From a virus, in the IMG/VR virus record IMGVR_UViG_3300006793_000013: a DNA stretch of 64,000 nt, one strand, 5' to 3'. The notes beneath the pieces are model-generated. The model was not told the origin of the DNA. It worked only from the letters and a program-made list of their open reading frames with translations, and searched no databases. Shown piece after piece: positions 1-64,000 of this stretch (its first letter is position 1; every line of letters begins with the position of its first letter). Made by a program: the position numbers and the translations under genes.

Positions 1-475
1 CGTAGTTAGGATTAGCAAGTTCAGGACAAACAGAATTGACCTTTGACTTCTTTGTAGCATTTAACTCCTCTTCAGTTAACGGAGCGCCGCCTATAATTTC
101 AAAACAACGTCTCTCGTGAACTTCATCTTTATTTAAAATTCTTTCAATGGACTTTGGTCTAGTTACTGATAAAGCCCCAATATCTCTCTTATCACCTGCT
201 GCATTTAGTTTATTAAATTTTTCATTTAGGTTTCTATTTGCAGTTTCTAATACTCTATTTAAGTCCTCAAGGTCATTTCGGACTTTAATAATGGCTTCAA
301 AATCTTTTTTCTGCTGTTCAATTACAGCCTTTTGCTCATTGATGCCATCTTCTAGTTTAACAATGTTTGCTTTTGCTGTGTCAAGATCTTTTTGTAATGC
401 TTTCACATACATAAATCCGCCACCTGCCGCAGCAAGTACAACTAGAATCATTGCTATTCTAATACTACTGAACAA
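1..475 (-). CDS. i-spanin (Rz-like) candidate; runs off the left edge; not in ORF track
   Basis: Manual translation from TTG at 475 (GGAG 7 nt upstream): LFSSIRIAMILVVLAAAGGGFMYVKALQKDLDTAKANIVKLEDGINEQKAVIEQQKKDFE... One N-terminal TM helix then a long coiled coil, downstream of the endolysin. Confidence 0.6.
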   Translation of the reverse strand, partial: MFSSIRIAMILVVLAAAGGGFMYVKALQKDLDTAKANIVKLEDGINEQKAVIEQQKKDFEAIIKVRNDLEDLNRVLETANRNLNEKFNKLNAAGDKRDIGALSVTRPKSIERILNKDEVHERRCFEIIGGAPLTEEELNATKKSKVNSVCPELANPNY

Positions 476-695
476 TGTTCTTCTCCACCTCGTTTAGTAA
501 GTCTTGTACTGTTTCAATGTTAAATGTATCTTCTTCTGGAATATTGATTTCTAATTTTTTACAAACTTGATCGGTAACATCAACAATGTCAAAATCATCT
601 CCATCTAAATCATCAATGAAATGACTTGCTTCAGTGATCTCTTTTCCAGTACCGAAATGTCTTTCCAGTACTTGCATGACTTGCTCTTTCCACAT
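465..695 (-). CDS. Acyl carrier protein-like protein lacking the phosphopantetheine Ser
   Basis: 76 aa, acidic. FIDDLDGDDFDIVDV aligns to ACP FVEDLGADSLDTVEL; C-terminal IPEED..NIETVQDL is ACP-typical. Confidence 0.75.
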   Translation of the reverse strand: MWKEQVMQVLERHFGTGKEITEASHFIDDLDGDDFDIVDVTDQVCKKLEINIPEEDTFNIETVQDLLNEVEKNIVQ

Positions 696-698
696 AAT

Positions 699-842
699 TT
701 AATCCTCGTTAGTTTGTGCTTCGTATTTATACCTTGGATATTGACACACTACTATCTCTATTGGCTTATTGTCTCCATCCTTAAATGTTTCGACTAATCG
801 GCCTTCGTGTTCCCTTCCACAGTTTTGACAAACTCCGGACAT
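699..842 (-). CDS. Small Cys/His protein (47 aa); not in ORF track
   Basis: MSGVCQNCGREHEGRLVETFKDGDNKPIEIVVCQYPRYKYEAQTNED; ATG 1 nt after the endolysin stop, fills the gap exactly. Confidence 0.6.
   Translation of the reverse strand: MSGVCQNCGREHEGRLVETFKDGDNKPIEIVVCQYPRYKYEAQTNED
724..731 (-). promoter_or_regulatory. T4-like late promoter TATAAATA
   Basis: Exact TATAAATA on the minus strand, 28 nt upstream of the ACP-like start. Confidence 0.55.
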
Positions 843-843
843 T

Positions 844-1683
844 CTACTCCATCAACTTAGCAAGGGTCTTAGGACCTACAATGCCGTCTGCAACTAAACC
901 ATTTTTGGTTTGCCACTCTTTAACAGCCTTTTCAGTACCAGGACCAAAGTCGCCGTCTGCTGCAATACCAAGTTTCTCTTGCATTTGCATAACTGCTGGA
1001 CCTTTTGCACCTTTTCTTAAAATACCAACAACTGGTGCTGGTGCTTTACTAGGATCAAAGTTTCCACCTAATACATCTAAGAAATGTTTAAAATGTTTTT
1101 TACGATCTTCAAGGCCTACTGTTCCGCCGTTAACCTTTTTACTCATAGCAACAATATCTTGATTGTCAGCCATAGCATTAATATTTCTTGTGTCCCAGAA
1201 CCAACATGCACTTTCTAATGCACCTTTGATAGTAGTTACATAATCAATTACTTCTTCAGCAGTCATGCCAATTGTTTTACCAAAGTCAGCATAGTTAGCA
1301 CGACCAGTTAATTGAATAACACCTCTACCACGGAAACGCCAACCATCTCCTGATGCTGTATCTCCATTACCAATTCTATTTGCGTATGTTACGTTTGCAA
1401 TTTTTTCTGGTTGTCTTGCATATTCGTTTGCATCTCTGCCACCACGTGCAAAGTATTTTCCAAATACTGCATCTAATGCTTTTGCACTATAGTTTAAATT
1501 TTCTTCAAGTACTCTAAAGTTAAGACTTTCGTGAGCGCATTGTGCTAAAAATCCTGCTGCTCTATCGACAGTATCAATTTCATACTTAGGAAGCATCTCA
1601 AGAAGTGCTTCATACCATTCGTCTACTTTACTGTTACCGTGCAATACTTCTGCACACATCTCTTTTGTAAACTCAAATTTCAT
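844..1683 (-). CDS. Endolysin: glycoside hydrolase family 19 plus C-terminal peptidoglycan-binding domain
   Basis: FLAQCAHES, EENLNYS, DGWRFRGRGVIQLTGRANY, VNGGTVGLEDR; C-terminal LRKGAKG...ADGDFGPGT...ADGIVGPKT. Confidence 0.9.
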   Translation of the reverse strand: MKFEFTKEMCAEVLHGNSKVDEWYEALLEMLPKYEIDTVDRAAGFLAQCAHESLNFRVLEENLNYSAKALDAVFGKYFARGGRDANEYARQPEKIANVTYANRIGNGDTASGDGWRFRGRGVIQLTGRANYADFGKTIGMTAEEVIDYVTTIKGALESACWFWDTRNINAMADNQDIVAMSKKVNGGTVGLEDRKKHFKHFLDVLGGNFDPSKAPAPVVGILRKGAKGPAVMQMQEKLGIAADGDFGPGTEKAVKEWQTKNGLVADGIVGPKTLAKLME

Positions 1684-2435
1684 TATTCAATCCTTTGTAA
1701 TATCATGGACTTCTGTCCATTAGTAAATACGAAGTCAGCGCCAACTTTGTTAATATTGTAATCGCCTAGTACTTTGCTTAACCAAAATGTTTCAGCAGAA
1801 GCATCTAAACCAATATCCGTAGTTGCATCAAGACCTTCGATTATATCTTTTGTTGCGCCCTCTTTTATCCATTTCATCTTGATAACATTACCGAAGGGCT
1901 TGTAAAATGTAATGATATCATCTTCAAGTTCTAAGTTGTCCATAAGCGTTTTAGAAAAGAAAGTCTTTACTTCGTCTGTTCTTACCTGTGCTAGTTTCGC
2001 TTCGTACATTTGTTTATCTGTAGGAATAACTTTGCTTAAATTTTCTCTTGTAGCTTCTCTTTTCTTATCGTCTTTATAGTATTGAAACTTCCAATCTTCA
2101 ATGCCTGTTAGTTTAGATACACCATAAAGTAAATCGTCAATTTGTTCTGCTAGCCTTTTGTTTCTTTCAATTTCTACAAATACTGAATATTCGCCTTCTT
2201 CGTTCTCTCCTGAACTAACATCTGCATCAAGCACAAATGAAAATCCTTTTTCGATAAACTCCATTAAATCTCTTGCTGGGTATCTGTCTTTTGCTTGGAA
2301 TGTTACAACACAAACATCTCTATCTTCTCCCATCTTTGATCTAAACTTATCTACTTCAAACATAGGATATACTAGATCCACTAGATCGTTTTTACGTAAT
2401 CCTTCTTCTAAAACTTTATTGTGCTGCTGTGTCAT
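1683..2435 (-). CDS. Hypothetical phage protein
   Basis: 250 aa ORF tightly coupled to its neighbours; no motif recognised. Confidence 0.7.
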   Translation of the reverse strand: MTQQHNKVLEEGLRKNDLVDLVYPMFEVDKFRSKMGEDRDVCVVTFQAKDRYPARDLMEFIEKGFSFVLDADVSSGENEEGEYSVFVEIERNKRLAEQIDDLLYGVSKLTGIEDWKFQYYKDDKKREATRENLSKVIPTDKQMYEAKLAQVRTDEVKTFFSKTLMDNLELEDDIITFYKPFGNVIKMKWIKEGATKDIIEGLDATTDIGLDASAETFWLSKVLGDYNINKVGADFVFTNGQKSMILQRIE

Positions 2436-2952
2436 CTGCTGGTGCCTCTTGTTGTGCTGCTACTTCTTGTGCAGGCTCAAGGTTCATATTAACTGCATTG
2501 TTCGCCATGATGTCTTGTACTTTATTTCTATCAAGGTTCTTATAACCGCGATCAATGTTTTTCATTAAACGTTTTGGCATAGCAATTTTCACCATCCAAA
2601 TGTTTTCGTAGTCGATTTTACCTTTTCTTGTACCAGGTCTAATATCGTCTACTGCTTTAATTTTTCTAACTTTAGCAATAGCAGATTCTGCAAAGCCTAC
2701 TTTGCATCCGTATTCTTTTAATCTTTTACCGCCTTGTGGTTCAGGCATATTTTCATATGGCCACATAAACGTACATTCAACAAAGTATCTTGATTCGTTA
2801 GGACCAGACACTAATTCGCCATCTAACCAGCCGTCATACACATACACGTCTAATTCATCTAAGACACGTTCGAAGTCTTTTAGTAGATTTAGGCTGTTAT
2901 TTGAACCATAAATTTGTTCAATGTTTGCAATAATATCTTTAGTAGTTGCCAT
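2416..2952 (-). CDS. Hypothetical phage protein
   Basis: 178 aa ORF with AGGAG upstream and TAAATA at 2983-2988. Confidence 0.7.
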   Translation of the reverse strand: MATTKDIIANIEQIYGSNNSLNLLKDFERVLDELDVYVYDGWLDGELVSGPNESRYFVECTFMWPYENMPEPQGGKRLKEYGCKVGFAESAIAKVRKIKAVDDIRPGTRKGKIDYENIWMVKIAMPKRLMKNIDRGYKNLDRNKVQDIMANNAVNMNLEPAQEVAAQQEAPADDTAAQ

Positions 2953-2982
2953 CTGAGATTTCCTGTTCTCCTATTGTTATTG

Positions 2983-2988
2983 TATTTA
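2983..2988 (-). promoter_or_regulatory. Late-type promoter TAAATA
   Basis: CATAAATAC at the head of the leftward operon, divergent from phoH. Confidence 0.5.
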
Positions 2989-3031
2989 TGCTCAAATTTA
3001 AACTAAGAGCTTTATATATGAATTAATCGAG

Positions 3032-3037
3032 TAAATA
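3032..3037 (+). promoter_or_regulatory. Late-type promoter TAAATA-N5-ATG
   Basis: TAAATA TTAGT ATG (ATG at 3043 opens a 26-codon uORF before phoH). Confidence 0.55.
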
Positions 3038-3115
3038 TTAGTATGTTCGAACACGGACTTAACATCGCTAATTTAGGTATAACTCTGTGTTTGAGCCCAA
3101 CAAAGCACGGAGGAA

Positions 3116-3841
3116 ATGCTTAATATGAAGAGTAAAAGAAAACAATCTCACCACTCACAAAACTTCAACAACGTAATAAACATTAACGAAAAGACACGCA
3201 AACGTGTTGCTCTAACTCCCAAAAACAAAGCTCAAGAAATATACTTAGAAACGCTAAACAATGCTGATACACATATTGTATTTGCATGTGGACCAGCGGG
3301 TACAGGTAAAACTATGCTAGGTGTACAATGGGCTATTGATGCTTGGAAAGACGGAGATTTCGATAAAATTGTTATTACGAGACCTGCGGTTTCTGTGGAC
3401 GAGCAACATGGATTTTTACCAGGAGATCTTAACGACAAAATGGCTCCTTGGACAAGACCAATTTTCGATGTTTTTTCTGATAACTTCTGTCAACGTGAAG
3501 TGGAGCGACAGATGAGAGAAAGTATTCTTGAGATTAGTCCTTTAGCATATATGCGAGGGCGAACCTTTAAACACTCTGTAATTATTGCAGATGAAATGCA
3601 AAACGCTACGCCTAATCAAATGAAAATGCTTCTCACAAGATTAGGTGAAGGATCTAAGATGGTGGTAACAGGTGACTTGCAACAGGCGGACCGCCCTAGC
3701 AATAACGGCTTACTTGAGTTCCTTGGGTTATATAATAACTTCCGTAACCATCAATATGTTGATATATGTCAGTTCGACAAAACGCATATTGAAAGGCATG
3801 AAGCAGTAAAAGAGATTCTAGAGATCTACGGAGATCAGTAA
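3116..3841 (+). CDS. phoH: PhoH-family ATPase
   Basis: GPAGTGKT Walker A, ITRPAV, GFLPGDL, PLAYMRGRTF, IIADEMQN, VTGDLQQ. The start could be 3125. Confidence 0.95.
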   Translation: MLNMKSKRKQSHHSQNFNNVININEKTRKRVALTPKNKAQEIYLETLNNADTHIVFACGPAGTGKTMLGVQWAIDAWKDGDFDKIVITRPAVSVDEQHGFLPGDLNDKMAPWTRPIFDVFSDNFCQREVERQMRESILEISPLAYMRGRTFKHSVIIADEMQNATPNQMKMLLTRLGEGSKMVVTGDLQQADRPSNNGLLEFLGLYNNFRNHQYVDICQFDKTHIERHEAVKEILEIYGDQ

Positions 3842-3846
3842 AGTTT

Positions 3847-3870
3847 AGGGGAGTGTAAAAACTCCCTTAT
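3847..3870. terminator. Intrinsic terminator hairpin between convergent genes
   Basis: GGGAGT-gtaaaa-ACTCCC followed by a T-rich tract, right after the phoH stop. Confidence 0.65.
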
Positions 3871-3980
3871 TCTTCTTGGAATCTATCGCGAAGTTGGTCT
3901 AAAAGATCAATAAGCTCATCTATGAGATTTTGATCCTCATCTCGAGCTGTGTCGACTTCTAATTCTATCTTGATTTTCAT
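3867..3980 (-). CDS. Small acidic protein (37 aa); not in ORF track
   Basis: [37 protein letters not shown]; TAATG overlap with the ferredoxin stop. Confidence 0.6.
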   Translation of the reverse strand: MKIKIELEVDTARDEDQNLIDELIDLLDQLRDRFQEE

Positions 3981-4330
3981 TAGTCTATTTGTATAGCAGG
4001 TATTGCTTTAAATAATTTTGTTTTATCTTCTTTGTAGTTTTCTTTTGCAAAATCTACATAGTCTTCCATTGGCTCTTGTTCGTCTGTAATGTTTGGCCAA
4101 TTAGCATCATTTGAAAAATACTGGTTATGTTTAAACCATTTGTTTTCTTCATCGTCAGTTTGCCATATTGCATCTTCAGGACATTCAGGAACACATACAC
4201 CACAATCAATACATTCATCAGGATTGATTACAAGCATGTTTGCACCTTCGTAAAAACAATCTACAGGGCAAACACTTACACAAGTTGTGTGTTTACAGTT
4301 AATACATTTGTCGTCAACTACGTGTGTCAC
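3980..4330 (-). CDS. fdxA: Ferredoxin (FdxA-like, 7Fe/8Fe type)
   Basis: [21 protein letters not shown] and [17 protein letters not shown]. Confidence 0.9.
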
Positions 4331-4905
4331 GGTACCATTTTCTCCGGTAAACCATTAAATGCCATTGTAATCCTATCATTATCACCTGTATGTGGCAAAG
4401 TTAAATGCTGTACATAACTAGGAAAGATTATAACTTGTCCTGGCTTAGGTTCAATAGTAAAACTATCGTACATATAATCATTCGGTATTTCAATAGCTGA
4501 AAGGCTTCTAGCATAACAAGGATCCATAAACTTAGTATGCGCACCTTCTGTTAAGTAGAAGATACCACTAAAGTAAGCCATAGGATGTCTATGTTGACGC
4601 TGGTCACCACCTGATCCTTTAAGAGCCATATTAGCCCAAAGCCTTGTTAACTTTATATGTCCAAAGGCAGGATCGTATACTTCTTCTTTTTGTATTCGCA
4701 ACATGCAATCTTCTAGTTCGTCTTTTAGAAACTTCCAATGATCTAGTGTATGCAATACTTGATTGTCTGTTTGATTAATTGATGGGTAATGGGGATTTAT
4801 GTTATTAGACTCTTTAGGAATTAATTCAAGCGACTGTTCTACGCAGTGTGATAAATCAAACTCGTAAAAAGGAATCGGAAACATCATGTGTTTTGTAAGT
4901 GTCAT
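4327..4905 (-). CDS. 2OG-Fe(II) oxygenase (phage TIGR02466-like)
   Basis: [31 protein letters not shown]. Start moved to the ATG at 4905 (ATGA overlap). Confidence 0.8.
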
Positions 4906-5147
4906 ACTAACCAATTATATATAGCTCTTAATGCTAAAAGCAAATACATACCCTCCATTAATGCTCTTGGTATATCTTTATCTTTAATACCAAAGTAAAT
5001 CCACATTGCACAACTAACTGTAGCAACTGCCCAGCCTATCCATTGTGTTTCTGGATTAGCGTCTGAAAGAATAAAAGCAGCGATAATTGCAAGTAAGAAC
5101 CCAACCCACCTAGGACCATCTATGTCGTGGTAGTATCTTATCTTCAT
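4902..5147 (-). CDS. Small membrane protein
   Basis: 81 aa with about three hydrophobic segments. Confidence 0.65.
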   Translation of the reverse strand: MKIRYYHDIDGPRWVGFLLAIIAAFILSDANPETQWIGWAVATVSCAMWIYFGIKDKDIPRALMEGMYLLLALRAIYNWLV

Positions 5148-6058
5148 AGTCTTGCTAACTTAATTAGTGTTGCAGCCAAGTTAATCTCAGGATCTGCAAC
5201 TAATGTATGATCTACTAAACCCTGTTTAATAATGATTACTGCTGTGTCTTGCTTTTCTTCTTCACCAAATATTTCTAAGTTGTCATACAGCCAACGATAA
5301 ATCTCTTCCATTTCTTCTGCACGTACTTTACCACAAAGTAGTTTACGTGCTTGTGTAATTTTACCTGCTTTAAATAGTTCGACCATTTCAAACTTCCAGT
5401 CAGCTTCTCCTTCGTCACCTTTAGTAGGAGAACTTAGTTTGCTGCCACTTACGTTTTGCTGTACCATATTAATACATTTACGCAAGTCTGGATACGAAAC
5501 TTTTACATAATTATCAAGTGTATCTAATTCAAACTCAATATTTTCTGTAACAAGAATAGTTGCAACTCTTGCAGTGAATTCTGTCTGATCAATTTTTTCA
5601 ATATGAAAGCCTTGACACCTGCTGTGAATAGCAGGAATAATTCTATTAGGATAGTTACACGTTAAAACAAATCTTGATGTGCTATGATATTCTTCCATAA
5701 CACCACGTAGTGCCGCTTGTGCGTTAGGCGACAAATAATCTGCCTCATCAAGTAATACAACTTTAAATGGACCAAACGGAATAGTTTGCACAAAACCTGT
5801 AATCTTATCTCGAATCTCATCAACAGAGTTATTTCTACTAGCATTAATTTCTAGTACATCATAACTTTCAATACCTAGTTCATTAACAAGCATCTTTGCC
5901 ATAGTAGTTTTACCAATGCCGGCTGCACCACTAAACAACAAGTGCGGAATACTCTCATCTTTAACCCATGCTTGTACTTGTGCTTTCTGATGATTGTCTC
6001 TAAAAACATAATCTTCAAGTTTCTTAGGACGATACTTTTCTACCCATAACTCTTTCAT
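5144..6058 (-). CDS. Sliding-clamp loader AAA+ subunit (T4 gp44/RFC-like)
   Basis: LWVEKYRP, GAAGIGKTT, EINAS, VVLLDEADYL, SRC motif. Confidence 0.95.
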   Translation of the reverse strand: MKELWVEKYRPKKLEDYVFRDNHQKAQVQAWVKDESIPHLLFSGAAGIGKTTMAKMLVNELGIESYDVLEINASRNNSVDEIRDKITGFVQTIPFGPFKVVLLDEADYLSPNAQAALRGVMEEYHSTSRFVLTCNYPNRIIPAIHSRCQGFHIEKIDQTEFTARVATILVTENIEFELDTLDNYVKVSYPDLRKCINMVQQNVSGSKLSSPTKGDEGEADWKFEMVELFKAGKITQARKLLCGKVRAEEMEEIYRWLYDNLEIFGEEEKQDTAVIIIKQGLVDHTLVADPEINLAATLIKLARL

Positions 6059-6465
6059 TCCGACTCCTTAATGCGTTTTCTCAAATTAGTTGTACTAAAT
6101 GAGTGTTGTCTTTTATTATAGTATATTTCTATGCCTTTGTCAACACATATTTGTTTGGCAGTAAAATCCTTTTGGCGATACTCTTCGCCAATAAAACGTA
6201 TATCTATTCCATATGTAAGAAAAATATCCGTTAAGTCTTTTTCAGATTCATAAGGAATAATTTCGTCAATATACTTACAACCTTCAAGTTGTACGTAACG
6301 CTCAAACACACTTTGGATTGGCTTATTCTTTTCTGGTCTATCAAGTGTTGGGTCTGTTTGCAAACCAACAATCATATAGTCGCAATTTGCTCTTGCTTCT
6401 TTAAGCATAGCAACATGTCCACTGTGGAACAAGTCAAATGATGATGCTGTAAATCCTCGTGTCAA
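6055..6465 (-). CDS. Cytidylyltransferase (TagD/RfaE-like)
   Basis: FDLFHSGH (HxGH), IVGLQTD, ER..QLEGCKYIDEI, SFSTTNLR. Confidence 0.85.
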   Translation of the reverse strand: MTRGFTASSFDLFHSGHVAMLKEARANCDYMIVGLQTDPTLDRPEKNKPIQSVFERYVQLEGCKYIDEIIPYESEKDLTDIFLTYGIDIRFIGEEYRQKDFTAKQICVDKGIEIYYNKRQHSFSTTNLRKRIKESE

Positions 6466-6866
6466 AGATCACCTTCTTGCCTGTTTTCTGAATAGTGTAC
6501 GTCAAACTCACCACCCGGATAACGCTTCTTTAATTTGTTAACATTCTCTGCTATGACTTCATTAGGATCCAACCCCAATGCACGGCAACTATTGATCCAA
6601 TACCAAATAATATCCCCAAGTTCTCGTTTAGCATGAAACTTAGTTTCATCGTCCATAGGTTTACCTTGAAATATACATTTCTTAACAATTTCTGCAAATT
6701 CGCCTCCTTCTGATGCAATGCCAATAGCACCTGTCATTAATAATGAAATATTAACTTCGTCATTTAATTCATGCAAACGAGCTTGTGTATAAGCCCAATC
6801 GTTTGACTCTTCTGATGTTACTTCTTTTACAAAGTCTTTGTATTTGTTTAGATCTACTGTAGACAT
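6462..6866 (-). CDS. mazG: MazG-like nucleotide pyrophosphohydrolase
   Basis: GIASEGGEFAEIVKK...ELGDIIWY...NVNKLKKRYP. Confidence 0.85.
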   Translation of the reverse strand: MSTVDLNKYKDFVKEVTSEESNDWAYTQARLHELNDEVNISLLMTGAIGIASEGGEFAEIVKKCIFQGKPMDDETKFHAKRELGDIIWYWINSCRALGLDPNEVIAENVNKLKKRYPGGEFDVHYSENRQEGDL

Positions 6867-6893
6867 CTATATTTCCTTTACTGTTATTGCTTT

Positions 6894-6922
6894 ATTATAT
6901 AATAGTACTTTATTGTTGTCAA
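6894..6922 (-). promoter_or_regulatory. Sigma70-type promoter for the mazG-clamp loader operon
   Basis: TTGACA-17 nt-TATAAT, exact consensus. Confidence 0.8.
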
Positions 6923-6973
6923 CCCCTAAGGTAAATATTTTTAGCAGCATTCGCTGGACAAAAGGAGAATCCC

Positions 6974-7162
6974 ATGATTAAGAATCTTTCACTAAACCTT
7001 GAAGTAGGACAAGAAATCCTTGTCGGTAAAAATAATAAACGTGCTAGAATTACTAAAATCGAGTTCCATGAAAAGTCAGGGGAGATTACAATTAATACGA
7101 CACAAGGCCCTCGTAGAGCCTTGACATTTAGGTTAATGCCCGAAATACAATACGCTTATTGA
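6974..7162 (+). CDS. Hypothetical protein (62 aa)
   Basis: AGGAG SD; TAAATA at 6932-6937. Confidence 0.65.
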   Translation: MIKNLSLNLEVGQEILVGKNNKRARITKIEFHEKSGEITINTTQGPRRALTFRLMPEIQYAY

Positions 7163-7551
7163 GCACCAAAGTCACCTGCGTCAAATGTAGCGGTGTCACC
7201 ATCGCTATAATGTTGTCCCCAATAGGCTAGTTCTGGTTCAAAGTCCTCGGTACCTACAGCGAGGATGGCGGACTTCTCAACCTTTTGTACCTCGATTTCA
7301 CCGCGATCGGGACAATCCACTTTGATCTTTCGTGTCCAACGACCATGCTCAATTAAGATCCAATCTTCTGATTTGTAGTCGTCTGTGTTTGTAGCACCTT
7401 TAGCATAAACTTTTGCCCAACGACATTTGACTCCGTGTGCTTTTGCATCATCACTTGCCATGATAATGCCGCCTTTAGTTACAGTTTCACCAAAGTGCAT
7501 GTTATATACTAACACGTCATCATGTAATGGTGTAAGTTTACCTTTGATCAT
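7156..7551 (-). CDS. groES: GroES-like co-chaperonin
   Basis: LTPLHDDVLV...ETVTKGGII...VYAKG; GGAGG 5 nt before the ATG at 7551. Confidence 0.8.
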   Translation of the reverse strand: MIKGKLTPLHDDVLVYNMHFGETVTKGGIIMASDDAKAHGVKCRWAKVYAKGATNTDDYKSEDWILIEHGRWTRKIKVDCPDRGEIEVQKVEKSAILAVGTEDFEPELAYWGQHYSDGDTATFDAGDFGAQ

Positions 7552-9157
7552 CTTTGCCTCCATAAATATGATTCTTCAAAAATTCGTAATGACTAGGAAG
7601 TTTAGAAACATAATCAATTACAAAGTCTCTGTAATCTTCATAACTGCGTTTCTGAAAATCTAGTTCTTCTAACTTAGTTACCCCGCCCCAGTACGGTCCT
7701 TCGTGTAAAACGATTTCTTTAGTTGCTTTTGGTTTTACACCCATACCAGCCGCTAAAAATAAAGAGGGCGGAAAGTCTGCTGCTCCACTATAGGTATTAC
7801 CTAATGTAACTCCGCCGATCAAAGATTGATATTGTGTGTTTCTTAAATTATAATTTTCGCCTACAAGTTCCGGACAATACTCGTGATACTCTGTTGCATG
7901 TTTCCAATAAGGAGTATCGTCACGCATTGAAAGAGCATAGTGAGTTGAAATAAAATCTCTAAATTTTAATACTTCTGATTCAACAGCGTAATTGAATCCT
8001 TCTTTCTCTGTTCTTGTTACCCAACCATTTCTTCTATTCAAACACTCTACTAACTTAACTAAGTTTTCATGCGTTGTTAGTAGTCCTGTAGATTCTAAAG
8101 GTTCTACAAAACCATAACTTAGTCCAATGCCAACAACGTTGCGTACCCAACCTCTACGTCTACGGCCATGCTTAATATTAATGTGAAACATTTCTGCATT
8201 GTCTGCACGTTCTTTTGAACCTGTTGTTTCTAGGTGTTTTCTAAATTCTTCTTTTGCTGCGTCAGCAGTTGTAAATTTTGATGAGTATACATACCCAGTA
8301 CCAATACGATTCCATAATGGAATATGCCATACCCAACCATTATCTAATGCATGACAGTCTGTGTAAGGGTGCATTTCTTTTTCAACATCTTCATAAGGTA
8401 CTCTACATGCCCAAGCACAGTCGTTTGCTAGATAATCATCAAATGACAAAAACTCTTGCTTCATTGCTTTTTCTAAAAGCATTGATTGAAATCCTGTACA
8501 ATCAATATAAAGGTCTGCTGATACTGTTTCTCCGTTATCTAATAAAAGACCGCTTATTTGATCGTCTTCCATATCAACGTGTACTACATCGTGATTTAAC
8601 AATGTTACGCCATTAGGCATAGCAATATTGTTTTTAAGATATTGTCCTAGTTTTGCAGCATCAACATGATATGCAGTATCCCATTTAAAACTATAATGTC
8701 TTAATTTTTCATCTGCATTTGTTGTGCCTTTGCACATATCAGAAAGATATGTGTTAGCGGTAGCATAAAATTTAGCGAATGTATCAGGAGTAAATTCATC
8801 TGGATATACAGTTGCTAACTCTGACCAAGCATCTATTCCGCCTGGTTTATCAGTCATATCAAAACCTAAACTAAAAGGATATTGAAAACTGGTACCGTCG
8901 TTCTCTCTAAAGTTTGTAAACCTGATTGAATTTTTGTATGTAGCATTACACTCTGCCATCCAGTCTTTATCTTCAAGACCTAGCAAATCTAAAAATTTTG
9001 TAATGTGACCGAGTGTACTTTCACCTACGCCTACAGTTTTTATGTTAGGTGATTCAATAATGGTTATGTCGATGTGTGGACATAGTTTAGACAGTGCGGC
9101 TGCTGACATCCACCCTGAACTTCCACCGCCGACAATCACCAATGATTCTACTCTCAT
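7538..9157 (-). CDS. Flavin-dependent (tryptophan halogenase-family) halogenase
   Basis: GGGSSG, GVGEST, ATYK (catalytic Lys position), GWVWHIPL (WxWxIP), FVEPLESTG. Confidence 0.9.
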   Translation of the reverse strand: MRVESLVIVGGGSSGWMSAAALSKLCPHIDITIIESPNIKTVGVGESTLGHITKFLDLLGLEDKDWMAECNATYKNSIRFTNFRENDGTSFQYPFSLGFDMTDKPGGIDAWSELATVYPDEFTPDTFAKFYATANTYLSDMCKGTTNADEKLRHYSFKWDTAYHVDAAKLGQYLKNNIAMPNGVTLLNHDVVHVDMEDDQISGLLLDNGETVSADLYIDCTGFQSMLLEKAMKQEFLSFDDYLANDCAWACRVPYEDVEKEMHPYTDCHALDNGWVWHIPLWNRIGTGYVYSSKFTTADAAKEEFRKHLETTGSKERADNAEMFHINIKHGRRRRGWVRNVVGIGLSYGFVEPLESTGLLTTHENLVKLVECLNRRNGWVTRTEKEGFNYAVESEVLKFRDFISTHYALSMRDDTPYWKHATEYHEYCPELVGENYNLRNTQYQSLIGGVTLGNTYSGAADFPPSLFLAAGMGVKPKATKEIVLHEGPYWGGVTKLEELDFQKRSYEDYRDFVIDYVSKLPSHYEFLKNHIYGGKDDQR

Positions 9158-9176
9158 GGTTTGTCCTATCTAAAAA

Positions 9177-9398
9177 TTACTTTTTTCTACTTACGATTTC
9201 TTCTTTGATTGCTCTTGGATTTTGCTTGTAGTAGTCTGATAGAACTTCTTCTCTTGTTCTAATAATCTTTCCACCTGGACCTAATTCGTCTCCACGTGCA
9301 TTTACTTTAGCATTTCCAACTGCTGGAAGTTCTTCATTTTTGAGATTAAGTTTCTCCATGTCAACTTCCTTACCTCTCATACTTCTTACTAGTGCCAT
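9177..9398 (-). CDS. Hypothetical protein (73 aa)
   Basis: Coupled ORF within the operon. Confidence 0.65.
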   Translation of the reverse strand: MALVRSMRGKEVDMEKLNLKNEELPAVGNAKVNARGDELGPGGKIIRTREEVLSDYYKQNPRAIKEEIVSRKK

Positions 9399-9871
9399 TA
9401 TATTTCTCCTTTAAAGAATTCGTTTAGTGGTATATTGTATTTAATACTATCTACCTTGTGTACTCCCATTAAATAGAGTACAAAACTAGCAACACTACTA
9501 CCTCTACCTACACCCCAAACAATATTCTTTTCTCTAAGTGTATCTATTATATATGCCATCTGTTTGAGCAACGGAAATAAATCTCGCTTCTCATACTCTG
9601 CTAGTTCTATATTTACCCTGTCTAATTCAGTATCATTGGAACATTTGGCTAACAAATATTGCTTAATGTCCATGTTTTGATATTTGTATGGAAGGAACCA
9701 ATTAGTAGAATCTATTGATGTTTTTGGAAGTGGATAGTCGAGAAACTCTTTTTCTATCTTGTTTTTGTACTTACTAAGATCATCAGCGCATACGCAATGC
9801 TCAAGTATGTCCGGGCCATACTTAACTATGCCTTTAATAAGTTGTTCAGTAGTATTAGTTTCAGTCCACAT
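9398..9871 (-). CDS. Stand-alone fragment resembling DNA polymerase III alpha (DnaE)
   Basis: RVNIELAEY...IIDTLREKNIVWGVGRGSSVASFVLYLMGVHKVDSIKYNI matches the DnaE GxGRGS.aGSlvaY.lgIt.vDP..y region; only 157 aa. Confidence 0.7.
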   Translation of the reverse strand: MWTETNTTEQLIKGIVKYGPDILEHCVCADDLSKYKNKIEKEFLDYPLPKTSIDSTNWFLPYKYQNMDIKQYLLAKCSNDTELDRVNIELAEYEKRDLFPLLKQMAYIIDTLREKNIVWGVGRGSSVASFVLYLMGVHKVDSIKYNIPLNEFFKGEI

Positions 9872-10094
9872 TAATCAGTTGATCCAAATCTTTCTCTTGT
9901 TCATCAAATTTCGCTTGTATTGCTCTCTGGCGAAGTTCATTTCTATATATTGTAACAAAAGTTTGAAGTTGTGTCAACAGTTGATTATTGCCTAAACGGC
10001 TCGCTTGGTAATATTTTTTGTTCAATTCGCTTAGTTTAAGCTCTACCTCAGAGGTAGTCATTTCGGATAAATCTTCTTCTAATGGGTGAAACAT
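9861..10094 (-). CDS. Hypothetical coiled-coil protein
   Basis: 77 aa coupled ORF. Confidence 0.6.
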   Translation of the reverse strand: MFHPLEEDLSEMTTSEVELKLSELNKKYYQASRLGNNQLLTQLQTFVTIYRNELRQRAIQAKFDEQEKDLDQLINVD

Positions 10095-10095
10095 A

Positions 10096-10710
10096 TTAAC
10101 TAAATGAGCCTAAGTATCTCATGTATATGAATTCTTGGCTATGACGCCAAACTTCAACAAACACAGGATCTGTGTTAGAAGTTAATGTAAGTGATGCTGG
10201 AAAACTGCTATCTTTCTTAATTACAGTTCCGCCTGTAGTTGTAAATGTTACAGCTCTATCACCAACACCTGATGTATAAAGTTCCAAAGTTACTTTGCTA
10301 ACACCACTTTGGGCTGCTGTTTCTTCACCATTTGCAGGATCTCCAGCAAAGTTTGTAAACTGTAAGTTAAGAGCAGATGAAGCGTTAATAATAAAGTATG
10401 AGCCAGTTTGGTAATCAATCTCTGTTGTTGTACCTTCAACAAGTGGTACTGTACCCAAATTGTTAAGTTTATCTCTGTTATTTGCCATAACAGCTCTTGT
10501 AACTTGGTTAAGTTGAAAGTCATTAATGTATGCACCACCGCCTGGATTAGATAATCTAGCAGTAGTTGACTCAAGACTAGTAATTTCAGTCTTGGCTGTG
10601 TTTAAACTTGTTTTAATAGTATCGAAATTATCCCTGAATGTTTGGGTGTCGTTATCGGCACCTGCTACAGGAAAGTTTTCGTTTATGCTCAAATAATTTA
10701 TATTACTCAC
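10096..10710 (-). CDS. Putative virion structural protein
   Basis: Located in the baseplate block; Thr/Ser/Gly-rich, beta-strand-like C-terminus. Confidence 0.55.
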   Translation of the reverse strand: MSNINYLSINENFPVAGADNDTQTFRDNFDTIKTSLNTAKTEITSLESTTARLSNPGGGAYINDFQLNQVTRAVMANNRDKLNNLGTVPLVEGTTTEIDYQTGSYFIINASSALNLQFTNFAGDPANGEETAAQSGVSKVTLELYTSGVGDRAVTFTTTGGTVIKKDSSFPASLTLTSNTDPVFVEVWRHSQEFIYMRYLGSFS

Positions 10711-13181
10711 GGTTTCTTTTCTCCACGTTGCGGGAATACAAAGTATTTATCCTCAATTTGCCCGTCAACTATATCTATGATATAGCGATCTGCAACAAAG
10801 TTAATAGTCTTGAAATCAAACGCTTTTTGTTTAATTCTAGCTATAATACTGTCGGCTTTCCCTGGTTTTGTATAGCATAATACTAATGCTTTAGTAAATC
10901 CAAGCTCAAAAGTGCTTGTTTCTTGTATACTTCTCATCCATAGAGGTAAAAACCCTCTATCTCTTTCCCCAACAGTTTGTATTCTCTTTCTCATGTTATT
11001 TACTGAATTAGGAAAAATTCTTTGATGATCTGAATCACTTACTAATGGAACATCACTATCAATACTAATACTGTCGTAACTTACAATGATTTTACTATTA
11101 ATATCATCTGGTAATTCTACTACTTGTGATATGCTTTTACCATTCTTTTCAAGATCGTCAATTATATCAACATATACAACTTCATACAACAATTCAGATG
11201 TAGTTGGGTCTTTTGCTACTGCTTTTTTAACATTACCAAACGTAAAGCGTTTGTTATAATGATTTCTTCCCATTGCAGAAACAAACAGTTCTGCTGTTTT
11301 ACTTTCAATACCAGCAAATAGTAATGCTGTTAATTCACTCTGTACTCCGTAGTTCTTATCACCATAACGATAAATGTCCTCTGGTTTAAAAACAGTAGAG
11401 TCAGTAATAAAGTTAAACCATGATAACCTTTTCTCTTTTGATTGTAATGCTCTAACATATATGTTTGAGAATACTGTTTGATTATCAGCAACTACTTTAA
11501 TTTTAAATTCTCTCAATGCTTCAGCAAAGTTTGCACCGTCTTGTGCTTTAACTGTAAATTTAAACTCTTTATCAAAAGATGATCGACCTTGATCAAACGT
11601 TAAACTAAAGTCTCGAGATCTAGTTGATGAATCTTCTCCAGCACTATCCTGCTCATAAAATCTAGTTAGTCCTAACCCTTTATCATCTTCAAATTGTTTT
11701 ACTTTACCTTGAATAAGTCCTGTAGGTAAAAATTCTAATCCTGCAGGTAAGTTTCCACTTTCAAGTGTGTATAAAATTCTGCCACCATACAATAAACTTT
11801 TTGCTTCGACATATAAGTTACTTGGCTCGTTAGGTTTAATAGTTCCTCTATCAGAAGGTGTAATCCATTCAATTGAACTTTCAACCTCACCAATGATGTC
11901 TATGTTGAATGTTCTTTCAACAGTTGAAACACCTGGTACCCAAAAATCAGTATCCGTAGGCAATCTATTTTGGTTCTCTACAATAGCGATGTAAATAATT
12001 CCATCATAAACAATTGCTTCGTTAACAGTATAAATTCTAGTACTACTCCAATTACCTACAAGTGTGTAATTAATTGTTGCTAAGTTTGCAGGAAAGTTTA
12101 CAGCTCTCATAGTGAACTGATAATTTTTAGTTACTGCTGCTTGATACGGAACTTTACCAGAAAGGTCTCCTGTTACAGTATCGAGAGTAAGACCGGGTGG
12201 TATAGTACTTGGAGTACCATCTGGATTATTTTCAACTAAGAAATAAGTTATTGTACCTGATAGTGTAGGTGGATCGTAAACATCTAAAGCAACAGTTACA
12301 AAGTTATTTGCTCTATATCTACCTAAGTAAGGATCTGTAATCCATAGTGGTTGTCTGTTACCACTATTATCTGCTTGGAATAAATTTGTATCAACTTGTA
12401 GTAATGTGTTGTCTGCTTTTAAAAATTCTTCAGTAACAACATAGATTTTAAATGTTCTATGTATAGCATTAATACCGTCAGTAACTGCAATACTAAATGT
12501 ATATTCTCTACTTAATTTTCTAGGTATTTGACTTCCTTCTGCATAGTCAAATCTTTGCGTATCGTAAAAGTATGTGTCAAAACCAGTTGATGTATTTTTT
12601 GCAATATCAAGTGGAACAGTATCAAAAGAATGTGTATCGTATGCTCCAGTGTTAGTTGAATTGTACTCTACAGCCTGCACAGGCTCCGTAAAACCGCTGA
12701 TCTTTCCTGTTTGGGACAATGACAAGCCCGGAGGTAAAAGACCGCTGTTAGGCACCATATAGTAGCTTAGAGTCTCCCCTGCTGTAAGATCTTTGTCTGT
12801 TGCCTGTAATTGAAAGTCTATTTTAGAATCGTCAAGTGCAAAGTATGCATCACCTTGCCCAACATTTAAATAACCTCTTTCTGTAATCCATTCTGGAAAG
12901 TCTGCTCCTGTTATAGACATACTAAATGTTCTATCCATACACCCACCAGTACCGTCATCAGCTCTGATAACAAATTTATTAGTTGTATGTTTTGTAACTT
13001 CTCCAGGTGCGCCTTTAATTACACCATCAGATAAAACACAACCTACAGGAAGTGAACCAGCAATTATAGAATATGAAATTGTACTAGAAGTATCAGTAGA
13101 CGCTTCTATTGGAATGTTGACTGTGATCCTTTCTTCGAAAGTACCTAGGTCTCCTGCTGGCGTAATCCAAGTAATTGCCAT
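10707..13181 (-). CDS. Putative baseplate wedge protein with Ig-like repeats
   Basis: Repeated W.T..G.LG and 'GSLPVG/LLPPGLSL..TG.ISG' Ig-type units; 824 aa. Confidence 0.65.
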   Translation of the reverse strand: MAITWITPAGDLGTFEERITVNIPIEASTDTSSTISYSIIAGSLPVGCVLSDGVIKGAPGEVTKHTTNKFVIRADDGTGGCMDRTFSMSITGADFPEWITERGYLNVGQGDAYFALDDSKIDFQLQATDKDLTAGETLSYYMVPNSGLLPPGLSLSQTGKISGFTEPVQAVEYNSTNTGAYDTHSFDTVPLDIAKNTSTGFDTYFYDTQRFDYAEGSQIPRKLSREYTFSIAVTDGINAIHRTFKIYVVTEEFLKADNTLLQVDTNLFQADNSGNRQPLWITDPYLGRYRANNFVTVALDVYDPPTLSGTITYFLVENNPDGTPSTIPPGLTLDTVTGDLSGKVPYQAAVTKNYQFTMRAVNFPANLATINYTLVGNWSSTRIYTVNEAIVYDGIIYIAIVENQNRLPTDTDFWVPGVSTVERTFNIDIIGEVESSIEWITPSDRGTIKPNEPSNLYVEAKSLLYGGRILYTLESGNLPAGLEFLPTGLIQGKVKQFEDDKGLGLTRFYEQDSAGEDSSTRSRDFSLTFDQGRSSFDKEFKFTVKAQDGANFAEALREFKIKVVADNQTVFSNIYVRALQSKEKRLSWFNFITDSTVFKPEDIYRYGDKNYGVQSELTALLFAGIESKTAELFVSAMGRNHYNKRFTFGNVKKAVAKDPTTSELLYEVVYVDIIDDLEKNGKSISQVVELPDDINSKIIVSYDSISIDSDVPLVSDSDHQRIFPNSVNNMRKRIQTVGERDRGFLPLWMRSIQETSTFELGFTKALVLCYTKPGKADSIIARIKQKAFDFKTINFVADRYIIDIVDGQIEDKYFVFPQRGEKKP

Positions 13182-13195
13182 TTAGAATTTGCTCC

Positions 13196-13771
13196 TTATA
13201 AACCGCCAACATCTAAATTGATTCCTGAATCATACGTTAGTGTACCAAAATCAATATTAGATCCTTGCAGTGCTAATTGTATGGCATTTTCAAACCCTGA
13301 AGCTCCAACAGGTCCAAAGTCGTATGTTGTTAAGTATTCAGTTACCGGTACAATAGTTTTAAATTTAATAGTGCTGCCTACAGCGGTAACTTCAATATCT
13401 TTGAATCCGTTTTCTGATTGTGGCGCACTAGTACCTTCCATAGTAATTTGTTGGTGTGTATTAGCCAACATACTACCACTATCTGTATCGATTCTTGTAA
13501 ATGCATCTGGCGCAGTACTAGCAACAATAATTGCTTCGTTACCTTCGTCAAGTTGAATTTTAGAACCAGCTACTAGTTTTCTAAAGTTTAGATTTGCACC
13601 AACTTTATCTTTAAACACACTAACACCATTAGCACCTGTATTGGTTGCTGTAATTGTTAGTTCTGTTTCTAGTGTTGAGAAGTTTGTGTTAACTTTCTGG
13701 AACGCTGTTCGTAGATCATCACCTAACCCGTCGTTTACAATATTACCTATGTTTATTGTTTGTATCGCCAT
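13196..13771 (-). CDS. Baseplate/fibre protein with T4 gp9/gp10-like N-terminus
   Basis: MAIQTINIGNIVNDGLGDDLRTAFQKVNTNF. Confidence 0.7.
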   Translation of the reverse strand: MAIQTINIGNIVNDGLGDDLRTAFQKVNTNFSTLETELTITATNTGANGVSVFKDKVGANLNFRKLVAGSKIQLDEGNEAIIVASTAPDAFTRIDTDSGSMLANTHQQITMEGTSAPQSENGFKDIEVTAVGSTIKFKTIVPVTEYLTTYDFGPVGASGFENAIQLALQGSNIDFGTLTYDSGINLDVGGL

Positions 13772-13780
13772 GTATCACTC

Positions 13781-14035
13781 CTAATGTAGATCTGCCCAGC
13801 CTGCTGTACTATCATTATTTGCATCAGCAGCGTATCCTTGAAACTTTCCTGTTGTTGTGTTGTAAACCATCATTCCAAAAACTGGTGTAAGTGCATCTAT
13901 TTCAGTTTGTGTTAGTTGTGGTGGTCCAACATAAAGTTCTGTAAAGTTAGAATTAATTTTTTCAAACGCTCCACGTAGAGTATCGCCTGTTCTATCGTTT
14001 GCGGATGTTCCAATGTTTACTGTAAGTTTTGCCAT
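13781..14035 (-). CDS. Minimal two-module virion protein (gp9/gp10-like N-terminus plus fibre C-terminal module)
   Basis: MAKLTVNIGTSANDRTGDTLRGAFEKINSNFTELY plus LTQTEIDALTPVFGMMVYNTTTGKFQGY...WADLH. Confidence 0.65.
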   Translation of the reverse strand: MAKLTVNIGTSANDRTGDTLRGAFEKINSNFTELYVGPPQLTQTEIDALTPVFGMMVYNTTTGKFQGYAADANNDSTAGWADLH

Positions 14036-14045
14036 CTATCCGCTC

Positions 14046-16241
14046 CTATACCCAACCGCCAATTGCAATTCTGCCCCAGCCCGTACTCTTGCGGACATAA
14101 ACATAATTGTCATCAACTCTAATTTCACCAACTTCTGCTGCTTCTGTTTCTGAACCTGGAGCAGCACTGTTTGGTGCAATCTTACCTGTAACTGTGCCTG
14201 TTGCACCATCAATTACTACGGAAGAATCATCACCAAATACTGAACCTCTAATATCAATAGTTGCAGTACCATTTAGCACTGCTGCTGGTATTGTACTACT
14301 AACACCATCTACTAACAATGTACTATCATCACCAAACACGCTACCTTTAATATCAGTTACAGGACTTCCTGTATGAGATACTTCGCCTGTTGTAGCATTG
14401 TACATTAGCATAGTTGTTCCAACTACACTTCTAATTGGTTTAATTACTAAACTACTTGCTGTGGTGTTCTCTAATACACCGCTAGTTGCGTTAATTGCAA
14501 TACTGTTTGCGGCTTGGCTTGTTGTACCAGCACCTACACCAATTGCTAGTGCATTTTGTCCTTGATTTGTAACACCTGCACCTGCACCAATTGCTGTTGC
14601 ATTTTGGCCTTGGTTAGTTACACCTGCGGAATTTCCCACAGCCGTTGCAGTTGTACCTTGACTTGTTTTACCTGCTTCCCAACCTATTGCTATTGAGTTT
14701 TGTCCTTGACTTGTTTGACCTGCGTAATAACCTACCGCAATACTAAAGTCTCCTTGACTCGTTCCACCTGCGTCAATACCAACTGCTACTGCGTCACCGC
14801 CTTGATTAGTTTCACCTGAGTTTACACCAATTGCTACTGAATTTGCACCTTGATTTTCTTGACCTGCTTCGTATCCAATCGCAACTGCAAGACTTCCTTG
14901 ATTAGTTTCACCTGTACTTTTACCAAGTGCAATCTTTAATTCACTTGTTCTTAAACTTGTTGTGTCTACTGCACCAACAATCTTACCTTCAACACCGTCA
15001 ACTAGTAATCCTGAGTCGTCTGCAAACACTGATCCTGTAATATCAATCTTCGGATCAACTGCAATAGTAATCTTATCTTCAATTGAAGTAAGTGTAATAC
15101 CAATACCGTAACCAGGTTCAAACGTTAAAATATCAGCAGTACTATCTGCTGCAATACTAGTTTGTCCGTCAACAGCAATTTGTTGGAATGTTGGAACTGC
15201 CGGAGCACCGTTTGAAACAGTTACAACACCTGTTGCAGGATCTGTTGAAACTGTAATACCAAAACCTTGTTGTACTTCTAACACACCTGTGTTAGTAAAC
15301 TGCACAGCACCAGTTATTGAACTAACTGTAATACCTTCGCCTGCTGTTCTTCCTGCTGCTCTGCCTGGAATGTTAGTTGTGTTTTGCGCAGATGTAACAC
15401 CTGTGTTAGTAATTGTTACATTACCTGTTGCTGAACTAACTGTAATACCTGTACTTGCAATTGCTTGTGTTACACCATCGTTAATAAATGTAATACTGTC
15501 TGCATCACTTCCTGCTACTAGTTGTACACCAGTACCACCGTAAAATGATAAAGTATCATTAGTATGATCAGCTTCAACAATATCACCGTCATCTAAATTA
15601 ATATATCTAAAATATCTTTTCTCTGGATCAATAATTAAGTCACCGTTAATAGTTGAACCAAATGGTAAATCAACTTTACCACTTTCGCCTTTAACGTGTG
15701 CCGTACCTAAGTATAATCCGTTGTCTTCGTTGCCTGCTGATGCTAGTGTTTCAGCAATGTGTACTTCTTTCCATTTATGTGTAGCATCACCTAAAACTTT
15801 TTGTGCATCGTCTGCTGGTTTAACAGAAGTTGTAAGTGCTTCTAAGTTAAGTGTACTAAATTCATTTAGACCTTGTGTATTACCACCTGATGCATATGCA
15901 GTAAAGCCTGTGCCATTAACTGCTGAACTAATTCCTGCATCTGTGTAAAGAGCAAAAGTATTACTTGTTAGTACATCTGCATAGTAAGTATTACCATTTA
16001 GTTGTGTCATGCCTACTACATCTGTAATAGTTACACGTTGTCCGTCAGTAAGTCCGTGTGCTGTTGAAGTTGTAACTACAACAGGACTTGCTTGAGTTGC
16101 ATTAGTAATTGTTTTTTGTTCGCCACCTGCAAGTGTTGCACCGATAGTTACAAAGTTTGCATTGACTTCATCTAATGCACTTTTAAACTTATCCCATAAA
16201 AGTGGTGGATTACCTGGCGTTATGTTTGTATTATATGCCAT
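14046..16241 (-). CDS. Tail fibre / adhesin-like protein
   Basis: FCCH-like beta module, YadA-head-like 16-aa repeats, three GSVFxDDS units. Confidence 0.75.
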   Translation of the reverse strand: MAYNTNITPGNPPLLWDKFKSALDEVNANFVTIGATLAGGEQKTITNATQASPVVVTTSTAHGLTDGQRVTITDVVGMTQLNGNTYYADVLTSNTFALYTDAGISSAVNGTGFTAYASGGNTQGLNEFSTLNLEALTTSVKPADDAQKVLGDATHKWKEVHIAETLASAGNEDNGLYLGTAHVKGESGKVDLPFGSTINGDLIIDPEKRYFRYINLDDGDIVEADHTNDTLSFYGGTGVQLVAGSDADSITFINDGVTQAIASTGITVSSATGNVTITNTGVTSAQNTTNIPGRAAGRTAGEGITVSSITGAVQFTNTGVLEVQQGFGITVSTDPATGVVTVSNGAPAVPTFQQIAVDGQTSIAADSTADILTFEPGYGIGITLTSIEDKITIAVDPKIDITGSVFADDSGLLVDGVEGKIVGAVDTTSLRTSELKIALGKSTGETNQGSLAVAIGYEAGQENQGANSVAIGVNSGETNQGGDAVAVGIDAGGTSQGDFSIAVGYYAGQTSQGQNSIAIGWEAGKTSQGTTATAVGNSAGVTNQGQNATAIGAGAGVTNQGQNALAIGVGAGTTSQAANSIAINATSGVLENTTASSLVIKPIRSVVGTTMLMYNATTGEVSHTGSPVTDIKGSVFGDDSTLLVDGVSSTIPAAVLNGTATIDIRGSVFGDDSSVVIDGATGTVTGKIAPNSAAPGSETEAAEVGEIRVDDNYVYVRKSTGWGRIAIGGWV
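14481..14912 (-). repeat. Nine tandem 48-nt (16-aa) coding repeats G.T[NS]QG..[AS].A[IV]G..A
   Basis: GETNQGSLAVAIGYEA / GQENQGANSVAIGVNS / GETNQGGDAVAVGIDA / GGTSQGDFSIAVGYYA / GQTSQGQNSIAIGWEA / GKTSQGTTATAVGNSA / GVTNQGQNATAIGAGA / GVTNQGQNALAIGVGA / GTTSQAANSIAINATS. Confidence 0.9.
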
Positions 16242-19200
16242 TAGTTTCTCCCTACCGCTACTTCAATTGTGCCTATATGATCACTATCATATGCTTCAAT
16301 TGCTTTACCAATAATTGTACCTGCTCGTACATCGCCATCTGCTACTGTACCAACACCGTGTATGCCTGCACACACAATTAAATCACCTTTTTCAATCTTG
16401 CCAACTACCTTACAAGGTACTCTACCTTGTAGTGCAACAAGATTTTTAAATCCAGGACAAGCTGCGTACATAACATATGCTGCTCTATCCGAAACAACAC
16501 CTGCTACTTTTGGATCGCCTTTCTTATTAGAAGTTGTAACTTCCTTGTCACCACCAAATACTAGCACTGTTCCGACTTCGTATTCCTTGTCACCTTCGTA
16601 GTATTCTGCAAGGTCAGCTGCATATGTTGCTTCAAACCTTGATTCACTTGGAGTTGTTCCTGTTAATGTCCAACGTCCTGTTACTGTACCTGCTGAAGTA
16701 TTACCGCCAGTTGTTAATGACGTTGTAATAATTGATGATGCTTCAACTGGTGCAAGTGATACACCGTTCTGTGTTCTAAACTGGTGATAGTCATTATCAT
16801 AAAAGTTTCTCTTGTCTGTTGCAAGTGAACCGTTCTGTAAATATAAACCACCACTACCACTTGAACCTGTAAACACTCTTACATAACTTGCAGATCCTGA
16901 TGTACCATAACCTACAGCAGTATTACCACTAATATTGAAAGTACTTGTGGCATCCCATATTCTTGCTTGTGCATCTGCGTTGCCGTCTCTTTGTACAAGT
17001 TGATTTGCACTTGCGTTTGCAGTTGCTTCAATAATGCTGTAGTCGGCATCAGCAGTGTTACTTGAACTACTAATTCTTCTTAAGAAACCAGTTGTACTAT
17101 ATTGTGATTTCTTAATAGAACCACCTTGGTCAACAACAGTTGTAAACAAGATGTCTGCTGGTTGATCAGCACTTAGTAAGTTATTACCTAATACACTTTT
17201 ACCAGTAACAGTTTCTAGTTTTGCTTTAGTAATTGTACTGTCTGTAATTGTTACCCAACCGTCTGTAATAGTAAAGAACGTATTATCAAATGCTGCAATA
17301 CCTTTATTAGCCTGTGTAATTCCTGTTGCATTTGCACGTACTTGAGCATCAGTCATATTCAACTTGCTTTGATCAATTGCTGCTGAAGCGTTAACGTCAG
17401 CGTTAACAATTACATCTGGCTGTATTTGTGCATCAATAGTGTTTGCAGTTGAGTCAATATCTAAAGCAATATCACCTACAATAGTTGCATTAATTGCATC
17501 GTTACCGTTACCTGTAAATGCAAGTATATCGTTTGCTTTCAGGTCATTGATTGAAAATTCTTGTAAGTTAGTAAATGTTAAGTTTCTTAAGTTAACTGCG
17601 TCTTGCGGTTGTGTCGGATCACCAACATTAATAACTTTGTAATTGGCAATATCTATCGGGCCTTTCATAGCCAGTGAACCATCTAGTGCCATAAAGCCAC
17701 CATTGATTGGTGGAATTAAGTTTGCTGATGTTACCGGAGCACCACCGTGTGTGGTACCAAGACGTCTTTCAATGTAAAGTCTAGTTGCGTTTTCTGTTGG
17801 CACTGTATCAACAGCGTTATCAGTCATACCAGAGTCTGTACTAAATTCAGAAACAGGAACACCACGCTTAAATCCAATACCGTCCAAGTTACTCAATGCA
17901 ATCGCTGCTGAGAACGTAACCTGTCCTGTACCTTGGTCAACTCTAAAGAACGGTCCAACGTTGAAGTTACCAAATTGGTCTGTGGTTACATAGAACACAC
18001 GTCCAACGTTTCTTTCTTCAGTTTCTGTATCAGGGTTGAACGCATTAACTGATGGTCCATAAATCTCTGTTGGATAGTTGGTATCAGCATATGATCCTGT
18101 ACCAATCTCAAGTAAGTCATGAGATGTAACACGAGTCAATGAAATTCTAATTGTTAGTTTACCATTAGCACCGTCTGTTCCTCTTGCTACAGCAGATTTA
18201 ACTGTGTATGATGCTTCATACTGTGTAAGACTATCTACTAATGGTTTATTAAGTGTAACCCTTGCCCAAGGATTACCAACTACGGTTTCATCTTCAAATA
18301 AATCAATTACATACGTTTCACCGTTGAATACAAATGTACTTCCTTGTACCCTTGATCTTTCCTGAGGAGCAACAGCAACAATAGCAAATGAACTATCGCC
18401 TGCGGCGCCTGTTGGTGTATAGTATGAATGTGTTCCACTTTGAACACCTGTTGTATCAACTTGTACTGCACCTGACAGTGTAGGATATGCTACACTTATT
18501 GTAAATGTGTTTGCATCAAGAACTGTGTGTACAAAGTAATGTGTACTTGTGTTAATTCCTGTTGGTAATGAACCAGTTGTTGTGAAAACAATTGGATCAC
18601 CTTGTGTAAGGTTATGCGTTACTTTTGTAATAACAGCCGGAGATGCAACAGATATTGTACAAGTTTCTGTTGTACCTGCTTTCGCTTCGCCTGGCTTGTA
18701 TAATGTTAAGTCAATATAGTTGTAGTTCTCTCTAAGTGTTGTAACAGTCAAGCCTTCAATAATAGCTGAATGTGTACCTGTACCTGTATCAGTTGTTGTT
18801 ACAGGTGTTGACCCATTAATAACACTTGAAAGTTCAAAGTTTGTTGCGGTTAAGTTTTCTTCTCTAACCCAATAAGTTTCACCTGATGTAATTCCTGCTG
18901 GTAATGTACCAGTTGAACTAAAGCTCAATCTATAGTTGAATAATTGTTTATGTGGTACAACACATTTAATAGTTGGTGTACCAGACGTTAGTGTTAGAGC
19001 TGAACCTCCAGCACTTGTACTTAAAACAACACTGTCATATGTTGGAACGTCGATAATATGATAAGTTGTACTTGCAGTTATTCCATTTGCGGTTGATCTT
19101 GGAACAATAGTGTCTCCAACAATTAATCCATGATTTTGACTAAACGTAGCAATGTTTCCAGTTGCTGTTGTTGCATTAATAGTTGCAAGGAATGTACCAA

Positions 19201-22200
19201 CGCCTGGTGCTGCTGCTGTAAATTCTACTTCATAGTTACCTCTTGAATCAGATGCTGACTCAAACTGTAGAACACGATAAACGTCTGTGTATTCTTGTAA
19301 TATCAAACCAGTTGATGGTCTTGTAGCAACGTCAACCAGTTCACCTGTTAACATAACCTGCGAGTTAGAACGCAACGACATTTTAGTATTGTCTGGAATA
19401 ACAGCAAACAATCCATCAAAGTTACCAGTTGAATCACTTGTTAAATTAAGTTTAGCAACACCTGCTGGTAAATCAGAAGTTGAAACTGATGTTACAGGAT
19501 ATCTGTAAATTACATTACCATGGTCAACTTCAAGTTCTGAGTTGTTAAGTGGCGTGTAGTCGTATCCGTCAACATAAAGGAACAGTCCACCTTGTGTGTT
19601 TGCAAATCCTGCACTTGGGAAATAACTGTAAACTGTTTGTGCAAGGTCATTGTATAATGAAGTTGGTGTTGGAACCTCAAGTGGATCTGAACCATCTGCA
19701 ACCAATGCATAGATACCATGTGCAGAAGAACCACCAACGGATCTAATCTGCGCACCGTTAAGTGACATGTACGATGCATAACAGTAATATGTAAACATCG
19801 AAACTGCTTCTGTTAAACCACCGTTAGTTGCAAGTAGGCCGTAACCCATATCAGCAACCTGCGTAAAGTCATTTGATAGCATTGATCTGTTACCAGGCAT
19901 CAATACTTCGTAAATTCTTTCAATTGAGTGTGTTCCGCTACCAGCACTTGTTGTTGCAACTGATGTGCCGCCTAGTGATTCTGCTACTTGGAATGTGTTT
20001 GTTGTTAAGTTAACACCTGAAACAAAATAATCTTTACCAACAATTAACCCAGTTGGCAATGAACCAGTTGTTGTAAATCTAACAACTGCACCTTCTTGTA
20101 ATTTGTGTGCTGCTGAAGTAATAACAGCAGGGTCAGCATTTGTAATTGTAGCAGTAACAGGTCCAGCAGTTCTAGTAAATGGTGTAGTTTCATCTAAAAT
20201 AAATGATGCTGAAGAACCGTTTTTGTTAAAGACAAAATCTCTAACATAGTTTACTCTGAATACTGTATCATCAACAATAAACGAACAAGGTAGTTGTGGT
20301 ATTCTGTCTAGTCCTGTTACTTCAATTCTTGTAGTTGTTGTCGATGAAGCGTGTCTAAATTGTAAGTTACCAGCAAAGCCGTCAACAAACATACCACCTG
20401 CAAAAGTTTGTTTGTTTATTGATTTTGAGAATGATGCTGATTCTTGACAGTATGGTGACTTAGCAAGGATTTGTCCTTCTGGATCAAGTACCATCATAAA
20501 GCCGCCATGTCCTTGACCTGTAACAGCTCTAATAATGTTAGCGTCATTCATTAAGAATACGTCTAACTTGTCGTTCTCTTCTGGATAGTTAACACTACCT
20601 GAACCGTCCATTACATCTTCAATAGCATCAAATAGTTCAGCAACAACACCTTGTGTTCCTGTTTCTGCTATAAACGATGTATCAATAATCTGTACTGCTG
20701 TAGTTACTGTTCCTGGTAATGGTAAGTTTTGTATAACATAATCAATCGCTGTCTGCGCTCTTTCAAGACCTGCAATTGTTTGTGAAAGCTGTGTAGTAAT
20801 TGCAAGTCTTCCACTTGCACTTTGATAATATTTTAAACCTGCGGAAATAGTTCTATTGTATCCGCCATACTTCAGGTCGAATATCATAGCATCAATAACT
20901 AATCCTACGTCACGTTTACATAGTACTTTGTTATATGTAAATGACTGAGTAAATGGTGCAGTGTTTGAAGCAATTTGTGTATCGATCCATTCAACAACTT
21001 CGCTTTGAATGAATGATTTGTTAAGTTTGATAAGTGCTGCTGCTTTTCTATAAGCACCTTTGTTATCAACTTTAGGATAAACTGGTTGTGTTGTATCTGA
21101 TAGGTAATGATGACCGTACAATTGTGTAGCAGTTGTCAGTCCATCAATATTTGTATCTCTTCTAAACTTTTGGAACGCCCAAGGTGAACTTGATGTACCT
21201 TGTCTTGGTTTAATAAGAACACGTCTAAATTCATCACCAATGATTGCAACGTTCTGCGGTACCTTAAGTGGATAGTTTTCTTGGTAAATTCCACTTTCAA
21301 CAAGGACTGCAATTTGAATTTGGTTAGTAATATCACCGTATGAAATAGGCTCGTCAATTAAGAACGTTCCGTACTTGATATCTACATCAAAAATCTCATT
21401 ACCTAAACTATCTAATGCACCTTCGTGTGCAAGAATCTGTGCAAGTGCTCCAGATGTTTCACCTCGTAAATATAAACCTTCTCTAAGATCTCTTGTTCTA
21501 AATGCTACTGGAGTATCAGTTAAAACGTCACCTGTAAAGTCTGTACGATAACCATCTGTTTTTAGCAAGAACCTTGGTAGGTCAACATTAACTGTTGGAA
21601 TTGCTGTAAATCCTGAACCAGAATCTGCAATATCAATACTAGTAATAGTTCCGCTTGTAATAACTGCTGTACCAAATGAACCAGTTGATCCAGTGCCGCC
21701 TGTAACACGTACAGATACTAAACTGTAGCCTGATCCACCATTGGTAATATCAATTCCGTTTACTTTATATGTTACATCAAATGTAGCACCTATACCAAAA
21801 GTTGAGTCAGAAGTTGTAACAACTCCGCTTGTTCCAGGTAATACTGTGTAATCACCTTGTGCTAAAAGTTTAAATGTTGTAATAGCACCTGGTGTTGTTG
21901 CTGTTGATAATACTTCAATAGTTGCACTTGATCCTGTACCACCTTGCAGTGTAATAATATCTCCTGCTTGATAGTTAGCACCTGGTGCGTTCATAGTAAT
22001 AGTGTCAACACTCATTCTTGCAGTACCAGCAAAGCCTATACCTGAACTTGGTGATGATGCAATTTCTGAAAGTGTTACAGTACCTGAACCGTTATTAAAT
22101 GTAAGTTGCTTCTTATAAGGTCCAATGTCGTCTAGTGATTCTAATACTAGTTCTTCAGCACGTTTTAGTGCTGCTTCAATTGTTCTATAAGCATAAGCAA

Positions 22201-22897
22201 GAGCTCTACCTTGTAGTTCTTCACTAACACCTACTCTTTCGTCTTGACCTGATGTAGCAACATATAAGTTTACCTTACTACCGAATGATGCGTTATCAAC
22301 ATATTGTTTTGTTGCAGCAATCAAGCCGTCATATAATTCGTCATCTGCAGGTTCTGGGCTTCTGCTTAAAATTAATGGACCAGTCATTGTACCAAATGCT
22401 ACATTTGGGTTACCTGTTGACGGATCAATAGCACCAATACCCGCTCTTGAAATCTTTGTATCTACATATTCTTTGTTTGCTGCTTCATCATCTGAAACAG
22501 GAGTAGCCATATCTTTAATACGATATGTATTACCACCTGATGCAACTGATAAGTTACCACCTAGTTGTGGACTAGGGTCTCCTGAGATTTCACTAAACTC
22601 AGTAGCAACAATAATTTGGTTTGAATTAGAAGTATCATCGATTGTGATACCTAAACCTGCTGTAATTTGTTTAAATTGTAACCCGTCTGTTGTTGGGTTA
22701 ACAGCTAGAACAGCGCCTTCTTGACCTAAAAATGTAGTAGGTGTATCGTCAAGGGCAATAAAAGTAAGTTTTTCGCCAAGTCCTAGTGAACTATATAATT
22801 CTTTAAAGTTGTCGTTTACCTTGCGAAACGAATCTCTAATACTATCGCCGGTACCGTCGTTACCTATTGCTCCAATATCTACAATCTTACGTGCCAT
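16241..22897 (-). CDS. Giant tail fibre/baseplate protein (2218 aa) with probable C-terminal autocleaving chaperone (Peptidase G2-like)
   Basis: gp9/gp10-like N-terminus DIGAIGNDGTGDSIRDSFRKVNDNF; four related beta repeats; C-terminal ADLAEYY...VAGVVS...VALQGRVPCKVVGKIEKGDLIV...IIGKA. Confidence 0.8.
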   Translation of the reverse strand: MARKIVDIGAIGNDGTGDSIRDSFRKVNDNFKELYSSLGLGEKLTFIALDDTPTTFLGQEGAVLAVNPTTDGLQFKQITAGLGITIDDTSNSNQIIVATEFSEISGDPSPQLGGNLSVASGGNTYRIKDMATPVSDDEAANKEYVDTKISRAGIGAIDPSTGNPNVAFGTMTGPLILSRSPEPADDELYDGLIAATKQYVDNASFGSKVNLYVATSGQDERVGVSEELQGRALAYAYRTIEAALKRAEELVLESLDDIGPYKKQLTFNNGSGTVTLSEIASSPSSGIGFAGTARMSVDTITMNAPGANYQAGDIITLQGGTGSSATIEVLSTATTPGAITTFKLLAQGDYTVLPGTSGVVTTSDSTFGIGATFDVTYKVNGIDITNGGSGYSLVSVRVTGGTGSTGSFGTAVITSGTITSIDIADSGSGFTAIPTVNVDLPRFLLKTDGYRTDFTGDVLTDTPVAFRTRDLREGLYLRGETSGALAQILAHEGALDSLGNEIFDVDIKYGTFLIDEPISYGDITNQIQIAVLVESGIYQENYPLKVPQNVAIIGDEFRRVLIKPRQGTSSSPWAFQKFRRDTNIDGLTTATQLYGHHYLSDTTQPVYPKVDNKGAYRKAAALIKLNKSFIQSEVVEWIDTQIASNTAPFTQSFTYNKVLCKRDVGLVIDAMIFDLKYGGYNRTISAGLKYYQSASGRLAITTQLSQTIAGLERAQTAIDYVIQNLPLPGTVTTAVQIIDTSFIAETGTQGVVAELFDAIEDVMDGSGSVNYPEENDKLDVFLMNDANIIRAVTGQGHGGFMMVLDPEGQILAKSPYCQESASFSKSINKQTFAGGMFVDGFAGNLQFRHASSTTTTRIEVTGLDRIPQLPCSFIVDDTVFRVNYVRDFVFNKNGSSASFILDETTPFTRTAGPVTATITNADPAVITSAAHKLQEGAVVRFTTTGSLPTGLIVGKDYFVSGVNLTTNTFQVAESLGGTSVATTSAGSGTHSIERIYEVLMPGNRSMLSNDFTQVADMGYGLLATNGGLTEAVSMFTYYCYASYMSLNGAQIRSVGGSSAHGIYALVADGSDPLEVPTPTSLYNDLAQTVYSYFPSAGFANTQGGLFLYVDGYDYTPLNNSELEVDHGNVIYRYPVTSVSTSDLPAGVAKLNLTSDSTGNFDGLFAVIPDNTKMSLRSNSQVMLTGELVDVATRPSTGLILQEYTDVYRVLQFESASDSRGNYEVEFTAAAPGVGTFLATINATTATGNIATFSQNHGLIVGDTIVPRSTANGITASTTYHIIDVPTYDSVVLSTSAGGSALTLTSGTPTIKCVVPHKQLFNYRLSFSSTGTLPAGITSGETYWVREENLTATNFELSSVINGSTPVTTTDTGTGTHSAIIEGLTVTTLRENYNYIDLTLYKPGEAKAGTTETCTISVASPAVITKVTHNLTQGDPIVFTTTGSLPTGINTSTHYFVHTVLDANTFTISVAYPTLSGAVQVDTTGVQSGTHSYYTPTGAAGDSSFAIVAVAPQERSRVQGSTFVFNGETYVIDLFEDETVVGNPWARVTLNKPLVDSLTQYEASYTVKSAVARGTDGANGKLTIRISLTRVTSHDLLEIGTGSYADTNYPTEIYGPSVNAFNPDTETEERNVGRVFYVTTDQFGNFNVGPFFRVDQGTGQVTFSAAIALSNLDGIGFKRGVPVSEFSTDSGMTDNAVDTVPTENATRLYIERRLGTTHGGAPVTSANLIPPINGGFMALDGSLAMKGPIDIANYKVINVGDPTQPQDAVNLRNLTFTNLQEFSINDLKANDILAFTGNGNDAINATIVGDIALDIDSTANTIDAQIQPDVIVNADVNASAAIDQSKLNMTDAQVRANATGITQANKGIAAFDNTFFTITDGWVTITDSTITKAKLETVTGKSVLGNNLLSADQPADILFTTVVDQGGSIKKSQYSTTGFLRRISSSSNTADADYSIIEATANASANQLVQRDGNADAQARIWDATSTFNISGNTAVGYGTSGSASYVRVFTGSSGSGGLYLQNGSLATDKRNFYDNDYHQFRTQNGVSLAPVEASSIITTSLTTGGNTSAGTVTGRWTLTGTTPSESRFEATYAADLAEYYEGDKEYEVGTVLVFGGDKEVTTSNKKGDPKVAGVVSDRAAYVMYAACPGFKNLVALQGRVPCKVVGKIEKGDLIVCAGIHGVGTVADGDVRAGTIIGKAIEAYDSDHIGTIEVAVGRN

Positions 22898-22930
22898 CTA
22901 CTAACTCCAAGTATCCTTTTAATTCTAATG

Positions 22931-22936
22931 TATTTA
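22931..22936 (-). promoter_or_regulatory. Late-type promoter TAAATA of the structural operon
   Basis: GCTAAATAC upstream of a GGAG SD and the start at 22897. Confidence 0.55.
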
Positions 22937-22968
22937 GCCAATAATTTTATAAGCCTAATGTAAAATAG

Positions 22969-22974
22969 TAAATA
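22969..22974 (+). promoter_or_regulatory. Late-type promoter TAAATA-N5-ATG
   Basis: TAAATA CAAGT ATG(22980), no SD. Confidence 0.65.
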
Positions 22975-22979
22975 CAAGT

Positions 22980-23267
22980 ATGTTCATTAAGACTGAAAAA
23001 GTTCATACTTGTTACACTAGGCAAAGTAAACTTGGTAAAACACACGAATATATCCGTGAAAAAACCGTTGTTCATCTACAGTGTGATAACTGTGATACTG
23101 TATTTACCAGGGATTTAAAAAAGATGAACTCAAGCCGGTTGAATAACAATTACTTCCACGTTTGTAATGACTGTGACTCTAAACGTTTTGCACAGCGTAA
23201 AGGAGTAGAACAGAAGAAAGTCTGGGATATGCCAGCTAACGCAGACTTACCTTTATCTAAATACTAA
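22980..23267 (+). CDS. Zn-binding hypothetical protein
   Basis: CDNC...CNDC pairs. Confidence 0.7.
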   Translation: MFIKTEKVHTCYTRQSKLGKTHEYIREKTVVHLQCDNCDTVFTRDLKKMNSSRLNNNYFHVCNDCDSKRFAQRKGVEQKKVWDMPANADLPLSKY

Positions 23268-23446
23268 ACTGCTCGTCGAGCAAGTTCTTTTTTTACTTTT
23301 ACTATAAGTTTAGGCTTTGCATTACTGCTATCTATATAGTCTACAAGCTCTTGCGTAGCCGTAGATTTCATATAGAAGTGTTGAGTTTCAGTTTTGCCTG
23401 TTGTTTTGTTTCTAATTTTTTGTGATGGTTTAAATTTTACAGGCAT
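23264..23446 (-). CDS. Hypothetical basic protein (60 aa)
   Basis: TAATG overlap with the iscU stop. Confidence 0.6.
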   Translation of the reverse strand: MPVKFKPSQKIRNKTTGKTETQHFYMKSTATQELVDYIDSSNAKPKLIVKVKKELARRAV

Positions 23447-23874
23447 TATTCAGGCCCTCCGTTATGCATACGTTTTGCTTTCTTTTCATCCCAGTCCTGT
23501 AAGGCTCTTTTTATAGAATCCTCTGCTAGAACTGAACAGTGTAATTTAATAGGTGGAAGGTCAAGTGCTTTTGCTATGTCTTTATCCTTTATTTCTAGTG
23601 CTTGGGCCATTGTAAGTCCTTTAAGCATTTCAACAAACATAGTTGAACTTGCTATTGCACTACCACAACCGTATGTTTTGAATTTCACATCTTCAATAAC
23701 ATCAGTATCTGGATTTACTTTAAGATCAAGTTTCATAACATCACCACATGCTGGTGCACCGGTCATGCCTGTTGCCACGTTTGGGTCTTTAGGATCAAAG
23801 CGACCAACACCGTGAGCATTAGGGTTTGCAAGAACAGATTCGAATCTGTCTACTACTTCTTTTGAATATGCCAT
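23446..23874 (-). CDS. iscU: Fe-S cluster scaffold IscU/NifU
   Basis: MAYSKEV, GAPACGDVM, FKTYGCGSAIASS, LPPIKLHCSVLAED. Start moved to 23874. Confidence 0.95.
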   Translation of the reverse strand: MAYSKEVVDRFESVLANPNAHGVGRFDPKDPNVATGMTGAPACGDVMKLDLKVNPDTDVIEDVKFKTYGCGSAIASSTMFVEMLKGLTMAQALEIKDKDIAKALDLPPIKLHCSVLAEDSIKRALQDWDEKKAKRMHNGGPE

Positions 23875-23896
23875 AATGTAATGTGATTTTTCGTTT

Positions 23897-23925
23897 ATTA
23901 TACAACAACTTAGTGAAGTTGTCAA
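23897..23925 (-). promoter_or_regulatory. Sigma70-type promoter for iscU
   Basis: TTGACA-17-TATAAT, exact consensus. Confidence 0.8.
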
Positions 23926-23982
23926 CCAATTGTATTTAGCCATGATTTTTATCTCTTTTATATTTTATGACAGCCCTAAGTG

Positions 23983-23990
23983 TATAAATA
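23983..23990 (+). promoter_or_regulatory. T4-like late promoter TATAAATA directly before SOD
   Basis: TATAAATA CAGT ATG(23995). Confidence 0.65.
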
Positions 23991-23994
23991 CAGT

Positions 23995-24558
23995 ATGACC
24001 ATAAAATTATACAGAGAAATAGTCATTGAAGCAGATACAGCTCGTGAAAACTTAGTGCAAGAAAAATTGCCCTATGAAAAGAATGAGCTGGAAGTAATGA
24101 GCAGCGACACACTTGATTATCATTATGGCAAACTTGCGTCAGCGTATGTTAAAAGATACAACGACAAAGACGGCGATGATGATTTCAATTATGGAGGCGC
24201 AAAGTTACATAATTTGTTTTTCCCTCAGTTACAACCTGTTTCTGTTGGTAATAAACCTACAGGGATATCTAAAGAACTTATTGATAGCAATTTTGGTTCT
24301 TTTGAAAACTTTAAAGAAGAGTTTTCAAAGGTGGCCATGGGCATTCAAGGTTCAGGTTGGTTGTATCTTGATACCAAAGGACGAATCAAAACAATTAAAA
24401 ATCACAGTTACAAGCGTGGTATGAAAATTGCATTGTTAGTTGATTGGTGGGAACATGCATGGGCTTTAGATTATCAAGCAGATAAATCAAAGTACCTTGC
24501 AAATATTTGGAAGATTATAAATTGGTCAGTAATCAATGACCGCATACAAGGAGAATAA
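23995..24558 (+). CDS. sod: Fe/Mn superoxide dismutase
   Basis: LPY, YHYGKL, HNLFF, GSGW, DWWEHAW: all four metal ligand positions present. Confidence 0.88.
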   Translation: MTIKLYREIVIEADTARENLVQEKLPYEKNELEVMSSDTLDYHYGKLASAYVKRYNDKDGDDDFNYGGAKLHNLFFPQLQPVSVGNKPTGISKELIDSNFGSFENFKEEFSKVAMGIQGSGWLYLDTKGRIKTIKNHSYKRGMKIALLVDWWEHAWALDYQADKSKYLANIWKIINWSVINDRIQGE

Positions 24559-24559
24559 T

Positions 24560-24730
24560 ATGAATCCTATTAATTGGGTAAAAGACAGACTAGAAGAAAG
24601 AACATCATGGGACGGTGCAGTTCTAATTGGTGTTGGAGTAGTTGTTTTAATCGCAGGACCTTTTGCGAAATTAGCAGCCTATGCAGCCATCGGGTATGGT
24701 ATTTGGACACTATGGAAAAAGCAGGACTAG
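24560..24730 (+). CDS. Small membrane protein
   Basis: MNPINWVKDRLEERTSWDGAVLIGVGVVVLIAG...; GGAG SD. Confidence 0.65.
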   Translation: MNPINWVKDRLEERTSWDGAVLIGVGVVVLIAGPFAKLAAYAAIGYGIWTLWKKQD

Positions 24731-25044
24731 TTAAACTAACTCAATCAGCGGTCGATCATATGACCAAGCTGATAGATGAACAAGGTAAACCCATCGTCAG
24801 ACTCAGTGTCAAAGGCGGTGGGTGTGCCGGTTTCGGTTATGAGTGGGCCATGACTGAAGAATTAGAAGAAAAAGATGAAATAATTGACCTACCAAACGGC
24901 CAATTCGCTATAGATCAATTTAGTATAATGTATGTTGCAGGTACTGAGATTGATTTTATTAAGGAAGTATTTGGTTCTCAACTTGTAATTAAAAACCCTA
25001 ACGCAACATCAAGCTGCGGTTGCGGCGAGAGCTTCTCGGCTTAA
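24712..25044 (+). CDS. iscA: A-type Fe-S carrier (IscA/ErpA/HesB)
   Basis: RLSVKGGGCAGFGY, GTEIDF, NPNATSSCGCGESFS. Start moved to 24712. Confidence 0.92.
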   Translation: MEKAGLVKLTQSAVDHMTKLIDEQGKPIVRLSVKGGGCAGFGYEWAMTEELEEKDEIIDLPNGQFAIDQFSIMYVAGTEIDFIKEVFGSQLVIKNPNATSSCGCGESFSA

Positions 25045-26058
25045 ATCATATTCGTATAAAGCCTTACTAGCAAGATTCTTTGCCTTGCTTTCACACATAA
25101 TATCTGCCGAGTCACGGAAGGACAAAGCCCAGTCATTAACTGTATTGTTAGGATAGTAATCACTGTGGGCTCTAAGTTTTTGCTTTTTGTAGCCTGCCTC
25201 TAGTAACTGTTCCATATTAGGCATTGTGTCGTGTGCAAAGTCTTGCGGTAACCATTCGTCTCGACTGTATGAATAATGTATCACAGGTCGTACACCACGC
25301 CACGAATCTATCATGCGTAGATATCTATCGTCGGTGGGACGTATATATTCGCCTGTACGGACCCAGTGATGGTGTATGTCCAATACCAATGCGCATGTGT
25401 CAACAAGTTCGAGGCTTGCGTCGATGCCCCATGACATCTCATCGTTCTCGATCGTAATGCAATTTCTCGCTTCTGGAGAAAGTCTCTTGTCAACTGCGTG
25501 TTTGATACCGGCTGGACCTTGGCGACCGGATATGTGGACATTGCACTTGAAGTCCTGGAAGGACTTCCCGTATCCCATCCACCTGATGACATCGGTGTGA
25601 TATTCAAATTCTTCTATGCTCCTCTCTACAATTTCGGGGTTGTCGCTCGCAAGTACAGTAAATTGGCCTGGGTGCATCGATAGTCGGACATCGAGGGCTC
25701 TTGCTCTCTCACCGATCGGTGCAAAGTGTGTTTCGCAGTATTTGCGGACATCCGGCTTACGCCAAAAATAGCCCCAAGTAGGCTCAGTATAAACAGGAAG
25801 TACATCACTACCCAGTCGTACCATTCGCAATTCATCGGGCAAACTCCCTACGTACTCTATCAGATTAGCGTAGCTCTGTATGTTGTGAACCATAATGTCC
25901 CACAAGCGTTGTTCGGCATCACCACGTGTCTGCCTGTTGAGCCACTGCACTGTTGTACTGCGTGTATTTAGTGGTCGTTGAATTTCTTCTAGCAGTTTTT
26001 TCTTCTGCGTTTGATCGTGCCACATGTATTTGCAGGCAAAGCCTATTCTCTTATTCAT
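25009..26058 (-). CDS. uvsE: UV-damage endonuclease (UvsE/UVDE)
   Basis: RIGFACK, RLSMHPGQF, ITIENDE, LVLDIHHHW, HYS, AHSD, DIMCESKAK. Confidence 0.92.
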   Translation of the reverse strand: MNKRIGFACKYMWHDQTQKKKLLEEIQRPLNTRSTTVQWLNRQTRGDAEQRLWDIMVHNIQSYANLIEYVGSLPDELRMVRLGSDVLPVYTEPTWGYFWRKPDVRKYCETHFAPIGERARALDVRLSMHPGQFTVLASDNPEIVERSIEEFEYHTDVIRWMGYGKSFQDFKCNVHISGRQGPAGIKHAVDKRLSPEARNCITIENDEMSWGIDASLELVDTCALVLDIHHHWVRTGEYIRPTDDRYLRMIDSWRGVRPVIHYSYSRDEWLPQDFAHDTMPNMEQLLEAGYKKQKLRAHSDYYPNNTVNDWALSFRDSADIMCESKAKNLASKALYEYDLSREALAATAA

Positions 26059-26060
26059 AC

Positions 26061-26798
26061 TTATAGTATACTATCTTCTAAGTTGTAAGTCAATCGAGGA
26101 TCTCTCAATATTCTAAATGTTTCTTTCCAATCGTTAACATGATAAATCTTTGAACGTTTGAAGTTTTGTTTTAGTGCTTCTGCAATAGGAAAGTCATTTC
26201 CTGCAGGATCACAACGATCACCAAAGAACAATATACTATCGTCTTTATCAAAGTCTGAAAGTATTTGACTTTTGTCTGACCCATGAGGTGCAATGTCTAA
26301 ACCTGTTTCTCCGCCTACTGTTGCTTTCATATAAGGGAATTCTTTGTTGAATAAGTCAGCAATTATGTTACGCTCGTTATGTTTGGTATCATACTTTGCA
26401 TATAACTTACGTTCGCCCATTGTAGCATTGCGACCTACAACACTGAAGTTAATCATGCCAGGACGTTCTTCAATGTGTAGTCCTGTTCTAAGTGGGAATT
26501 CACTTTCTTCTAGTTTATCTAATAAGAAAGTTTTTGCTGAATGAGGAAGTTTCCAATCGCTTCGCCTAACGTTTTTAGATGATTCATATACGTCAGCACC
26601 ACTACAATTATAAGCACGTCTAGCCAAGCCGTAAATAACATTACCTACTTGTTCAACAGTTTTGTCTTTGTCACTGCCTGTAACAAGGTAAACTTTGTTT
26701 TCTGTGCAAAAGTCAAAGAAGAATTTTGAGAACTCTTCGTCCATCTTTTGACGACTTGGCGTCAATGTACCGTCTACATCAAATATAAACTTTAGCAA
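26061..26798 (-). CDS. HAD-IIB phosphomannomutase-like enzyme
   Basis: FDVDGTLTPSRQ, LVTGSD, IEERPGMINFS, GGETGLDI, FFGDRC..GND; TTG start with GGAGG. Confidence 0.85.
   Translation of the reverse strand: MLKFIFDVDGTLTPSRQKMDEEFSKFFFDFCTENKVYLVTGSDKDKTVEQVGNVIYGLARRAYNCSGADVYESSKNVRRSDWKLPHSAKTFLLDKLEESEFPLRTGLHIEERPGMINFSVVGRNATMGERKLYAKYDTKHNERNIIADLFNKEFPYMKATVGGETGLDIAPHGSDKSQILSDFDKDDSILFFGDRCDPAGNDFPIAEALKQNFKRSKIYHVNDWKETFRILRDPRLTYNLEDSIL
26065..26093 (-). promoter_or_regulatory. Sigma70-type promoter, predicted leaderless, for uvsE
   Basis: TTGACT-17-TATACT-6 nt-ATG. Confidence 0.7.
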
Positions 26799-26801
26799 TG
26801 A

Positions 26802-26942
26802 TTATTCCTCCAACGGAATGTCAGTATAAAATCGGTTATACTGTTCCCAGAACATGTATTCGTCATACACTTGAGAACCATAAACAATTGCTAACTCTAG
26901 CAAAACAATTATGGCTAGTACTTTTAGTATTACGTTAAGCAT
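26802..26942 (-). CDS. Small membrane protein (46 aa); not in ORF track
   Basis: MLNVILKVLAIIVLLELAIVYGSQVYDEYMFWEQYNRFYTDIPLEE; AAGGA SD. Confidence 0.65.
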   Translation of the reverse strand: MLNVILKVLAIIVLLELAIVYGSQVYDEYMFWEQYNRFYTDIPLEE

Positions 26943-26954
26943 ATTTTCCTTTCT

Positions 26955-27779
26955 CTAAATTTTAGCATTAGGATTTTTTTTACGAAAACGATCAAACAGT
27001 TGTTTAATACGTTTTACCTTTGCAACAACATTGTCTGTGTTTGCAAACTTATGATGATTAGCATATGTAAATGCATCTTCAATATCTTTTTCGAGATCAC
27101 CTGCTTCGTCAATAATAATCTCATGATCGTGTAGCATACTTCTACTAATAGGTACAAACTGTGCAAGTGGAGTACCTGATTTAACTAATGTTTTACCTTC
27201 TAGTATATGCCAAAATAATTGAATTGGAATGGCATGCATGTACATAGGATCAACTATGCCATATGCAGCCGTAAATCTTGTTTCGTTGTTATAGGACACT
27301 GGCATTTGTAACAGCAACATATCTTCACTTGCTTTTACACGCCAAGGTGTTTCAACTTTAACTGCTGAATTTAAGTAAGGCTTGTTTGTGTTATCAGTGT
27401 CATGAGGAATAAGTGGCTCAGTTTGCCAAGGTGCATGCCAGTTGATATAATATTCCCAACCTTTTATATTGTAATTTCCTGTGCTAGGTTTTACAAACTG
27501 AAAAGGAACTTCCCAACCAATGCCACCGTCTACATTAGGACCTGTAGCAATTGTAAAATCTGCAGGAGCTCTCATAATATATCCTGACTTCATAAGCGGC
27601 TTAATGCCAGGACAGTTTTTAGAAAGTTGATTGCCGCTTTCAGGTCTTACTCTACGTGTTCCAACATCGTTGAAATCACGTTCTGCCTTACCAGCAGGCT
27701 CAATAGGATACAATTCTGCTACATTAGGATCTAATGAGTAGAAACGTAACCAAGATTTTTTCTTTCTAAAACTAAACAT
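26955..27779 (-). CDS. Hypothetical beta-rich phage protein (related in style to 62695-63426)
   Basis: CPGI...GYIMRAP...KVETPW...GTPLAQFVP. Confidence 0.7.
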   Translation of the reverse strand: MFSFRKKKSWLRFYSLDPNVAELYPIEPAGKAERDFNDVGTRRVRPESGNQLSKNCPGIKPLMKSGYIMRAPADFTIATGPNVDGGIGWEVPFQFVKPSTGNYNIKGWEYYINWHAPWQTEPLIPHDTDNTNKPYLNSAVKVETPWRVKASEDMLLLQMPVSYNNETRFTAAYGIVDPMYMHAIPIQLFWHILEGKTLVKSGTPLAQFVPISRSMLHDHEIIIDEAGDLEKDIEDAFTYANHHKFANTDNVVAKVKRIKQLFDRFRKKNPNAKI

Positions 27780-27785
27780 ACTTAC

Positions 27786-27814
27786 AGTATACAGTCATTA
27801 TTTCCAGTTGTCAA
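27786..27814 (-). promoter_or_regulatory. Sigma70-type promoter, predicted leaderless
   Basis: TTGACA-17-TATACT-6 nt-ATG(27779). Confidence 0.72.
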
Positions 27815-28613
27815 TGATTAACTTATCTTTTACTTGTCCAGGATTTGGATCACCATGAAAAACCATAATAGAATTTTCTTTTGGAGGAACTACGTCATCT
27901 CTAACAGTTTTAAACTGTCTTTGTCCGTCTTTCATATGAAGCTCACTCTTATCTCGTATTTCCCATTTATAACTCATAACCCATTCTTCAGGCCAAAACT
28001 TAAGAACTTCTCTGCAATTTTGCCAAATCCAATCTTGATCACCATGAAGTCTTTGTGCTTGTGCTGGATTAGCCATAAAGTTTTGGTAAACATGAGATTG
28101 TGTTCTAGCATTCCAAGCCATAACAGAACTGTTTAGATACTTGTAGTTTGGATGGAACTTTCTATTAAAATCTCTAATGCCCATAAAGTCATCTAACCAA
28201 ACATTGCACAGTTTATCAATATTGTTATGAATAACAACATCTAAATCCATATATAATATTCTACCTTCTAAAGGAAGACTAGGATCAAACATATGAACTT
28301 TGTGCCACCAACCTCTTTGGTAACCTTTATTAGGTATAACAATATTGTTTACACCCTCTAGTGGCTTAGGATCATCTGTTAAACAGTTAAAACGATATGG
28401 CACAGTAATATGTCTTGCAACCATATCACGTAACTTTATAACATATTCATTTCCGTATTTGTTGCCAAAGCGTACACAAAGAATTTGTGTAACAGGACCA
28501 TGCTGATTGTTCTCTCTAAGAGCTTGACTCTTACGAAGTTCTTTTTCTAAACGCCTAGCTCTCTTTTGTGCTTTACGTTCTTCTTTTGTGAAGTTGTGAT
28601 TTTCTAATGCCAT
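27798..28613 (-). CDS. GT-A fold glycosyltransferase with basic N-terminal extension
   Basis: KYGNEYV..L..MV.RH, GWWHKVHMF, ILYMDLDVVI (DxD), NSSVM, GDQDWI, VFHGDP. Confidence 0.8.
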   Translation of the reverse strand: MALENHNFTKEERKAQKRARRLEKELRKSQALRENNQHGPVTQILCVRFGNKYGNEYVIKLRDMVARHITVPYRFNCLTDDPKPLEGVNNIVIPNKGYQRGWWHKVHMFDPSLPLEGRILYMDLDVVIHNNIDKLCNVWLDDFMGIRDFNRKFHPNYKYLNSSVMAWNARTQSHVYQNFMANPAQAQRLHGDQDWIWQNCREVLKFWPEEWVMSYKWEIRDKSELHMKDGQRQFKTVRDDVVPPKENSIMVFHGDPNPGQVKDKLIIDNWK

Positions 28614-28619
28614 TCATTG

Positions 28620-29387
28620 CTACTCGGCATGACGAACTATGCTGTCAACGACAGATTCAAAGTCATGTAAATGAAGTGCATTTGGACCATCGCTTGGTGC
28701 GTTATCTGGATCAGTATGTACTTCTAAAAAGAAATTTCTAATACCCAAAGCACTACCTGCCCTACATAAGCCAGGAACGTAATCCCTATTGCCGCCGCTA
28801 CTACTTCCATTACCACCTGGTTTCTGTACTGCGTGGGTGGCGTCAAGCACAATAGGAGTGCTGTAATTATTAAGCATATAGTCCAAGCCGGTAAAGTCAA
28901 CAACAAGTGTATTGTATCCAAAACTTGTTCCCCTTTCTGTTATCCATACTTCTTTGGCACCTTCTGTTTTTGTTAAAATGCTTTCAACATCCCAGGGTGC
29001 AAGGAACTGACCTTTCTTAATATTAACAATCTTATCTGTAGCACAAGCAGCCTTTACTAAATCTGTTTGTCTACATAAGAACGCAGGAATTTGTAATGCA
29101 TCAACTACATCATTATATGCTTCAGTAATGTAATCAATTTGTTCTACAGTGTGTACATCAGTAATTGTGTTTACACCGAACTGTTCTTTAATTGCTTCAA
29201 AGTCAGTAAGTGTTGCATCCATACCAACACCACGTATTCCTTTGATGCTAGATCTATTTGCTTTATCAAAACTGGCTTTGAAATAATATTCAATGCCGTG
29301 TTTGTCGCAAACACGTTTACACTCTTTTGCAATCATTGCACTGTCAGTCAGTGTTTCATGCTGACATGGTCCTGCGATTATTCTCAT
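28620..29387 (-). CDS. kdsA: KDO 8-phosphate synthase
   Basis: IIAGPC, KASFDKANRSS, QIPAFLCRQTDL, NIKKGQFLAP, ERGTSFGYN, DATHAVQ, EVH..PDNAPSDG. Confidence 0.95.
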   Translation of the reverse strand: MRIIAGPCQHETLTDSAMIAKECKRVCDKHGIEYYFKASFDKANRSSIKGIRGVGMDATLTDFEAIKEQFGVNTITDVHTVEQIDYITEAYNDVVDALQIPAFLCRQTDLVKAACATDKIVNIKKGQFLAPWDVESILTKTEGAKEVWITERGTSFGYNTLVVDFTGLDYMLNNYSTPIVLDATHAVQKPGGNGSSSGGNRDYVPGLCRAGSALGIRNFFLEVHTDPDNAPSDGPNALHLHDFESVVDSIVRHAE

Positions 29388-29393
29388 AATTTA

Positions 29394-29843
29394 CTATCCT
29401 TCGTAGATTGCTGAATTGGCACCATGCTCTGAACATTCAACACTTACACAATAACAACGATGATTTGTTTTTTCTCTAATTAAATCGTTCGCAAAGTTAA
29501 ATGCATGTTCCGCAAATTTTTCTGCACCAACACCATCGAATTGTCTAATCTCTGCAAGTCCTAATGTTTCTAAACGTAGCAGTTCATCTTTCATTGGATC
29601 TATTTTATCAATACAAGTTTTGTGATCAAAACTATCTTCAAGCCAAGCCTTCAGCGGTTTAAGTCCACCAAAGTCAACTGCCCAATTTTTATTATCTAGA
29701 TCATTACATCCAAAAGTAAATTTAAATGCTAAACTATAACCGTGTAGCAAATGACAATGTGAATGATCTGCGTTCGGCTGCCTAAACACCGCACTAAGGC
29801 CAATGTTATGACCATAAGTTTTTGTACTAAAGTATTTTCCCAT
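29394..29843 (-). CDS. queD: 6-carboxytetrahydropterin / 6-pyruvoyltetrahydropterin synthase
   Basis: HSHCHLLHGY, VDFGGLK...FDH, E.FAE, VECSEH. Confidence 0.85.
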   Translation of the reverse strand: MGKYFSTKTYGHNIGLSAVFRQPNADHSHCHLLHGYSLAFKFTFGCNDLDNKNWAVDFGGLKPLKAWLEDSFDHKTCIDKIDPMKDELLRLETLGLAEIRQFDGVGAEKFAEHAFNFANDLIREKTNHRCYCVSVECSEHGANSAIYEG

Positions 29844-29847
29844 ATTT

Positions 29848-29907
29848 TTATCTCCTATATATGAGCGGCAGAATTAGAAGGGTTGACGCTAAGACCTTGT
29901 TAAACAT
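29848..29907 (-). other. Candidate leader peptide (19 aa) upstream of queD
   Basis: MFNKVLASTLLILPLIYRR*; ATG lies 7 nt after TATAAT and the stop overlaps the queD SD (AGGAGATAA). Confidence 0.4.
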
Positions 29908-29914
29908 ATTAGTA

Positions 29915-29942
29915 ATTATACACTAATTAGATTGTTTGTCAA
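29915..29942 (-). promoter_or_regulatory. Sigma70-type promoter for the queD-kdsA-GT operon
   Basis: TTGACA-16-TATAAT. Confidence 0.72.
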
Positions 29943-30550
29943 GATATTGATTTATAAAATTGTTCAAAATGAACATTAGGCTTTTGCCAAATAGGCGGGA
30001 AGTCCCATTCATGCATATTTTTTATTGTAAATTTTTTGTGAGGATGATTTTTAAACACTTCGCCAATTTGTATTTTCCAGAAACTAGGATCAATTGGATG
30101 TGTGTCAGCATCAGCATAGTTGTTTGTACCTTTATACAAATTATTAACTTTATGATTGTTGCCGTAAAGATCAAACCCTAGCAGTGTAATATTATCTGAT
30201 TCAAGAGTTGCTGCAAGTAAAACAGCATACGGACCACTTCCCCAATTGATTGGTTGATTGTGTTTTTGTTCGTCTTTAGGTGTTATGTAAGGAACAGAAT
30301 TTATTCTTTTATCTTTTCGAATTTTACGAAAGTATTGATAGTTTTCACCTCGAACATATATCTTAGTGTTCTTTGTGTTCTCTCCATCGACTGCTTCAAG
30401 TACCATGCGCCTATCGCAACACACAAGATGATCAACAGCCATATCTCTATGTACTGCGTTGCAGCCTACTATTTCGTAATTTGGGTAAATGCGGGCGATA
30501 TCTAGCCCTTTGCGACTTTCTCCGTTACCTAAAACTAAAGTCCCGGACAC
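29939..30550 (-). CDS. Rossmann-like protein resembling Maf/sialyltransferase-type glycosylation accessory proteins
   Basis: LVLGNGES...IVGCNAVHRD...VCCD...SGPYAVLLA...ITLLGFD. Confidence 0.55.
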   Translation of the reverse strand: MSGTLVLGNGESRKGLDIARIYPNYEIVGCNAVHRDMAVDHLVCCDRRMVLEAVDGENTKNTKIYVRGENYQYFRKIRKDKRINSVPYITPKDEQKHNQPINWGSGPYAVLLAATLESDNITLLGFDLYGNNHKVNNLYKGTNNYADADTHPIDPSFWKIQIGEVFKNHPHKKFTIKNMHEWDFPPIWQKPNVHFEQFYKSIS

Positions 30551-30556
30551 TCCGTG

Positions 30557-31372
30557 TTACCTGATTTCTCCAAACGGTGCCCATATGCCAGGGTTACCTG
30601 CTTGGATACAAACCCAACCAATGTATGACTTCTGTCTTGCTCTTGAGTTCCAGCAAATATCACCTTGATTGAAGTTACCACCTTGTGGTGCTTCAACGCC
30701 ATTGATATGAAGTGCATTGTTGAATTTAATTGCGCCCCTAACATGCAAGTCAACTGTGCTGTCTGGGTTGGAAACTCCTACTGCTAGTTTGCCTCCAACA
30801 AAGCCGTCTTTAGCAATGCGTACATCACCACCAGCTTCTACAGTTATTCTAACTTGATTGTCTGTTTTTACGTCTAATTGATGACTACCAAATGTGCCAA
30901 CAAATCCTTTTGTTGACTCATCTGTACCCATAATAATTTCTACACCATCTTCTGCTATACCTACAGCAGCATTTGGTTGTTCAGTACCAATACCTAATCT
31001 ATCTGTACCTGAGTCAAAGTAAATGTATTGATTGATTGAAATATCGCCGTCTACTACTAAGCCTCTTAATCTACCAACTGATTTTAAATTACTGTTTACT
31101 ACACTAGTTCCTAGTGTGTCTAGTGATAGTACTTCTAAATTGTTTACTTTAATTGCTTTATTTTTTGCAAGGTCAATATTCTCTGTTGAAAAGATACTCT
31201 TTGTATCTTCCATATAAGATAATTGTTTAGTGTAGTCTTTACCCGCCCAGAAAAGACCTTTACCGTTGATATCGGTAGTGAATTTAATTGACTGATTTGA
31301 TGCCCATCCACCGTCTGATGTTAAAGCTGATTCTAGCTCAGTTAGGGCTTGATTAAGTCTCGTATTGTCCAT
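30557..31372 (-). CDS. Fibre-like virion protein
   Basis: RLGIGT..P, KLAVGVSNP..DLHVRG; C-terminal GDICWN...IGWVC..AG.PG.W.PFG. Confidence 0.6.
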   Translation of the reverse strand: MDNTRLNQALTELESALTSDGGWASNQSIKFTTDINGKGLFWAGKDYTKQLSYMEDTKSIFSTENIDLAKNKAIKVNNLEVLSLDTLGTSVVNSNLKSVGRLRGLVVDGDISINQYIYFDSGTDRLGIGTEQPNAAVGIAEDGVEIIMGTDESTKGFVGTFGSHQLDVKTDNQVRITVEAGGDVRIAKDGFVGGKLAVGVSNPDSTVDLHVRGAIKFNNALHINGVEAPQGGNFNQGDICWNSRARQKSYIGWVCIQAGNPGIWAPFGEIR

Positions 31373-31377
31373 ATTAG

Positions 31378-31383
31378 TATTTA
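31378..31383 (-). promoter_or_regulatory. Late-type promoter TAAATA-N5-ATG
   Basis: TAAATA CTAAT ATG(31372), no SD. Confidence 0.65.
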
Positions 31384-31405
31384 TCCTTTATACAGAAAAG
31401 CCGGT

Positions 31406-32707
31406 TTATTGTACTTTCAGCAAGATTATATCATTATTTATCCGACCGTTGAGCTTTATGTCCACTGCTTTAATGTCATCTAGGAATGATCTCAACTTGA
31501 CTTTACCACTATCTTTGAACTGTTTTAGTTGTTCTTCTGGTTTACGTAGTGTCTTCTGTATACTTTCAGATTCTTTAAATCCTGTAATAGTTGTACCTTT
31601 TACACTAAGTCCACTGCCCTCACGCTGTAGTCCTTGTGGGTCTTGTATTTCTGCTATGTATTTCCCTATCTTACGTGTTTTACAGTTAAACACCCATAGC
31701 TCATTGCACTTGATAATATCCTCTGGATTAATACTAGCAAGTTGATATTTGTCATCTGATTTTTTGTACTTCAGTTTTGCTACCAGTTTGTCTGCACTGT
31801 ACACTTTACGTTTACGTGGTTTACGTTTTGCTTTACTTGAATCAATAACAACCTGACAACCACCATATATTCTTTCTAGTGCTGTTAGTAAGTTCTTAAG
31901 TTCTTTTTTGTTCGAGAACTCATATGCTTCTTGTAATTGTTTTGCATAGTCAATTTCAAGTTCAGTTGCAGTTTTCTTTAACTTGGGTGGATTAAGTACT
32001 TCTCGTATTTCTTTAAGTTCAGGCTCATACAGATTCATAATTTTACGAGCATGTGCTTGTGTTATTTTCATTTGAGCAAAATGTTTTGCAAAGTCAAATC
32101 CCTTAGGATCAAATTTTACTGTTTTATCTTGCTGACTTTCAGTCCAACCATCAAGCCATACATCAACTTTTTCACAAGCAGCAATTGCCTGCATCTCAAT
32201 ACGCTCTTGTATAGAAATTACTCTTTTCTCTGGTTGTTTCTTTTCTTTTTCTTCTTTCTCTTGCTTAACGTCTTTGCCTGCTTGGATTGCTATTTCAATT
32301 CTTTTTTCAAGAAACTCCATAGATGATTTTAATTGGCCCATTGTTCCAGGAAGTGATTCCCAATGATCTGCTTCTTTTTGTGAAAACCTTGGAGCACCTT
32401 TTGTATCCATACGTGCAACAATTCCAGCAGTAACACTAATAGCATGTTTAGGAGCGGCTTTGATCCATTTGATTTGATCGCTAGTATACTTGCCTTCTTT
32501 TTCCATCCAGGCATATACGTTAGTATACAAGTCCTCTGGTTTAAAGTTTGCGTAATACCATTCGTGTGTTGCTCGACGATGCCTATGAATTTGCTCGCCA
32601 TTCATTTCTTCCCAACCGTCCCAATTAGGTTCCGTGAGCTTTGCGCCACGCTGAATGCGAGGTGCTGCTCTTGGCTTTTTCTTCTTGGTACTCTTAGGCA
32701 ATGCCAT
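31406..32707 (-). CDS. Hypothetical phage protein (likely early)
   Basis: 433 aa, Lys-rich; sigma70-type promoter and GGAG SD upstream. Confidence 0.7.
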   Translation of the reverse strand: MALPKSTKKKKPRAAPRIQRGAKLTEPNWDGWEEMNGEQIHRHRRATHEWYYANFKPEDLYTNVYAWMEKEGKYTSDQIKWIKAAPKHAISVTAGIVARMDTKGAPRFSQKEADHWESLPGTMGQLKSSMEFLEKRIEIAIQAGKDVKQEKEEKEKKQPEKRVISIQERIEMQAIAACEKVDVWLDGWTESQQDKTVKFDPKGFDFAKHFAQMKITQAHARKIMNLYEPELKEIREVLNPPKLKKTATELEIDYAKQLQEAYEFSNKKELKNLLTALERIYGGCQVVIDSSKAKRKPRKRKVYSADKLVAKLKYKKSDDKYQLASINPEDIIKCNELWVFNCKTRKIGKYIAEIQDPQGLQREGSGLSVKGTTITGFKESESIQKTLRKPEEQLKQFKDSGKVKLRSFLDDIKAVDIKLNGRINNDIILLKVQ

Positions 32708-32732
32708 CTGATGCTCCTATGATAAAAATATT

Positions 32733-32761
32733 ACTATATGATGATATATATCATTTGTCAA
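32733..32761 (-). promoter_or_regulatory. Sigma70-type promoter
   Basis: TTGACA-17-TATAGT. Confidence 0.7.
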
Positions 32762-32786
32762 GAAAAATCTGCCCTAAACGAAATTG

Positions 32787-33458
32787 TCATGTTAGATTTT
32801 TCGCAATAGGAAATATTTCTGAGATGACTTTAGCACACGCTATAGCAATGTCCATATGCTCTTTTTGTGTTCCGTTTGCACCTCTAAGTTGAATATAATG
32901 TACCCAACTTCTAATTGTTCCATTCATGTATAGGCGTGTTTTGGTTAGACCTTCTGGTAACACTACACGGGCTTGTTCTTTTGCAATACCGTTGTCAATT
33001 GCCCATTCGTAAACTTCCTTGGCTTTGTCAATGACACTTTGTTGTTTCATTTGCCATTCGTAGTGTAAGTCACTTTCAGTATCGATCTCAATACTGTTTT
33101 GTCTGTTCTTTGTATCCTGTAAACGTGCTTCACGTGTTACAAACTGATTACCCATCTCTGCAGGATCAGCGTAACGTTGACTAAACTCTTGGAAAGCAAA
33201 ACTACGATGTCGCACAATTTGATGTGCAATATCTCTAGTTGTGTTGATTTCTAGTACAGCATTAACCATTTCTAAAGGTGACCAATGTTGATGTTTAATT
33301 AGATATTTGATTAAGCGTTCGCTTGTTTCTGTATTAATTTGTGCTTGTGGATTTGATACCTTTGCACAAAATGCAATTAGTTCTTGTAGGTCTGTTAACC
33401 CTTCGTTTTCAAATTCTTCTGTTGCTCGACTATACGATACTAGTTTTACTTCTGTCAA
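32787..33458 (-). CDS. thyX: Flavin-dependent thymidylate synthase
   Basis: HWSPLE, QIVRHRSFAFQEFSQRY, EQARVVLP, RSWVHYIQLR; TTG start. Confidence 0.95.
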   Translation of the reverse strand: MTEVKLVSYSRATEEFENEGLTDLQELIAFCAKVSNPQAQINTETSERLIKYLIKHQHWSPLEMVNAVLEINTTRDIAHQIVRHRSFAFQEFSQRYADPAEMGNQFVTREARLQDTKNRQNSIEIDTESDLHYEWQMKQQSVIDKAKEVYEWAIDNGIAKEQARVVLPEGLTKTRLYMNGTIRSWVHYIQLRGANGTQKEHMDIAIACAKVISEIFPIAKNLT

Positions 33459-33484
33459 CTGTTTATTTCCTTATGTAAAATACT

Positions 33485-33509
33485 GTAGGGCTACACCACG
33501 TAGCCCTAC
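33485..33509 (-). terminator. Hairpin, likely terminator/attenuator between the Hc1-like gene and thyX
   Basis: Perfect 10-bp inverted repeat GTAGGGCTAC-accac-GTAGCCCTAC; imperfect U-tract on the minus strand. Confidence 0.6.
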
Positions 33510-33520
33510 CAGTGGGTGGG

Positions 33521-33718
33521 TTACTGTGATACTGCTGCGTTTTTTCTAGCGTTTTTAGTATCAGTGATTTCTTTTCTACGTTCTTTTGCGGCTTTAGTCA
33601 TTTCTTGTAATGCTTTACGGGCTCTGGTTCCTGCTGCTCCATTGCCGTTTTCAAATTTTTCGTTTTCTTCCAAAAACGTCTCAAATGCTGATTTTAGTGA
33701 TTCTACGTGTGTACTCAT
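33521..33718 (-). CDS. Histone H1-like (Hc1-type) small DNA-binding protein
   Basis: FLEENEKFENGNGAAGTRARKALQEMTKAAKERRKEI resembles the Hc1 family 'KAAG.RARK' core. Confidence 0.7.
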   Translation of the reverse strand: MSTHVESLKSAFETFLEENEKFENGNGAAGTRARKALQEMTKAAKERRKEITDTKNARKNAAVSQ

Positions 33719-33766
33719 AATTTATTTTTCCTTTTAATCTGTGCCGAGAGTCTTCTCAACAGTCAT

Positions 33767-33795
33767 AGTATATAAGCCTAGACTGCAAAAGTCAA
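33767..33795 (-). promoter_or_regulatory. Sigma70-type promoter for the Hc1-like gene and thyX
   Basis: TTGACT-17-TATACT. Confidence 0.7.
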
Positions 33796-33808
33796 CTATT
33801 AAAGTGGT

Positions 33809-33814
33809 TAAATA
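33809..33814 (+). promoter_or_regulatory. Late-type promoter at the head of the radical SAM cluster
   Basis: GTTAAATAC, 8 nt before the ATG at 33823. Confidence 0.5.
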
Positions 33815-33822
33815 CGTACATA

Positions 33823-34812
33823 ATGAATGATTTTACTCTTATTCCGTTCCACAACATTGTTAAGTTCGGACAAACTACAATGCTAAAACAGCCACTATTC
33901 AACGTTAGTTGGATACTTGGTCGCTTTTGTAATTACAGTTGTAGTTACTGTTGGCCGTATGCAAATTCAAATGTTCCGGATCATCAAGACTTTGAAGTGT
34001 ATACAAATGCAATAGATGAAATTAAAAGACAAGCGAGAGAAAACGGATTTACTGAGTTTCATTTTAGTTTCAGTGGAGGAGAACCAACAGCATATAAAAA
34101 GTTTGGTGACCTAGTTGAATACTATGCAAATGACGATGAGGCTAAGTATCAAAGCATACACCTTACAACTAATTTAAGTCCAGGTGAGAAATGGTGGGCA
34201 AGATTTATAGACAACACCAGTCACTTAACACGTCGCAGCATCACTGCAAGTTATCACGCAGAATTTGCAAACGAAAAAGACTTTGGTGATAGATGTTTGC
34301 AACTCATGGAGGGAGGAGTATTTGTTACAATTAATCAAGTTATGGTTCCTGAACACTTTGAAGAATACTATGAGCGTTGTAGTAGATTCGCAGACAAAGG
34401 AATTAACGTCACTCTTAAACCGCAGTCCGACCCTACCGCGTCTAGAATAGTTGATGGTTATACAGATGAGCAAATTGATAAGTTACAAACAGGCTTTCCA
34501 CAAAATTGGAAAGGCGAACAAGTCATGCAAATGTATTTGGAAGATGCCAAAGGAAACCATTACGGATTGGATCAAGCAGAAAGAATGAATGCATTTAACT
34601 TCAACAAGTTTAAAAATTGGCATTGCAATGCAGGGTATCAAAGCTGCATTATAAGGGGTGATGAAGTTAAGAGAGCATATAGTTGCAGCGATATCCCTTT
34701 AGGAACGCTACAGGGCGGTTTTACGCTGTTTAAGACACCATCTAAATGCATTACTAGCTCTTGTGTAAGCAGTGCAGACAGCAAGATACCAAAGGTACTA
34801 CATGAAAGTTGA
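33823..34812 (+). CDS. Radical SAM enzyme, subtype A, with C-terminal Twitch/SPASM-like Cys domain
   Basis: CNYSCSYC, FSGGEPT; CNAG...YSC...CITSSCVSSAD. Confidence 0.9.
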   Translation: MNDFTLIPFHNIVKFGQTTMLKQPLFNVSWILGRFCNYSCSYCWPYANSNVPDHQDFEVYTNAIDEIKRQARENGFTEFHFSFSGGEPTAYKKFGDLVEYYANDDEAKYQSIHLTTNLSPGEKWWARFIDNTSHLTRRSITASYHAEFANEKDFGDRCLQLMEGGVFVTINQVMVPEHFEEYYERCSRFADKGINVTLKPQSDPTASRIVDGYTDEQIDKLQTGFPQNWKGEQVMQMYLEDAKGNHYGLDQAERMNAFNFNKFKNWHCNAGYQSCIIRGDEVKRAYSCSDIPLGTLQGGFTLFKTPSKCITSSCVSSADSKIPKVLHES

Positions 34813-35407
34813 AATAGAAGATATAAAATTTTGGATGGATGCAGTTCGCAATAGCGAAGATAGAGATCGTACACTTGAAAGTTTTTGGGGTGGACAATTA
34901 AAATCTAAAGAATGGTTAGTCGAAACATTACAAAGAAATCATCATGTGTCCAATATTAGTTGTGTCATATTCGGAGGATGGAACGGAGTATTAGCAAATT
35001 TATTGTTTAACAGCACAATAGGTTTCAAGCATATCACAAGTGTTGATATTGATCCTAAGTGTGCAGAGACAGCAACCACAATTAATAAACGTCAAGAAAT
35101 GGAAGGGCGATTCACAGCAGTTACCGCTGACATGTGTGAGTATGAATATACCAATCAACCTTACATGGTTATTAATACAAGTTGCGAACATCTTACACAG
35201 CAACAATATAACAAGTGGGCAAAACGTGTGCCAAAGAGTTCAGAAGTAATTTTACAATCTAATAACTACTTTGAACTAGAAGAACATTTAAATTGTTCAA
35301 GAGACCTTGATAGTTTTAAAAAGAAATCTAAATTAAACACTGTGCTAGTTAAAGATCAATTAGAATTACCCAAATATACACGTTACATGCTTATAGGAAG
35401 ATTTTGA
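34802..35407 (+). CDS. Class I SAM-dependent methyltransferase
   Basis: VIFGGWNG, ITSVDIDP, TADMC, VINTSCEH. Start moved to 34802. Confidence 0.7.
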   Translation: MKVEIEDIKFWMDAVRNSEDRDRTLESFWGGQLKSKEWLVETLQRNHHVSNISCVIFGGWNGVLANLLFNSTIGFKHITSVDIDPKCAETATTINKRQEMEGRFTAVTADMCEYEYTNQPYMVINTSCEHLTQQQYNKWAKRVPKSSEVILQSNNYFELEEHLNCSRDLDSFKKKSKLNTVLVKDQLELPKYTRYMLIGRF

Positions 35408-36489
35408 TGTTTGACTTTTCAGATCTTAAAACAATACATATTGAGCTGACAACAAATTGCCAAGCCAAGTGTCCTATGTGTTCACGTAATATACACAGTG
35501 GTATTGAAAACCCATTACTAAAAATTGTTGGTTGGACATTAGAAGATTTCAAAACTATTATAAACAAAGAAGTATTAGAAACAGTAGACCGTATATACTT
35601 TTGCGGAAACTTTGGCGACCCTTTACTTAATGACAACCTTGTTGAAATGTGTAAGTACGCAAAAGAAACAAGTCCTAAAACTGCAATAGGAATTCACACA
35701 AACGGTAGTTTAAGAAATGCAAAATGGTGGACAGAACTAGCACAGTCTTTACCACAAGATCATTGTGTGTACTTTGCACTTGACGGTTTAGAAGACACTC
35801 ACAAATTATATAGAGTTGGCACTGACTGGAATAAGATTATTGAAAATGCAAAAACATTTATTGAAGCAGGTGGTCGTGCTAACTGGACTTATATCAAATT
35901 TAAACACAACGAGCACCAAGTAGAAGAATGTAGAAAGATTGCAAAGGAAGTAGGCTTTCAAGATTTCACAGTTAAGAACACATCAAGATTTTTAGTTGAA
36001 CCTAAGTATGATGTGTGGGACAAAAATAGAATACCTATATACAGTTTAGAAGCACCATCTGATACTGAAACACATTTTTTACCTAAAGAAGTAATTGATG
36101 ATTATAAGTCAGTGTTAGATGAAGCAGAGATAGACTGCCATGTACAAAAGATTAAAGAAATTTATATTGACGGATTTAAAACTTTATTACCTTGTTGTTG
36201 GTTAGCACAAACGCCAATGACGTTTTACGATCCTACACATATTTGTGAAGATGTAGTAGACATGTTGCGTAACCAATACAATAAAATGATAAGCGACTTT
36301 GGTGGTATACAAAATCTTGATGCAACAAAAGGAATAAAAAATATTATAAGTTCTGACGTATGGCAAAACATATGGAAGAAAAAGTGGAACGAAGATAAAA
36401 TGCTTATGTGTGCAAGAACATGTGGTAAGTTTAAAACTTTTGATATCTCTCAACCACAAGATCAATTTATAGAAAGAGAAATGCTGTAA
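35407..36489 (+). CDS. Radical SAM enzyme, subtype D, with C-terminal SPASM-like Cys
   Basis: CQAKCPMC, FCGNFGDP, HTNG; DC...PCCW...CARTCG. Confidence 0.9.
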   Translation: MFDFSDLKTIHIELTTNCQAKCPMCSRNIHSGIENPLLKIVGWTLEDFKTIINKEVLETVDRIYFCGNFGDPLLNDNLVEMCKYAKETSPKTAIGIHTNGSLRNAKWWTELAQSLPQDHCVYFALDGLEDTHKLYRVGTDWNKIIENAKTFIEAGGRANWTYIKFKHNEHQVEECRKIAKEVGFQDFTVKNTSRFLVEPKYDVWDKNRIPIYSLEAPSDTETHFLPKEVIDDYKSVLDEAEIDCHVQKIKEIYIDGFKTLLPCCWLAQTPMTFYDPTHICEDVVDMLRNQYNKMISDFGGIQNLDATKGIKNIISSDVWQNIWKKKWNEDKMLMCARTCGKFKTFDISQPQDQFIEREML

Positions 36490-37892
36490 TGACTTGGTAC
36501 TACGACAAAGAAGATACCAGACTAGGTAAGTTCCAAAGAGAACTTGCAGAAGCATCTACAAAATCATTTTGTGTGTTACCTTGGATACACATGGCAACTA
36601 GACCAAATGGTGATATGAGATTATGCTGTACATCTAATGCAAGTGGTGCAGGTGACGATCATGAAGTAGGACTTGTAAAGATGGAAGATGGCAAGCCTGC
36701 AAACTTTGGTAAACACACTCCTATGGAAGCATGGAATAACGATTACATGAAAAGTGTGCGTAAAACAATGTTACGTGGAGAAATTCCTGCAAGTTGTAAA
36801 GGCTGTTTCAAAGAAGAATCACAAGGTATTGTTAGCAAACGTATATGGGAAAGTGCAACGTGGAAAAATGACGAAGGTGTTGATATACCAGAGCTTATTG
36901 CACAAACACAAGAAGACGGAACCGTACCTGAACAATTACAATATCTGGATCTAAGATTAGGACATACATGCAATATTAAGTGTGTAATGTGTAGCCCTCA
37001 CGACAGTAGTAAGTGGGTTGCGGACCATAAAAAACTTATTCCTGTGCTACAAGACCCAGAAGTTAAAAGACAAATGCAGTGGGATAGAAAACTTTTTAAT
37101 AATAAATGGCATGAAAAAGATACTTTTTGGCAAGAGCTTAATGCACAAATACCTTACTTGAAGCAAGTATATTTCGCAGGAGGAGAGCCATTAATGATTA
37201 GAGAGCATAAACGCTTTCTAGAAGAAATTATTAAACAAGGGTATGCAGACAAAATATTAGTAAGATATAATTCTAATGGTTTACTAGTTGACGAAGAACT
37301 AATTGATATATGGAGTAAGTTTAAGAAAGTTAAGTTTGCTGTAAGTATTGATTCATATAAAAAGCGTGATGAATATATTAGATTTCCAACAGACTTTAAT
37401 CAAGTTGAAAAAACTTTACACATGCTAGACAACACACCAGATAACATTCATGTTAGTATTGCAACAGCAGTGCAAATATTCAATATAAAAACTATACCTG
37501 AATTTATTAAATGGAAAGTTAACAGTAATTTTAAAAAGATGAATGTTGGTTTAATTGACGGACATGTTATGGGTGGCGGTCTTGTAAATGCACATCTAGT
37601 ACACATACCAACATTCTTAAATATTACAATACTGCCTGAAAAAGACAAGCAAGAAGTACGTGAAAAGTTTGCTGAACTAAAACAATGGTTATGGGATAAC
37701 TTTACACAAGACGATGAGTTTTGGAAACACAATCCTAAAGGATGGCGTCAATGGGAAGGATTATTAAAGCATATGGATAGTTGTGATAACAGTCATATGT
37801 TACCTGGCTTTAAAGAATACGTTAATAAGTTAGATGCAATCCGTGGACTAGATGCAGCAAAAATATTTACTGAACTAGATCACTTACTTTAG
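36489..37892 (+). CDS. Radical SAM enzyme, subtype B (N-terminal Twitch-like domain)
   Basis: FCVLPW...GDMRLCC...CKGCFKEE; CNIKCVMC; FAGGEP. Confidence 0.9.
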   Translation: MTWYYDKEDTRLGKFQRELAEASTKSFCVLPWIHMATRPNGDMRLCCTSNASGAGDDHEVGLVKMEDGKPANFGKHTPMEAWNNDYMKSVRKTMLRGEIPASCKGCFKEESQGIVSKRIWESATWKNDEGVDIPELIAQTQEDGTVPEQLQYLDLRLGHTCNIKCVMCSPHDSSKWVADHKKLIPVLQDPEVKRQMQWDRKLFNNKWHEKDTFWQELNAQIPYLKQVYFAGGEPLMIREHKRFLEEIIKQGYADKILVRYNSNGLLVDEELIDIWSKFKKVKFAVSIDSYKKRDEYIRFPTDFNQVEKTLHMLDNTPDNIHVSIATAVQIFNIKTIPEFIKWKVNSNFKKMNVGLIDGHVMGGGLVNAHLVHIPTFLNITILPEKDKQEVREKFAELKQWLWDNFTQDDEFWKHNPKGWRQWEGLLKHMDSCDNSHMLPGFKEYVNKLDAIRGLDAAKIFTELDHLL

Positions 37893-38784
37893 TAAGGGGT
37901 ATATCAGCAGCACAAGTACACCACTTACGAGTACAAGTTATCCACTCTTCCGGTTGTTCAAAACTGCCGTCATAAATGTTACCTATACTTCCACCAACTC
38001 TACAAGTAGCACGATGAACTTCACCGTCCCAATTAATCATTAGGCTTTCGATACCTGCACTACATTTCCAACCTTCAAATTGATTTAGATGTTTTTTGAT
38101 AATATCGTTGGCATGCATTTTAGTTTTATCATCAATAATAACATTAGGTTCTACAGTAGATGTTTTAGACAATATCCATTCTAAGTCTTTACCTTCATAT
38201 TTTAAATCATCAAACACATCATGGTCACCTTCTGTCCATCTTATTCGTCTTACAACATAAGGAATACCGTGTCCGTCGAACATTGTAGCACACTCTTTTA
38301 CTCTATCCATAAATTTATGATGTGCCATTAAGTTAACTTGAAATGGCTTTTGCGGAGATGCATATCCTTCATTTATCTGAGAAAACATTAACACAGTTTC
38401 TGCACATCTTCTCCAATGCTCGTCATCTTCTACATGCAAACTAAACACAATATGATTTACGTTAAGGTCACTGTAGTACTTTGCTGTACGTGTTCCGTTA
38501 GTAGTTACATTGATCCAATCAACACGCTGACTTGCATGATCAACTAGTTCTGTAAACTGTGGGTGTACACACGGTTCACCGCCTGTAAAACTTACACGCA
38601 TTGATTTACCAGTTTCAGCTAGTGCATCAACTGCATCTATTAATACTTTAATATTTGTGTGTGGACTAGTGTTATCGTGTATTTCTGCTGGACAATAACT
38701 ACAATCAAAGTTACAACGTTTGCCAAGATTCCACTCAACATGAACGCTGTCTTGCCGATCATAACTAGACGCTATTTTAAACAT
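37867..38784 (-). CDS. Radical SAM enzyme, subtype A (paralog of 33823)
   Basis: VEWNLGKRCNFDCSYC, FTGGEP; CSAG...ATC...CTRKWCTCAAD. Start moved to 38784. Confidence 0.9.
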   Translation of the reverse strand: MFKIASSYDRQDSVHVEWNLGKRCNFDCSYCPAEIHDNTSPHTNIKVLIDAVDALAETGKSMRVSFTGGEPCVHPQFTELVDHASQRVDWINVTTNGTRTAKYYSDLNVNHIVFSLHVEDDEHWRRCAETVLMFSQINEGYASPQKPFQVNLMAHHKFMDRVKECATMFDGHGIPYVVRRIRWTEGDHDVFDDLKYEGKDLEWILSKTSTVEPNVIIDDKTKMHANDIIKKHLNQFEGWKCSAGIESLMINWDGEVHRATCRVGGSIGNIYDGSFEQPEEWITCTRKWCTCAADIPLTKVSDLVQ

Positions 38785-40048
38785 ACGGAGCAAACTCCGG
38801 ATTAATAACTTCAAATGGTCCTTGTTTACGACTCTTATCTAAGTTGCGATTAAAATTAATGCAGTCTTGCCATAGTTCGTTGTGTAGATCATCTGCTTCT
38901 AAGAAGTTAATATTATCCTGAATTTGCGTTAGTGTAAAGTCCTTAATACGTTCGTCACTTTTAACAAGTTTGTAATCTAACACTTTTGTTTTCATTGCTT
39001 CTAATTTAGCAATAACTTTTTGTTTTAGATCAGGCGGAATACATTGTGCTGATAACGCTCTTGGATATTGCACCCTATGACTATAGAAAATAATGTCCAT
39101 GTTTTCCATGAAGTATTCTATTACTTTATCTATTTGCATTATGTTGTTTGCTTGTACTGTAAATGCTCCAACTATTCTACTTACTGTTGGTATAGTTTTC
39201 ATTATCTTAATGTTTTCTTCAATCTCTTCAAACTTACCGTTTCCTCTGATGTATTCATATACATCATGTACACCATCAATTGAAACATTAACTGCAACAC
39301 TTTTAAACTTAGGCCAGTAATCGTGTATTGTACGTCCGCCTTTGATTCCTAGTGTGGTGCCGTTTGTTGCATACTTGATTTCGATATTTTTACCGTATGG
39401 TGCTAACATATCTAAAATTTTATAGTGCTGAGGATCCATTAAAGGTTCTCCACCTGCAAACTCTACACGTCTAAAGTGCGGCAGTAGTTTTTCAAAAGAC
39501 TTCCACCAGTTATCTGTATCATTAAATGCATCAATATACTTGCCTGGTGTGTCTACTAATTTATTAACTGTAGGTATAAGAAAGTTATTTTCTTTTTTAT
39601 AAAATTCTGTAACTTGGTCCCAGTCTTTCCATTGTGTACTATCTAATGGGTTACACATACGACACTTTAAGTTACATAGATTATTAAGTTTAACTTCCAT
39701 AGTAGGCATTTCAAACGGCATACTGTAATCATCTTCTAGTGCGTCTAATGCGTCTGGGTATAAGTTGATCCTTGCTTCAGGTATTACTCCTGCTGTATGA
39801 CGCTGTCGTAAGCTCTGTACACCCTGATCTTCTAATCTAAAGCAAGGCTCACAAACATCAGGACGTTCGTCATTCATAACCTGTCGACGAACTTCTTTCA
39901 TTTTGTCGCCGTTCCAAATCTCTTCTAGTGTGTTGTCTTTAATGTCTCCAATAGGAGCACTACGGCAACAGATCTTAATTGCGCCATCTTCTCTTGTTGC
40001 TAATCCTGTAAAAGGATGCATACAAAATGTTTTACTTTTGCATGGCAT
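38777..40048 (-). CDS. Radical SAM enzyme, subtype B
   Basis: FCMHPF...GAIKICC...CEPCFRLE; CNLKCRMC; FAGGEP. Confidence 0.9.
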   Translation of the reverse strand: MPCKSKTFCMHPFTGLATREDGAIKICCRSAPIGDIKDNTLEEIWNGDKMKEVRRQVMNDERPDVCEPCFRLEDQGVQSLRQRHTAGVIPEARINLYPDALDALEDDYSMPFEMPTMEVKLNNLCNLKCRMCNPLDSTQWKDWDQVTEFYKKENNFLIPTVNKLVDTPGKYIDAFNDTDNWWKSFEKLLPHFRRVEFAGGEPLMDPQHYKILDMLAPYGKNIEIKYATNGTTLGIKGGRTIHDYWPKFKSVAVNVSIDGVHDVYEYIRGNGKFEEIEENIKIMKTIPTVSRIVGAFTVQANNIMQIDKVIEYFMENMDIIFYSHRVQYPRALSAQCIPPDLKQKVIAKLEAMKTKVLDYKLVKSDERIKDFTLTQIQDNINFLEADDLHNELWQDCINFNRNLDKSRKQGPFEVINPEFAPYV

Positions 40049-40769
40049 TCATTACTCCCCATTGTCTTTCTTGACACCAAAAACATTTCTTACATGTTGG
40101 TACATATTGTCCGGGTGTGTATGTTTTATAATCTAGTCCTTTGAAGACTTCCGGATATTGATCGTTGTCACCTTCGCAACTTCTAGTGATGTTTAACAAC
40201 TCAGCAATATCATTTTTTATGTATTGTCCTATGACCCAATCTTTTTTACTAGCAATAAAAGGGTGACAAACTGTTACGCCCATATGTGTCATTATAGCAT
40301 CTATTGCCGGCTCTTGTCTATCACTCATTGCACCGTCAAATTCTACATCAGGATTTAGTGTAACGGCTGCATACCATGCATCTAAGTTTACTTTGTGTGC
40401 AAGGTACTCGTTGAACGATCTTAGTATAATTCTGTTACCTGACTTCATTTTGCCATTTTCATCTTTAATCATAGTGGTATGTGGCTCTTCAAGTTCAGGT
40501 GGAATAAAGTTAACGTGTCTTTCAAACTCAAGATCAGGAAAATGTCCTACAAACCAATCAAATACTTCTGCTGAAATATGCTCTTGCCATGGTCGTGATT
40601 TCCACATTCTAACCTGTGTACTAATGTGTACTTTACAGTTGTCATGTAGGTTTTGGCAAATTAAGTATGCAAGTAACGCACTATCTGCTCCACCACTTAA
40701 ACTAATACCAACGTTTTTCCATTTTATATCCATTGGTAAGATCACATCGTCAATCTTTATTTTACGCAT
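40032..40769 (-). CDS. QueC-like PP-loop ATPase
   Basis: ISLSGGADSALL; TRSCEG...CKKCFWCQER resembles the QueC Zn site. Start moved to 40769. Confidence 0.75.
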   Translation of the reverse strand: MRKIKIDDVILPMDIKWKNVGISLSGGADSALLAYLICQNLHDNCKVHISTQVRMWKSRPWQEHISAEVFDWFVGHFPDLEFERHVNFIPPELEEPHTTMIKDENGKMKSGNRIILRSFNEYLAHKVNLDAWYAAVTLNPDVEFDGAMSDRQEPAIDAIMTHMGVTVCHPFIASKKDWVIGQYIKNDIAELLNITRSCEGDNDQYPEVFKGLDYKTYTPGQYVPTCKKCFWCQERQWGVMNAMQK

Positions 40770-40774
40770 ATTCA

Positions 40775-40818
40775 TATTTACCAAGTTATGTACACAGTTA
40801 ATTTAGTTCCGGTAAATA
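40775..40818. promoter_or_regulatory. Divergent pair of late-type promoters, both TAAATA-N5-ATG
   Basis: Minus: TAAATA(40780-40775) TGAAT ATG. Plus: TAAATA(40813-40818) TGCAT ATG(40824). Confidence 0.7.
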
Positions 40819-40823
40819 TGCAT

Positions 40824-41480
40824 ATGATCCAAAATACCAAATATACAGTATCTTTAGATGATATAGCAGGCGTAATGGGCGATGTGTATGATATTGGAAA
40901 GTTTGATATATCTGAGCAAACTGGCAGCTTCTTTTATGATCCTTGGCAGTTGAAGCCGGAGTTCTTAGGAACAGCATGGGAAACTATTTGGAATAGTTTG
41001 CCAGAACCTAAAGGACAAGGAAGAATTATTATTTTAGAATCGCCTAGTTGTTATACTTCACATGCAGACATTGACAATCGTTGGCATTTAAATCTTTGCG
41101 GAGATGAAGCCTACCTTATTGATTTAGAAAAAGAAGAAATGTTTAAGACTGTGCTTGACGGCAAATGGTATGACATGGATGCTGGTGTTCCACACACTGC
41201 TATGAATATAGGTGCTGAGATAAGAGCGCAGTTAGTTGTAAGAAAATTACTACCTAAAAATATTATTAATGATCCGCAACATGTTAGAATTGCAGGAGTC
41301 AAAGGAAACATACGATACGAGTTTGATAAACATTTAAGTCCTTGGTTAAACAGGGCAGCAAATAACACAAAAATTATTAGCAATGTAAAAGTTGTTAAGC
41401 AAGGCATAGAGTTTGATATTGAAAAGGGCTTGGTGCCAATAATCCCAGTACCACAACAAATGGAGTTAGTAATACTATGA
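40824..41480 (+). CDS. Asp/Asn beta-hydroxylase-like cupin oxygenase with C-terminal extension
   Basis: RIIIL..PSCYTSHADID.RWHLNL...DAGVPHTAMN.G..IRAQLV. Confidence 0.7.
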   Translation: MIQNTKYTVSLDDIAGVMGDVYDIGKFDISEQTGSFFYDPWQLKPEFLGTAWETIWNSLPEPKGQGRIIILESPSCYTSHADIDNRWHLNLCGDEAYLIDLEKEEMFKTVLDGKWYDMDAGVPHTAMNIGAEIRAQLVVRKLLPKNIINDPQHVRIAGVKGNIRYEFDKHLSPWLNRAANNTKIISNVKVVKQGIEFDIEKGLVPIIPVPQQMELVIL

Positions 41481-42391
41481 AAATTTTAATGACAGGTTCC
41501 TCTGGATTTATCGGTCAAGCGTTAACTGAAAGGTTAAAACATTACGACATACATCACATGCGTAGTGACCTGAGAGATCATAAAGCAGTTGCAGACGAAG
41601 TACTTGCAGTTAACCCAGATCAAATTGTACACCTTGCTGCACGTACTGAAGTAGAACAAAGTTTTTATGAGCAAATTACATTTAGTGAAATTAACTATGT
41701 TGGAACTGTAAATTTAATTGAAGCAGCATCAAGGATAAAGCGTTTAAAGAATTTTGTGTTTGCTAGTACAATGGAAGTATATGGTTGGCAACCTATTTCA
41801 GACGAAGTTGAAAAAGATGGTATACCAGAAAAATTTATAGCGTTTGACGAAAACACACAACCTAACCCTAATGCACCATATGCGGTAGCAAAGTACGGGT
41901 GTGAAAAATATTTAGAATATGCAAACCGTTGTTTAGATCTACCTTTTACTGCATTTAGACAAACTAACTGCTATGGTAGAAAAGACAATGACTATTTTGT
42001 TACAGAGCAGATTATTAGCCAAATGCTTGAAGGTAAAGAATGTAACTTAGGTTATGCAGAACCTTATCGTAATTTTATATATGTTACTGATATGCTTGAT
42101 GCATGGGAAACTGTAATTACTAATCCAGACAAATGCAATAGCGGATTAATTTTTACAATTGGTCCTGACAATCCTATTAAGATTAAAGACTATGCAGAGC
42201 TTATTGCAGAAAAGATTGGATACACAGGACCTATTAACTGGAACACAAAATTATTCCGAGCAGGAGAAATTTATTGGCTAAACTCTAACAATAAACTGAT
42301 CAAAGAAAAACTAGGTTGGGAGCCTAAAGTTACGTTAGATGAAGGCTTAGACAGAACCATAGAATACTGGAGACAAAAACTTGAACGCTAA
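41477..42391 (+). CDS. NAD-dependent NDP-sugar epimerase/dehydratase (extended SDR)
   Basis: MTGSSGFIG, IVHLAA, FASTMEVYG, PYAVAK (YxxxK), NCYG. Confidence 0.92.
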   Translation: MKILMTGSSGFIGQALTERLKHYDIHHMRSDLRDHKAVADEVLAVNPDQIVHLAARTEVEQSFYEQITFSEINYVGTVNLIEAASRIKRLKNFVFASTMEVYGWQPISDEVEKDGIPEKFIAFDENTQPNPNAPYAVAKYGCEKYLEYANRCLDLPFTAFRQTNCYGRKDNDYFVTEQIISQMLEGKECNLGYAEPYRNFIYVTDMLDAWETVITNPDKCNSGLIFTIGPDNPIKIKDYAELIAEKIGYTGPINWNTKLFRAGEIYWLNSNNKLIKEKLGWEPKVTLDEGLDRTIEYWRQKLER

Positions 42392-43073
42392 ATGGCAACC
42401 ATATCTTAAACTAGATCCAGAAGGCTGGCCGTGTATGGCTCAGCAAACTTATGAACCTCTTATAAGTGAAGACGGAACAACTTTTTGTAAGAATTATAAT
42501 GTTGATAGCGAATATCAAAAGATGGAAAACAAACCAAGGCCACTTTACACTAAAGAAGTTGTTGATTGGTTTTTTCAAAACGAACTAACATACTTAGAGC
42601 TTTTTAAAGATAAAAAGTATGCACCAGAAGTTAAAGACATTGATTACAAAAATCAAAAGATTTATATTAAATGGTATGGCAAGAGCTGTAACCAAATAAT
42701 TAATGATCCTGAAATTAAAGAGTGGCCTGAGTATATGTGGCGTAGGCAAATTAGAGATATTATAGTTGACCAGTATGATGAAGGTATCTACAAGTTAACA
42801 ATGTATCCACACTGTCACTATATTACAGATACAAAACAAATGAAAGCAATTGATTGGTACGGCTGTGTTCCTATTGACGATCCTTTCATTGAGCAAAAAT
42901 ATATGCAAGGTATTATACACGACACAGCACAATTTAGACTAGACGAAACAGGTGAGCCAATTGACGACAAGGTCAATTTAGAAATTATGTTTAAGCGTAG
43001 TCTAGGAGAACATGTTTTATGGGGAGATGAAAACATGAGTTACATATACAAGGAATTGTTTGGAGATGGCTAA
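42381..43073 (+). CDS. Kinase-fold protein with degenerate catalytic loop
   Basis: FQNELTYL, YAPEV..ID, EGIYKLTMYPHC (HrDlkp.N position), KAIDWYG. Confidence 0.5.
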   Translation: MNAKWQPYLKLDPEGWPCMAQQTYEPLISEDGTTFCKNYNVDSEYQKMENKPRPLYTKEVVDWFFQNELTYLELFKDKKYAPEVKDIDYKNQKIYIKWYGKSCNQIINDPEIKEWPEYMWRRQIRDIIVDQYDEGIYKLTMYPHCHYITDTKQMKAIDWYGCVPIDDPFIEQKYMQGIIHDTAQFRLDETGEPIDDKVNLEIMFKRSLGEHVLWGDENMSYIYKELFGDG

Positions 43074-43644
43074 ACTAGTTGGTACAACTAAAGATGTTAT
43101 AGACTGGGATCCTATAGTTGATCTGTGTGCTAAATGCACCACTGGCGATTATAATTCAGTTAAGACAGTTGTAGATCGTTCAGAAGGTAACTGGAGAGAC
43201 AATCCAGAATTACTAGGCTCATATCACAATGTAATTGATACTTGGGATAAAGCAGGTTATAATTTAGATGAGATTCAATGGTGGGATTATTATCCAGGTG
43301 AACATTTCGATATTGAGATACAAAACAAGTTTGCTAAAATTATAGATGCAGAGCCTTTAAGAGTGTTTGTTAGTGATGTTGCTCCATGTAACAATGTTCC
43401 TTATCATTGGGACGTAGAAGATAAAGAAGAAGAATGGTTAAAACTAGGTGAACTTAAACGTTGGGTATGTTTTATGGACAAGCCACGTTGGGGTAATGTA
43501 CTAGTGTTAGAAGAACAAGCATTTCATAATGTAGCACAAGGCGAAATATGGGAATGGGATAGTTATAGAAGCTATCATGCAGGAACTTGTATGGGTGTAC
43601 ATCATCAATACTTGTTTCATTTTTTAGGAAGGCCAAACAAATGA
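43066..43644 (+). CDS. Cupin/2OG-Fe(II) oxygenase-like (AspH-like)
   Basis: NVPYHWD...GEIWEWDSYRSYHAGTC. Confidence 0.7.
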   Translation: MAKLVGTTKDVIDWDPIVDLCAKCTTGDYNSVKTVVDRSEGNWRDNPELLGSYHNVIDTWDKAGYNLDEIQWWDYYPGEHFDIEIQNKFAKIIDAEPLRVFVSDVAPCNNVPYHWDVEDKEEEWLKLGELKRWVCFMDKPRWGNVLVLEEQAFHNVAQGEIWEWDSYRSYHAGTCMGVHHQYLFHFLGRPNK

Positions 43645-44168
43645 AGCATTTAGGTGTATGTAATACTATTGATTGGGATAGTGTAATAGAACAATGTGCA
43701 AGTGTCGAACCTGAGTTTGTAGGACCTAGTCATAAGCGTGGTGACACTATTCCTGGACTAGATCCTATATTAGATATGTGGGAAGAAGCAGGCATTAAAA
43801 CTGTACACGAAGGTGGCACAGCAGGTTGGGATATGTTTATTCCAGGTAAACAATTTGATCAAAGCATAGTTGATGCTTGGAACGAGTTTTACGGATTAGA
43901 CTGTAAAAACGTGTGGATAAGTAGAATACACCCAGGACGTTTTGCACCTATTCATTGGGACGTACATGACAACGAAGAAAACATTCCTGATTGTCCTAGA
44001 TATCATTGCCATATAGGTAGTCCGCAATGGGGGCATATTTTTATTGCTGGTAATGATACATTTTATAATATTCCACAAGGTGCAACTTACGAGTGGGAAG
44101 ATAGAAAGATTTGGCACGCCGGAACAAATTGTGGAACAGTGCCTAAGTATATATGGAACGCATGGTAA
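43641..44168 (+). CDS. Cupin/2OG-Fe(II) oxygenase-like (tandem paralog of 43066)
   Basis: SRIHPGRFAPIHWD...GATYEWEDRKIWHAGTNCG. Confidence 0.72.
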   Translation: MKHLGVCNTIDWDSVIEQCASVEPEFVGPSHKRGDTIPGLDPILDMWEEAGIKTVHEGGTAGWDMFIPGKQFDQSIVDAWNEFYGLDCKNVWISRIHPGRFAPIHWDVHDNEENIPDCPRYHCHIGSPQWGHIFIAGNDTFYNIPQGATYEWEDRKIWHAGTNCGTVPKYIWNAW

Positions 44169-44767
44169 TGGAAAACATTTTATATTTAGATCACCCGTGG
44201 ATTTCTGTTTACACAGATGTTGTAGATAATGAAACCTGTGATAAGTTTGTTAAAAAATATACAGAACTAGGAATGAATCCTAATGCAGGGTTAGAATCTA
44301 GAGAACAAACATACGGACAAATTACTGAGGAAGTAGAACAACGTAGTATTAGTTGGGACACCTCAACTGAAGATAGACAATTTTTTAGAAATAAAATTTG
44401 TGAAGTATTAAAAATACCTGACAGTCATATTGAAGCTGGGGATATCTATAGATACGATACAGGCCAATACTTTGGACTGCACCACGACTTTCCATACACA
44501 CCAGAAGACATTGCTTATTACGCAAAAGGAGGTGATAGAAAAGCAACTGCAATATTTTGGTTAAATGATGGATATGACGGAGGCGAATGTAAGTTTCCAG
44601 AGTTAGGTGTTTGTGTTACTCCTGAAAAAGGAGGAATGATGTACTTTGAGTACGACTATGAAGATGAAAAAATAAACAAAATGACAATACATGAAGGCAT
44701 GCCAATTACTAAAGGAGCCAAGTGGATTGCTGCATTTTTTATTGCAAACGGTCCGAGGGTAGAATGA
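44168..44767 (+). CDS. Prolyl 4-hydroxylase-like 2OG-Fe(II) oxygenase
   Basis: YRYDTGQYFGLHHD, RKATAIFWLNDGYDGGECKFP, TIHEGMPITKGAKW. Confidence 0.9.
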   Translation: MENILYLDHPWISVYTDVVDNETCDKFVKKYTELGMNPNAGLESREQTYGQITEEVEQRSISWDTSTEDRQFFRNKICEVLKIPDSHIEAGDIYRYDTGQYFGLHHDFPYTPEDIAYYAKGGDRKATAIFWLNDGYDGGECKFPELGVCVTPEKGGMMYFEYDYEDEKINKMTIHEGMPITKGAKWIAAFFIANGPRVE

Positions 44768-45222
44768 ACGTTGTAGTATTAGGCGGAACAAAAGGAGTAG
44801 GGCAACTACTTTCAGCATATTTCAAACTTAAAAATGCTGATGTAAAAGAGTTTGGTAAAAACAGTTTATTTGATGAAGTAGTTGATGTTGCTAAAACTTG
44901 TGATGTTTTTATTTGCAATGCTTACGCAGATGGTAGGCAACTAAACTATATAGAAACACTAAAAGACTACAACATAAAAATTATAGTAAGTGGTAGTATT
45001 GCAGCAGATTCACCTGATCCTGACATGCCTGTGTACAGTTTAGATAAAAAGAACTTACGTGAAAGAGTACTTGAGATATCTCAATCTCGTGATACATGCA
45101 AGGCAGACATATTACTACTAACACTAACAGGAACAGCAGTAAAAGAATATCAAACAATACATAACACAATAGACTATTGGCTAGAAAACAGTACAATCAA
45201 CGAAATTAGATTTACAATATGA
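44764..45222 (+). CDS. Truncated short-chain dehydrogenase/reductase
   Basis: VVLGGTKGVG, FICNA, SGSIA, YSLDK. Confidence 0.7.
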   Translation: MNVVVLGGTKGVGQLLSAYFKLKNADVKEFGKNSLFDEVVDVAKTCDVFICNAYADGRQLNYIETLKDYNIKIIVSGSIAADSPDPDMPVYSLDKKNLRERVLEISQSRDTCKADILLLTLTGTAVKEYQTIHNTIDYWLENSTINEIRFTI

Positions 45223-45794
45223 AAACAGTAATTACAGGACACACAAGCGGAGTTGGTAAAATACTTCATGCCTATTTTCAAGGAGAAGGTTTATCACGTT
45301 CTAATGGTTACGATATTGATAAAGATTTTGATAAAGTAGTTGAAGCAGCAAAAGGTGCTGACTTGTTTATTAACAATGCTTATAGAGATCAACAACAATT
45401 AAAACTGTTTCATGCACTAAAAGACCATGTAGGTAAAATGATAGTAATGGGTAGTATTAGTAGAATGTATCCTGAACTTATTCCTACTGACTATGTTCAA
45501 GACAAAGAAGCACTATACGAAGCATGTAGGTTACATAATTTACAACCAGACACTTGTCCTGTGTTACACCTTGATCTAAGTTTTATTGAACAAACAGATG
45601 TTAACTTCCAAGACCCTACAGCATTTACAAGCGATAACCATATTAAGTATACAGAGATTTTAGAAGCAGTTAAGTTTTGGTTAAAAAATCCTAATGTACA
45701 GAATATAGAATTTGTTTGGAAATGTACACCCTTTGTACGCAAAGAATTAGAAAGAATAAATCCTAACTTAGACCCATCTCGGATAACGTTCTAA
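45219..45794 (+). CDS. Truncated SDR (tandem paralog)
   Basis: VITGHTSGVG, LFINNA, MGSIS, YVQDK. Confidence 0.72.
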   Translation: MKTVITGHTSGVGKILHAYFQGEGLSRSNGYDIDKDFDKVVEAAKGADLFINNAYRDQQQLKLFHALKDHVGKMIVMGSISRMYPELIPTDYVQDKEALYEACRLHNLQPDTCPVLHLDLSFIEQTDVNFQDPTAFTSDNHIKYTEILEAVKFWLKNPNVQNIEFVWKCTPFVRKELERINPNLDPSRITF

Positions 45795-46325
45795 GTTTTC
45801 CAAAAACTTATCAGCATGTATTTCCCATACAGTTTGATCTGTGTGTCTATAATGCACATCTTTTACTCTGCTAACAATTCCTATTTTTTCTAATGTAGGA
45901 AAGTAATAACTGTGAACTAGGCGTTGACTTGCTTCTTTGCTTTTATTACTTGTAGCATACATTTTTCCTCTATTACCTACCCACTCTATACATTGTGGAA
46001 GTAAGAATTGGTCTGTTAGGTTTTGATGTTCAGCAACTAGTCTTTTAGGTGTAATAAGTCCTGTTGTTTTACGTGCTTCAGCAAACGTACAAACTCTTGT
46101 AAGTATACGATAACCTCCAGGCATAACATCGTCAAAGCTGTGTGCGGCAACGCTTCCAATGGCTTTATCATCTTGGTATAATATCCATGCTTCCCACTCG
46201 CGTTCATTGCGAAAGCAATCGATCATTGCTGCTTGACTACTGTTATTTTTAAATCCTCTACTCTCTGCTTCTGCGTAAAAGTCAGATAAGTCTAGTAGCT
46301 CGTTCCATTTAGATACTTTGTACAT
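45768..46325 (-). CDS. Putative GNAT-fold acyltransferase
   Basis: WILYQDDKAIGSVAAH...YRILTRVC; fold guess only. Confidence 0.4.
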   Translation of the reverse strand: MYKVSKWNELLDLSDFYAEAESRGFKNNSSQAAMIDCFRNEREWEAWILYQDDKAIGSVAAHSFDDVMPGGYRILTRVCTFAEARKTTGLITPKRLVAEHQNLTDQFLLPQCIEWVGNRGKMYATSNKSKEASQRLVHSYYFPTLEKIGIVSRVKDVHYRHTDQTVWEIHADKFLENLERYPRWV

Positions 46326-47319
46326 TTATTTTTCTCTTGTTAGGCAAAACCATCTCTGGTGTTTTAGTAAAGTCGTCACCGTTCTTAGGACACATTTGAC
46401 ATTGCTTAACTGATCTATATTTGTCTAAGTTAAATTGTGCTACTTCTTCGTCTGTACAAGTTTCTAAATCTAATGGTTTGTATTCTAAATACATTTGCCA
46501 ATCAGGATCATCTAAACTATTATGATGTGATAAGAATCTATGCAGTGTTCCTAATGAACCACACTTCCATAACTTCTTGTCATGCATATATGTACACCAT
46601 GGACTACAGCAACCTCTTTTATATGATGATTCAGGATCGCCTTCGTTGTATGGTTTAGGTTTTCCAAATTCATTAATGTAATGATGTTTTTGAAACACAC
46701 CATACTGTTTATAGTATAAGCCGTGTCTTTCTTTTAAGAAAAACAAATCGTTTTCTAATCCATAGTTTACATCTTCGTGTGTAATACTTAACAAGTCAAG
46801 CCAACCTTGAAACAAAGGATCTTGCTTTTCATTATTAAAATCAAATATTTCGTAAAACCAGTCTACAGCATCTAACTGCGGGAATTGAATTTTCTCTTGA
46901 ACTTCTATCGCTGCCTGCCTAACTCTATTTGATAATTTCTTATCTTCAAACTGTGCAAAGTGATCGCTAACAATTAGTAATACTTTATATTTTTCAATTA
47001 ACTCTACACACCATTCTTTATTCTTTGATAATAATGCTCCATTGGTAGGACACATGATAACTGTGTTAGGTGCAATAGACCTAATGTATTTTGCTAGTTC
47101 AACAATACGGTCCATATACAAAAGAGGCTCTCCACCTAGCAATGTATAGTTTTCAATTTCAAACTTCTCACTTGCAAGTCTTATACCTTCTTTGATATTT
47201 TCTAAATCTTTGTCATACTCGCCTTTCCTAAATATATCGCTACGCACATCACATTGAGTACAGGTAAGGTTACACATGTTTCCATAGAACACATCAAGTA
47301 TTTTTAATTTAGGCTGCAT
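46309..47319 (-). CDS. Radical SAM enzyme, subtype C
   Basis: CNLTCTQC, LLGGEP, PTNG; GCCSPWC...KLWKCG...CQMCP. Start moved to 47319. Confidence 0.9.
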   Translation of the reverse strand: MQPKLKILDVFYGNMCNLTCTQCDVRSDIFRKGEYDKDLENIKEGIRLASEKFEIENYTLLGGEPLLYMDRIVELAKYIRSIAPNTVIMCPTNGALLSKNKEWCVELIEKYKVLLIVSDHFAQFEDKKLSNRVRQAAIEVQEKIQFPQLDAVDWFYEIFDFNNEKQDPLFQGWLDLLSITHEDVNYGLENDLFFLKERHGLYYKQYGVFQKHHYINEFGKPKPYNEGDPESSYKRGCCSPWCTYMHDKKLWKCGSLGTLHRFLSHHNSLDDPDWQMYLEYKPLDLETCTDEEVAQFNLDKYRSVKQCQMCPKNGDDFTKTPEMVLPNKRKINVQSI

Positions 47320-48004
47320 ATATTTGTTTTGCCTTTTCCATAGTACTATCTGGGAAGTTTGTTTTAAAACTGTCAAATGCTAGTTGTTGTATTTTAACAT
47401 GTTCAGTAGGAGTATTAACATCAATACCTGCCGCTGTCATTTTAGGAAACAAGTCTGCTTGACGATCCTCACTAATATGACTCATTACACTGCGTAAACT
47501 TATTGCAGGATCATTATCCTTATAACAGAAAAAATAGTTAATACTTTTTAATGTTCCGTCTACTACAAAGTAACTGCTAGGGTGCATACTATACTTGTAT
47601 ATACCTAAGTTTTTATGTGCTTCGATAATATCAAGCATTTGCTGTTCCCAATTGTCAACTACACTATAGTCTTTTCCTTCACAGCCGGCAAGTTCCCACA
47701 TATCAGGACCGTCAATCTTTAAAAATAATTTTCTATTAACAAAGTCAATATCTTGTATTTCTGGAACATGTTGTGGATAGTGCATTTCCATTTCTTGTAT
47801 AAAGTTAATCTCACGTAACCATTTTTCTTCCATTAGGTCAGGATCAACTACTTGATTGTGTCCGCCATGATATTGCTCATCATTATAGTACCATTGGCAA
47901 AATGTCTTTTTATCCTTACTAATCAAACTAGTGTATATTAGATTATTTCGGCATTGACCTTTTCCGGGAACTGTGTTATAGTAATATTCAAAGTTGTTAC
48001 TCAT
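47309..48004 (-). CDS. Kinase-fold protein with degenerate motifs (paralog of 42381)
   Basis: WLREINF, HVPEIQDID, LGIYKYSMHPSS, KSINYF. Confidence 0.5.
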   Translation of the reverse strand: MSNNFEYYYNTVPGKGQCRNNLIYTSLISKDKKTFCQWYYNDEQYHGGHNQVVDPDLMEEKWLREINFIQEMEMHYPQHVPEIQDIDFVNRKLFLKIDGPDMWELAGCEGKDYSVVDNWEQQMLDIIEAHKNLGIYKYSMHPSSYFVVDGTLKSINYFFCYKDNDPAISLRSVMSHISEDRQADLFPKMTAAGIDVNTPTEHVKIQQLAFDSFKTNFPDSTMEKAKQIYAA

Positions 48005-48009
48005 AGCTA

Positions 48010-48025
48010 TATTTAACGGTAAATA
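48010..48025. promoter_or_regulatory. Back-to-back late-type promoters, both TAAATA-N5-ATG
   Basis: CAT-agcta-TATTTA-acgg-TAAATA-tctac-ATG: the whole 26-nt intergenic region. Confidence 0.75.
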
Positions 48026-48030
48026 TCTAC

Positions 48031-48846
48031 ATGATTAGAGGAATTGGCGGAAAGCCTTACATTAACTTAGATCCATATTTAGATACATCATCTTTCAAAG
48101 ATCTACATCCTGAGATTTCTAAAGGATTTGCACTAGCAAGAGACTATGCAAAAGAAGGAACTTGGATGGCACCTGGCTTTGAATGGAAAGATTCAAGTTA
48201 TATATTGAATTGGAAACCAATATACAAAGCTATGGAAGAATATGAAGCATTGCCTGATGACGATCCTATTAAAGTACATGGGCAGACAATACTTCCTAAA
48301 GATTTTGGCGACTATAAACAGCGTAATATCTTTACTCGTTACCTTAAAGCAACAATGGGTGCTAATGATCCATACATTTATTACTTCCTTTGGAATGAAG
48401 GTGATTGGAATGAGCGTAATGCTGAAAGGCAGAAAACAGAAGAAAGCAAATACTTTACAGGTGTTGTAAAATGGGTTGAAGATTTACAAACAAATAACAT
48501 TATTGATCGTATAGGTAGAGTAATATTTTTTCATTGTGATCATAATGGCAGAGCATTTGAACACAGAGACTTAGACGCTAATAATGGAGTACATGATGAT
48601 AAGCAATACAGTCCGCACAATAATGAATTTATACATATACGCTATCGCACAAAAAGAGGATTCTATATTTGGGATCCAGAGTCAGAAAACAAACATTACT
48701 TAAACTGTAATGCAGCATTTTGGAATGACCAAGACTGGCATGGCGGAGAAAACAGTGTAGAAGTTGAATACGGTTTGCGTATTGACTGTAAGTTTACAGA
48801 TGACTTTAGAAAGAAGTTAGGTATCGACCACTTGGAGAATTATTAA
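48031..48846 (+). CDS. Cupin/2OG oxygenase-like protein
   Basis: IGRVIFF...AFEHRD...FWNDQDWHGG...GLRID. Confidence 0.55.
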   Translation: MIRGIGGKPYINLDPYLDTSSFKDLHPEISKGFALARDYAKEGTWMAPGFEWKDSSYILNWKPIYKAMEEYEALPDDDPIKVHGQTILPKDFGDYKQRNIFTRYLKATMGANDPYIYYFLWNEGDWNERNAERQKTEESKYFTGVVKWVEDLQTNNIIDRIGRVIFFHCDHNGRAFEHRDLDANNGVHDDKQYSPHNNEFIHIRYRTKRGFYIWDPESENKHYLNCNAAFWNDQDWHGGENSVEVEYGLRIDCKFTDDFRKKLGIDHLENY

Positions 48847-49346
48847 TGAAGTGGATTGGTAACTTTGAAAAAGATTTTAACCCAGCTCTAAATAAACTTG
48901 TAATGGATGCAAAAGGACAAGCCCGCCCTGGAGATTGGAAACCAATTAATGATGTTGAAAAAGAGCTTTGGGAAAAAGGCAAATCAACATTTGACTTTGG
49001 TAAAACAATGTGGTATGTTTACGAGCAACAAGATCTACAAATAGATTTAAAGTTTCCATGGACGTTTGGTAAATGCCATTGGTGGATTACTAAACTGCTA
49101 CCTGGGCAAATGATGCCTATGCACACAGATCCTCTTACACACGAAGATCAAACATGTAAACGTTTTTGGGTACCTTTACAAGATTATGTAGCAGGACATG
49201 TTTTTCTATACGGTAATTCAATGATAGCAAATTACAAAAGAGGTGATGTGTTTGAATATGAGCATTCGCAAGACGAACACGGTGCTGCTAATCTTTCTTT
49301 TGAACCAAGGCTTGTATTACAGGTTACTGAGTATACCAGTCACTAG
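48846..49346 (+). CDS. AspH-like cupin oxygenase
   Basis: KLLPGQMMPMHTD...KRGDVFEY...HGAANL..EPRLVLQVT. Confidence 0.72.
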   Translation: MKWIGNFEKDFNPALNKLVMDAKGQARPGDWKPINDVEKELWEKGKSTFDFGKTMWYVYEQQDLQIDLKFPWTFGKCHWWITKLLPGQMMPMHTDPLTHEDQTCKRFWVPLQDYVAGHVFLYGNSMIANYKRGDVFEYEHSQDEHGAANLSFEPRLVLQVTEYTSH

Positions 49347-50556
49347 AATGCCATGTAGGGCATTTAAAGTTTTCAATTTCATACACAACTATATCTCTTA
49401 CAGACCCATATAAGTTATAATATGTAAATGCTTCGGAAGTTCTTGAGCTGAAATTTATCTGTGCAGCAGGCATTTTTTCCTTCAAATAATTAATTAAATG
49501 GTTCTCTTTTTGCAGTTTATACTTGATACTGTATAGTGTATTAGTACCCTCATAGCAAAAAATGTTGCTTAAATTAAACAATGTAAACTCTTGTTTACTT
49601 AAATCAAGGTGATCACATATATTATAATGCTCTGCTAGTAAGTCCCATTCAATAAATTCATATTCTACATTAGGTAAACGTTCAACATTTTCTTTCCAAT
49701 AGTCTAAACTTTGCTTGTTGTAATCATACATAATAACCTTAACAGGAAGTTCTTTATGTAACCAGTCTTTGTAATTTTCTCCGCTGGCAGGTACAACTAC
49801 TTGCTGTAAGTCTTTGTATTTTCTATTAGGGTGTTCGGTATGATCTGTATGTACATGTTCGGTTCTACAAAACCCGTCTTTGTAATATGCATATTCTATC
49901 TGCTTGTAAAAGTCTTTAGGTGATTCAGGATACAGATGATACTTGTTATTTCTAACACTGTCATCAAAACTGCGTATACCGTAACCTGCATCTAAAGATT
50001 TTTGAATAATGTTCCAACCATGCCTTTTATGATTGTATGGTTGAAACTCACAACCGGGTGCAATCCATACAGGTGTGTACTCGTCATGATAATTTTCTTG
50101 ACTTCTTACAGGCTGTCTTGTAAAAAAGTCTTCACCCATACTTTCATCACCGATAGTAGGCATTCCTAGCTCACGCCATTTTTGTAAATTAATTAGATAG
50201 CACTGTTGATGTAGCTCATAGTATGCATCACCTCTATCCAAAATATGTCCTGTTACTACAAAGTCATCTTGGCATAATTTAGCAATAGCATCAATACCTG
50301 CTGTGCCGTTAGTGAATTCTGTACCCGTAGACAGCACACAAGCGTATTTAAAGCGGTTTTGTGCCTCAAGTAGTAGTAAGTACTCATTCGTACCTTGAAG
50401 TACGCTGTAGCCTTTGCTAAACAAGTTTTGTAGTGTGAAATCTGCTTGGTTCTTAGTAAGCTCTTTTATCCATGGATCTGTAATAGTTGTAGTTGTATCT
50501 AGAATACAAAATACTAATTCTCTATCGTCTGTGTTGTTGTATTCAACTATATTCAT
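49324..50556 (-). CDS. Hypothetical protein within the tailoring cluster
   Basis: 410 aa ORF; no family recognised. Confidence 0.65.
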   Translation of the reverse strand: MNIVEYNNTDDRELVFCILDTTTTITDPWIKELTKNQADFTLQNLFSKGYSVLQGTNEYLLLLEAQNRFKYACVLSTGTEFTNGTAGIDAIAKLCQDDFVVTGHILDRGDAYYELHQQCYLINLQKWRELGMPTIGDESMGEDFFTRQPVRSQENYHDEYTPVWIAPGCEFQPYNHKRHGWNIIQKSLDAGYGIRSFDDSVRNNKYHLYPESPKDFYKQIEYAYYKDGFCRTEHVHTDHTEHPNRKYKDLQQVVVPASGENYKDWLHKELPVKVIMYDYNKQSLDYWKENVERLPNVEYEFIEWDLLAEHYNICDHLDLSKQEFTLFNLSNIFCYEGTNTLYSIKYKLQKENHLINYLKEKMPAAQINFSSRTSEAFTYYNLYGSVRDIVVYEIENFKCPTWHSSDWYTQ

Positions 50557-51274
50557 ATTGTTTTCGATAACTCCTTGCTACAAGCTCTGCAAATTCTTTT
50601 TTACTTTTTCCTGGAATACCATGTGAAATTAAATGTATCCTTGATTGATTAGATGGATTAATAACACTATGATAGTTTCTAATGTTTATAATAAATGCCT
50701 TGCCTTCTTCAAAAGGTACACAACCATATCCTTCAAGAGTCATTACACAATCTTTAGGGTGTATAATTGCTACATTGATAGGAACACCAAACTCTAAAAT
50801 ATCTAAATTATCCTCACCTGGTAACTTTCCAGGTGCGTCACTGTGTGGACTAATATAACCTTCTGGCTCTATTTGCATAAGTCGTATTCTTCGATAAGTT
50901 TCATAAGGAAAACGTTGCCAAAAACTTTTTATACTTGGTGTAGATTCACTTAGTGTAGTCCATTTGTAAGGAACATCTTCTTCACGCTCATAGCCGTAAT
51001 TTGTCCATGCACCGGTTTTGTCAACATCAATGCCATGAATACAAGCACTGTTCCAACCTGGGTGATCATTTCCTCTATGGTTATAGAATTTAGTATGCTG
51101 TATATCTGACTTCCATAAGTCTATAGGAATATCTATGTCTAATTCTAACCAACCAAAGTTGGCTTTGTTCAACAACCAATGTGCTAGTTCTACGTCATTG
51201 CTGCAATCAGCAGGAGCCGCAGGCATTTTCCATATACAATCTTTGTTTTTTTCATAGAAATCTACAGCATTCAT
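50543..51274 (-). CDS. Aspartyl/asparaginyl beta-hydroxylase-like oxygenase
   Basis: RIRLMQIEPEGYISPHSD...GKAFIINIRNYHSVIN...RIHLI. Start moved to 51274. Confidence 0.8.
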   Translation of the reverse strand: MNAVDFYEKNKDCIWKMPAAPADCSNDVELAHWLLNKANFGWLELDIDIPIDLWKSDIQHTKFYNHRGNDHPGWNSACIHGIDVDKTGAWTNYGYEREEDVPYKWTTLSESTPSIKSFWQRFPYETYRRIRLMQIEPEGYISPHSDAPGKLPGEDNLDILEFGVPINVAIIHPKDCVMTLEGYGCVPFEEGKAFIINIRNYHSVINPSNQSRIHLISHGIPGKSKKEFAELVARSYRKQYEYS

Positions 51275-51279
51275 ATAGT

Positions 51280-51309
51280 TACTTATGCAGTTATATGCTC
51301 TTATAAATA
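51280..51309. promoter_or_regulatory. Divergent late-type promoters (TAAGTA-N5-ATG minus; TATAAATA-N5-ATG plus)
   Basis: Minus: TAAGTA(51285-51280) ACTAT ATG. Plus: TATAAATA(51302-51309) GTAAT ATG(51315). Confidence 0.68.
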
Positions 51310-51314
51310 GTAAT

Positions 51315-52271
51315 ATGGATAATAGATTAAGCCTACCCAGTGAAAATCCTGTATGCATTATTATAAACAATACCTGTAATCTTACATGTAATGCATGTGG
51401 TACATTGCAGAATTATAATTTTGCAGGAGTAATGTCTTGGAAGGAAGAAAAGCATCTTTATGAAGAATGGGCTAAGAAAGCAAACTTCCCAGAGATTGAC
51501 ATACTAGGAGGAGAGCCATATCTTAATCCTGAACTGTTAGACTGGGCATTAGGTATTAAAAGCCTATGGCCAGACAGCCAAGTGAACGTTGTAACTAACG
51601 GAACATTATTAGGATTGAAAAAGAATGTTGAAACAACTCGTACATTTTTAGAAGCAGGTGTATGTTTAAATTTATCAGGACATGATCAAAAAGATATTCC
51701 TAAATTTAAAATGTTCATTGATAAAATTCTAGAACCATTCGGCGACAGAGCTGAAAGGATAAATCCAGATTATGATGATCCATACGGATTTGAACATTTA
51801 GATATGTGGCAGATTGATGGAAAGTATGCTATTGGACATACTATTGTAGATAAGATGTTTCCTAACTATGTAAAAGAAGTAAAAGACAATACAATAATTT
51901 TAGATGATGGCGACAGAGAAGAGAGTCATGATGCATGTTTATACGGACAACACTGCCATACACTACAACGAGGCAAACTATTTAAATGTCCTCTAGTGCT
52001 AAACTATGATGAATTAAAAACACAAACATATTACGAAGAAAGAGCATACCCATTATTAGAAGATTATAAGCCATTAACAGTAGACCAAGACAAAGAAACA
52101 ATGCAAGACTTCTTTAACAATATAGGAAAGTCAATTCCAGCATGTTCTTTGTGTGCTATGCACAAAAAACCAAAGCCAAAAGAACTTTCAGTTGATGTAC
52201 AATTTGATAAAAACAGAAAGAAAGCATTCAAAGGAGTAGACCTTGTCAAAGTTAAAAATCTCACATCTTGA
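51315..52271 (+). CDS. Radical SAM enzyme, subtype C
   Basis: CNLTCNAC, ILGGEP, VTNG; C..GQHC...GKLFKCP...CSLC. Confidence 0.9.
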   Translation: MDNRLSLPSENPVCIIINNTCNLTCNACGTLQNYNFAGVMSWKEEKHLYEEWAKKANFPEIDILGGEPYLNPELLDWALGIKSLWPDSQVNVVTNGTLLGLKKNVETTRTFLEAGVCLNLSGHDQKDIPKFKMFIDKILEPFGDRAERINPDYDDPYGFEHLDMWQIDGKYAIGHTIVDKMFPNYVKEVKDNTIILDDGDREESHDACLYGQHCHTLQRGKLFKCPLVLNYDELKTQTYYEERAYPLLEDYKPLTVDQDKETMQDFFNNIGKSIPACSLCAMHKKPKPKELSVDVQFDKNRKKAFKGVDLVKVKNLTS

Positions 52272-53079
52272 GTGGCATGTAGCTCACTCATGTAATCTTA
52301 CATGTGTAGGGTGTGGGCATTTTAGTAATCATAGACATACAGGTATAGTGAAGTATGACGAGTTAGAATCTTGGTATAAGAGCTGGGCTCATAGACTTGA
52401 TCCAGAAACCATTGATATACTAGGAGGAGAGCCTCTACTAAACAAAGACATTTATAATATTCTTTTCTTAACAAGAAAGTACTGGCCCGACTGCGAAAAC
52501 TTAAATTTACAAACTAATGGCTTTCTGCTTTACAAGTATCCTGACTTACCTAAAGTGTTAGAAGAAACTAATATATCTATTAGTCTTAGTAAGCATAGTA
52601 CTAAAGAAGCATATATGAAAAAGTTTGCTCCTGCAGAAGAATTACTATTACAATGGAAAAAAGATTATAACATTAAAGCAGAAGTTGCTCCGTGCCATAC
52701 ATATTGGTTTGAAATATACAAAGGGTATGGAAACAATATGATGCCTTATGAAGACAATGACGCACAGAAGAGTTGGGACAATTGTATTACAGGACAAGAT
52801 TGTTTCCAACTACTAGATAACGAAATATACAAATGTGCGCCACTAGCATATCTACCATTCCAAAAGAAATTATACAACTTATCTCCTAAATGGGATCCCT
52901 ATTTAAAGTATAAGCCAATAACAGCAGATTGCACAGATCAAGAACTAGCAGAGTTTTTTGCTAGAGGATGTGAAAGTTTTTGCTCAATGTGTCCTTCCAA
53001 TCCAAAGCGTATGGATCAACAAGGCGATCCGACAACTCCAAGATCACACTACGAAAACATAAAAATTCAACAGGTATAA
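52243..53079 (+). CDS. Radical SAM enzyme, subtype C (tandem)
   Basis: CNLTCVGC, ILGGEP, QTNG; C..GQDC...IYKCAP...CSMCP; TTG start with AGGAG. Confidence 0.9.
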   Translation: MSKLKISHLEWHVAHSCNLTCVGCGHFSNHRHTGIVKYDELESWYKSWAHRLDPETIDILGGEPLLNKDIYNILFLTRKYWPDCENLNLQTNGFLLYKYPDLPKVLEETNISISLSKHSTKEAYMKKFAPAEELLLQWKKDYNIKAEVAPCHTYWFEIYKGYGNNMMPYEDNDAQKSWDNCITGQDCFQLLDNEIYKCAPLAYLPFQKKLYNLSPKWDPYLKYKPITADCTDQELAEFFARGCESFCSMCPSNPKRMDQQGDPTTPRSHYENIKIQQV

Positions 53080-53087
53080 ACTGCGCA

Positions 53088-53095
53088 TATAAATA
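53088..53095 (+). promoter_or_regulatory. T4-like late promoter TATAAATA-N5-ATG
   Basis: TATAAATA CTAGT ATG(53101). Confidence 0.7.
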
Positions 53096-53100
53096 CTAGT

Positions 53101-54036
53101 ATGCAAAAGTTTCCATACGATAAAAAACATTTACCATTTGGACATTCAGGAGCAGTCCTCGATCAAGAAGTAATGAACTTTTTGAACATGATGCCTCTTA
53201 GATTCACAGAACATATGTATGATGTAAATGTAACTGAAGAATATTTAGAAAGATATCATGCTTGGATTAGAATGTCAGCTCTAAATTTAATGGCAGGCAT
53301 AGATGATTTTCCTTACAAATGTTACTCTCATGGTACTACTGAATCATTTGATAAATTTTACATGAAGCATAAGGATAGAAGATTCAGATGTTTTAGAGGT
53401 GAATATCTTTATCACCAGTTAGCATGGCGTGATAAATTTAATTGGTTGTATGCCGATGATGATTGTTTAGATGCCAATGACGCACTAGTTATTAGTTTAC
53501 CTTTTAGTAATACAGGAAACAAACACAAGTTACACGAAGCAGCATTAGATGAATGTGATAGACTAGGTATACCTGTTTTACTTGACTGTTGCTATTTTGG
53601 TATATCGTCTGCTATAGAATTTAACTTTAAGCACGAATGTATAACTGATATTGTTTTTAGTTTATCAAAAACATTTCCAGTAGCACATGCAAGGATAGGT
53701 ATGCGTTTAAGCAAATACGATGACGATGATACTTTATTTGTTTATAACAAAAATAGTTACGTGAATAGACTAGGTGCTTATATAGGTTTACAATTAATGG
53801 AAAATTATAGTCCTGACTTTATCTATAAAAAGTATAAATCACAACAATTAGAATTTTGTAAACATTTAGGTGTCGAGCCTAGTAGCACGGTATTATTTGG
53901 TATTGCGCCTCAAGACAAGTATGTAGAATACGATAGAGGTGGCGGCAGTCCTGATGCTGAACTGAATAGGCTCAGTTTTCATAAATTTCTACCTATGTCA
54001 ATTGAGGAGTTCGCACAGTGCATAAAGCAAGAGTAG
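53101..54036 (+). CDS. PLP-dependent fold-type I enzyme (aminotransferase-like)
   Basis: ISLPFSNTG, VLLDCCY (PLP Asp), FSLSKTF (Schiff-base Lys), ARIGMR. Confidence 0.75.
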   Translation: MQKFPYDKKHLPFGHSGAVLDQEVMNFLNMMPLRFTEHMYDVNVTEEYLERYHAWIRMSALNLMAGIDDFPYKCYSHGTTESFDKFYMKHKDRRFRCFRGEYLYHQLAWRDKFNWLYADDDCLDANDALVISLPFSNTGNKHKLHEAALDECDRLGIPVLLDCCYFGISSAIEFNFKHECITDIVFSLSKTFPVAHARIGMRLSKYDDDDTLFVYNKNSYVNRLGAYIGLQLMENYSPDFIYKKYKSQQLEFCKHLGVEPSSTVLFGIAPQDKYVEYDRGGGSPDAELNRLSFHKFLPMSIEEFAQCIKQE

Positions 54037-55214
54037 TTAATATAGAATGGACGCCTGATAATAATAGGTGGAATCTTGATAAACAAGTATTCAGCAAATT
54101 AAAACTAAAGTGGATATTCAAAGAACTTAAACAAGCAGCCAAAGACGGGTGTGATACTGTCATTGCAGTAATGATGATTGATGGTGTTTTAAATCTAGAG
54201 CCGAATATATGGCCAGGTGAAGTTGCTAAGATGAAAGAGCGTTGTACAAAACTAGGAATAGAAAAACTAGTGTTTGTTTCAGGCCATGGTGGACACGAAT
54301 GGATTATGCCTGTAGCATTTGATAAAATGTATTCTATTGATTACACACTTCAATTCACTTATAAATCTTACGAAGATAGAATTAAAAAAAATAAACTAAC
54401 TGAATACAATCCACATGCAAATAAATTTTTATTCCTTGGCGGTGTGCCATCGAGAATGAATCGTATAGGATTGCTTTACAAGTATTATAAACTTGGAATG
54501 TTAGACTATAATGCTATTTGGACATTCTTTGTTCCATGGACAGAAGAAGAACGTAAAGTATGCAAGGATATAATGCATATTTTATCAGAAGAAGAATTTA
54601 ACGAGTTTTGTAATTTTGCTGATAGAAGAATAGGTGATGAATACGAAAATGCTAAAAAGTTTTTTGCAGAAGAATATTATCAAACAGGTGATTGGCATGA
54701 TGTTGGTGATACTGATTGGGCTAAAGCACCTGCACTAATTGACAGTAGCATATTTCCAGAAACGTGTTTAAGCATTATTAGTGAAGGCCCTAACTATTGG
54801 AATTATAGTACAAACAATTCTTTTGTGACAGAAAAATTTTGGAGAGCAGTATTTCATAAACACCCGTTCTTGTTTGCAGGCGACATAGATCAGTTCAAAT
54901 ATATGGAAAATCTTGGGTTCAGAACATTTACAGAATACATGACTATACCAGAGTATGCACACCTTGAAACAGAGGAGCAACGTCTTGATGCAATTGTAAC
55001 TAATACAGCAGACTTTTTAAAACTTAAGAAGCCGCAAGGACTAATTGATGATATAGAACATAACTATCAATTAGCAAAGCGTTATCTTGATAAACAACAT
55101 TTACTTTTTGATTATTTGGTTGAGCATTATGGTGCACCAAGAGAGGAAGTAAACTATTATCTTAATCAAACAGGATATAGTAATCTAGTACAGAGACCGC
55201 CATCGTATGAGTAA
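54018..55214 (+). CDS. Hypothetical protein, possibly glycosyltransferase-like
   Basis: FLFLGG...R, CLSIISE, FVTEKFWRAV..KHPFL, LGFRTF; resembles GT-B C-terminal halves. Confidence 0.45.
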   Translation: MHKARVVNIEWTPDNNRWNLDKQVFSKLKLKWIFKELKQAAKDGCDTVIAVMMIDGVLNLEPNIWPGEVAKMKERCTKLGIEKLVFVSGHGGHEWIMPVAFDKMYSIDYTLQFTYKSYEDRIKKNKLTEYNPHANKFLFLGGVPSRMNRIGLLYKYYKLGMLDYNAIWTFFVPWTEEERKVCKDIMHILSEEEFNEFCNFADRRIGDEYENAKKFFAEEYYQTGDWHDVGDTDWAKAPALIDSSIFPETCLSIISEGPNYWNYSTNNSFVTEKFWRAVFHKHPFLFAGDIDQFKYMENLGFRTFTEYMTIPEYAHLETEEQRLDAIVTNTADFLKLKKPQGLIDDIEHNYQLAKRYLDKQHLLFDYLVEHYGAPREEVNYYLNQTGYSNLVQRPPSYE

Positions 55215-56121
55215 ATGTGCAGCATTTTATAAGCATACTAATGTGCGTAGTGGAAATAGAATATTTCCTTGCTGTCGCTACAAAGAACCTGTTGCTGTTT
55301 TTGACGGTAATCTAAATAAGATACTTGACTTACCAGAAATGCAAAAGTTAAGAGAAACGCCGGTTGAAGATAATCCTAATTGTGCAAAATGCATACACGA
55401 AGAGTCACTAGGCAAGAATAGTTTGCGTGAACGCTTTAATGCTGAGTATGACACAGAAGAAGTAAAATTAGAATATTTAGAAATAGGGTTTGATAATATT
55501 TGTAATGCAGCCTGCGACGGTTGTTATCCAGAGTTTAGCAGCGAGTGGGGTAAGATACTAGACCCAAATAAAAAGAAACATATTGTAAGCAGTGATGAAA
55601 TAACTTCTATTCCAGACACTGTAACAAAGATATTATTCTTAGGTGGCGAACCGTTAATGACTAACAGGCATAGACGCTTACTAGAAATGGTAAACGATCT
55701 AAGTAAAATGACAGTGATATACAACACTAACGGTACATTTATGTTAGACAAAGAAACAATAAGGCAACTTGAAAAATGTAAAAGTGTTGAATTCATTCTA
55801 AGTCTTGACGGCTATGGCGAACTAAATGAGCGTGTAAGAAAAAACTGCGAATGGAATAAGATAGAACGCTTTATCGATCAAGTAAAGATATGGGGTTACA
55901 AATTAAGTGTAAACACTGTGCTACATAGAAATAACTATCACGGACTTGTTGATTTAGAAAACTATATTAACAGTTTAAAAGATGTTGAGTGGTCAGTAAA
56001 CATACTTACATTTCCTAAACAATTAGACGTTAACACAGTTGAAAATAAACAAGAAGTAATAAACAGTATAGCAAAAACAAATATAGCAAACAAGGAAGCA
56101 CTTATTAACCATGTTGCATGA
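55207..56121 (+). CDS. Radical SAM enzyme, subtype B
   Basis: CAAF...IFPCC...CAKCIHEE; CNAACDGC; FLGGEP, NTNG. Confidence 0.88.
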   Translation: MSKCAAFYKHTNVRSGNRIFPCCRYKEPVAVFDGNLNKILDLPEMQKLRETPVEDNPNCAKCIHEESLGKNSLRERFNAEYDTEEVKLEYLEIGFDNICNAACDGCYPEFSSEWGKILDPNKKKHIVSSDEITSIPDTVTKILFLGGEPLMTNRHRRLLEMVNDLSKMTVIYNTNGTFMLDKETIRQLEKCKSVEFILSLDGYGELNERVRKNCEWNKIERFIDQVKIWGYKLSVNTVLHRNNYHGLVDLENYINSLKDVEWSVNILTFPKQLDVNTVENKQEVINSIAKTNIANKEALINHVA

Positions 56122-56659
56122 TATTAAAACATACGTTGACCATGATAAGTTTTTACAAGCAGTAGAAGCAGCAAAGACTGCTATACCTAATAAGTTTTGT
56201 ATTGTAGAACATCTAGTTGATGTAACAGAATATGATGACAGTCCTGACTTAACAGAAATACATCCAAAAGATAGAGATAACGTAGACTTCCGTATTTGTA
56301 TATTTCACCCAGATAAAGATAATCGAATACCAAGACTAAAACCTGTTTGTGATATACTTGAAAGTATGCAAGGTGTTGAACGTGCTGCTATTATAAACAT
56401 AGGCCCTAAGTCTATTATGCCAAAGCATATTGATGATATGGAAAGGCCGTTGTACGAAGAAACTCCATTCTATAATGTGTTTACAGGTTTCCATATTCCA
56501 CAAGGAGAGTTAGGTGTTAAAGTTGGAGAAGATATAGCAGACGTTAGCAAACCAATTGTTTTTAATGCACAAATACCACACGAAGCATGGAACCACACTT
56601 CGCAAGACTGGCTGTCTTTGCTGATATATATTAACAAAGATACATTTAAAAAGGAATAA
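56111..56659 (+). CDS. AspH-like cupin oxygenase
   Basis: IINIGPKSIMPKHID...FNAQIPHEAWN. Confidence 0.72.
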   Translation: MLHDIKTYVDHDKFLQAVEAAKTAIPNKFCIVEHLVDVTEYDDSPDLTEIHPKDRDNVDFRICIFHPDKDNRIPRLKPVCDILESMQGVERAAIINIGPKSIMPKHIDDMERPLYEETPFYNVFTGFHIPQGELGVKVGEDIADVSKPIVFNAQIPHEAWNHTSQDWLSLLIYINKDTFKKE

Positions 56660-56660
56660 C

Positions 56661-57713
56661 ATGAAAGTATCTACTCACAACCATTGGGATCCCTTAGAAG
56701 AGATAGTAGTTGGAATAGCTGATCATGCTAGAGTACCAACTGTTGATCGTAGCACTATGAGTATGAGCTACACTAATCATCCTATAGATTTAATTAAGCC
56801 TTTAGAAGGCGCATACCCAGAATGGCTTATTGACGAAGCCAACGAAGATTTACAAGGACTGAGTGACGTTTTATCTAAAGAAGGTATAAAAGTACACAGA
56901 CCTATTCCTATTGATCACAGTGTAGAATTTAGTACACCTGAATGGAAAACTACAGGTTGGTATACGTGGTGTCCTAGAGATTTACTATTGCCAATGGACA
57001 ACTTAGTAATTGAAACTCCAAGTGCTTGTCGTGCAAGGCAATATGAAACAAGAGCATACAGAAACATCATGTTAGAAGCAATTGACGATGGTGTTGAATG
57101 GATTGCTGCACCTAAGCCAATATTGCCAGATGAAGGATATCAATTTGAAGATATTGAAGGCAAGCCTAGTTTGCTAAACTTAGAACCTATCTTTGATGCA
57201 CCAAATTGTGTACGTTTAGGTAAAGACATATTATTCCAAATTAGTAACACAGGTAACCACTGGGGACTGAAATGGTTACAAAATGTTTTAGAGCATAGAG
57301 GTTATCGTATACACCCTGCAGAACATATTTACAGTTACGGACACTTTGATAGCACAATAGTACCTTTACGTCCTGGATTAGTATTACTAAACAGTTCAAG
57401 AGTAACCGCAGAAAACTGTCCTAAGGTATTTGAGAAATGGGATAAGATTTGGTTTGATGATTGTGTTGCTCAAGGAAGTAAGATACCAGGAGGTGTTGCT
57501 CCTTGTAGTCCTTATATAGGAATGAATATTTTAAGTATTAATCACGATACTGTTGTGGTAGATGATACTCAAGAACCTTTAATGAAAGAATTAGACAAGC
57601 ATGGTATTACTAGTGTACCTGTACGCTTTAGACATGCTATGACTTTAAGTGGTGGTTTGCATTGTGCAACACTTGATTTAAAACGTAAAGGTGTATTGGA
57701 GGATTATACATAA
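56661..57713 (+). CDS. Amidinotransferase, StrB1 (inosamine-phosphate amidinotransferase)-like
   Basis: HNHWDPLEEIVVG, ARVPTVDRS, CPRD, PIFDA, HFDSTIVPLRPGLVL, GGLHCATLD: catalytic Asp/His/Cys present. Confidence 0.88.
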   Translation: MKVSTHNHWDPLEEIVVGIADHARVPTVDRSTMSMSYTNHPIDLIKPLEGAYPEWLIDEANEDLQGLSDVLSKEGIKVHRPIPIDHSVEFSTPEWKTTGWYTWCPRDLLLPMDNLVIETPSACRARQYETRAYRNIMLEAIDDGVEWIAAPKPILPDEGYQFEDIEGKPSLLNLEPIFDAPNCVRLGKDILFQISNTGNHWGLKWLQNVLEHRGYRIHPAEHIYSYGHFDSTIVPLRPGLVLLNSSRVTAENCPKVFEKWDKIWFDDCVAQGSKIPGGVAPCSPYIGMNILSINHDTVVVDDTQEPLMKELDKHGITSVPVRFRHAMTLSGGLHCATLDLKRKGVLEDYT

Positions 57714-58207
57714 TGCTAAAGTACTGGGGCAAAGTAGATGACTTCTGGAAAGAAGATTTACAGAATTACAAATGGCCCGAATCTGTAAGCACAGGACAGA
57801 ATGAAAATTTTCATGATGCTTACTTTGATGAAACAAATAATTTAATGCAAGGGTTTGATGGACAATTACCAAAATGTTATGGTAGGTTCTTTAAAGAACT
57901 ATACATTGAAGATGAAGCAGTCAGCAGTATAAGCTGGACACAAATTAAGCCGTCAGGAACTATTCCTGTACATGCAGACAAATTTTTTAAACTTAGAAAA
58001 AAGCATAATGTGGACATTGATGATTGCTTAAGATATCTTATATTTTTAGAAGATTGGACATTAGGACATCTTGTTGAGTTTGAGCAACAACCTATTACTA
58101 AATGGGAAAAAGGTGATGTATGGACATTTACACATGAAGATATACACTGTGCTGGAAATGCCAGCAACTTCAACTTTAATACTTGCCAAGTAAACACGAG
58201 GAAATAA
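57713..58207 (+). CDS. AspH-like cupin oxygenase (similar to 48846)
   Basis: QIKPSGTIPVHAD...EKGDVWTF...HCAGNAS. Confidence 0.72.
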   Translation: MLKYWGKVDDFWKEDLQNYKWPESVSTGQNENFHDAYFDETNNLMQGFDGQLPKCYGRFFKELYIEDEAVSSISWTQIKPSGTIPVHADKFFKLRKKHNVDIDDCLRYLIFLEDWTLGHLVEFEQQPITKWEKGDVWTFTHEDIHCAGNASNFNFNTCQVNTRK

Positions 58208-59334
58208 TGGAACTAACATCACTTCAAAAAGAATTTAATAATTGTACATTAGAATACGATCTAGAAAAATTCAACTGGCCTGCATGGGCGTTAAGTGTTG
58301 TACAAGAAGTAGCACCACAGGTTACTAAACTAGAAACACTACACGAAGTACTATCTCCTAAAGAAATTGTAACTGTTAGTAGACATGTACAAAATGCATG
58401 TAGTCGTAAAGACTTTATGGAACGCTTTGATGCTTTTGTTGCTGAATATATTCCGCAGCGTATCGATAATAAAAGATACATGATCCAGCGTCAAGGAACG
58501 TTGCGTGTTGTTATTCCTAATCAAGCAAGTGTAGGACGAAGACTTGCTTTCCATCAAGGTATCTTTGTAGGTAATGGCAGAGGTTGTAGAACTATATGGA
58601 CACCGTTTACAGAAGCACGTGGTACTAACACTATGTGGATGGTAGATGTAGAAAATAGTAGAAGAATTACAAAACAAATTATGGCTGAGAAATGGAGTTT
58701 GGAACAGATAGAAGATGAATGTTTGAAACATGCGTTTCCCATTACACTAAAGCCAGGACAAAGCCATTTGTTCTTTCAAGAGATGTTACATGGTAACGTA
58801 AACAACGAAGAAGGTTATACACGGGTAAGCATGGACATGCGTATCCTTATTGAAGGTGAAGAATACGGTAGAAGACATCCAGGAGGATTTATGCGCTTAC
58901 CAGGCGATCATGAAGTTGCTGGAGAAGCAGACTATACAGGAAAAAGTGCTATAACATATGCAGGCTGGAACAGTAAGTTTTCAAATCAAATTCCGTTACC
59001 TATGCAAAGAGCAATTATTGAGCCATACTGCATTAAAAACAAAATTGAATATACAAGTTACGAATTTGAAAACGAACACCTAGACTGGATGCCTGGTTTA
59101 GAATTTTATATTAATGAACAACCAGATGTTATTGTACTATGCAGTATCTATTCAATGACTGATGATGTTGAAAGACGTAAAGAGCTTTTTAATCTAGCAT
59201 TAGAGAAAGGTGTTGAACTACACTTTGCAAATGAATTGTGTTCTATAAAGACAGTTAAAGACCTTGACAAAATTGAAACTTATCTCAACTTTGCTGTTGC
59301 TAAAAAAGATCCTTATGTTTGGGAATTAGTGTAA
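58207..59334 (+). CDS. Two-domain protein: 2OG-Fe(II) oxygenase plus 'sporadic carbohydrate cluster'-like domain
   Basis: N-half: RVVIP...FHQG...RTIWTPFT...LHGNVNNEEGYTRVSMDMR. C-half: IPLPMQRAII..YC.KN...VLCSIY...ELHFANE. Confidence 0.7.
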   Translation: MELTSLQKEFNNCTLEYDLEKFNWPAWALSVVQEVAPQVTKLETLHEVLSPKEIVTVSRHVQNACSRKDFMERFDAFVAEYIPQRIDNKRYMIQRQGTLRVVIPNQASVGRRLAFHQGIFVGNGRGCRTIWTPFTEARGTNTMWMVDVENSRRITKQIMAEKWSLEQIEDECLKHAFPITLKPGQSHLFFQEMLHGNVNNEEGYTRVSMDMRILIEGEEYGRRHPGGFMRLPGDHEVAGEADYTGKSAITYAGWNSKFSNQIPLPMQRAIIEPYCIKNKIEYTSYEFENEHLDWMPGLEFYINEQPDVIVLCSIYSMTDDVERRKELFNLALEKGVELHFANELCSIKTVKDLDKIETYLNFAVAKKDPYVWELV

Positions 59335-60819
59335 GTCTACCCAACTACTACCAGCATACGCTTGTATTTTAGAAGTAGAAGTATTGTAAATCATCTGTCC
59401 AGCAACTGCTGTAAGAGCATCACGTTGTGTTGTAGTGTATGATTTAAGTTGAGCTGGCCCACCAAATACTGTTTCTTGTTTTGAATTGAATCTAACAGCT
59501 TCATCTAACCCACCTGCGGCTGTTGCTGTACGTACAACATATCTACCTGGAACCTGATTAGTTGCAATAGTTCCATCAGCTTCAGCATCAACAACAACTG
59601 CTACACCAATTGATCCTGCTGTTGTTCCACCGTACCCCATATAAGCAATTCTAAATATACCATCGCCATTTTGAATAGCAGCTGGACTTGCTTTTGTACC
59701 ACGAGTTTTAACAACCTGTTGTGCTGGTGCATCTGCACCATCGTTGTATGCTTGTACAGTGAATAGATCGTAATCATCTTCACCGTCACCTTCTGTTTCA
59801 AGGAATAAGCCGCCTGTTGTTAAATTTTTATTAAGAATGATATTACCTGTATCAACAGTATCATTATTCACATTACCTTTGATTTGACTTGCAATAGCAT
59901 CAACAAGTATAGTTGAGTCATCACCTGACACGCTACCTCTTAGGTCACCTGTAACTGTTTCTGCAATAATTGCTTTAGTAATAGAGTTAACAATAACAGT
60001 ACTATCGTCAGTGAATACACTTCCTTTTAAATCACCGTCAATTGCTGCTGCTGTTACAGAACTTGCTGAAACTGAGTTTGCAGTAACGGAGTTGTTTGAA
60101 GTATTAACAATTGTGCTAGAGTCATCACCAATGATGTTTGCATTTACGTTTGCTCCCGGTTCTGCAACACCGCCAAGTGTTAGTCCGCCTACTGTTGAAC
60201 CTGCTGGAAGTTCAATAGCGCCACCGTTATTCGTAATTGCTGCACCATCAACCCATACGCCGTTTTTAACATAAACGTTGTTAAATTGTGTGCCAGGTGC
60301 ACCAACGTTATGTGTGTCTGCTGTACCAGGTACAATGTTATCTTTTACTGTACCGGATAAGTTAACAGCACCTTCTACTGCGTTTACTAGTATAGTTGAG
60401 TCATCGCCAAATACAGAACCATTGTAGTCTGCTACAATTTTACCTTCAACAGTCAAGTTGCCATTAATTGTGCTGTTTCCAGTTATGTTCAATCCACCAC
60501 TGCCAGTAATGTTGAATGAGTTTAAGTCTAAATTCTGTAGCAACTGCGGTTGATTTGCTGTTGCGGAAATTGTGTTGGCCCCATCGTTATATGTAAAACT
60601 AATACCTGTATTGGGTCCTGCTACAAGCATGTTTGCAACTGCGTCTTGTGCATCTTCTGCATTAAAACCAGTTACTGCTTCTAAATCTTTTAGTAAGGTT
60701 GTTCCGTCACCTACGTACAGTTTGGCTTGATCTGTAACCCAAATTAGCTCACCCGCTTGTGGAGCGGTCGCTAGTACTTGGCGTTCAGCGTCGGTTCCTC
60801 TTCTTATCTGTAATGGCAT
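59326..60819 (-). CDS. Tail fibre-like protein with Mtd/hyaluronidase-type N-terminus
   Basis: MPLQIRRGT.AE...GELIWVTD..KLYVGDG; four GSVFxDDS-like units; C-terminal TTTQRDAL..VAGQMIYNT...WVDLH. Confidence 0.75.
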   Translation of the reverse strand: MPLQIRRGTDAERQVLATAPQAGELIWVTDQAKLYVGDGTTLLKDLEAVTGFNAEDAQDAVANMLVAGPNTGISFTYNDGANTISATANQPQLLQNLDLNSFNITGSGGLNITGNSTINGNLTVEGKIVADYNGSVFGDDSTILVNAVEGAVNLSGTVKDNIVPGTADTHNVGAPGTQFNNVYVKNGVWVDGAAITNNGGAIELPAGSTVGGLTLGGVAEPGANVNANIIGDDSSTIVNTSNNSVTANSVSASSVTAAAIDGDLKGSVFTDDSTVIVNSITKAIIAETVTGDLRGSVSGDDSTILVDAIASQIKGNVNNDTVDTGNIILNKNLTTGGLFLETEGDGEDDYDLFTVQAYNDGADAPAQQVVKTRGTKASPAAIQNGDGIFRIAYMGYGGTTAGSIGVAVVVDAEADGTIATNQVPGRYVVRTATAAGGLDEAVRFNSKQETVFGGPAQLKSYTTTQRDALTAVAGQMIYNTSTSKIQAYAGSSWVDLH

Positions 60820-60859
60820 ATTCTTTTAAACTCCTGGCAATATTCGTTTCTATACTTAG

Positions 60860-60865
60860 TATTTA
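60860..60865 (-). promoter_or_regulatory. Late-type promoter TAAATA (leadered, AGGAG SD)
   Basis: CATAAATAC about 40 nt upstream of the start at 60819. Confidence 0.55.
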
Positions 60866-60893
60866 TGCCTGTACGCTTATTCGTGCATAATTC

Positions 60894-61466
60894 CTAAGTT
60901 GTGATTTCAACGTCTGCTGCTATTATATATCTATATTTATCACTTTGTGGCGCCGCTGGCCGATGCCAGTATTCGCTTGGGTATATTAACCACGTATATT
61001 CGTCAGGTTTAACAAAGAATTTACCGTCATTATTGGGTCCGTTAGGAGCGAATTCTGTACCACATAAGTTTTTGTCCTGCACATCGTCGGGTATTTCTAA
61101 GTACATAATACCGCTCATGCTTTTAGGCTCTGGTTTGTGTTGATGATGGTGCCAAAGTCTTTCTCTATCTTCTGCACCTTCTTTGTTTGTCATAAAACTC
61201 CAAGCCTGCATGTTACCTACTTGCACTTCACGTCCAAAGTACATAAACACACTAAACAAGAAGCTCATACGATACTTCAACCATAGTGGCTCTGGTCTAC
61301 TAAAAATGTTTTCTTTTGTCTGATACTTGGGACTATTTTCCCAGTAGTTGCCACTATCAATAATATGCTTTATAATAGCAATAGCATTTTGATTATCTTC
61401 AGCAGTTATAGTACTGCTAAAGTTAAACTTTCTGAATACTTCGTTTTGATCTATAATGTTACTCAC
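60894..61466 (-). CDS. 2OG-Fe(II) oxygenase-like protein
   Basis: WHHHQH...SGIMYL...IYPSEYWHRP...RYIIAAD; likely GTG start at 61466. Confidence 0.7.
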   Translation of the reverse strand: MSNIIDQNEVFRKFNFSSTITAEDNQNAIAIIKHIIDSGNYWENSPKYQTKENIFSRPEPLWLKYRMSFLFSVFMYFGREVQVGNMQAWSFMTNKEGAEDRERLWHHHQHKPEPKSMSGIMYLEIPDDVQDKNLCGTEFAPNGPNNDGKFFVKPDEYTWLIYPSEYWHRPAAPQSDKYRYIIAADVEITT

Positions 61467-62016
61467 TGTACAATCCTGGCACAATCTCAGTATCCATATT
61501 CCATGATATGATTGTTTTTATTTTATCATTATTATTTATGGGAGCTCTGTGTACAACAAAACTAGGAAATGTAATAGTTTGTCCTTCTTTTATGTCAAAC
61601 GTTTGTACATCTGTTTGTTCATAAGGAACTATATATTCTGTTTGTGGACTACCGTCTGGTAAGTCTAAATAATAAACACTGGTCCAGTTAGCACCATGTA
61701 CATGCCAACCATGATAGCTCTGATCAGCATATTGCTGGAACCATATTTCTTTTAATCTATAAAACTCGTACCCTAACTCTTTAGAAACTTTTAGAAGATG
61801 ATTGTGGAAATGGTCTCCTAGTAAGTGCAACCACTTCTTGTTGTAATCCCATCTTGCAGATTCCCAATCGGATCTCGTGATGTTTACAGCATCTTCAGAT
61901 TCTTGTAATCCTTGTACTTCTTGTTCGTTAATAGCATTAAGAACATCTTGCTTTAGTTCTGCATGTTGTTCAAACTCACCAATAACATAAGGACAGTTAA
62001 TAGGTAACTTTATCAT
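61459..62016 (-). CDS. 2OG-Fe(II) oxygenase (TIGR02466-like)
   Basis: WFQQY...HGWHVH..NWTSVYYL...FPSFVVHRA...KTIISWN. Confidence 0.8.
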   Translation of the reverse strand: MIKLPINCPYVIGEFEQHAELKQDVLNAINEQEVQGLQESEDAVNITRSDWESARWDYNKKWLHLLGDHFHNHLLKVSKELGYEFYRLKEIWFQQYADQSYHGWHVHGANWTSVYYLDLPDGSPQTEYIVPYEQTDVQTFDIKEGQTITFPSFVVHRAPINNNDKIKTIISWNMDTEIVPGLYSE

Positions 62017-62708
62017 TCCTGCTCGTCAAACCCTTCCCAATATTCGTTTTCTTTTAAATATTCTGGTGTGTACATATCTTCTTTGTCATGCCACTTAGGA
62101 TTGAAGTAACCAACACTAGCATAATAGCCTTTGCCTGTTGTGTCATTATAGTCAAAGTCTGCTTCAAGTTCTACTTTATCATACCAAACGTTTTCGACAA
62201 TTTCAGACACACTAGTTTCAACTGAACTAAATGCTAGTTTCTTAGGATCAAAGTCTTCACCTTCGGTTTCAACAAACCACGAACCGAAGCCACCCTTCTC
62301 TCCACTATGAAAACAAAGGACTGGAATCAATCCTTCTTCTTCTTTGTCTTGATGATATGCTTCTCTGCCATACAAGTGATACGGTTCAAACCTAAGTTCA
62401 TTTTCGTCCCACCCGTAATCATCACTACCGTCTGCAGGTACTTCGTTAACAAACCATTCACCGTCAGCATAAGAGTTATTAAGATGTTCTAGTTCATCAC
62501 ACTCATGCCATGCATTAAAATCTTCTGCAATTTTAGGTGCATCTTTGTCGCCCATGTCTTCATCGTCCCATTCGTAACTAGTTACAGTTTCAATAAGGTC
62601 CGATTCGTCTTTGTCAATAAAGTAATCTACAAACTCTTTACTAACCTCTCCAATGGTAAGTTCTCCACCATAGTTACTTGCTTGAATTCTAAATCTACGC
62701 TTTGCCAT
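62013..62708 (-). CDS. Acidic hypothetical protein
   Basis: 231 aa coupled ORF. Confidence 0.65.
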   Translation of the reverse strand: MAKRRFRIQASNYGGELTIGEVSKEFVDYFIDKDESDLIETVTSYEWDDEDMGDKDAPKIAEDFNAWHECDELEHLNNSYADGEWFVNEVPADGSDDYGWDENELRFEPYHLYGREAYHQDKEEEGLIPVLCFHSGEKGGFGSWFVETEGEDFDPKKLAFSSVETSVSEIVENVWYDKVELEADFDYNDTTGKGYYASVGYFNPKWHDKEDMYTPEYLKENEYWEGFDEQE

Positions 62709-63426
62709 CTATAATACCTCTTTTTATTTCTTTTAGAATGAGTGATTTCATTCTACTATCTTTAAACCGTTTATACCTATCTGCTAACGGCACCCAAGAT
62801 TCCCAACTAGTTGCTGTACTACATGCAACTGAATAGCGTTTAAGTTCTTCATTCATCTTAAAACGCACAAATTCTATAGGACGATCTGTGCCAAAACTAA
62901 AATAGCACAACGGCTCGTCTTTCTTAATTGTAAACTTTGATACATTAGGATCTAACATAAACTCTACATTAACAGCTCTAAACCATCTGCCAACATCATA
63001 CCTTCCAGGTACAACAGTTGCAGTCTTTTGCCAAGGTGAATTATCAAACCATGGAGCAGTTAATGTACAATCTAGTTCGTCTGCTTCTGTAAAGAAGATG
63101 TAACGTAAACCATATTCTAAAAGTGTTTGATCTTTTAGATTAGGTCCACGTACAACATTAGCAAATACACCTTGTTGTTTTTGAGGAGGGATTAAGTTTC
63201 CGTTGTCAAACTCAAAAGTAGATGTTAACGGATTCTTAAAAACAAGTGTATTCTTTGCTAGATTTTTATATGCAGGACAATAAAAGAAACTATCGTATTT
63301 GTCAATGTCAGTCTTACGTTTGTATGACTTATCAAATACAGTAGTAGGATCAGAATATAACATATTCCAATCGATATTACCTGCTTCGTAATCAGGTGCC
63401 CAGTATACTTTTAGGGCCTTTGACAT
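62695..63426 (-). CDS. Hypothetical beta-rich phage protein
   Basis: CPAYK...VVPGRYDVGRWFR...KKDEPLCY. Confidence 0.65.
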   Translation of the reverse strand: MSKALKVYWAPDYEAGNIDWNMLYSDPTTVFDKSYKRKTDIDKYDSFFYCPAYKNLAKNTLVFKNPLTSTFEFDNGNLIPPQKQQGVFANVVRGPNLKDQTLLEYGLRYIFFTEADELDCTLTAPWFDNSPWQKTATVVPGRYDVGRWFRAVNVEFMLDPNVSKFTIKKDEPLCYFSFGTDRPIEFVRFKMNEELKRYSVACSTATSWESWVPLADRYKRFKDSRMKSLILKEIKRGIIDGKA

Positions 63427-63981
63427 TTACAGTAGTCCTTCTTGACCTAAAATTGCAACATTATCGTCTGTGATAGGAATCTCTGTCTTAACCATTAGTT
63501 CAAAGATTTCTTCTTCTAGTTGCTGTCTATTAATTTTTAAGTTTGCCAACTCTGCTTTTGCTTGTTTGATTTGGTCTAAAGAAACAACACCAGTTGAAAC
63601 ACTGCCTGTTACTTCTTTTAGATATCCTGCAAGTGCATCAGGGTCTGTAAGCGGAACTGCTTTTGCAATTTGCTCTACCTGTGTAATCCTATTGTCAACA
63701 AAGCCAATTTTTGCTTGTGCTGTAGTGATACCACAACCTGCATTTGCTTGTGCAATAAGTGCCGCAATGTTGTAATAGATAGTTAATAGTTTATTCCTAC
63801 GCTCGTCAGTCTTAAACAATAACTCATTTGAGTCCTGTAAAGTCTTTACAATGTCGTCATCAGTATTAACTTCTTTTGAAAACTCAAGAGTAATTGCATC
63901 AATATAACGCTTAATGTTATTCTGTAAGTGTGTTGCTTTGCGGATGTTCATTTGCATCTGCTCGGTTTTCTTCTCTTCCAT
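63427..63981 (-). CDS. Hypothetical helical protein
   Basis: 184 aa; GAGGAG upstream. Confidence 0.65.
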   Translation of the reverse strand: MEEKKTEQMQMNIRKATHLQNNIKRYIDAITLEFSKEVNTDDDIVKTLQDSNELLFKTDERRNKLLTIYYNIAALIAQANAGCGITTAQAKIGFVDNRITQVEQIAKAVPLTDPDALAGYLKEVTGSVSTGVVSLDQIKQAKAELANLKINRQQLEEEIFELMVKTEIPITDDNVAILGQEGLL

Positions 63982-64000
63982 ATTGCTCTTCCTCCTCTTG

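Follow-up and report, generated by a model that had tools for sequence, protein, structure and literature searches.

A conserved, cassette-built island of radical SAM, oxygenase and glycosyltransferase-like genes between the fibre genes of a marine jumbo phage

An uncultured marine jumbo phage carries a 25.5-kb island of 31 closely packed open reading frames with near-zero intergenic space, at positions 33823-59334 of the window (the whole 64-kb stretch of IMG/VR record IMGVR_UViG_3300006793_000013 analysed here; Table 1). The best explanation, held tentatively and with somewhat less than even confidence, is that the island enzymes make a heavily tailored glycosyl unit late in infection, in the host cytoplasm, and attach it to a macromolecule, probably virion proteins. 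A preliminary description had proposed about 30 contiguous genes, nearly all encoding enzymes, as a candidate undescribed late system, probably decorating the virion or the host surface with a heavily modified glycan or cyclitol. The gene content agrees with that proposal, as do a conserved system, late-type control and sugar chemistry, whereas the aminocyclitol flavour is weak and "undescribed" is only partly correct (see below).

Table 1. Coordinates of island genes, flanking genes and promoter-like motifs in the window
Feature	Position	Strand	Evidence or remark
TAAATA, head of block g01-g04	33809..33825	+	8 nt upstream of g01 ATG
g01 radical SAM, C-terminal Cys cluster	33823..34812	+	Pfam Radical_SAM 51 bits; CxxxCxxC, GGEP
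g02 SAM-methyltransferase-like	34802..35407	+	Methyltransf_25 E 4.6e-4; same family in 3 homologues
g03 radical SAM	35404..36489	+	Pfam 40 bits; NCBIfam matches generic only
g04 radical SAM, N-terminal twitch/SPASM-like domain (NF033640)	36489..37892	+	394 bits
g05 radical SAM, g01 paralogue	37867..38814	-	Pfam 56 bits
g06 N-terminal-twitch radical SAM (NF033640)	38777..40048	-	333 bits; 27% identity to g04
g07 QueC-like PP-loop ATPase	40032..40769	-	SGGADS, C-terminal RSCEG...C..C..C; PP-loop matches weak only
Bidirectional unit, GGTAAATATG on both strands	40769..40826		heads g07 (-) and g08 (+)
g08 cupin, AspH-like Fe(II)/2OG motif HxD...H...R	40824..41480	+	invariant H92, D94, H136, R146
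g09 NDP-sugar epimerase/dehydratase (extended SDR)	41477..42391	+	GDP_Man_Dehyd/Epimerase ~130 bits
g10 kinase-fold-like, g18 paralogue	42381..43073	+	profile vs PDB Ser/Thr kinases, E 1.3e-3 (weak)
g11 small cupin, P-H-x-D...H	43060..43644	+	family alignment A9
g12 small cupin, g11 paralogue	43641..44168	+	family alignment
g13 prolyl-hydroxylase-type 2OG-Fe(II) oxygenase	44153..44767	+	2OG-FeII_Oxy_3 45 bits
g14 short SDR-like	44764..45222	+	TGxxxGxG, NAY motifs; adh_short in homologues
g15 short SDR-like, g14 paralogue	45219..45794	+	adh_short in homologues
g16 protein	45768..46325	-	GNAT-like only at E 0.14; conserved in relatives
g17 radical SAM	46309..47376	-	Pfam 45 bits
g18 kinase-fold-like, g10 paralogue	47309..48004	-	profile vs PDB (weak)
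26-nt bidirectional unit, TAAATA on both strands	48004..48033		heads g18 (-) and g19 (+)
g19 cupin-like	48031..48846	+	H-R-D...H (HxD...H) invariant in alignment A3
g20 small cupin (g11 family)	48846..49346	+	family alignment
g21 GT-A-like N-domain, Rossmann methyltransferase-like C-domain	49324..50556	-	AF2 pLDDT 88.6
g22 Asp/Arg-beta-hydroxylase-type cupin	50543..51274	-	Pfam 26.6 bits
Bidirectional unit	51274..51317		TAAGTA (-) for g22; TATAAATA (+) for g23
g23 radical SAM (g17/g23/g24 family)	51315..52271	+	Pfam 34 bits
g24 radical SAM	52243..53079	+	Pfam; 43% identity to S-SCSM2R rSAM "maturase" ORF306
TATAAATA	53088..53103	+	5 nt upstream of g25 ATG
g25 fold-type-I PLP enzyme, class I/II aminotransferase-like	53101..54036	+	S-L-S-K; invariant D162, K190
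g26 GT-B-fold glycosyltransferase-like	54018..55214	+	AF2 pLDDT 79
g27 N-terminal-twitch radical SAM (NF033640)	55207..56121	+	170 bits, exactly at cut-off
g28 Asp/Arg-hydroxylase-type cupin	56111..56659	+	Pfam 23.9 bits
g29 pentein-fold amidinotransferase	56661..57713	+	catalytic Cys motif GGLHCATLD
g30 small cupin (g11 family)	57713..58207	+	family alignment
g31 possible PhyH-type oxygenase (lead only)	58183..59334	+	atlas: near cluster, PhyH in 17% of members
g32 tail-fibre-like, Mtd_N head, GDDST repeats	59326..60819	-	TAAATA at -46 + SD
g39 fibre/virion structural protein	30557..31372	-	PHROG 6002, 23059; TAAATA at -11
Left sugar flank: PMM, unknown (g44), GT-A-like, KdsA, QueD-like (CxxxHGY), CST-I/MptE-like	26061..30550	-	

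The nine radical SAM (rSAM) enzymes of the preliminary description are recovered with Pfam Radical_SAM, which scores above its cut-off in exactly g01, g03, g04, g05, g06, g17, g23, g24 and g27. CxxxCxxC is present in all nine and GGEP in eight; g01 and g05 are paralogues (25% identity). Three (g04, g06 and g27) fall in the NCBIfam N-terminal-twitch family NF033640 (cut-off 170 bits), whose bacterial homologues are mostly singletons, with PhyH- or WelO5-type oxygenases and methyltransferases as neighbours rather than glycan loci. The expected set of about 10 oxygenases comes out at 9-11 cupin or 2OG-type proteins, only three of them Pfam-grade: g13 (2OG-FeII_Oxy_3), g22 and g28 (both Asp_Arg_Hydrox). 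Motifs or profiles place g08, g19 and the g11/g12/g20/g30 group. The AspH-type g22/g28 set is matched by g08 in hhalign (70%, E 4e-5) and weakly by g11, with the motifs in register; P-H-x-D...H is invariant across g11, g12, g20 and g30, and a PDB sequence search with g19 gave no match.

Several further assignments are supported by homologues: the methyltransferase family of g02 (with its start probably at the 34802 ATG), the two short SDRs g14 and g15 (adh_short matched in five homologues), the PLP enzyme g25 (Aminotran_1_2 in three of seven homologues) and the amidinotransferase g29, whose homologues include annotated phage amidinotransferases (34% identity to S-SCSM2R ORF309 and 30% to CP220 gp086). 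The QueC-like ATPase g07 has an SGGADS and a C-terminal Cys motif, which are invariant in 17 homologues, but no family scores above threshold and it has no match in the PDB or in phage records. The two proposed kinase-fold proteins, g10 and g18, show a weak resemblance (PDB profile E 1e-3), and the GNAT-like reading of g16 is unsupported. The case for aminocyclitol or streptidine-like chemistry is weak as well: no inosose or inositol-phosphate synthase is present, and g25 falls in aminotransferase class I/II instead of among the DegT-type sugar aminotransferases. As originally stated, the island contains no NRPS or PKS and no RiPP precursor; there is no room for a precursor gene, and the sole nearby small ORF (33521-33718, minus strand) encodes a Lys/Ala-rich, histone-H1-like protein.

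Sugar chemistry is supported by the NDP-sugar epimerase g09, a strong assignment (131 bits), and by two glycosyltransferase folds, where structure prediction has both upheld and extended an initial "GT-like" call. Nearly all of the top 50 VIA matches to g26 are glycosyltransferases, covering residues 1-372 at Z 11.8-8.4. The N-domain of g21 matches the GT domain of LH3, PBCV-1 A64R and STIV A197 (Z 9.4-9.7), tying with sugar-nucleotidyltransferase domains, and its C-domain matches EgtD (Z 8.6); the family is virus-only (414 hypothetical-protein clusters). The 3' end of g22 overlaps the start of g21 by 14 nt, and the pair is kept across the loci of relatives. Further sugar-related genes in the flank encode PMM, KdsA, a CST-I-like protein and a GT-A-like protein.

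Fibre genes do lie on both sides of the island, g39 being identified by PHROG structural and tail-fibre matches and g32 by Mtd_N; the adjacency of g32 to g31/g30 is kept in three lineages (L084, L091 and L174). The fibre genes and the island blocks have a promoter-like motif in common. TAA(A/G)TA, earlier said to head each block, stands just before the start codon at all eight block heads, and the start codons of g07, g08, g22 and g23 were corrected to the ATG right after it. Counting only copies with an ATG and a long ORF behind them, the window has 15, compared to 0.2 in shuffles, and each of the three fibre genes has the motif in front of it. The adjacent sugar and repair genes are instead served by sigma-70-like promoters (TTGACA-N17-TATACT), one before g44 and a second before uvdE, upstream of PMM and outside the left sugar flank. 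Because of this difference the sequence supports late-type control, and we infer from the motif that the island would be expressed at the same stage as the tail-fibre genes.

The predicted co-occurrence of the genes is borne out in dozens of loci, where homologues are found together but reordered. At least 260 IMG/VR contigs carry the island core in reshuffled order; they come from ~360-kb phages with 9-15 rSAM genes each, and g04 has at least 260 relatives in IMG/VR, with 74-100% identity among the 80 kept. Compared with its nearest relative (98-99% identical), the island is a mosaic of cassettes in which g09 (missing from G001) and g17 are single-gene indels. These comparisons support a conserved system whose genes co-occur, as opposed to a chance collection.

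For the substrate, the order of steps and the acceptor, we infer a phage-specific, cassette-built tailoring pathway in the host cytoplasm. PMM and KdsA from the flank would supply precursors, and the kinase-fold proteins g10 and g18 may phosphorylate or activate a sugar-type precursor. Redox and epimerization steps would fall to g09, g14 and g15; g25 would add an amino group, g29 would transfer a guanidino or amidino group from arginine, g07 would amidate a carboxylate at the expense of ATP, and g02 and the C-domain of g21 would methylate. The nine rSAM enzymes and some ten Fe(II)/2OG-type hydroxylases would functionalize C-H bonds, after which g21 and g26 could move the product onto a macromolecular acceptor, most probably the fibre or surface proteins of the virion. 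The overlapping AspH-type hydroxylase/GT-A pair g22-g21 suggests a hydroxylate-then-glycosylate logic, by analogy with the collagen lysyl hydroxylase LH3. A cytoplasmic acceptor fits because all 31 island proteins are soluble, lacking hydrophobic segments, and no transporter, flippase or polymerase is found among them. Further support comes from the glycosyltransferases around homologous cassettes in S-SCSM2R and CP220, from the fibre adjacency at the right end and from the cassette mosaicism, alongside the rSAM cassettes of published pelagimyophage host-recognition islands (PMC7029224). In CsCl-purified S-SCSM2R virions, a prolyl dihydroxylase and an amidinotransferase (ORF266, distinct from ORF309) were detected (PMC12801897), which also speaks for this reading. 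Other evidence counts against this explanation, namely the class of g25, the bacterial neighbours of the N-twitch enzymes, the middling fold matches of the glycosyltransferases (Z 8-12) and the fibre proteins, in which no collagen-like or obvious acceptor repeats were found.

The QueC-like gene in the island and a QueD-like gene that is always 4-12 kb away also count against it, pointing in the direction of deazapurine chemistry. A live but less likely alternative is that the product is a 7-deazapurine derivative or hypermodified pyrimidine, possibly bearing a glycosyl or amidino group, that protects phage DNA from host nucleases. The mixture of kinase, PLP and rSAM enzymes resembles thymidine hypermodification pathways, membrane proteins are absent, g07 has a QueC-type Cys motif, and g26 has the T4 alpha- and beta-glucosyltransferases (Z 10.9 and 10.4) near the top of its GT-B matches. 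The QueD-like gene lies at that distance upstream in G001, G002, G004 and G005 and ~6 kb upstream in CP220, and ThyX abuts the island here and is also near the divergent MED685 cluster. In Campylobacter phages that carry the module, dG is replaced by dADG (PMC10516641). However, phages normally express DNA-modification genes in the early or middle phase, whereas the motif here is late-type and common to fibre genes; TET/JBP and AlkB-type oxygenases, DpdA/TGT and QueE all lack a match above cut-off in the island; its oxygenases are of AspH, P4H or PhyH type, typical of protein or small-molecule substrates; and nine rSAM genes go far beyond any known base-modification route. Slightly less probable is a diffusible or intracellular metabolite derived from amino acids or sugars (a toxin, signal, cofactor or enzyme inhibitor) with no macromolecular attachment. 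The bacterial N-twitch homologues have small-molecule-type oxygenases (WelO5, PhyH) and methyltransferases beside them, a class I/II aminotransferase together with an arginine-dependent amidinotransferase is what natural products derived from amino acids typically require, and a homologous trio in cyanophage S-SCSM2R was interpreted by its authors as "antibiotic synthesis genes" (PMC12801897). Yet the presence of two glycosyltransferase folds implies that the product is passed to an acceptor, the island lacks any scaffold synthase, carrier protein, exporter or self-resistance gene, and late expression would leave little time to act before lysis.

Lysis also bears on the more doubtful idea that the product is placed on host LPS, capsule or S-layer, blocking superinfection or the re-adsorption of progeny to debris, because a surface change just before lysis would bring little benefit. 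Glycosyltransferase-rich islands of pelagimyophages and cyanophages have been read in this way (PMC7029224, PMC12801897), KdsA and a CST-I-like protein occur in the flank, and a PAP2 phosphatase adjoins the CP220 module; but none of the 46 proteins examined is a membrane protein, a polyprenyl-phosphate transferase, a flippase or a polymerase, and the late-type island motif differs from the early-type promoters of the Kdo/PMM flank. Least likely of all would be direct modification of virion or host side chains without a glycan (hydroxylation, epimerization, cross-linking or methylation by the rSAM enzymes and hydroxylases). Proteins are the usual substrates of AspH- and P4H-type oxygenases, peptides are frequent substrates of SPASM/twitch rSAM enzymes, and S-SCSM2R virions contained a prolyl dihydroxylase (PMC12801897). 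Under this model the epimerase, SDRs, aminotransferase, amidinotransferase, PP-loop enzyme and glycosyltransferase folds would have no explanation, and the island yielded neither a precursor peptide nor an RRE domain or protease.

Related modules have been published, and in this respect the system is not entirely new. Modules with multiple rSAM genes and an amidinotransferase were reported in 2010 in the Campylobacter phages CP220 and CPt10 (PMC2853527), and rSAM cassettes in the host-recognition islands of pelagimyophages in 2020 (PMC7029224), in neither case with an assigned function. Together with the S-SCSM2R trio, these are the closest published parallels. On a divergent phage-like contig, >14 rSAM genes occur alongside genes for a carbamoyltransferase, a GFO_IDH_MocA-rSAM fusion, Nucleotid_trans and an epimerase, which likewise fits sugar handling. 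In CP220, four rSAM genes, an amidinotransferase and another rSAM gene are followed by two GT-A proteins. The S-SCSM2R trio is set among glycosyltransferases, in the order GT, GT25, GT, PLP enzyme, rSAM, GT, 2OG, amidinotransferase, GT2, and ORF266 of the same phage is listed directly after KdsB (ORF264) and KdsA (ORF265) (PMC12801897).

The island comprises 31 open reading frames (g01 to g31) whose ends overlap or nearly abut, with gaps of at most 55 nt, arranged in blocks that alternate in strand. Nine of these genes encode radical SAM (rSAM) proteins, as the preliminary description had counted: g01, g03, g04, g05, g06, g17, g23, g24 and g27 all exceed the Pfam threshold (34-56 bits on PF04055, cut-off 29.5), with CxxxCxxC present in all nine and GGEP in eight. 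Three match NCBIfam model NF033640 (g04, 394 bits; g06, 333 bits; g27, 170 bits; cut-off 170), a functionally unassigned family of rSAM proteins in which a twitch (partial SPASM) domain stands at the N-terminus. An N-terminal C..CC..C..C pattern is conserved in these N-twitch proteins, and the remaining six rSAM proteins give generic NCBIfam matches only. Internal BLAST comparisons reveal paralogue sets throughout the island, namely g01 and g05; g04, g06 and g27; g17, g23 and g24; g10 and g18; g11, g12, g20 and g30; and g14 and g15. Rfam and tRNA scans of the window found nothing. The sole small open reading frame nearby, a 65-aa Lys/Ala-rich, histone-H1-like one, lies in the 364 nt that separate thyX from the island.

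The earlier count of about ten oxygenases is retained, with Pfam support above the cut-offs limited to three, the P4H-type 2-oxoglutarate (2OG) oxygenase g13 and the Asp/Arg-hydroxylase cupins g22 and g28. Less clear proteins were examined through alignments of homologues drawn from related loci. An HxD/E...H triad is discernible by alignment only in g08, g19, g11, g12, g20 and g30; the HxD...H triads of g08 and g19 are invariant among their homologues, as is P-H-x-D...H in the g11/g12/g20/g30 family, and g08 aligns with an AspH-type set with the motifs in register (hhalign 70%, E 4e-5).

Among the other enzymes, g09 is clearly an NDP-sugar epimerase/dehydratase (Pfam, about 130 bits), and Pfam scans of homologue sets returned adh_short for g14 and g15, Methyltransf_25 for g02, and Aminotran_1_2 with no DegT_DnrJ_EryC1 for g25, which is thus a class I/II aminotransferase. 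The g29 protein is a pentein amidinotransferase by homology to phage amidinotransferases and retains the catalytic GGLHCATLD motif. In g07 a PP-loop (SGGADS) is combined with a Cys motif of QueC-like character at the C-terminus; the protein stays below every family threshold, matching the QueC Pfam model at E 0.14 and no NCBIfam model, and found no tblastn match among cultured phages. Sequences gathered for a profile comparison of QueC with g07 included a single true QueC. The kinase-fold assignment of g10 and g18 is weak, a PDB profile search giving weak kinase matches only, and the GNAT reading of g16 gained no support. PDB sequence profile searches with g21, g19, g07, g25 and g26 yielded nothing usable.

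Structure prediction was more informative for two of these proteins. The g21 model (pLDDT 88.6) consists of a glycosyltransferase (GT)-A-like N-domain followed by a Rossmann methyltransferase-like C-domain. The N-domain matches known glycosyltransferases at Z 9.4-9.7 (the LH3 GT domain at 9.7, the PBCV-1 capsid glycosyltransferase A64R at 9.5, and STIV A197 within this range); further matches are Mimivirus R699 at Z 8.6 and, at a weak level, the Che8 glycosyltransferase. It also ties with GlmU-type nucleotidyltransferase domains (Z 9.2), and a clear DxD motif was not found in it. At least 414 protein clusters make up the g21 family, and not one of them carries a Pfam domain or a name that indicates function. 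The g26 model (pLDDT 79) resembles GT-B folds along its whole length (Z 11.8-8.4), the best 50 structural matches being almost all glycosyltransferases, and by predicted fold g26 qualifies as a GT-B-fold glycosyltransferase-like protein. The AspH-type g22 and GT-A-like g21 form an overlapping, conserved gene pair, which by analogy with LH3 suggests a hydroxylate-then-glycosylate logic. Searches for longer homologues did not confirm a fused g21-Asp/Arg hydroxylase form (an atlas lead, score 0.82).

The hexamer TAA(A/G)TA, followed by ATG within 2-12 nt and a long open reading frame, occurs 15 times in the window compared with 0.2 times in shuffled sequences. As originally noticed, it stands at the head of each block of the island, eight in all (g01, g07, g08, g18, g19, g22, g23 and g25), and its position implies that the true starts of g07, g08, g22 and g23 are internal ATGs. 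Three of the sites are bidirectional units of 26-55 nt. Only two of the eight block heads match the full TATAAATA, the T4-type late -10-like element. Each of the three fibre-like genes also has the hexamer upstream, at -11 before g39, at -39 before the gene for a 2218-aa protein and at -46 before g32. In contrast to the island, the neighbouring genes g38, g44 and uvdE have sigma-70-like promoters of the TTGACA-N17-TATACT type, near-consensus upstream of g44 and uvdE. The proposed late timing is therefore supported at the level of sequence, through the motif shared with the fibre genes.

Coordinates of the island, selected genes within it and features in its flanks
Position	Strand	Feature
7538-9157	-	Tryptophan-halogenase-like gene
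10707-13181	-	Gene for an 824-aa protein amid fibre-like genes
23980-24558	+	Fe/Mn superoxide dismutase gene
25009-28613	-	Genes for eukaryotic-type PMM, GT8/Nucleotid_trans-like protein and UvdE-like endonuclease
26061-30550	-	Left sugar flank: PMM, GT-A-like, KdsA, QueD-like g41, CST-I/MptE-like
29394-29843	-	QueD/PTPS-like gene
30557-31372	-	g39, fibre-like gene
33521-33718	-	Histone-H1-like small frame
33823-59334		Island, g01-g31
41477-42391		g09, epimerase
46309-47376		g17, rSAM
59326-60819	-	g32, fibre-like gene
60894-62016	-	g33 and g34, oxygenase genes

Several flanking genes deserve mention in their own right. Just past the right-hand fibre gene lie two further 2OG-FeII_Oxy_5 oxygenases, and so the oxygenase-rich region extends beyond the end of the island. 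For the superoxide dismutase (Sod_Fe_C, 87 bits), the in-frame ATG at 23995, with a TAAATA 5 nt ahead of it, is a likelier start than the listed GTG, and the enzyme might protect the many O2-labile Fe-S enzymes. The halogenase-like protein is a 539-aa, flavin-dependent type (phrog_2928, E 6e-147); the cultured phage S-SCSM2R also has PrnA near its GT/rSAM region. The C-terminal half of the 824-aa protein is 26-27% identical to S8 serine peptidases of the Atu_ph07/Phosso jumbo phages. In the sugar flank, the PMM scores 92 bits, and the QueD/PTPS-like protein has CxxxHGY in place of the usual CxxxHGH.

The preliminary description had named scattering of the homologues as a point against a single system; instead, they recur together in related loci. 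At least 260 relatives of g04 are present in IMG/VR, the 80 loci kept being 74-100% identical. In the loci fetched, the core g01-g08 stays together, and the units g10/g18, g11/g12, g19-g20, g21-g22 and g25-g31 recur with altered order and orientation. The bigger related contigs carry 9-15 rSAM genes each, and from their CheckV completeness the genomes would measure about 360 kb; in an NCBI contig of 356 kb, the AspH-g21 pair stands amid rSAM and TauD genes. The nearest relative, IMGVR_UViG_3300021389_002073, is 98-99% identical over 26.5-41.5 kb and 47.3-50.6 kb, with identity dropping to 75-68% directly right of the g21/g22 junction, and g09 and g17 are precise single-gene indels between the two. 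The island is thus a mosaic with respect to its nearest relative. Neither half of the island had a nucleotide match in a search of 50,697 phage records.

Bacterial homologues of the N-twitch rSAM proteins are mostly single genes, and their neighbours show no enrichment for glycan loci. Several multi-rSAM "MAG" contigs, MED685 among them, look like misbinned phage DNA; besides ThyX, DUF2201 and more than 14 rSAM genes, the MED685 contig encodes a carbamoyltransferase, a GFO_IDH_MocA-rSAM fusion, Nucleotid_trans and an epimerase. The loci L102, L103, L105/L179, L138, L173 and L174, binned as Thermoplasmata, Crocinitomicaceae, Gammaproteobacteria, Rickettsiales, Verrucomicrobiales and Puniceispirillum MAGs, either contain genes of the island, up to 95% identical, or have a phage-like gene content, and are probably misbinned phage DNA. 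The use of bacterial homologues as a guide to function was dropped, because the multi-rSAM arrays look like misbinned phage and the true bacterial genes are mostly singletons.

Membership in known biosynthetic classes was considered next to these comparisons. A RiPP cluster was rejected because no precursor, RRE or protease was found: by Pfam and in gaps of this size, there is no precursor gene beside the maturases, no RRE, leader peptidase or exporter, and no membrane protein. A streptidine/aminocyclitol pathway was rejected because Pfam found no cyclitol synthase family among the 31 proteins (neither 2-deoxy-scyllo-inosose synthase nor inositol-phosphate synthase) and because g25 is an aminotransferase of the wrong class, no DegT/StsC-type enzyme being found; a StrB1-like amidinotransferase that keeps the catalytic Cys motif is present, in g29. 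The enzyme families of the island are known, and multi-rSAM phage modules have been noticed before.

What, then, might the island make? The best single reading, though a tentative one, is a heavily tailored sugar-type product placed on a macromolecule in the cytoplasm, with virion proteins as the likeliest acceptor. The sugar-type product is favoured because nucleotide-sugar enzymes and GTs recur in the window, because the flank contains PMM, KdsA and CST-I-like genes, and because of the parallels in two cultured phages. The cytoplasmic acceptor, and virion proteins in particular, are favoured by the lack of membrane and export machinery, by the motif common to the fibre genes, and by fibre adjacency that is kept in three lineages. 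A virion protein would be hydroxylated by the AspH-type g22 and then glycosylated by the GT-A-like g21. In the fibre proteins, collagen-like or other repeat acceptor motifs were not found. A bolder version, which we consider unlikely as a whole, would make the island the first virion decoration system to depend on radical SAM enzymes: a late, structurally unprecedented C-modified glycan with amidino/guanidino groups would be placed on fibre or capsid after protein hydroxylation, and exchange of cassettes between strains would adjust host range or protect the virion against defences.

The strongest rival is base hypermodification of DNA, which is itself improbable. It is favoured by the QueC-like g07, by a QueD-like gene (g41 here, 52 bits on PTPS and 4 kb upstream) that is kept 4-12 kb upstream of the island in four relatives and likewise lies upstream in Campylobacter phage CP220, by the adjacency of ThyX, and by the dADG genome of Campylobacter phages (PMC10516641). 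QueE models score 18-35 bits on the island proteins against cut-offs of 206-260, the TGT family is absent among them, and the adjoining thymidylate synthase is ThyX, not the hydroxymethylase type. Ranked below this is release of the product as a free metabolite; NRPS and PKS genes are absent from the island, as first reported, and a transporter and a protease were likewise not found. Lower again is remodelling of the host envelope, and no hydrophobic segments were found in the 31 island proteins or 15 flanking ones. Direct modification of proteins by the tailoring enzymes seems the least probable of all.

To our knowledge, phages have not been known to run long radical-SAM pathways, and here a conserved core of five rSAM enzymes with variable cassettes is fixed in an abundant group of jumbo phages that are aquatic and uncultured. 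Biochemically, it is odd that O2-labile rSAM enzymes occur together with O2-dependent oxygenases in phages from oxic seawater. The version in this window, with nine rSAM enzymes and about ten oxygenases, is the largest encountered in the analysis; the window further adds two GT folds, an amidinotransferase block common to cultured phages, a contrast in promoter class with neighbouring genes and mosaicism at the level of cassettes. Once the product is identified, several orphan enzyme families would gain a function, namely the N-twitch rSAM enzymes, the g21 GT-A/methyltransferase and the small cupins. The rSAM module of the Campylobacter phages, a puzzle for 16 years, would be explained too, and a new layer of chemistry in phage-host recognition or anti-defence, acting on virion glycans or on DNA, could come to light. 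The cultured phages S-SCSM2R and CP220 make the system experimentally tractable.

Known systems resemble the island in part. Bacterial members of NF033640 mostly stand alone without an island, whereas g04, g06 and g27 are island members. Virion glycosylation by PBCV-1 A64R, Che8-type and Mimivirus L230/R699 systems is cytoplasmic, virus-encoded and free of membrane steps, as proposed for the island, and the pairing of hydroxylase and GT in g22-g21 recalls LH3 and L230. However, the likeness is at the level of fold (6-10% identity to the g21 N-domain), and the chlorovirus, Che8 and Mimivirus systems have no rSAM enzymes and no oxygenase set of this size.

The host recognition cluster of pelagimyophages and cyanomyophages is a large non-syntenic island in the structural region, with fibres, GTs and rSAM cassettes, and pelagimyophage host-recognition islands are reported to differ by "radical SAM cassettes" (Zaragoza-Solas et al. 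2020, PMC7029224). Close relatives change gradually, cassette by cassette, in that cluster and in this island alike. This phage, however, is no close relative of those phages; it carries a far heavier enzyme load, and the core of the island shows strong conservation and is not purely variable.

Closer parallels come from cultured phages, since g29 matches both ORF309 of Synechococcus phage S-SCSM2R and proteins of Campylobacter phages CP220/CPt10. S-SCSM2R, a T4-like marine phage, has homologues of g24, g30 and g29 in the same order (43%, 27% and 34% identity), embedded among five glycosyltransferases; ORF302-310 read GT, GT25, GT, PLP enzyme, rSAM, GT, 2OG, amidinotransferase, GT2. It has one rSAM gene only, compared with nine in the island, and a PLP enzyme with the annotation AHBA-synthase (DegT-like), whereas g25 is class I/II. 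Three of these genes are read as antibiotic synthesis genes by the authors of the S-SCSM2R study, and the virion proteome is reported to include another amidinotransferase (ORF266, which follows KdsB ORF264 and KdsA ORF265) and a prolyl dihydroxylase (PMC12801897).

The module of the Firehammervirus phages CP220/CPt10, like the island, combines at least five rSAM genes with a pentein amidinotransferase. Its order in CP220 is four rSAM genes, a hypothetical gene, the amidinotransferase, a fifth rSAM gene and then two GT-A proteins, with the QueD-like gene about 6 kb upstream. Over 97% of its length, the island's g29 shares 30% identity with CP220 gp086; the CP220 rSAM proteins are matched by g03 and g05 at 23-27% identity. 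The Campylobacter module is smaller, with about 10-12 genes, lacks a large 2OG oxygenase set and demonstrated N-twitch rSAM kinship, and comes from a different host and habitat. It was described by Timms et al. 2010 as an interchangeable module without known function (PMC2853527), and this interchangeability agrees with the cassette turnover of the island.
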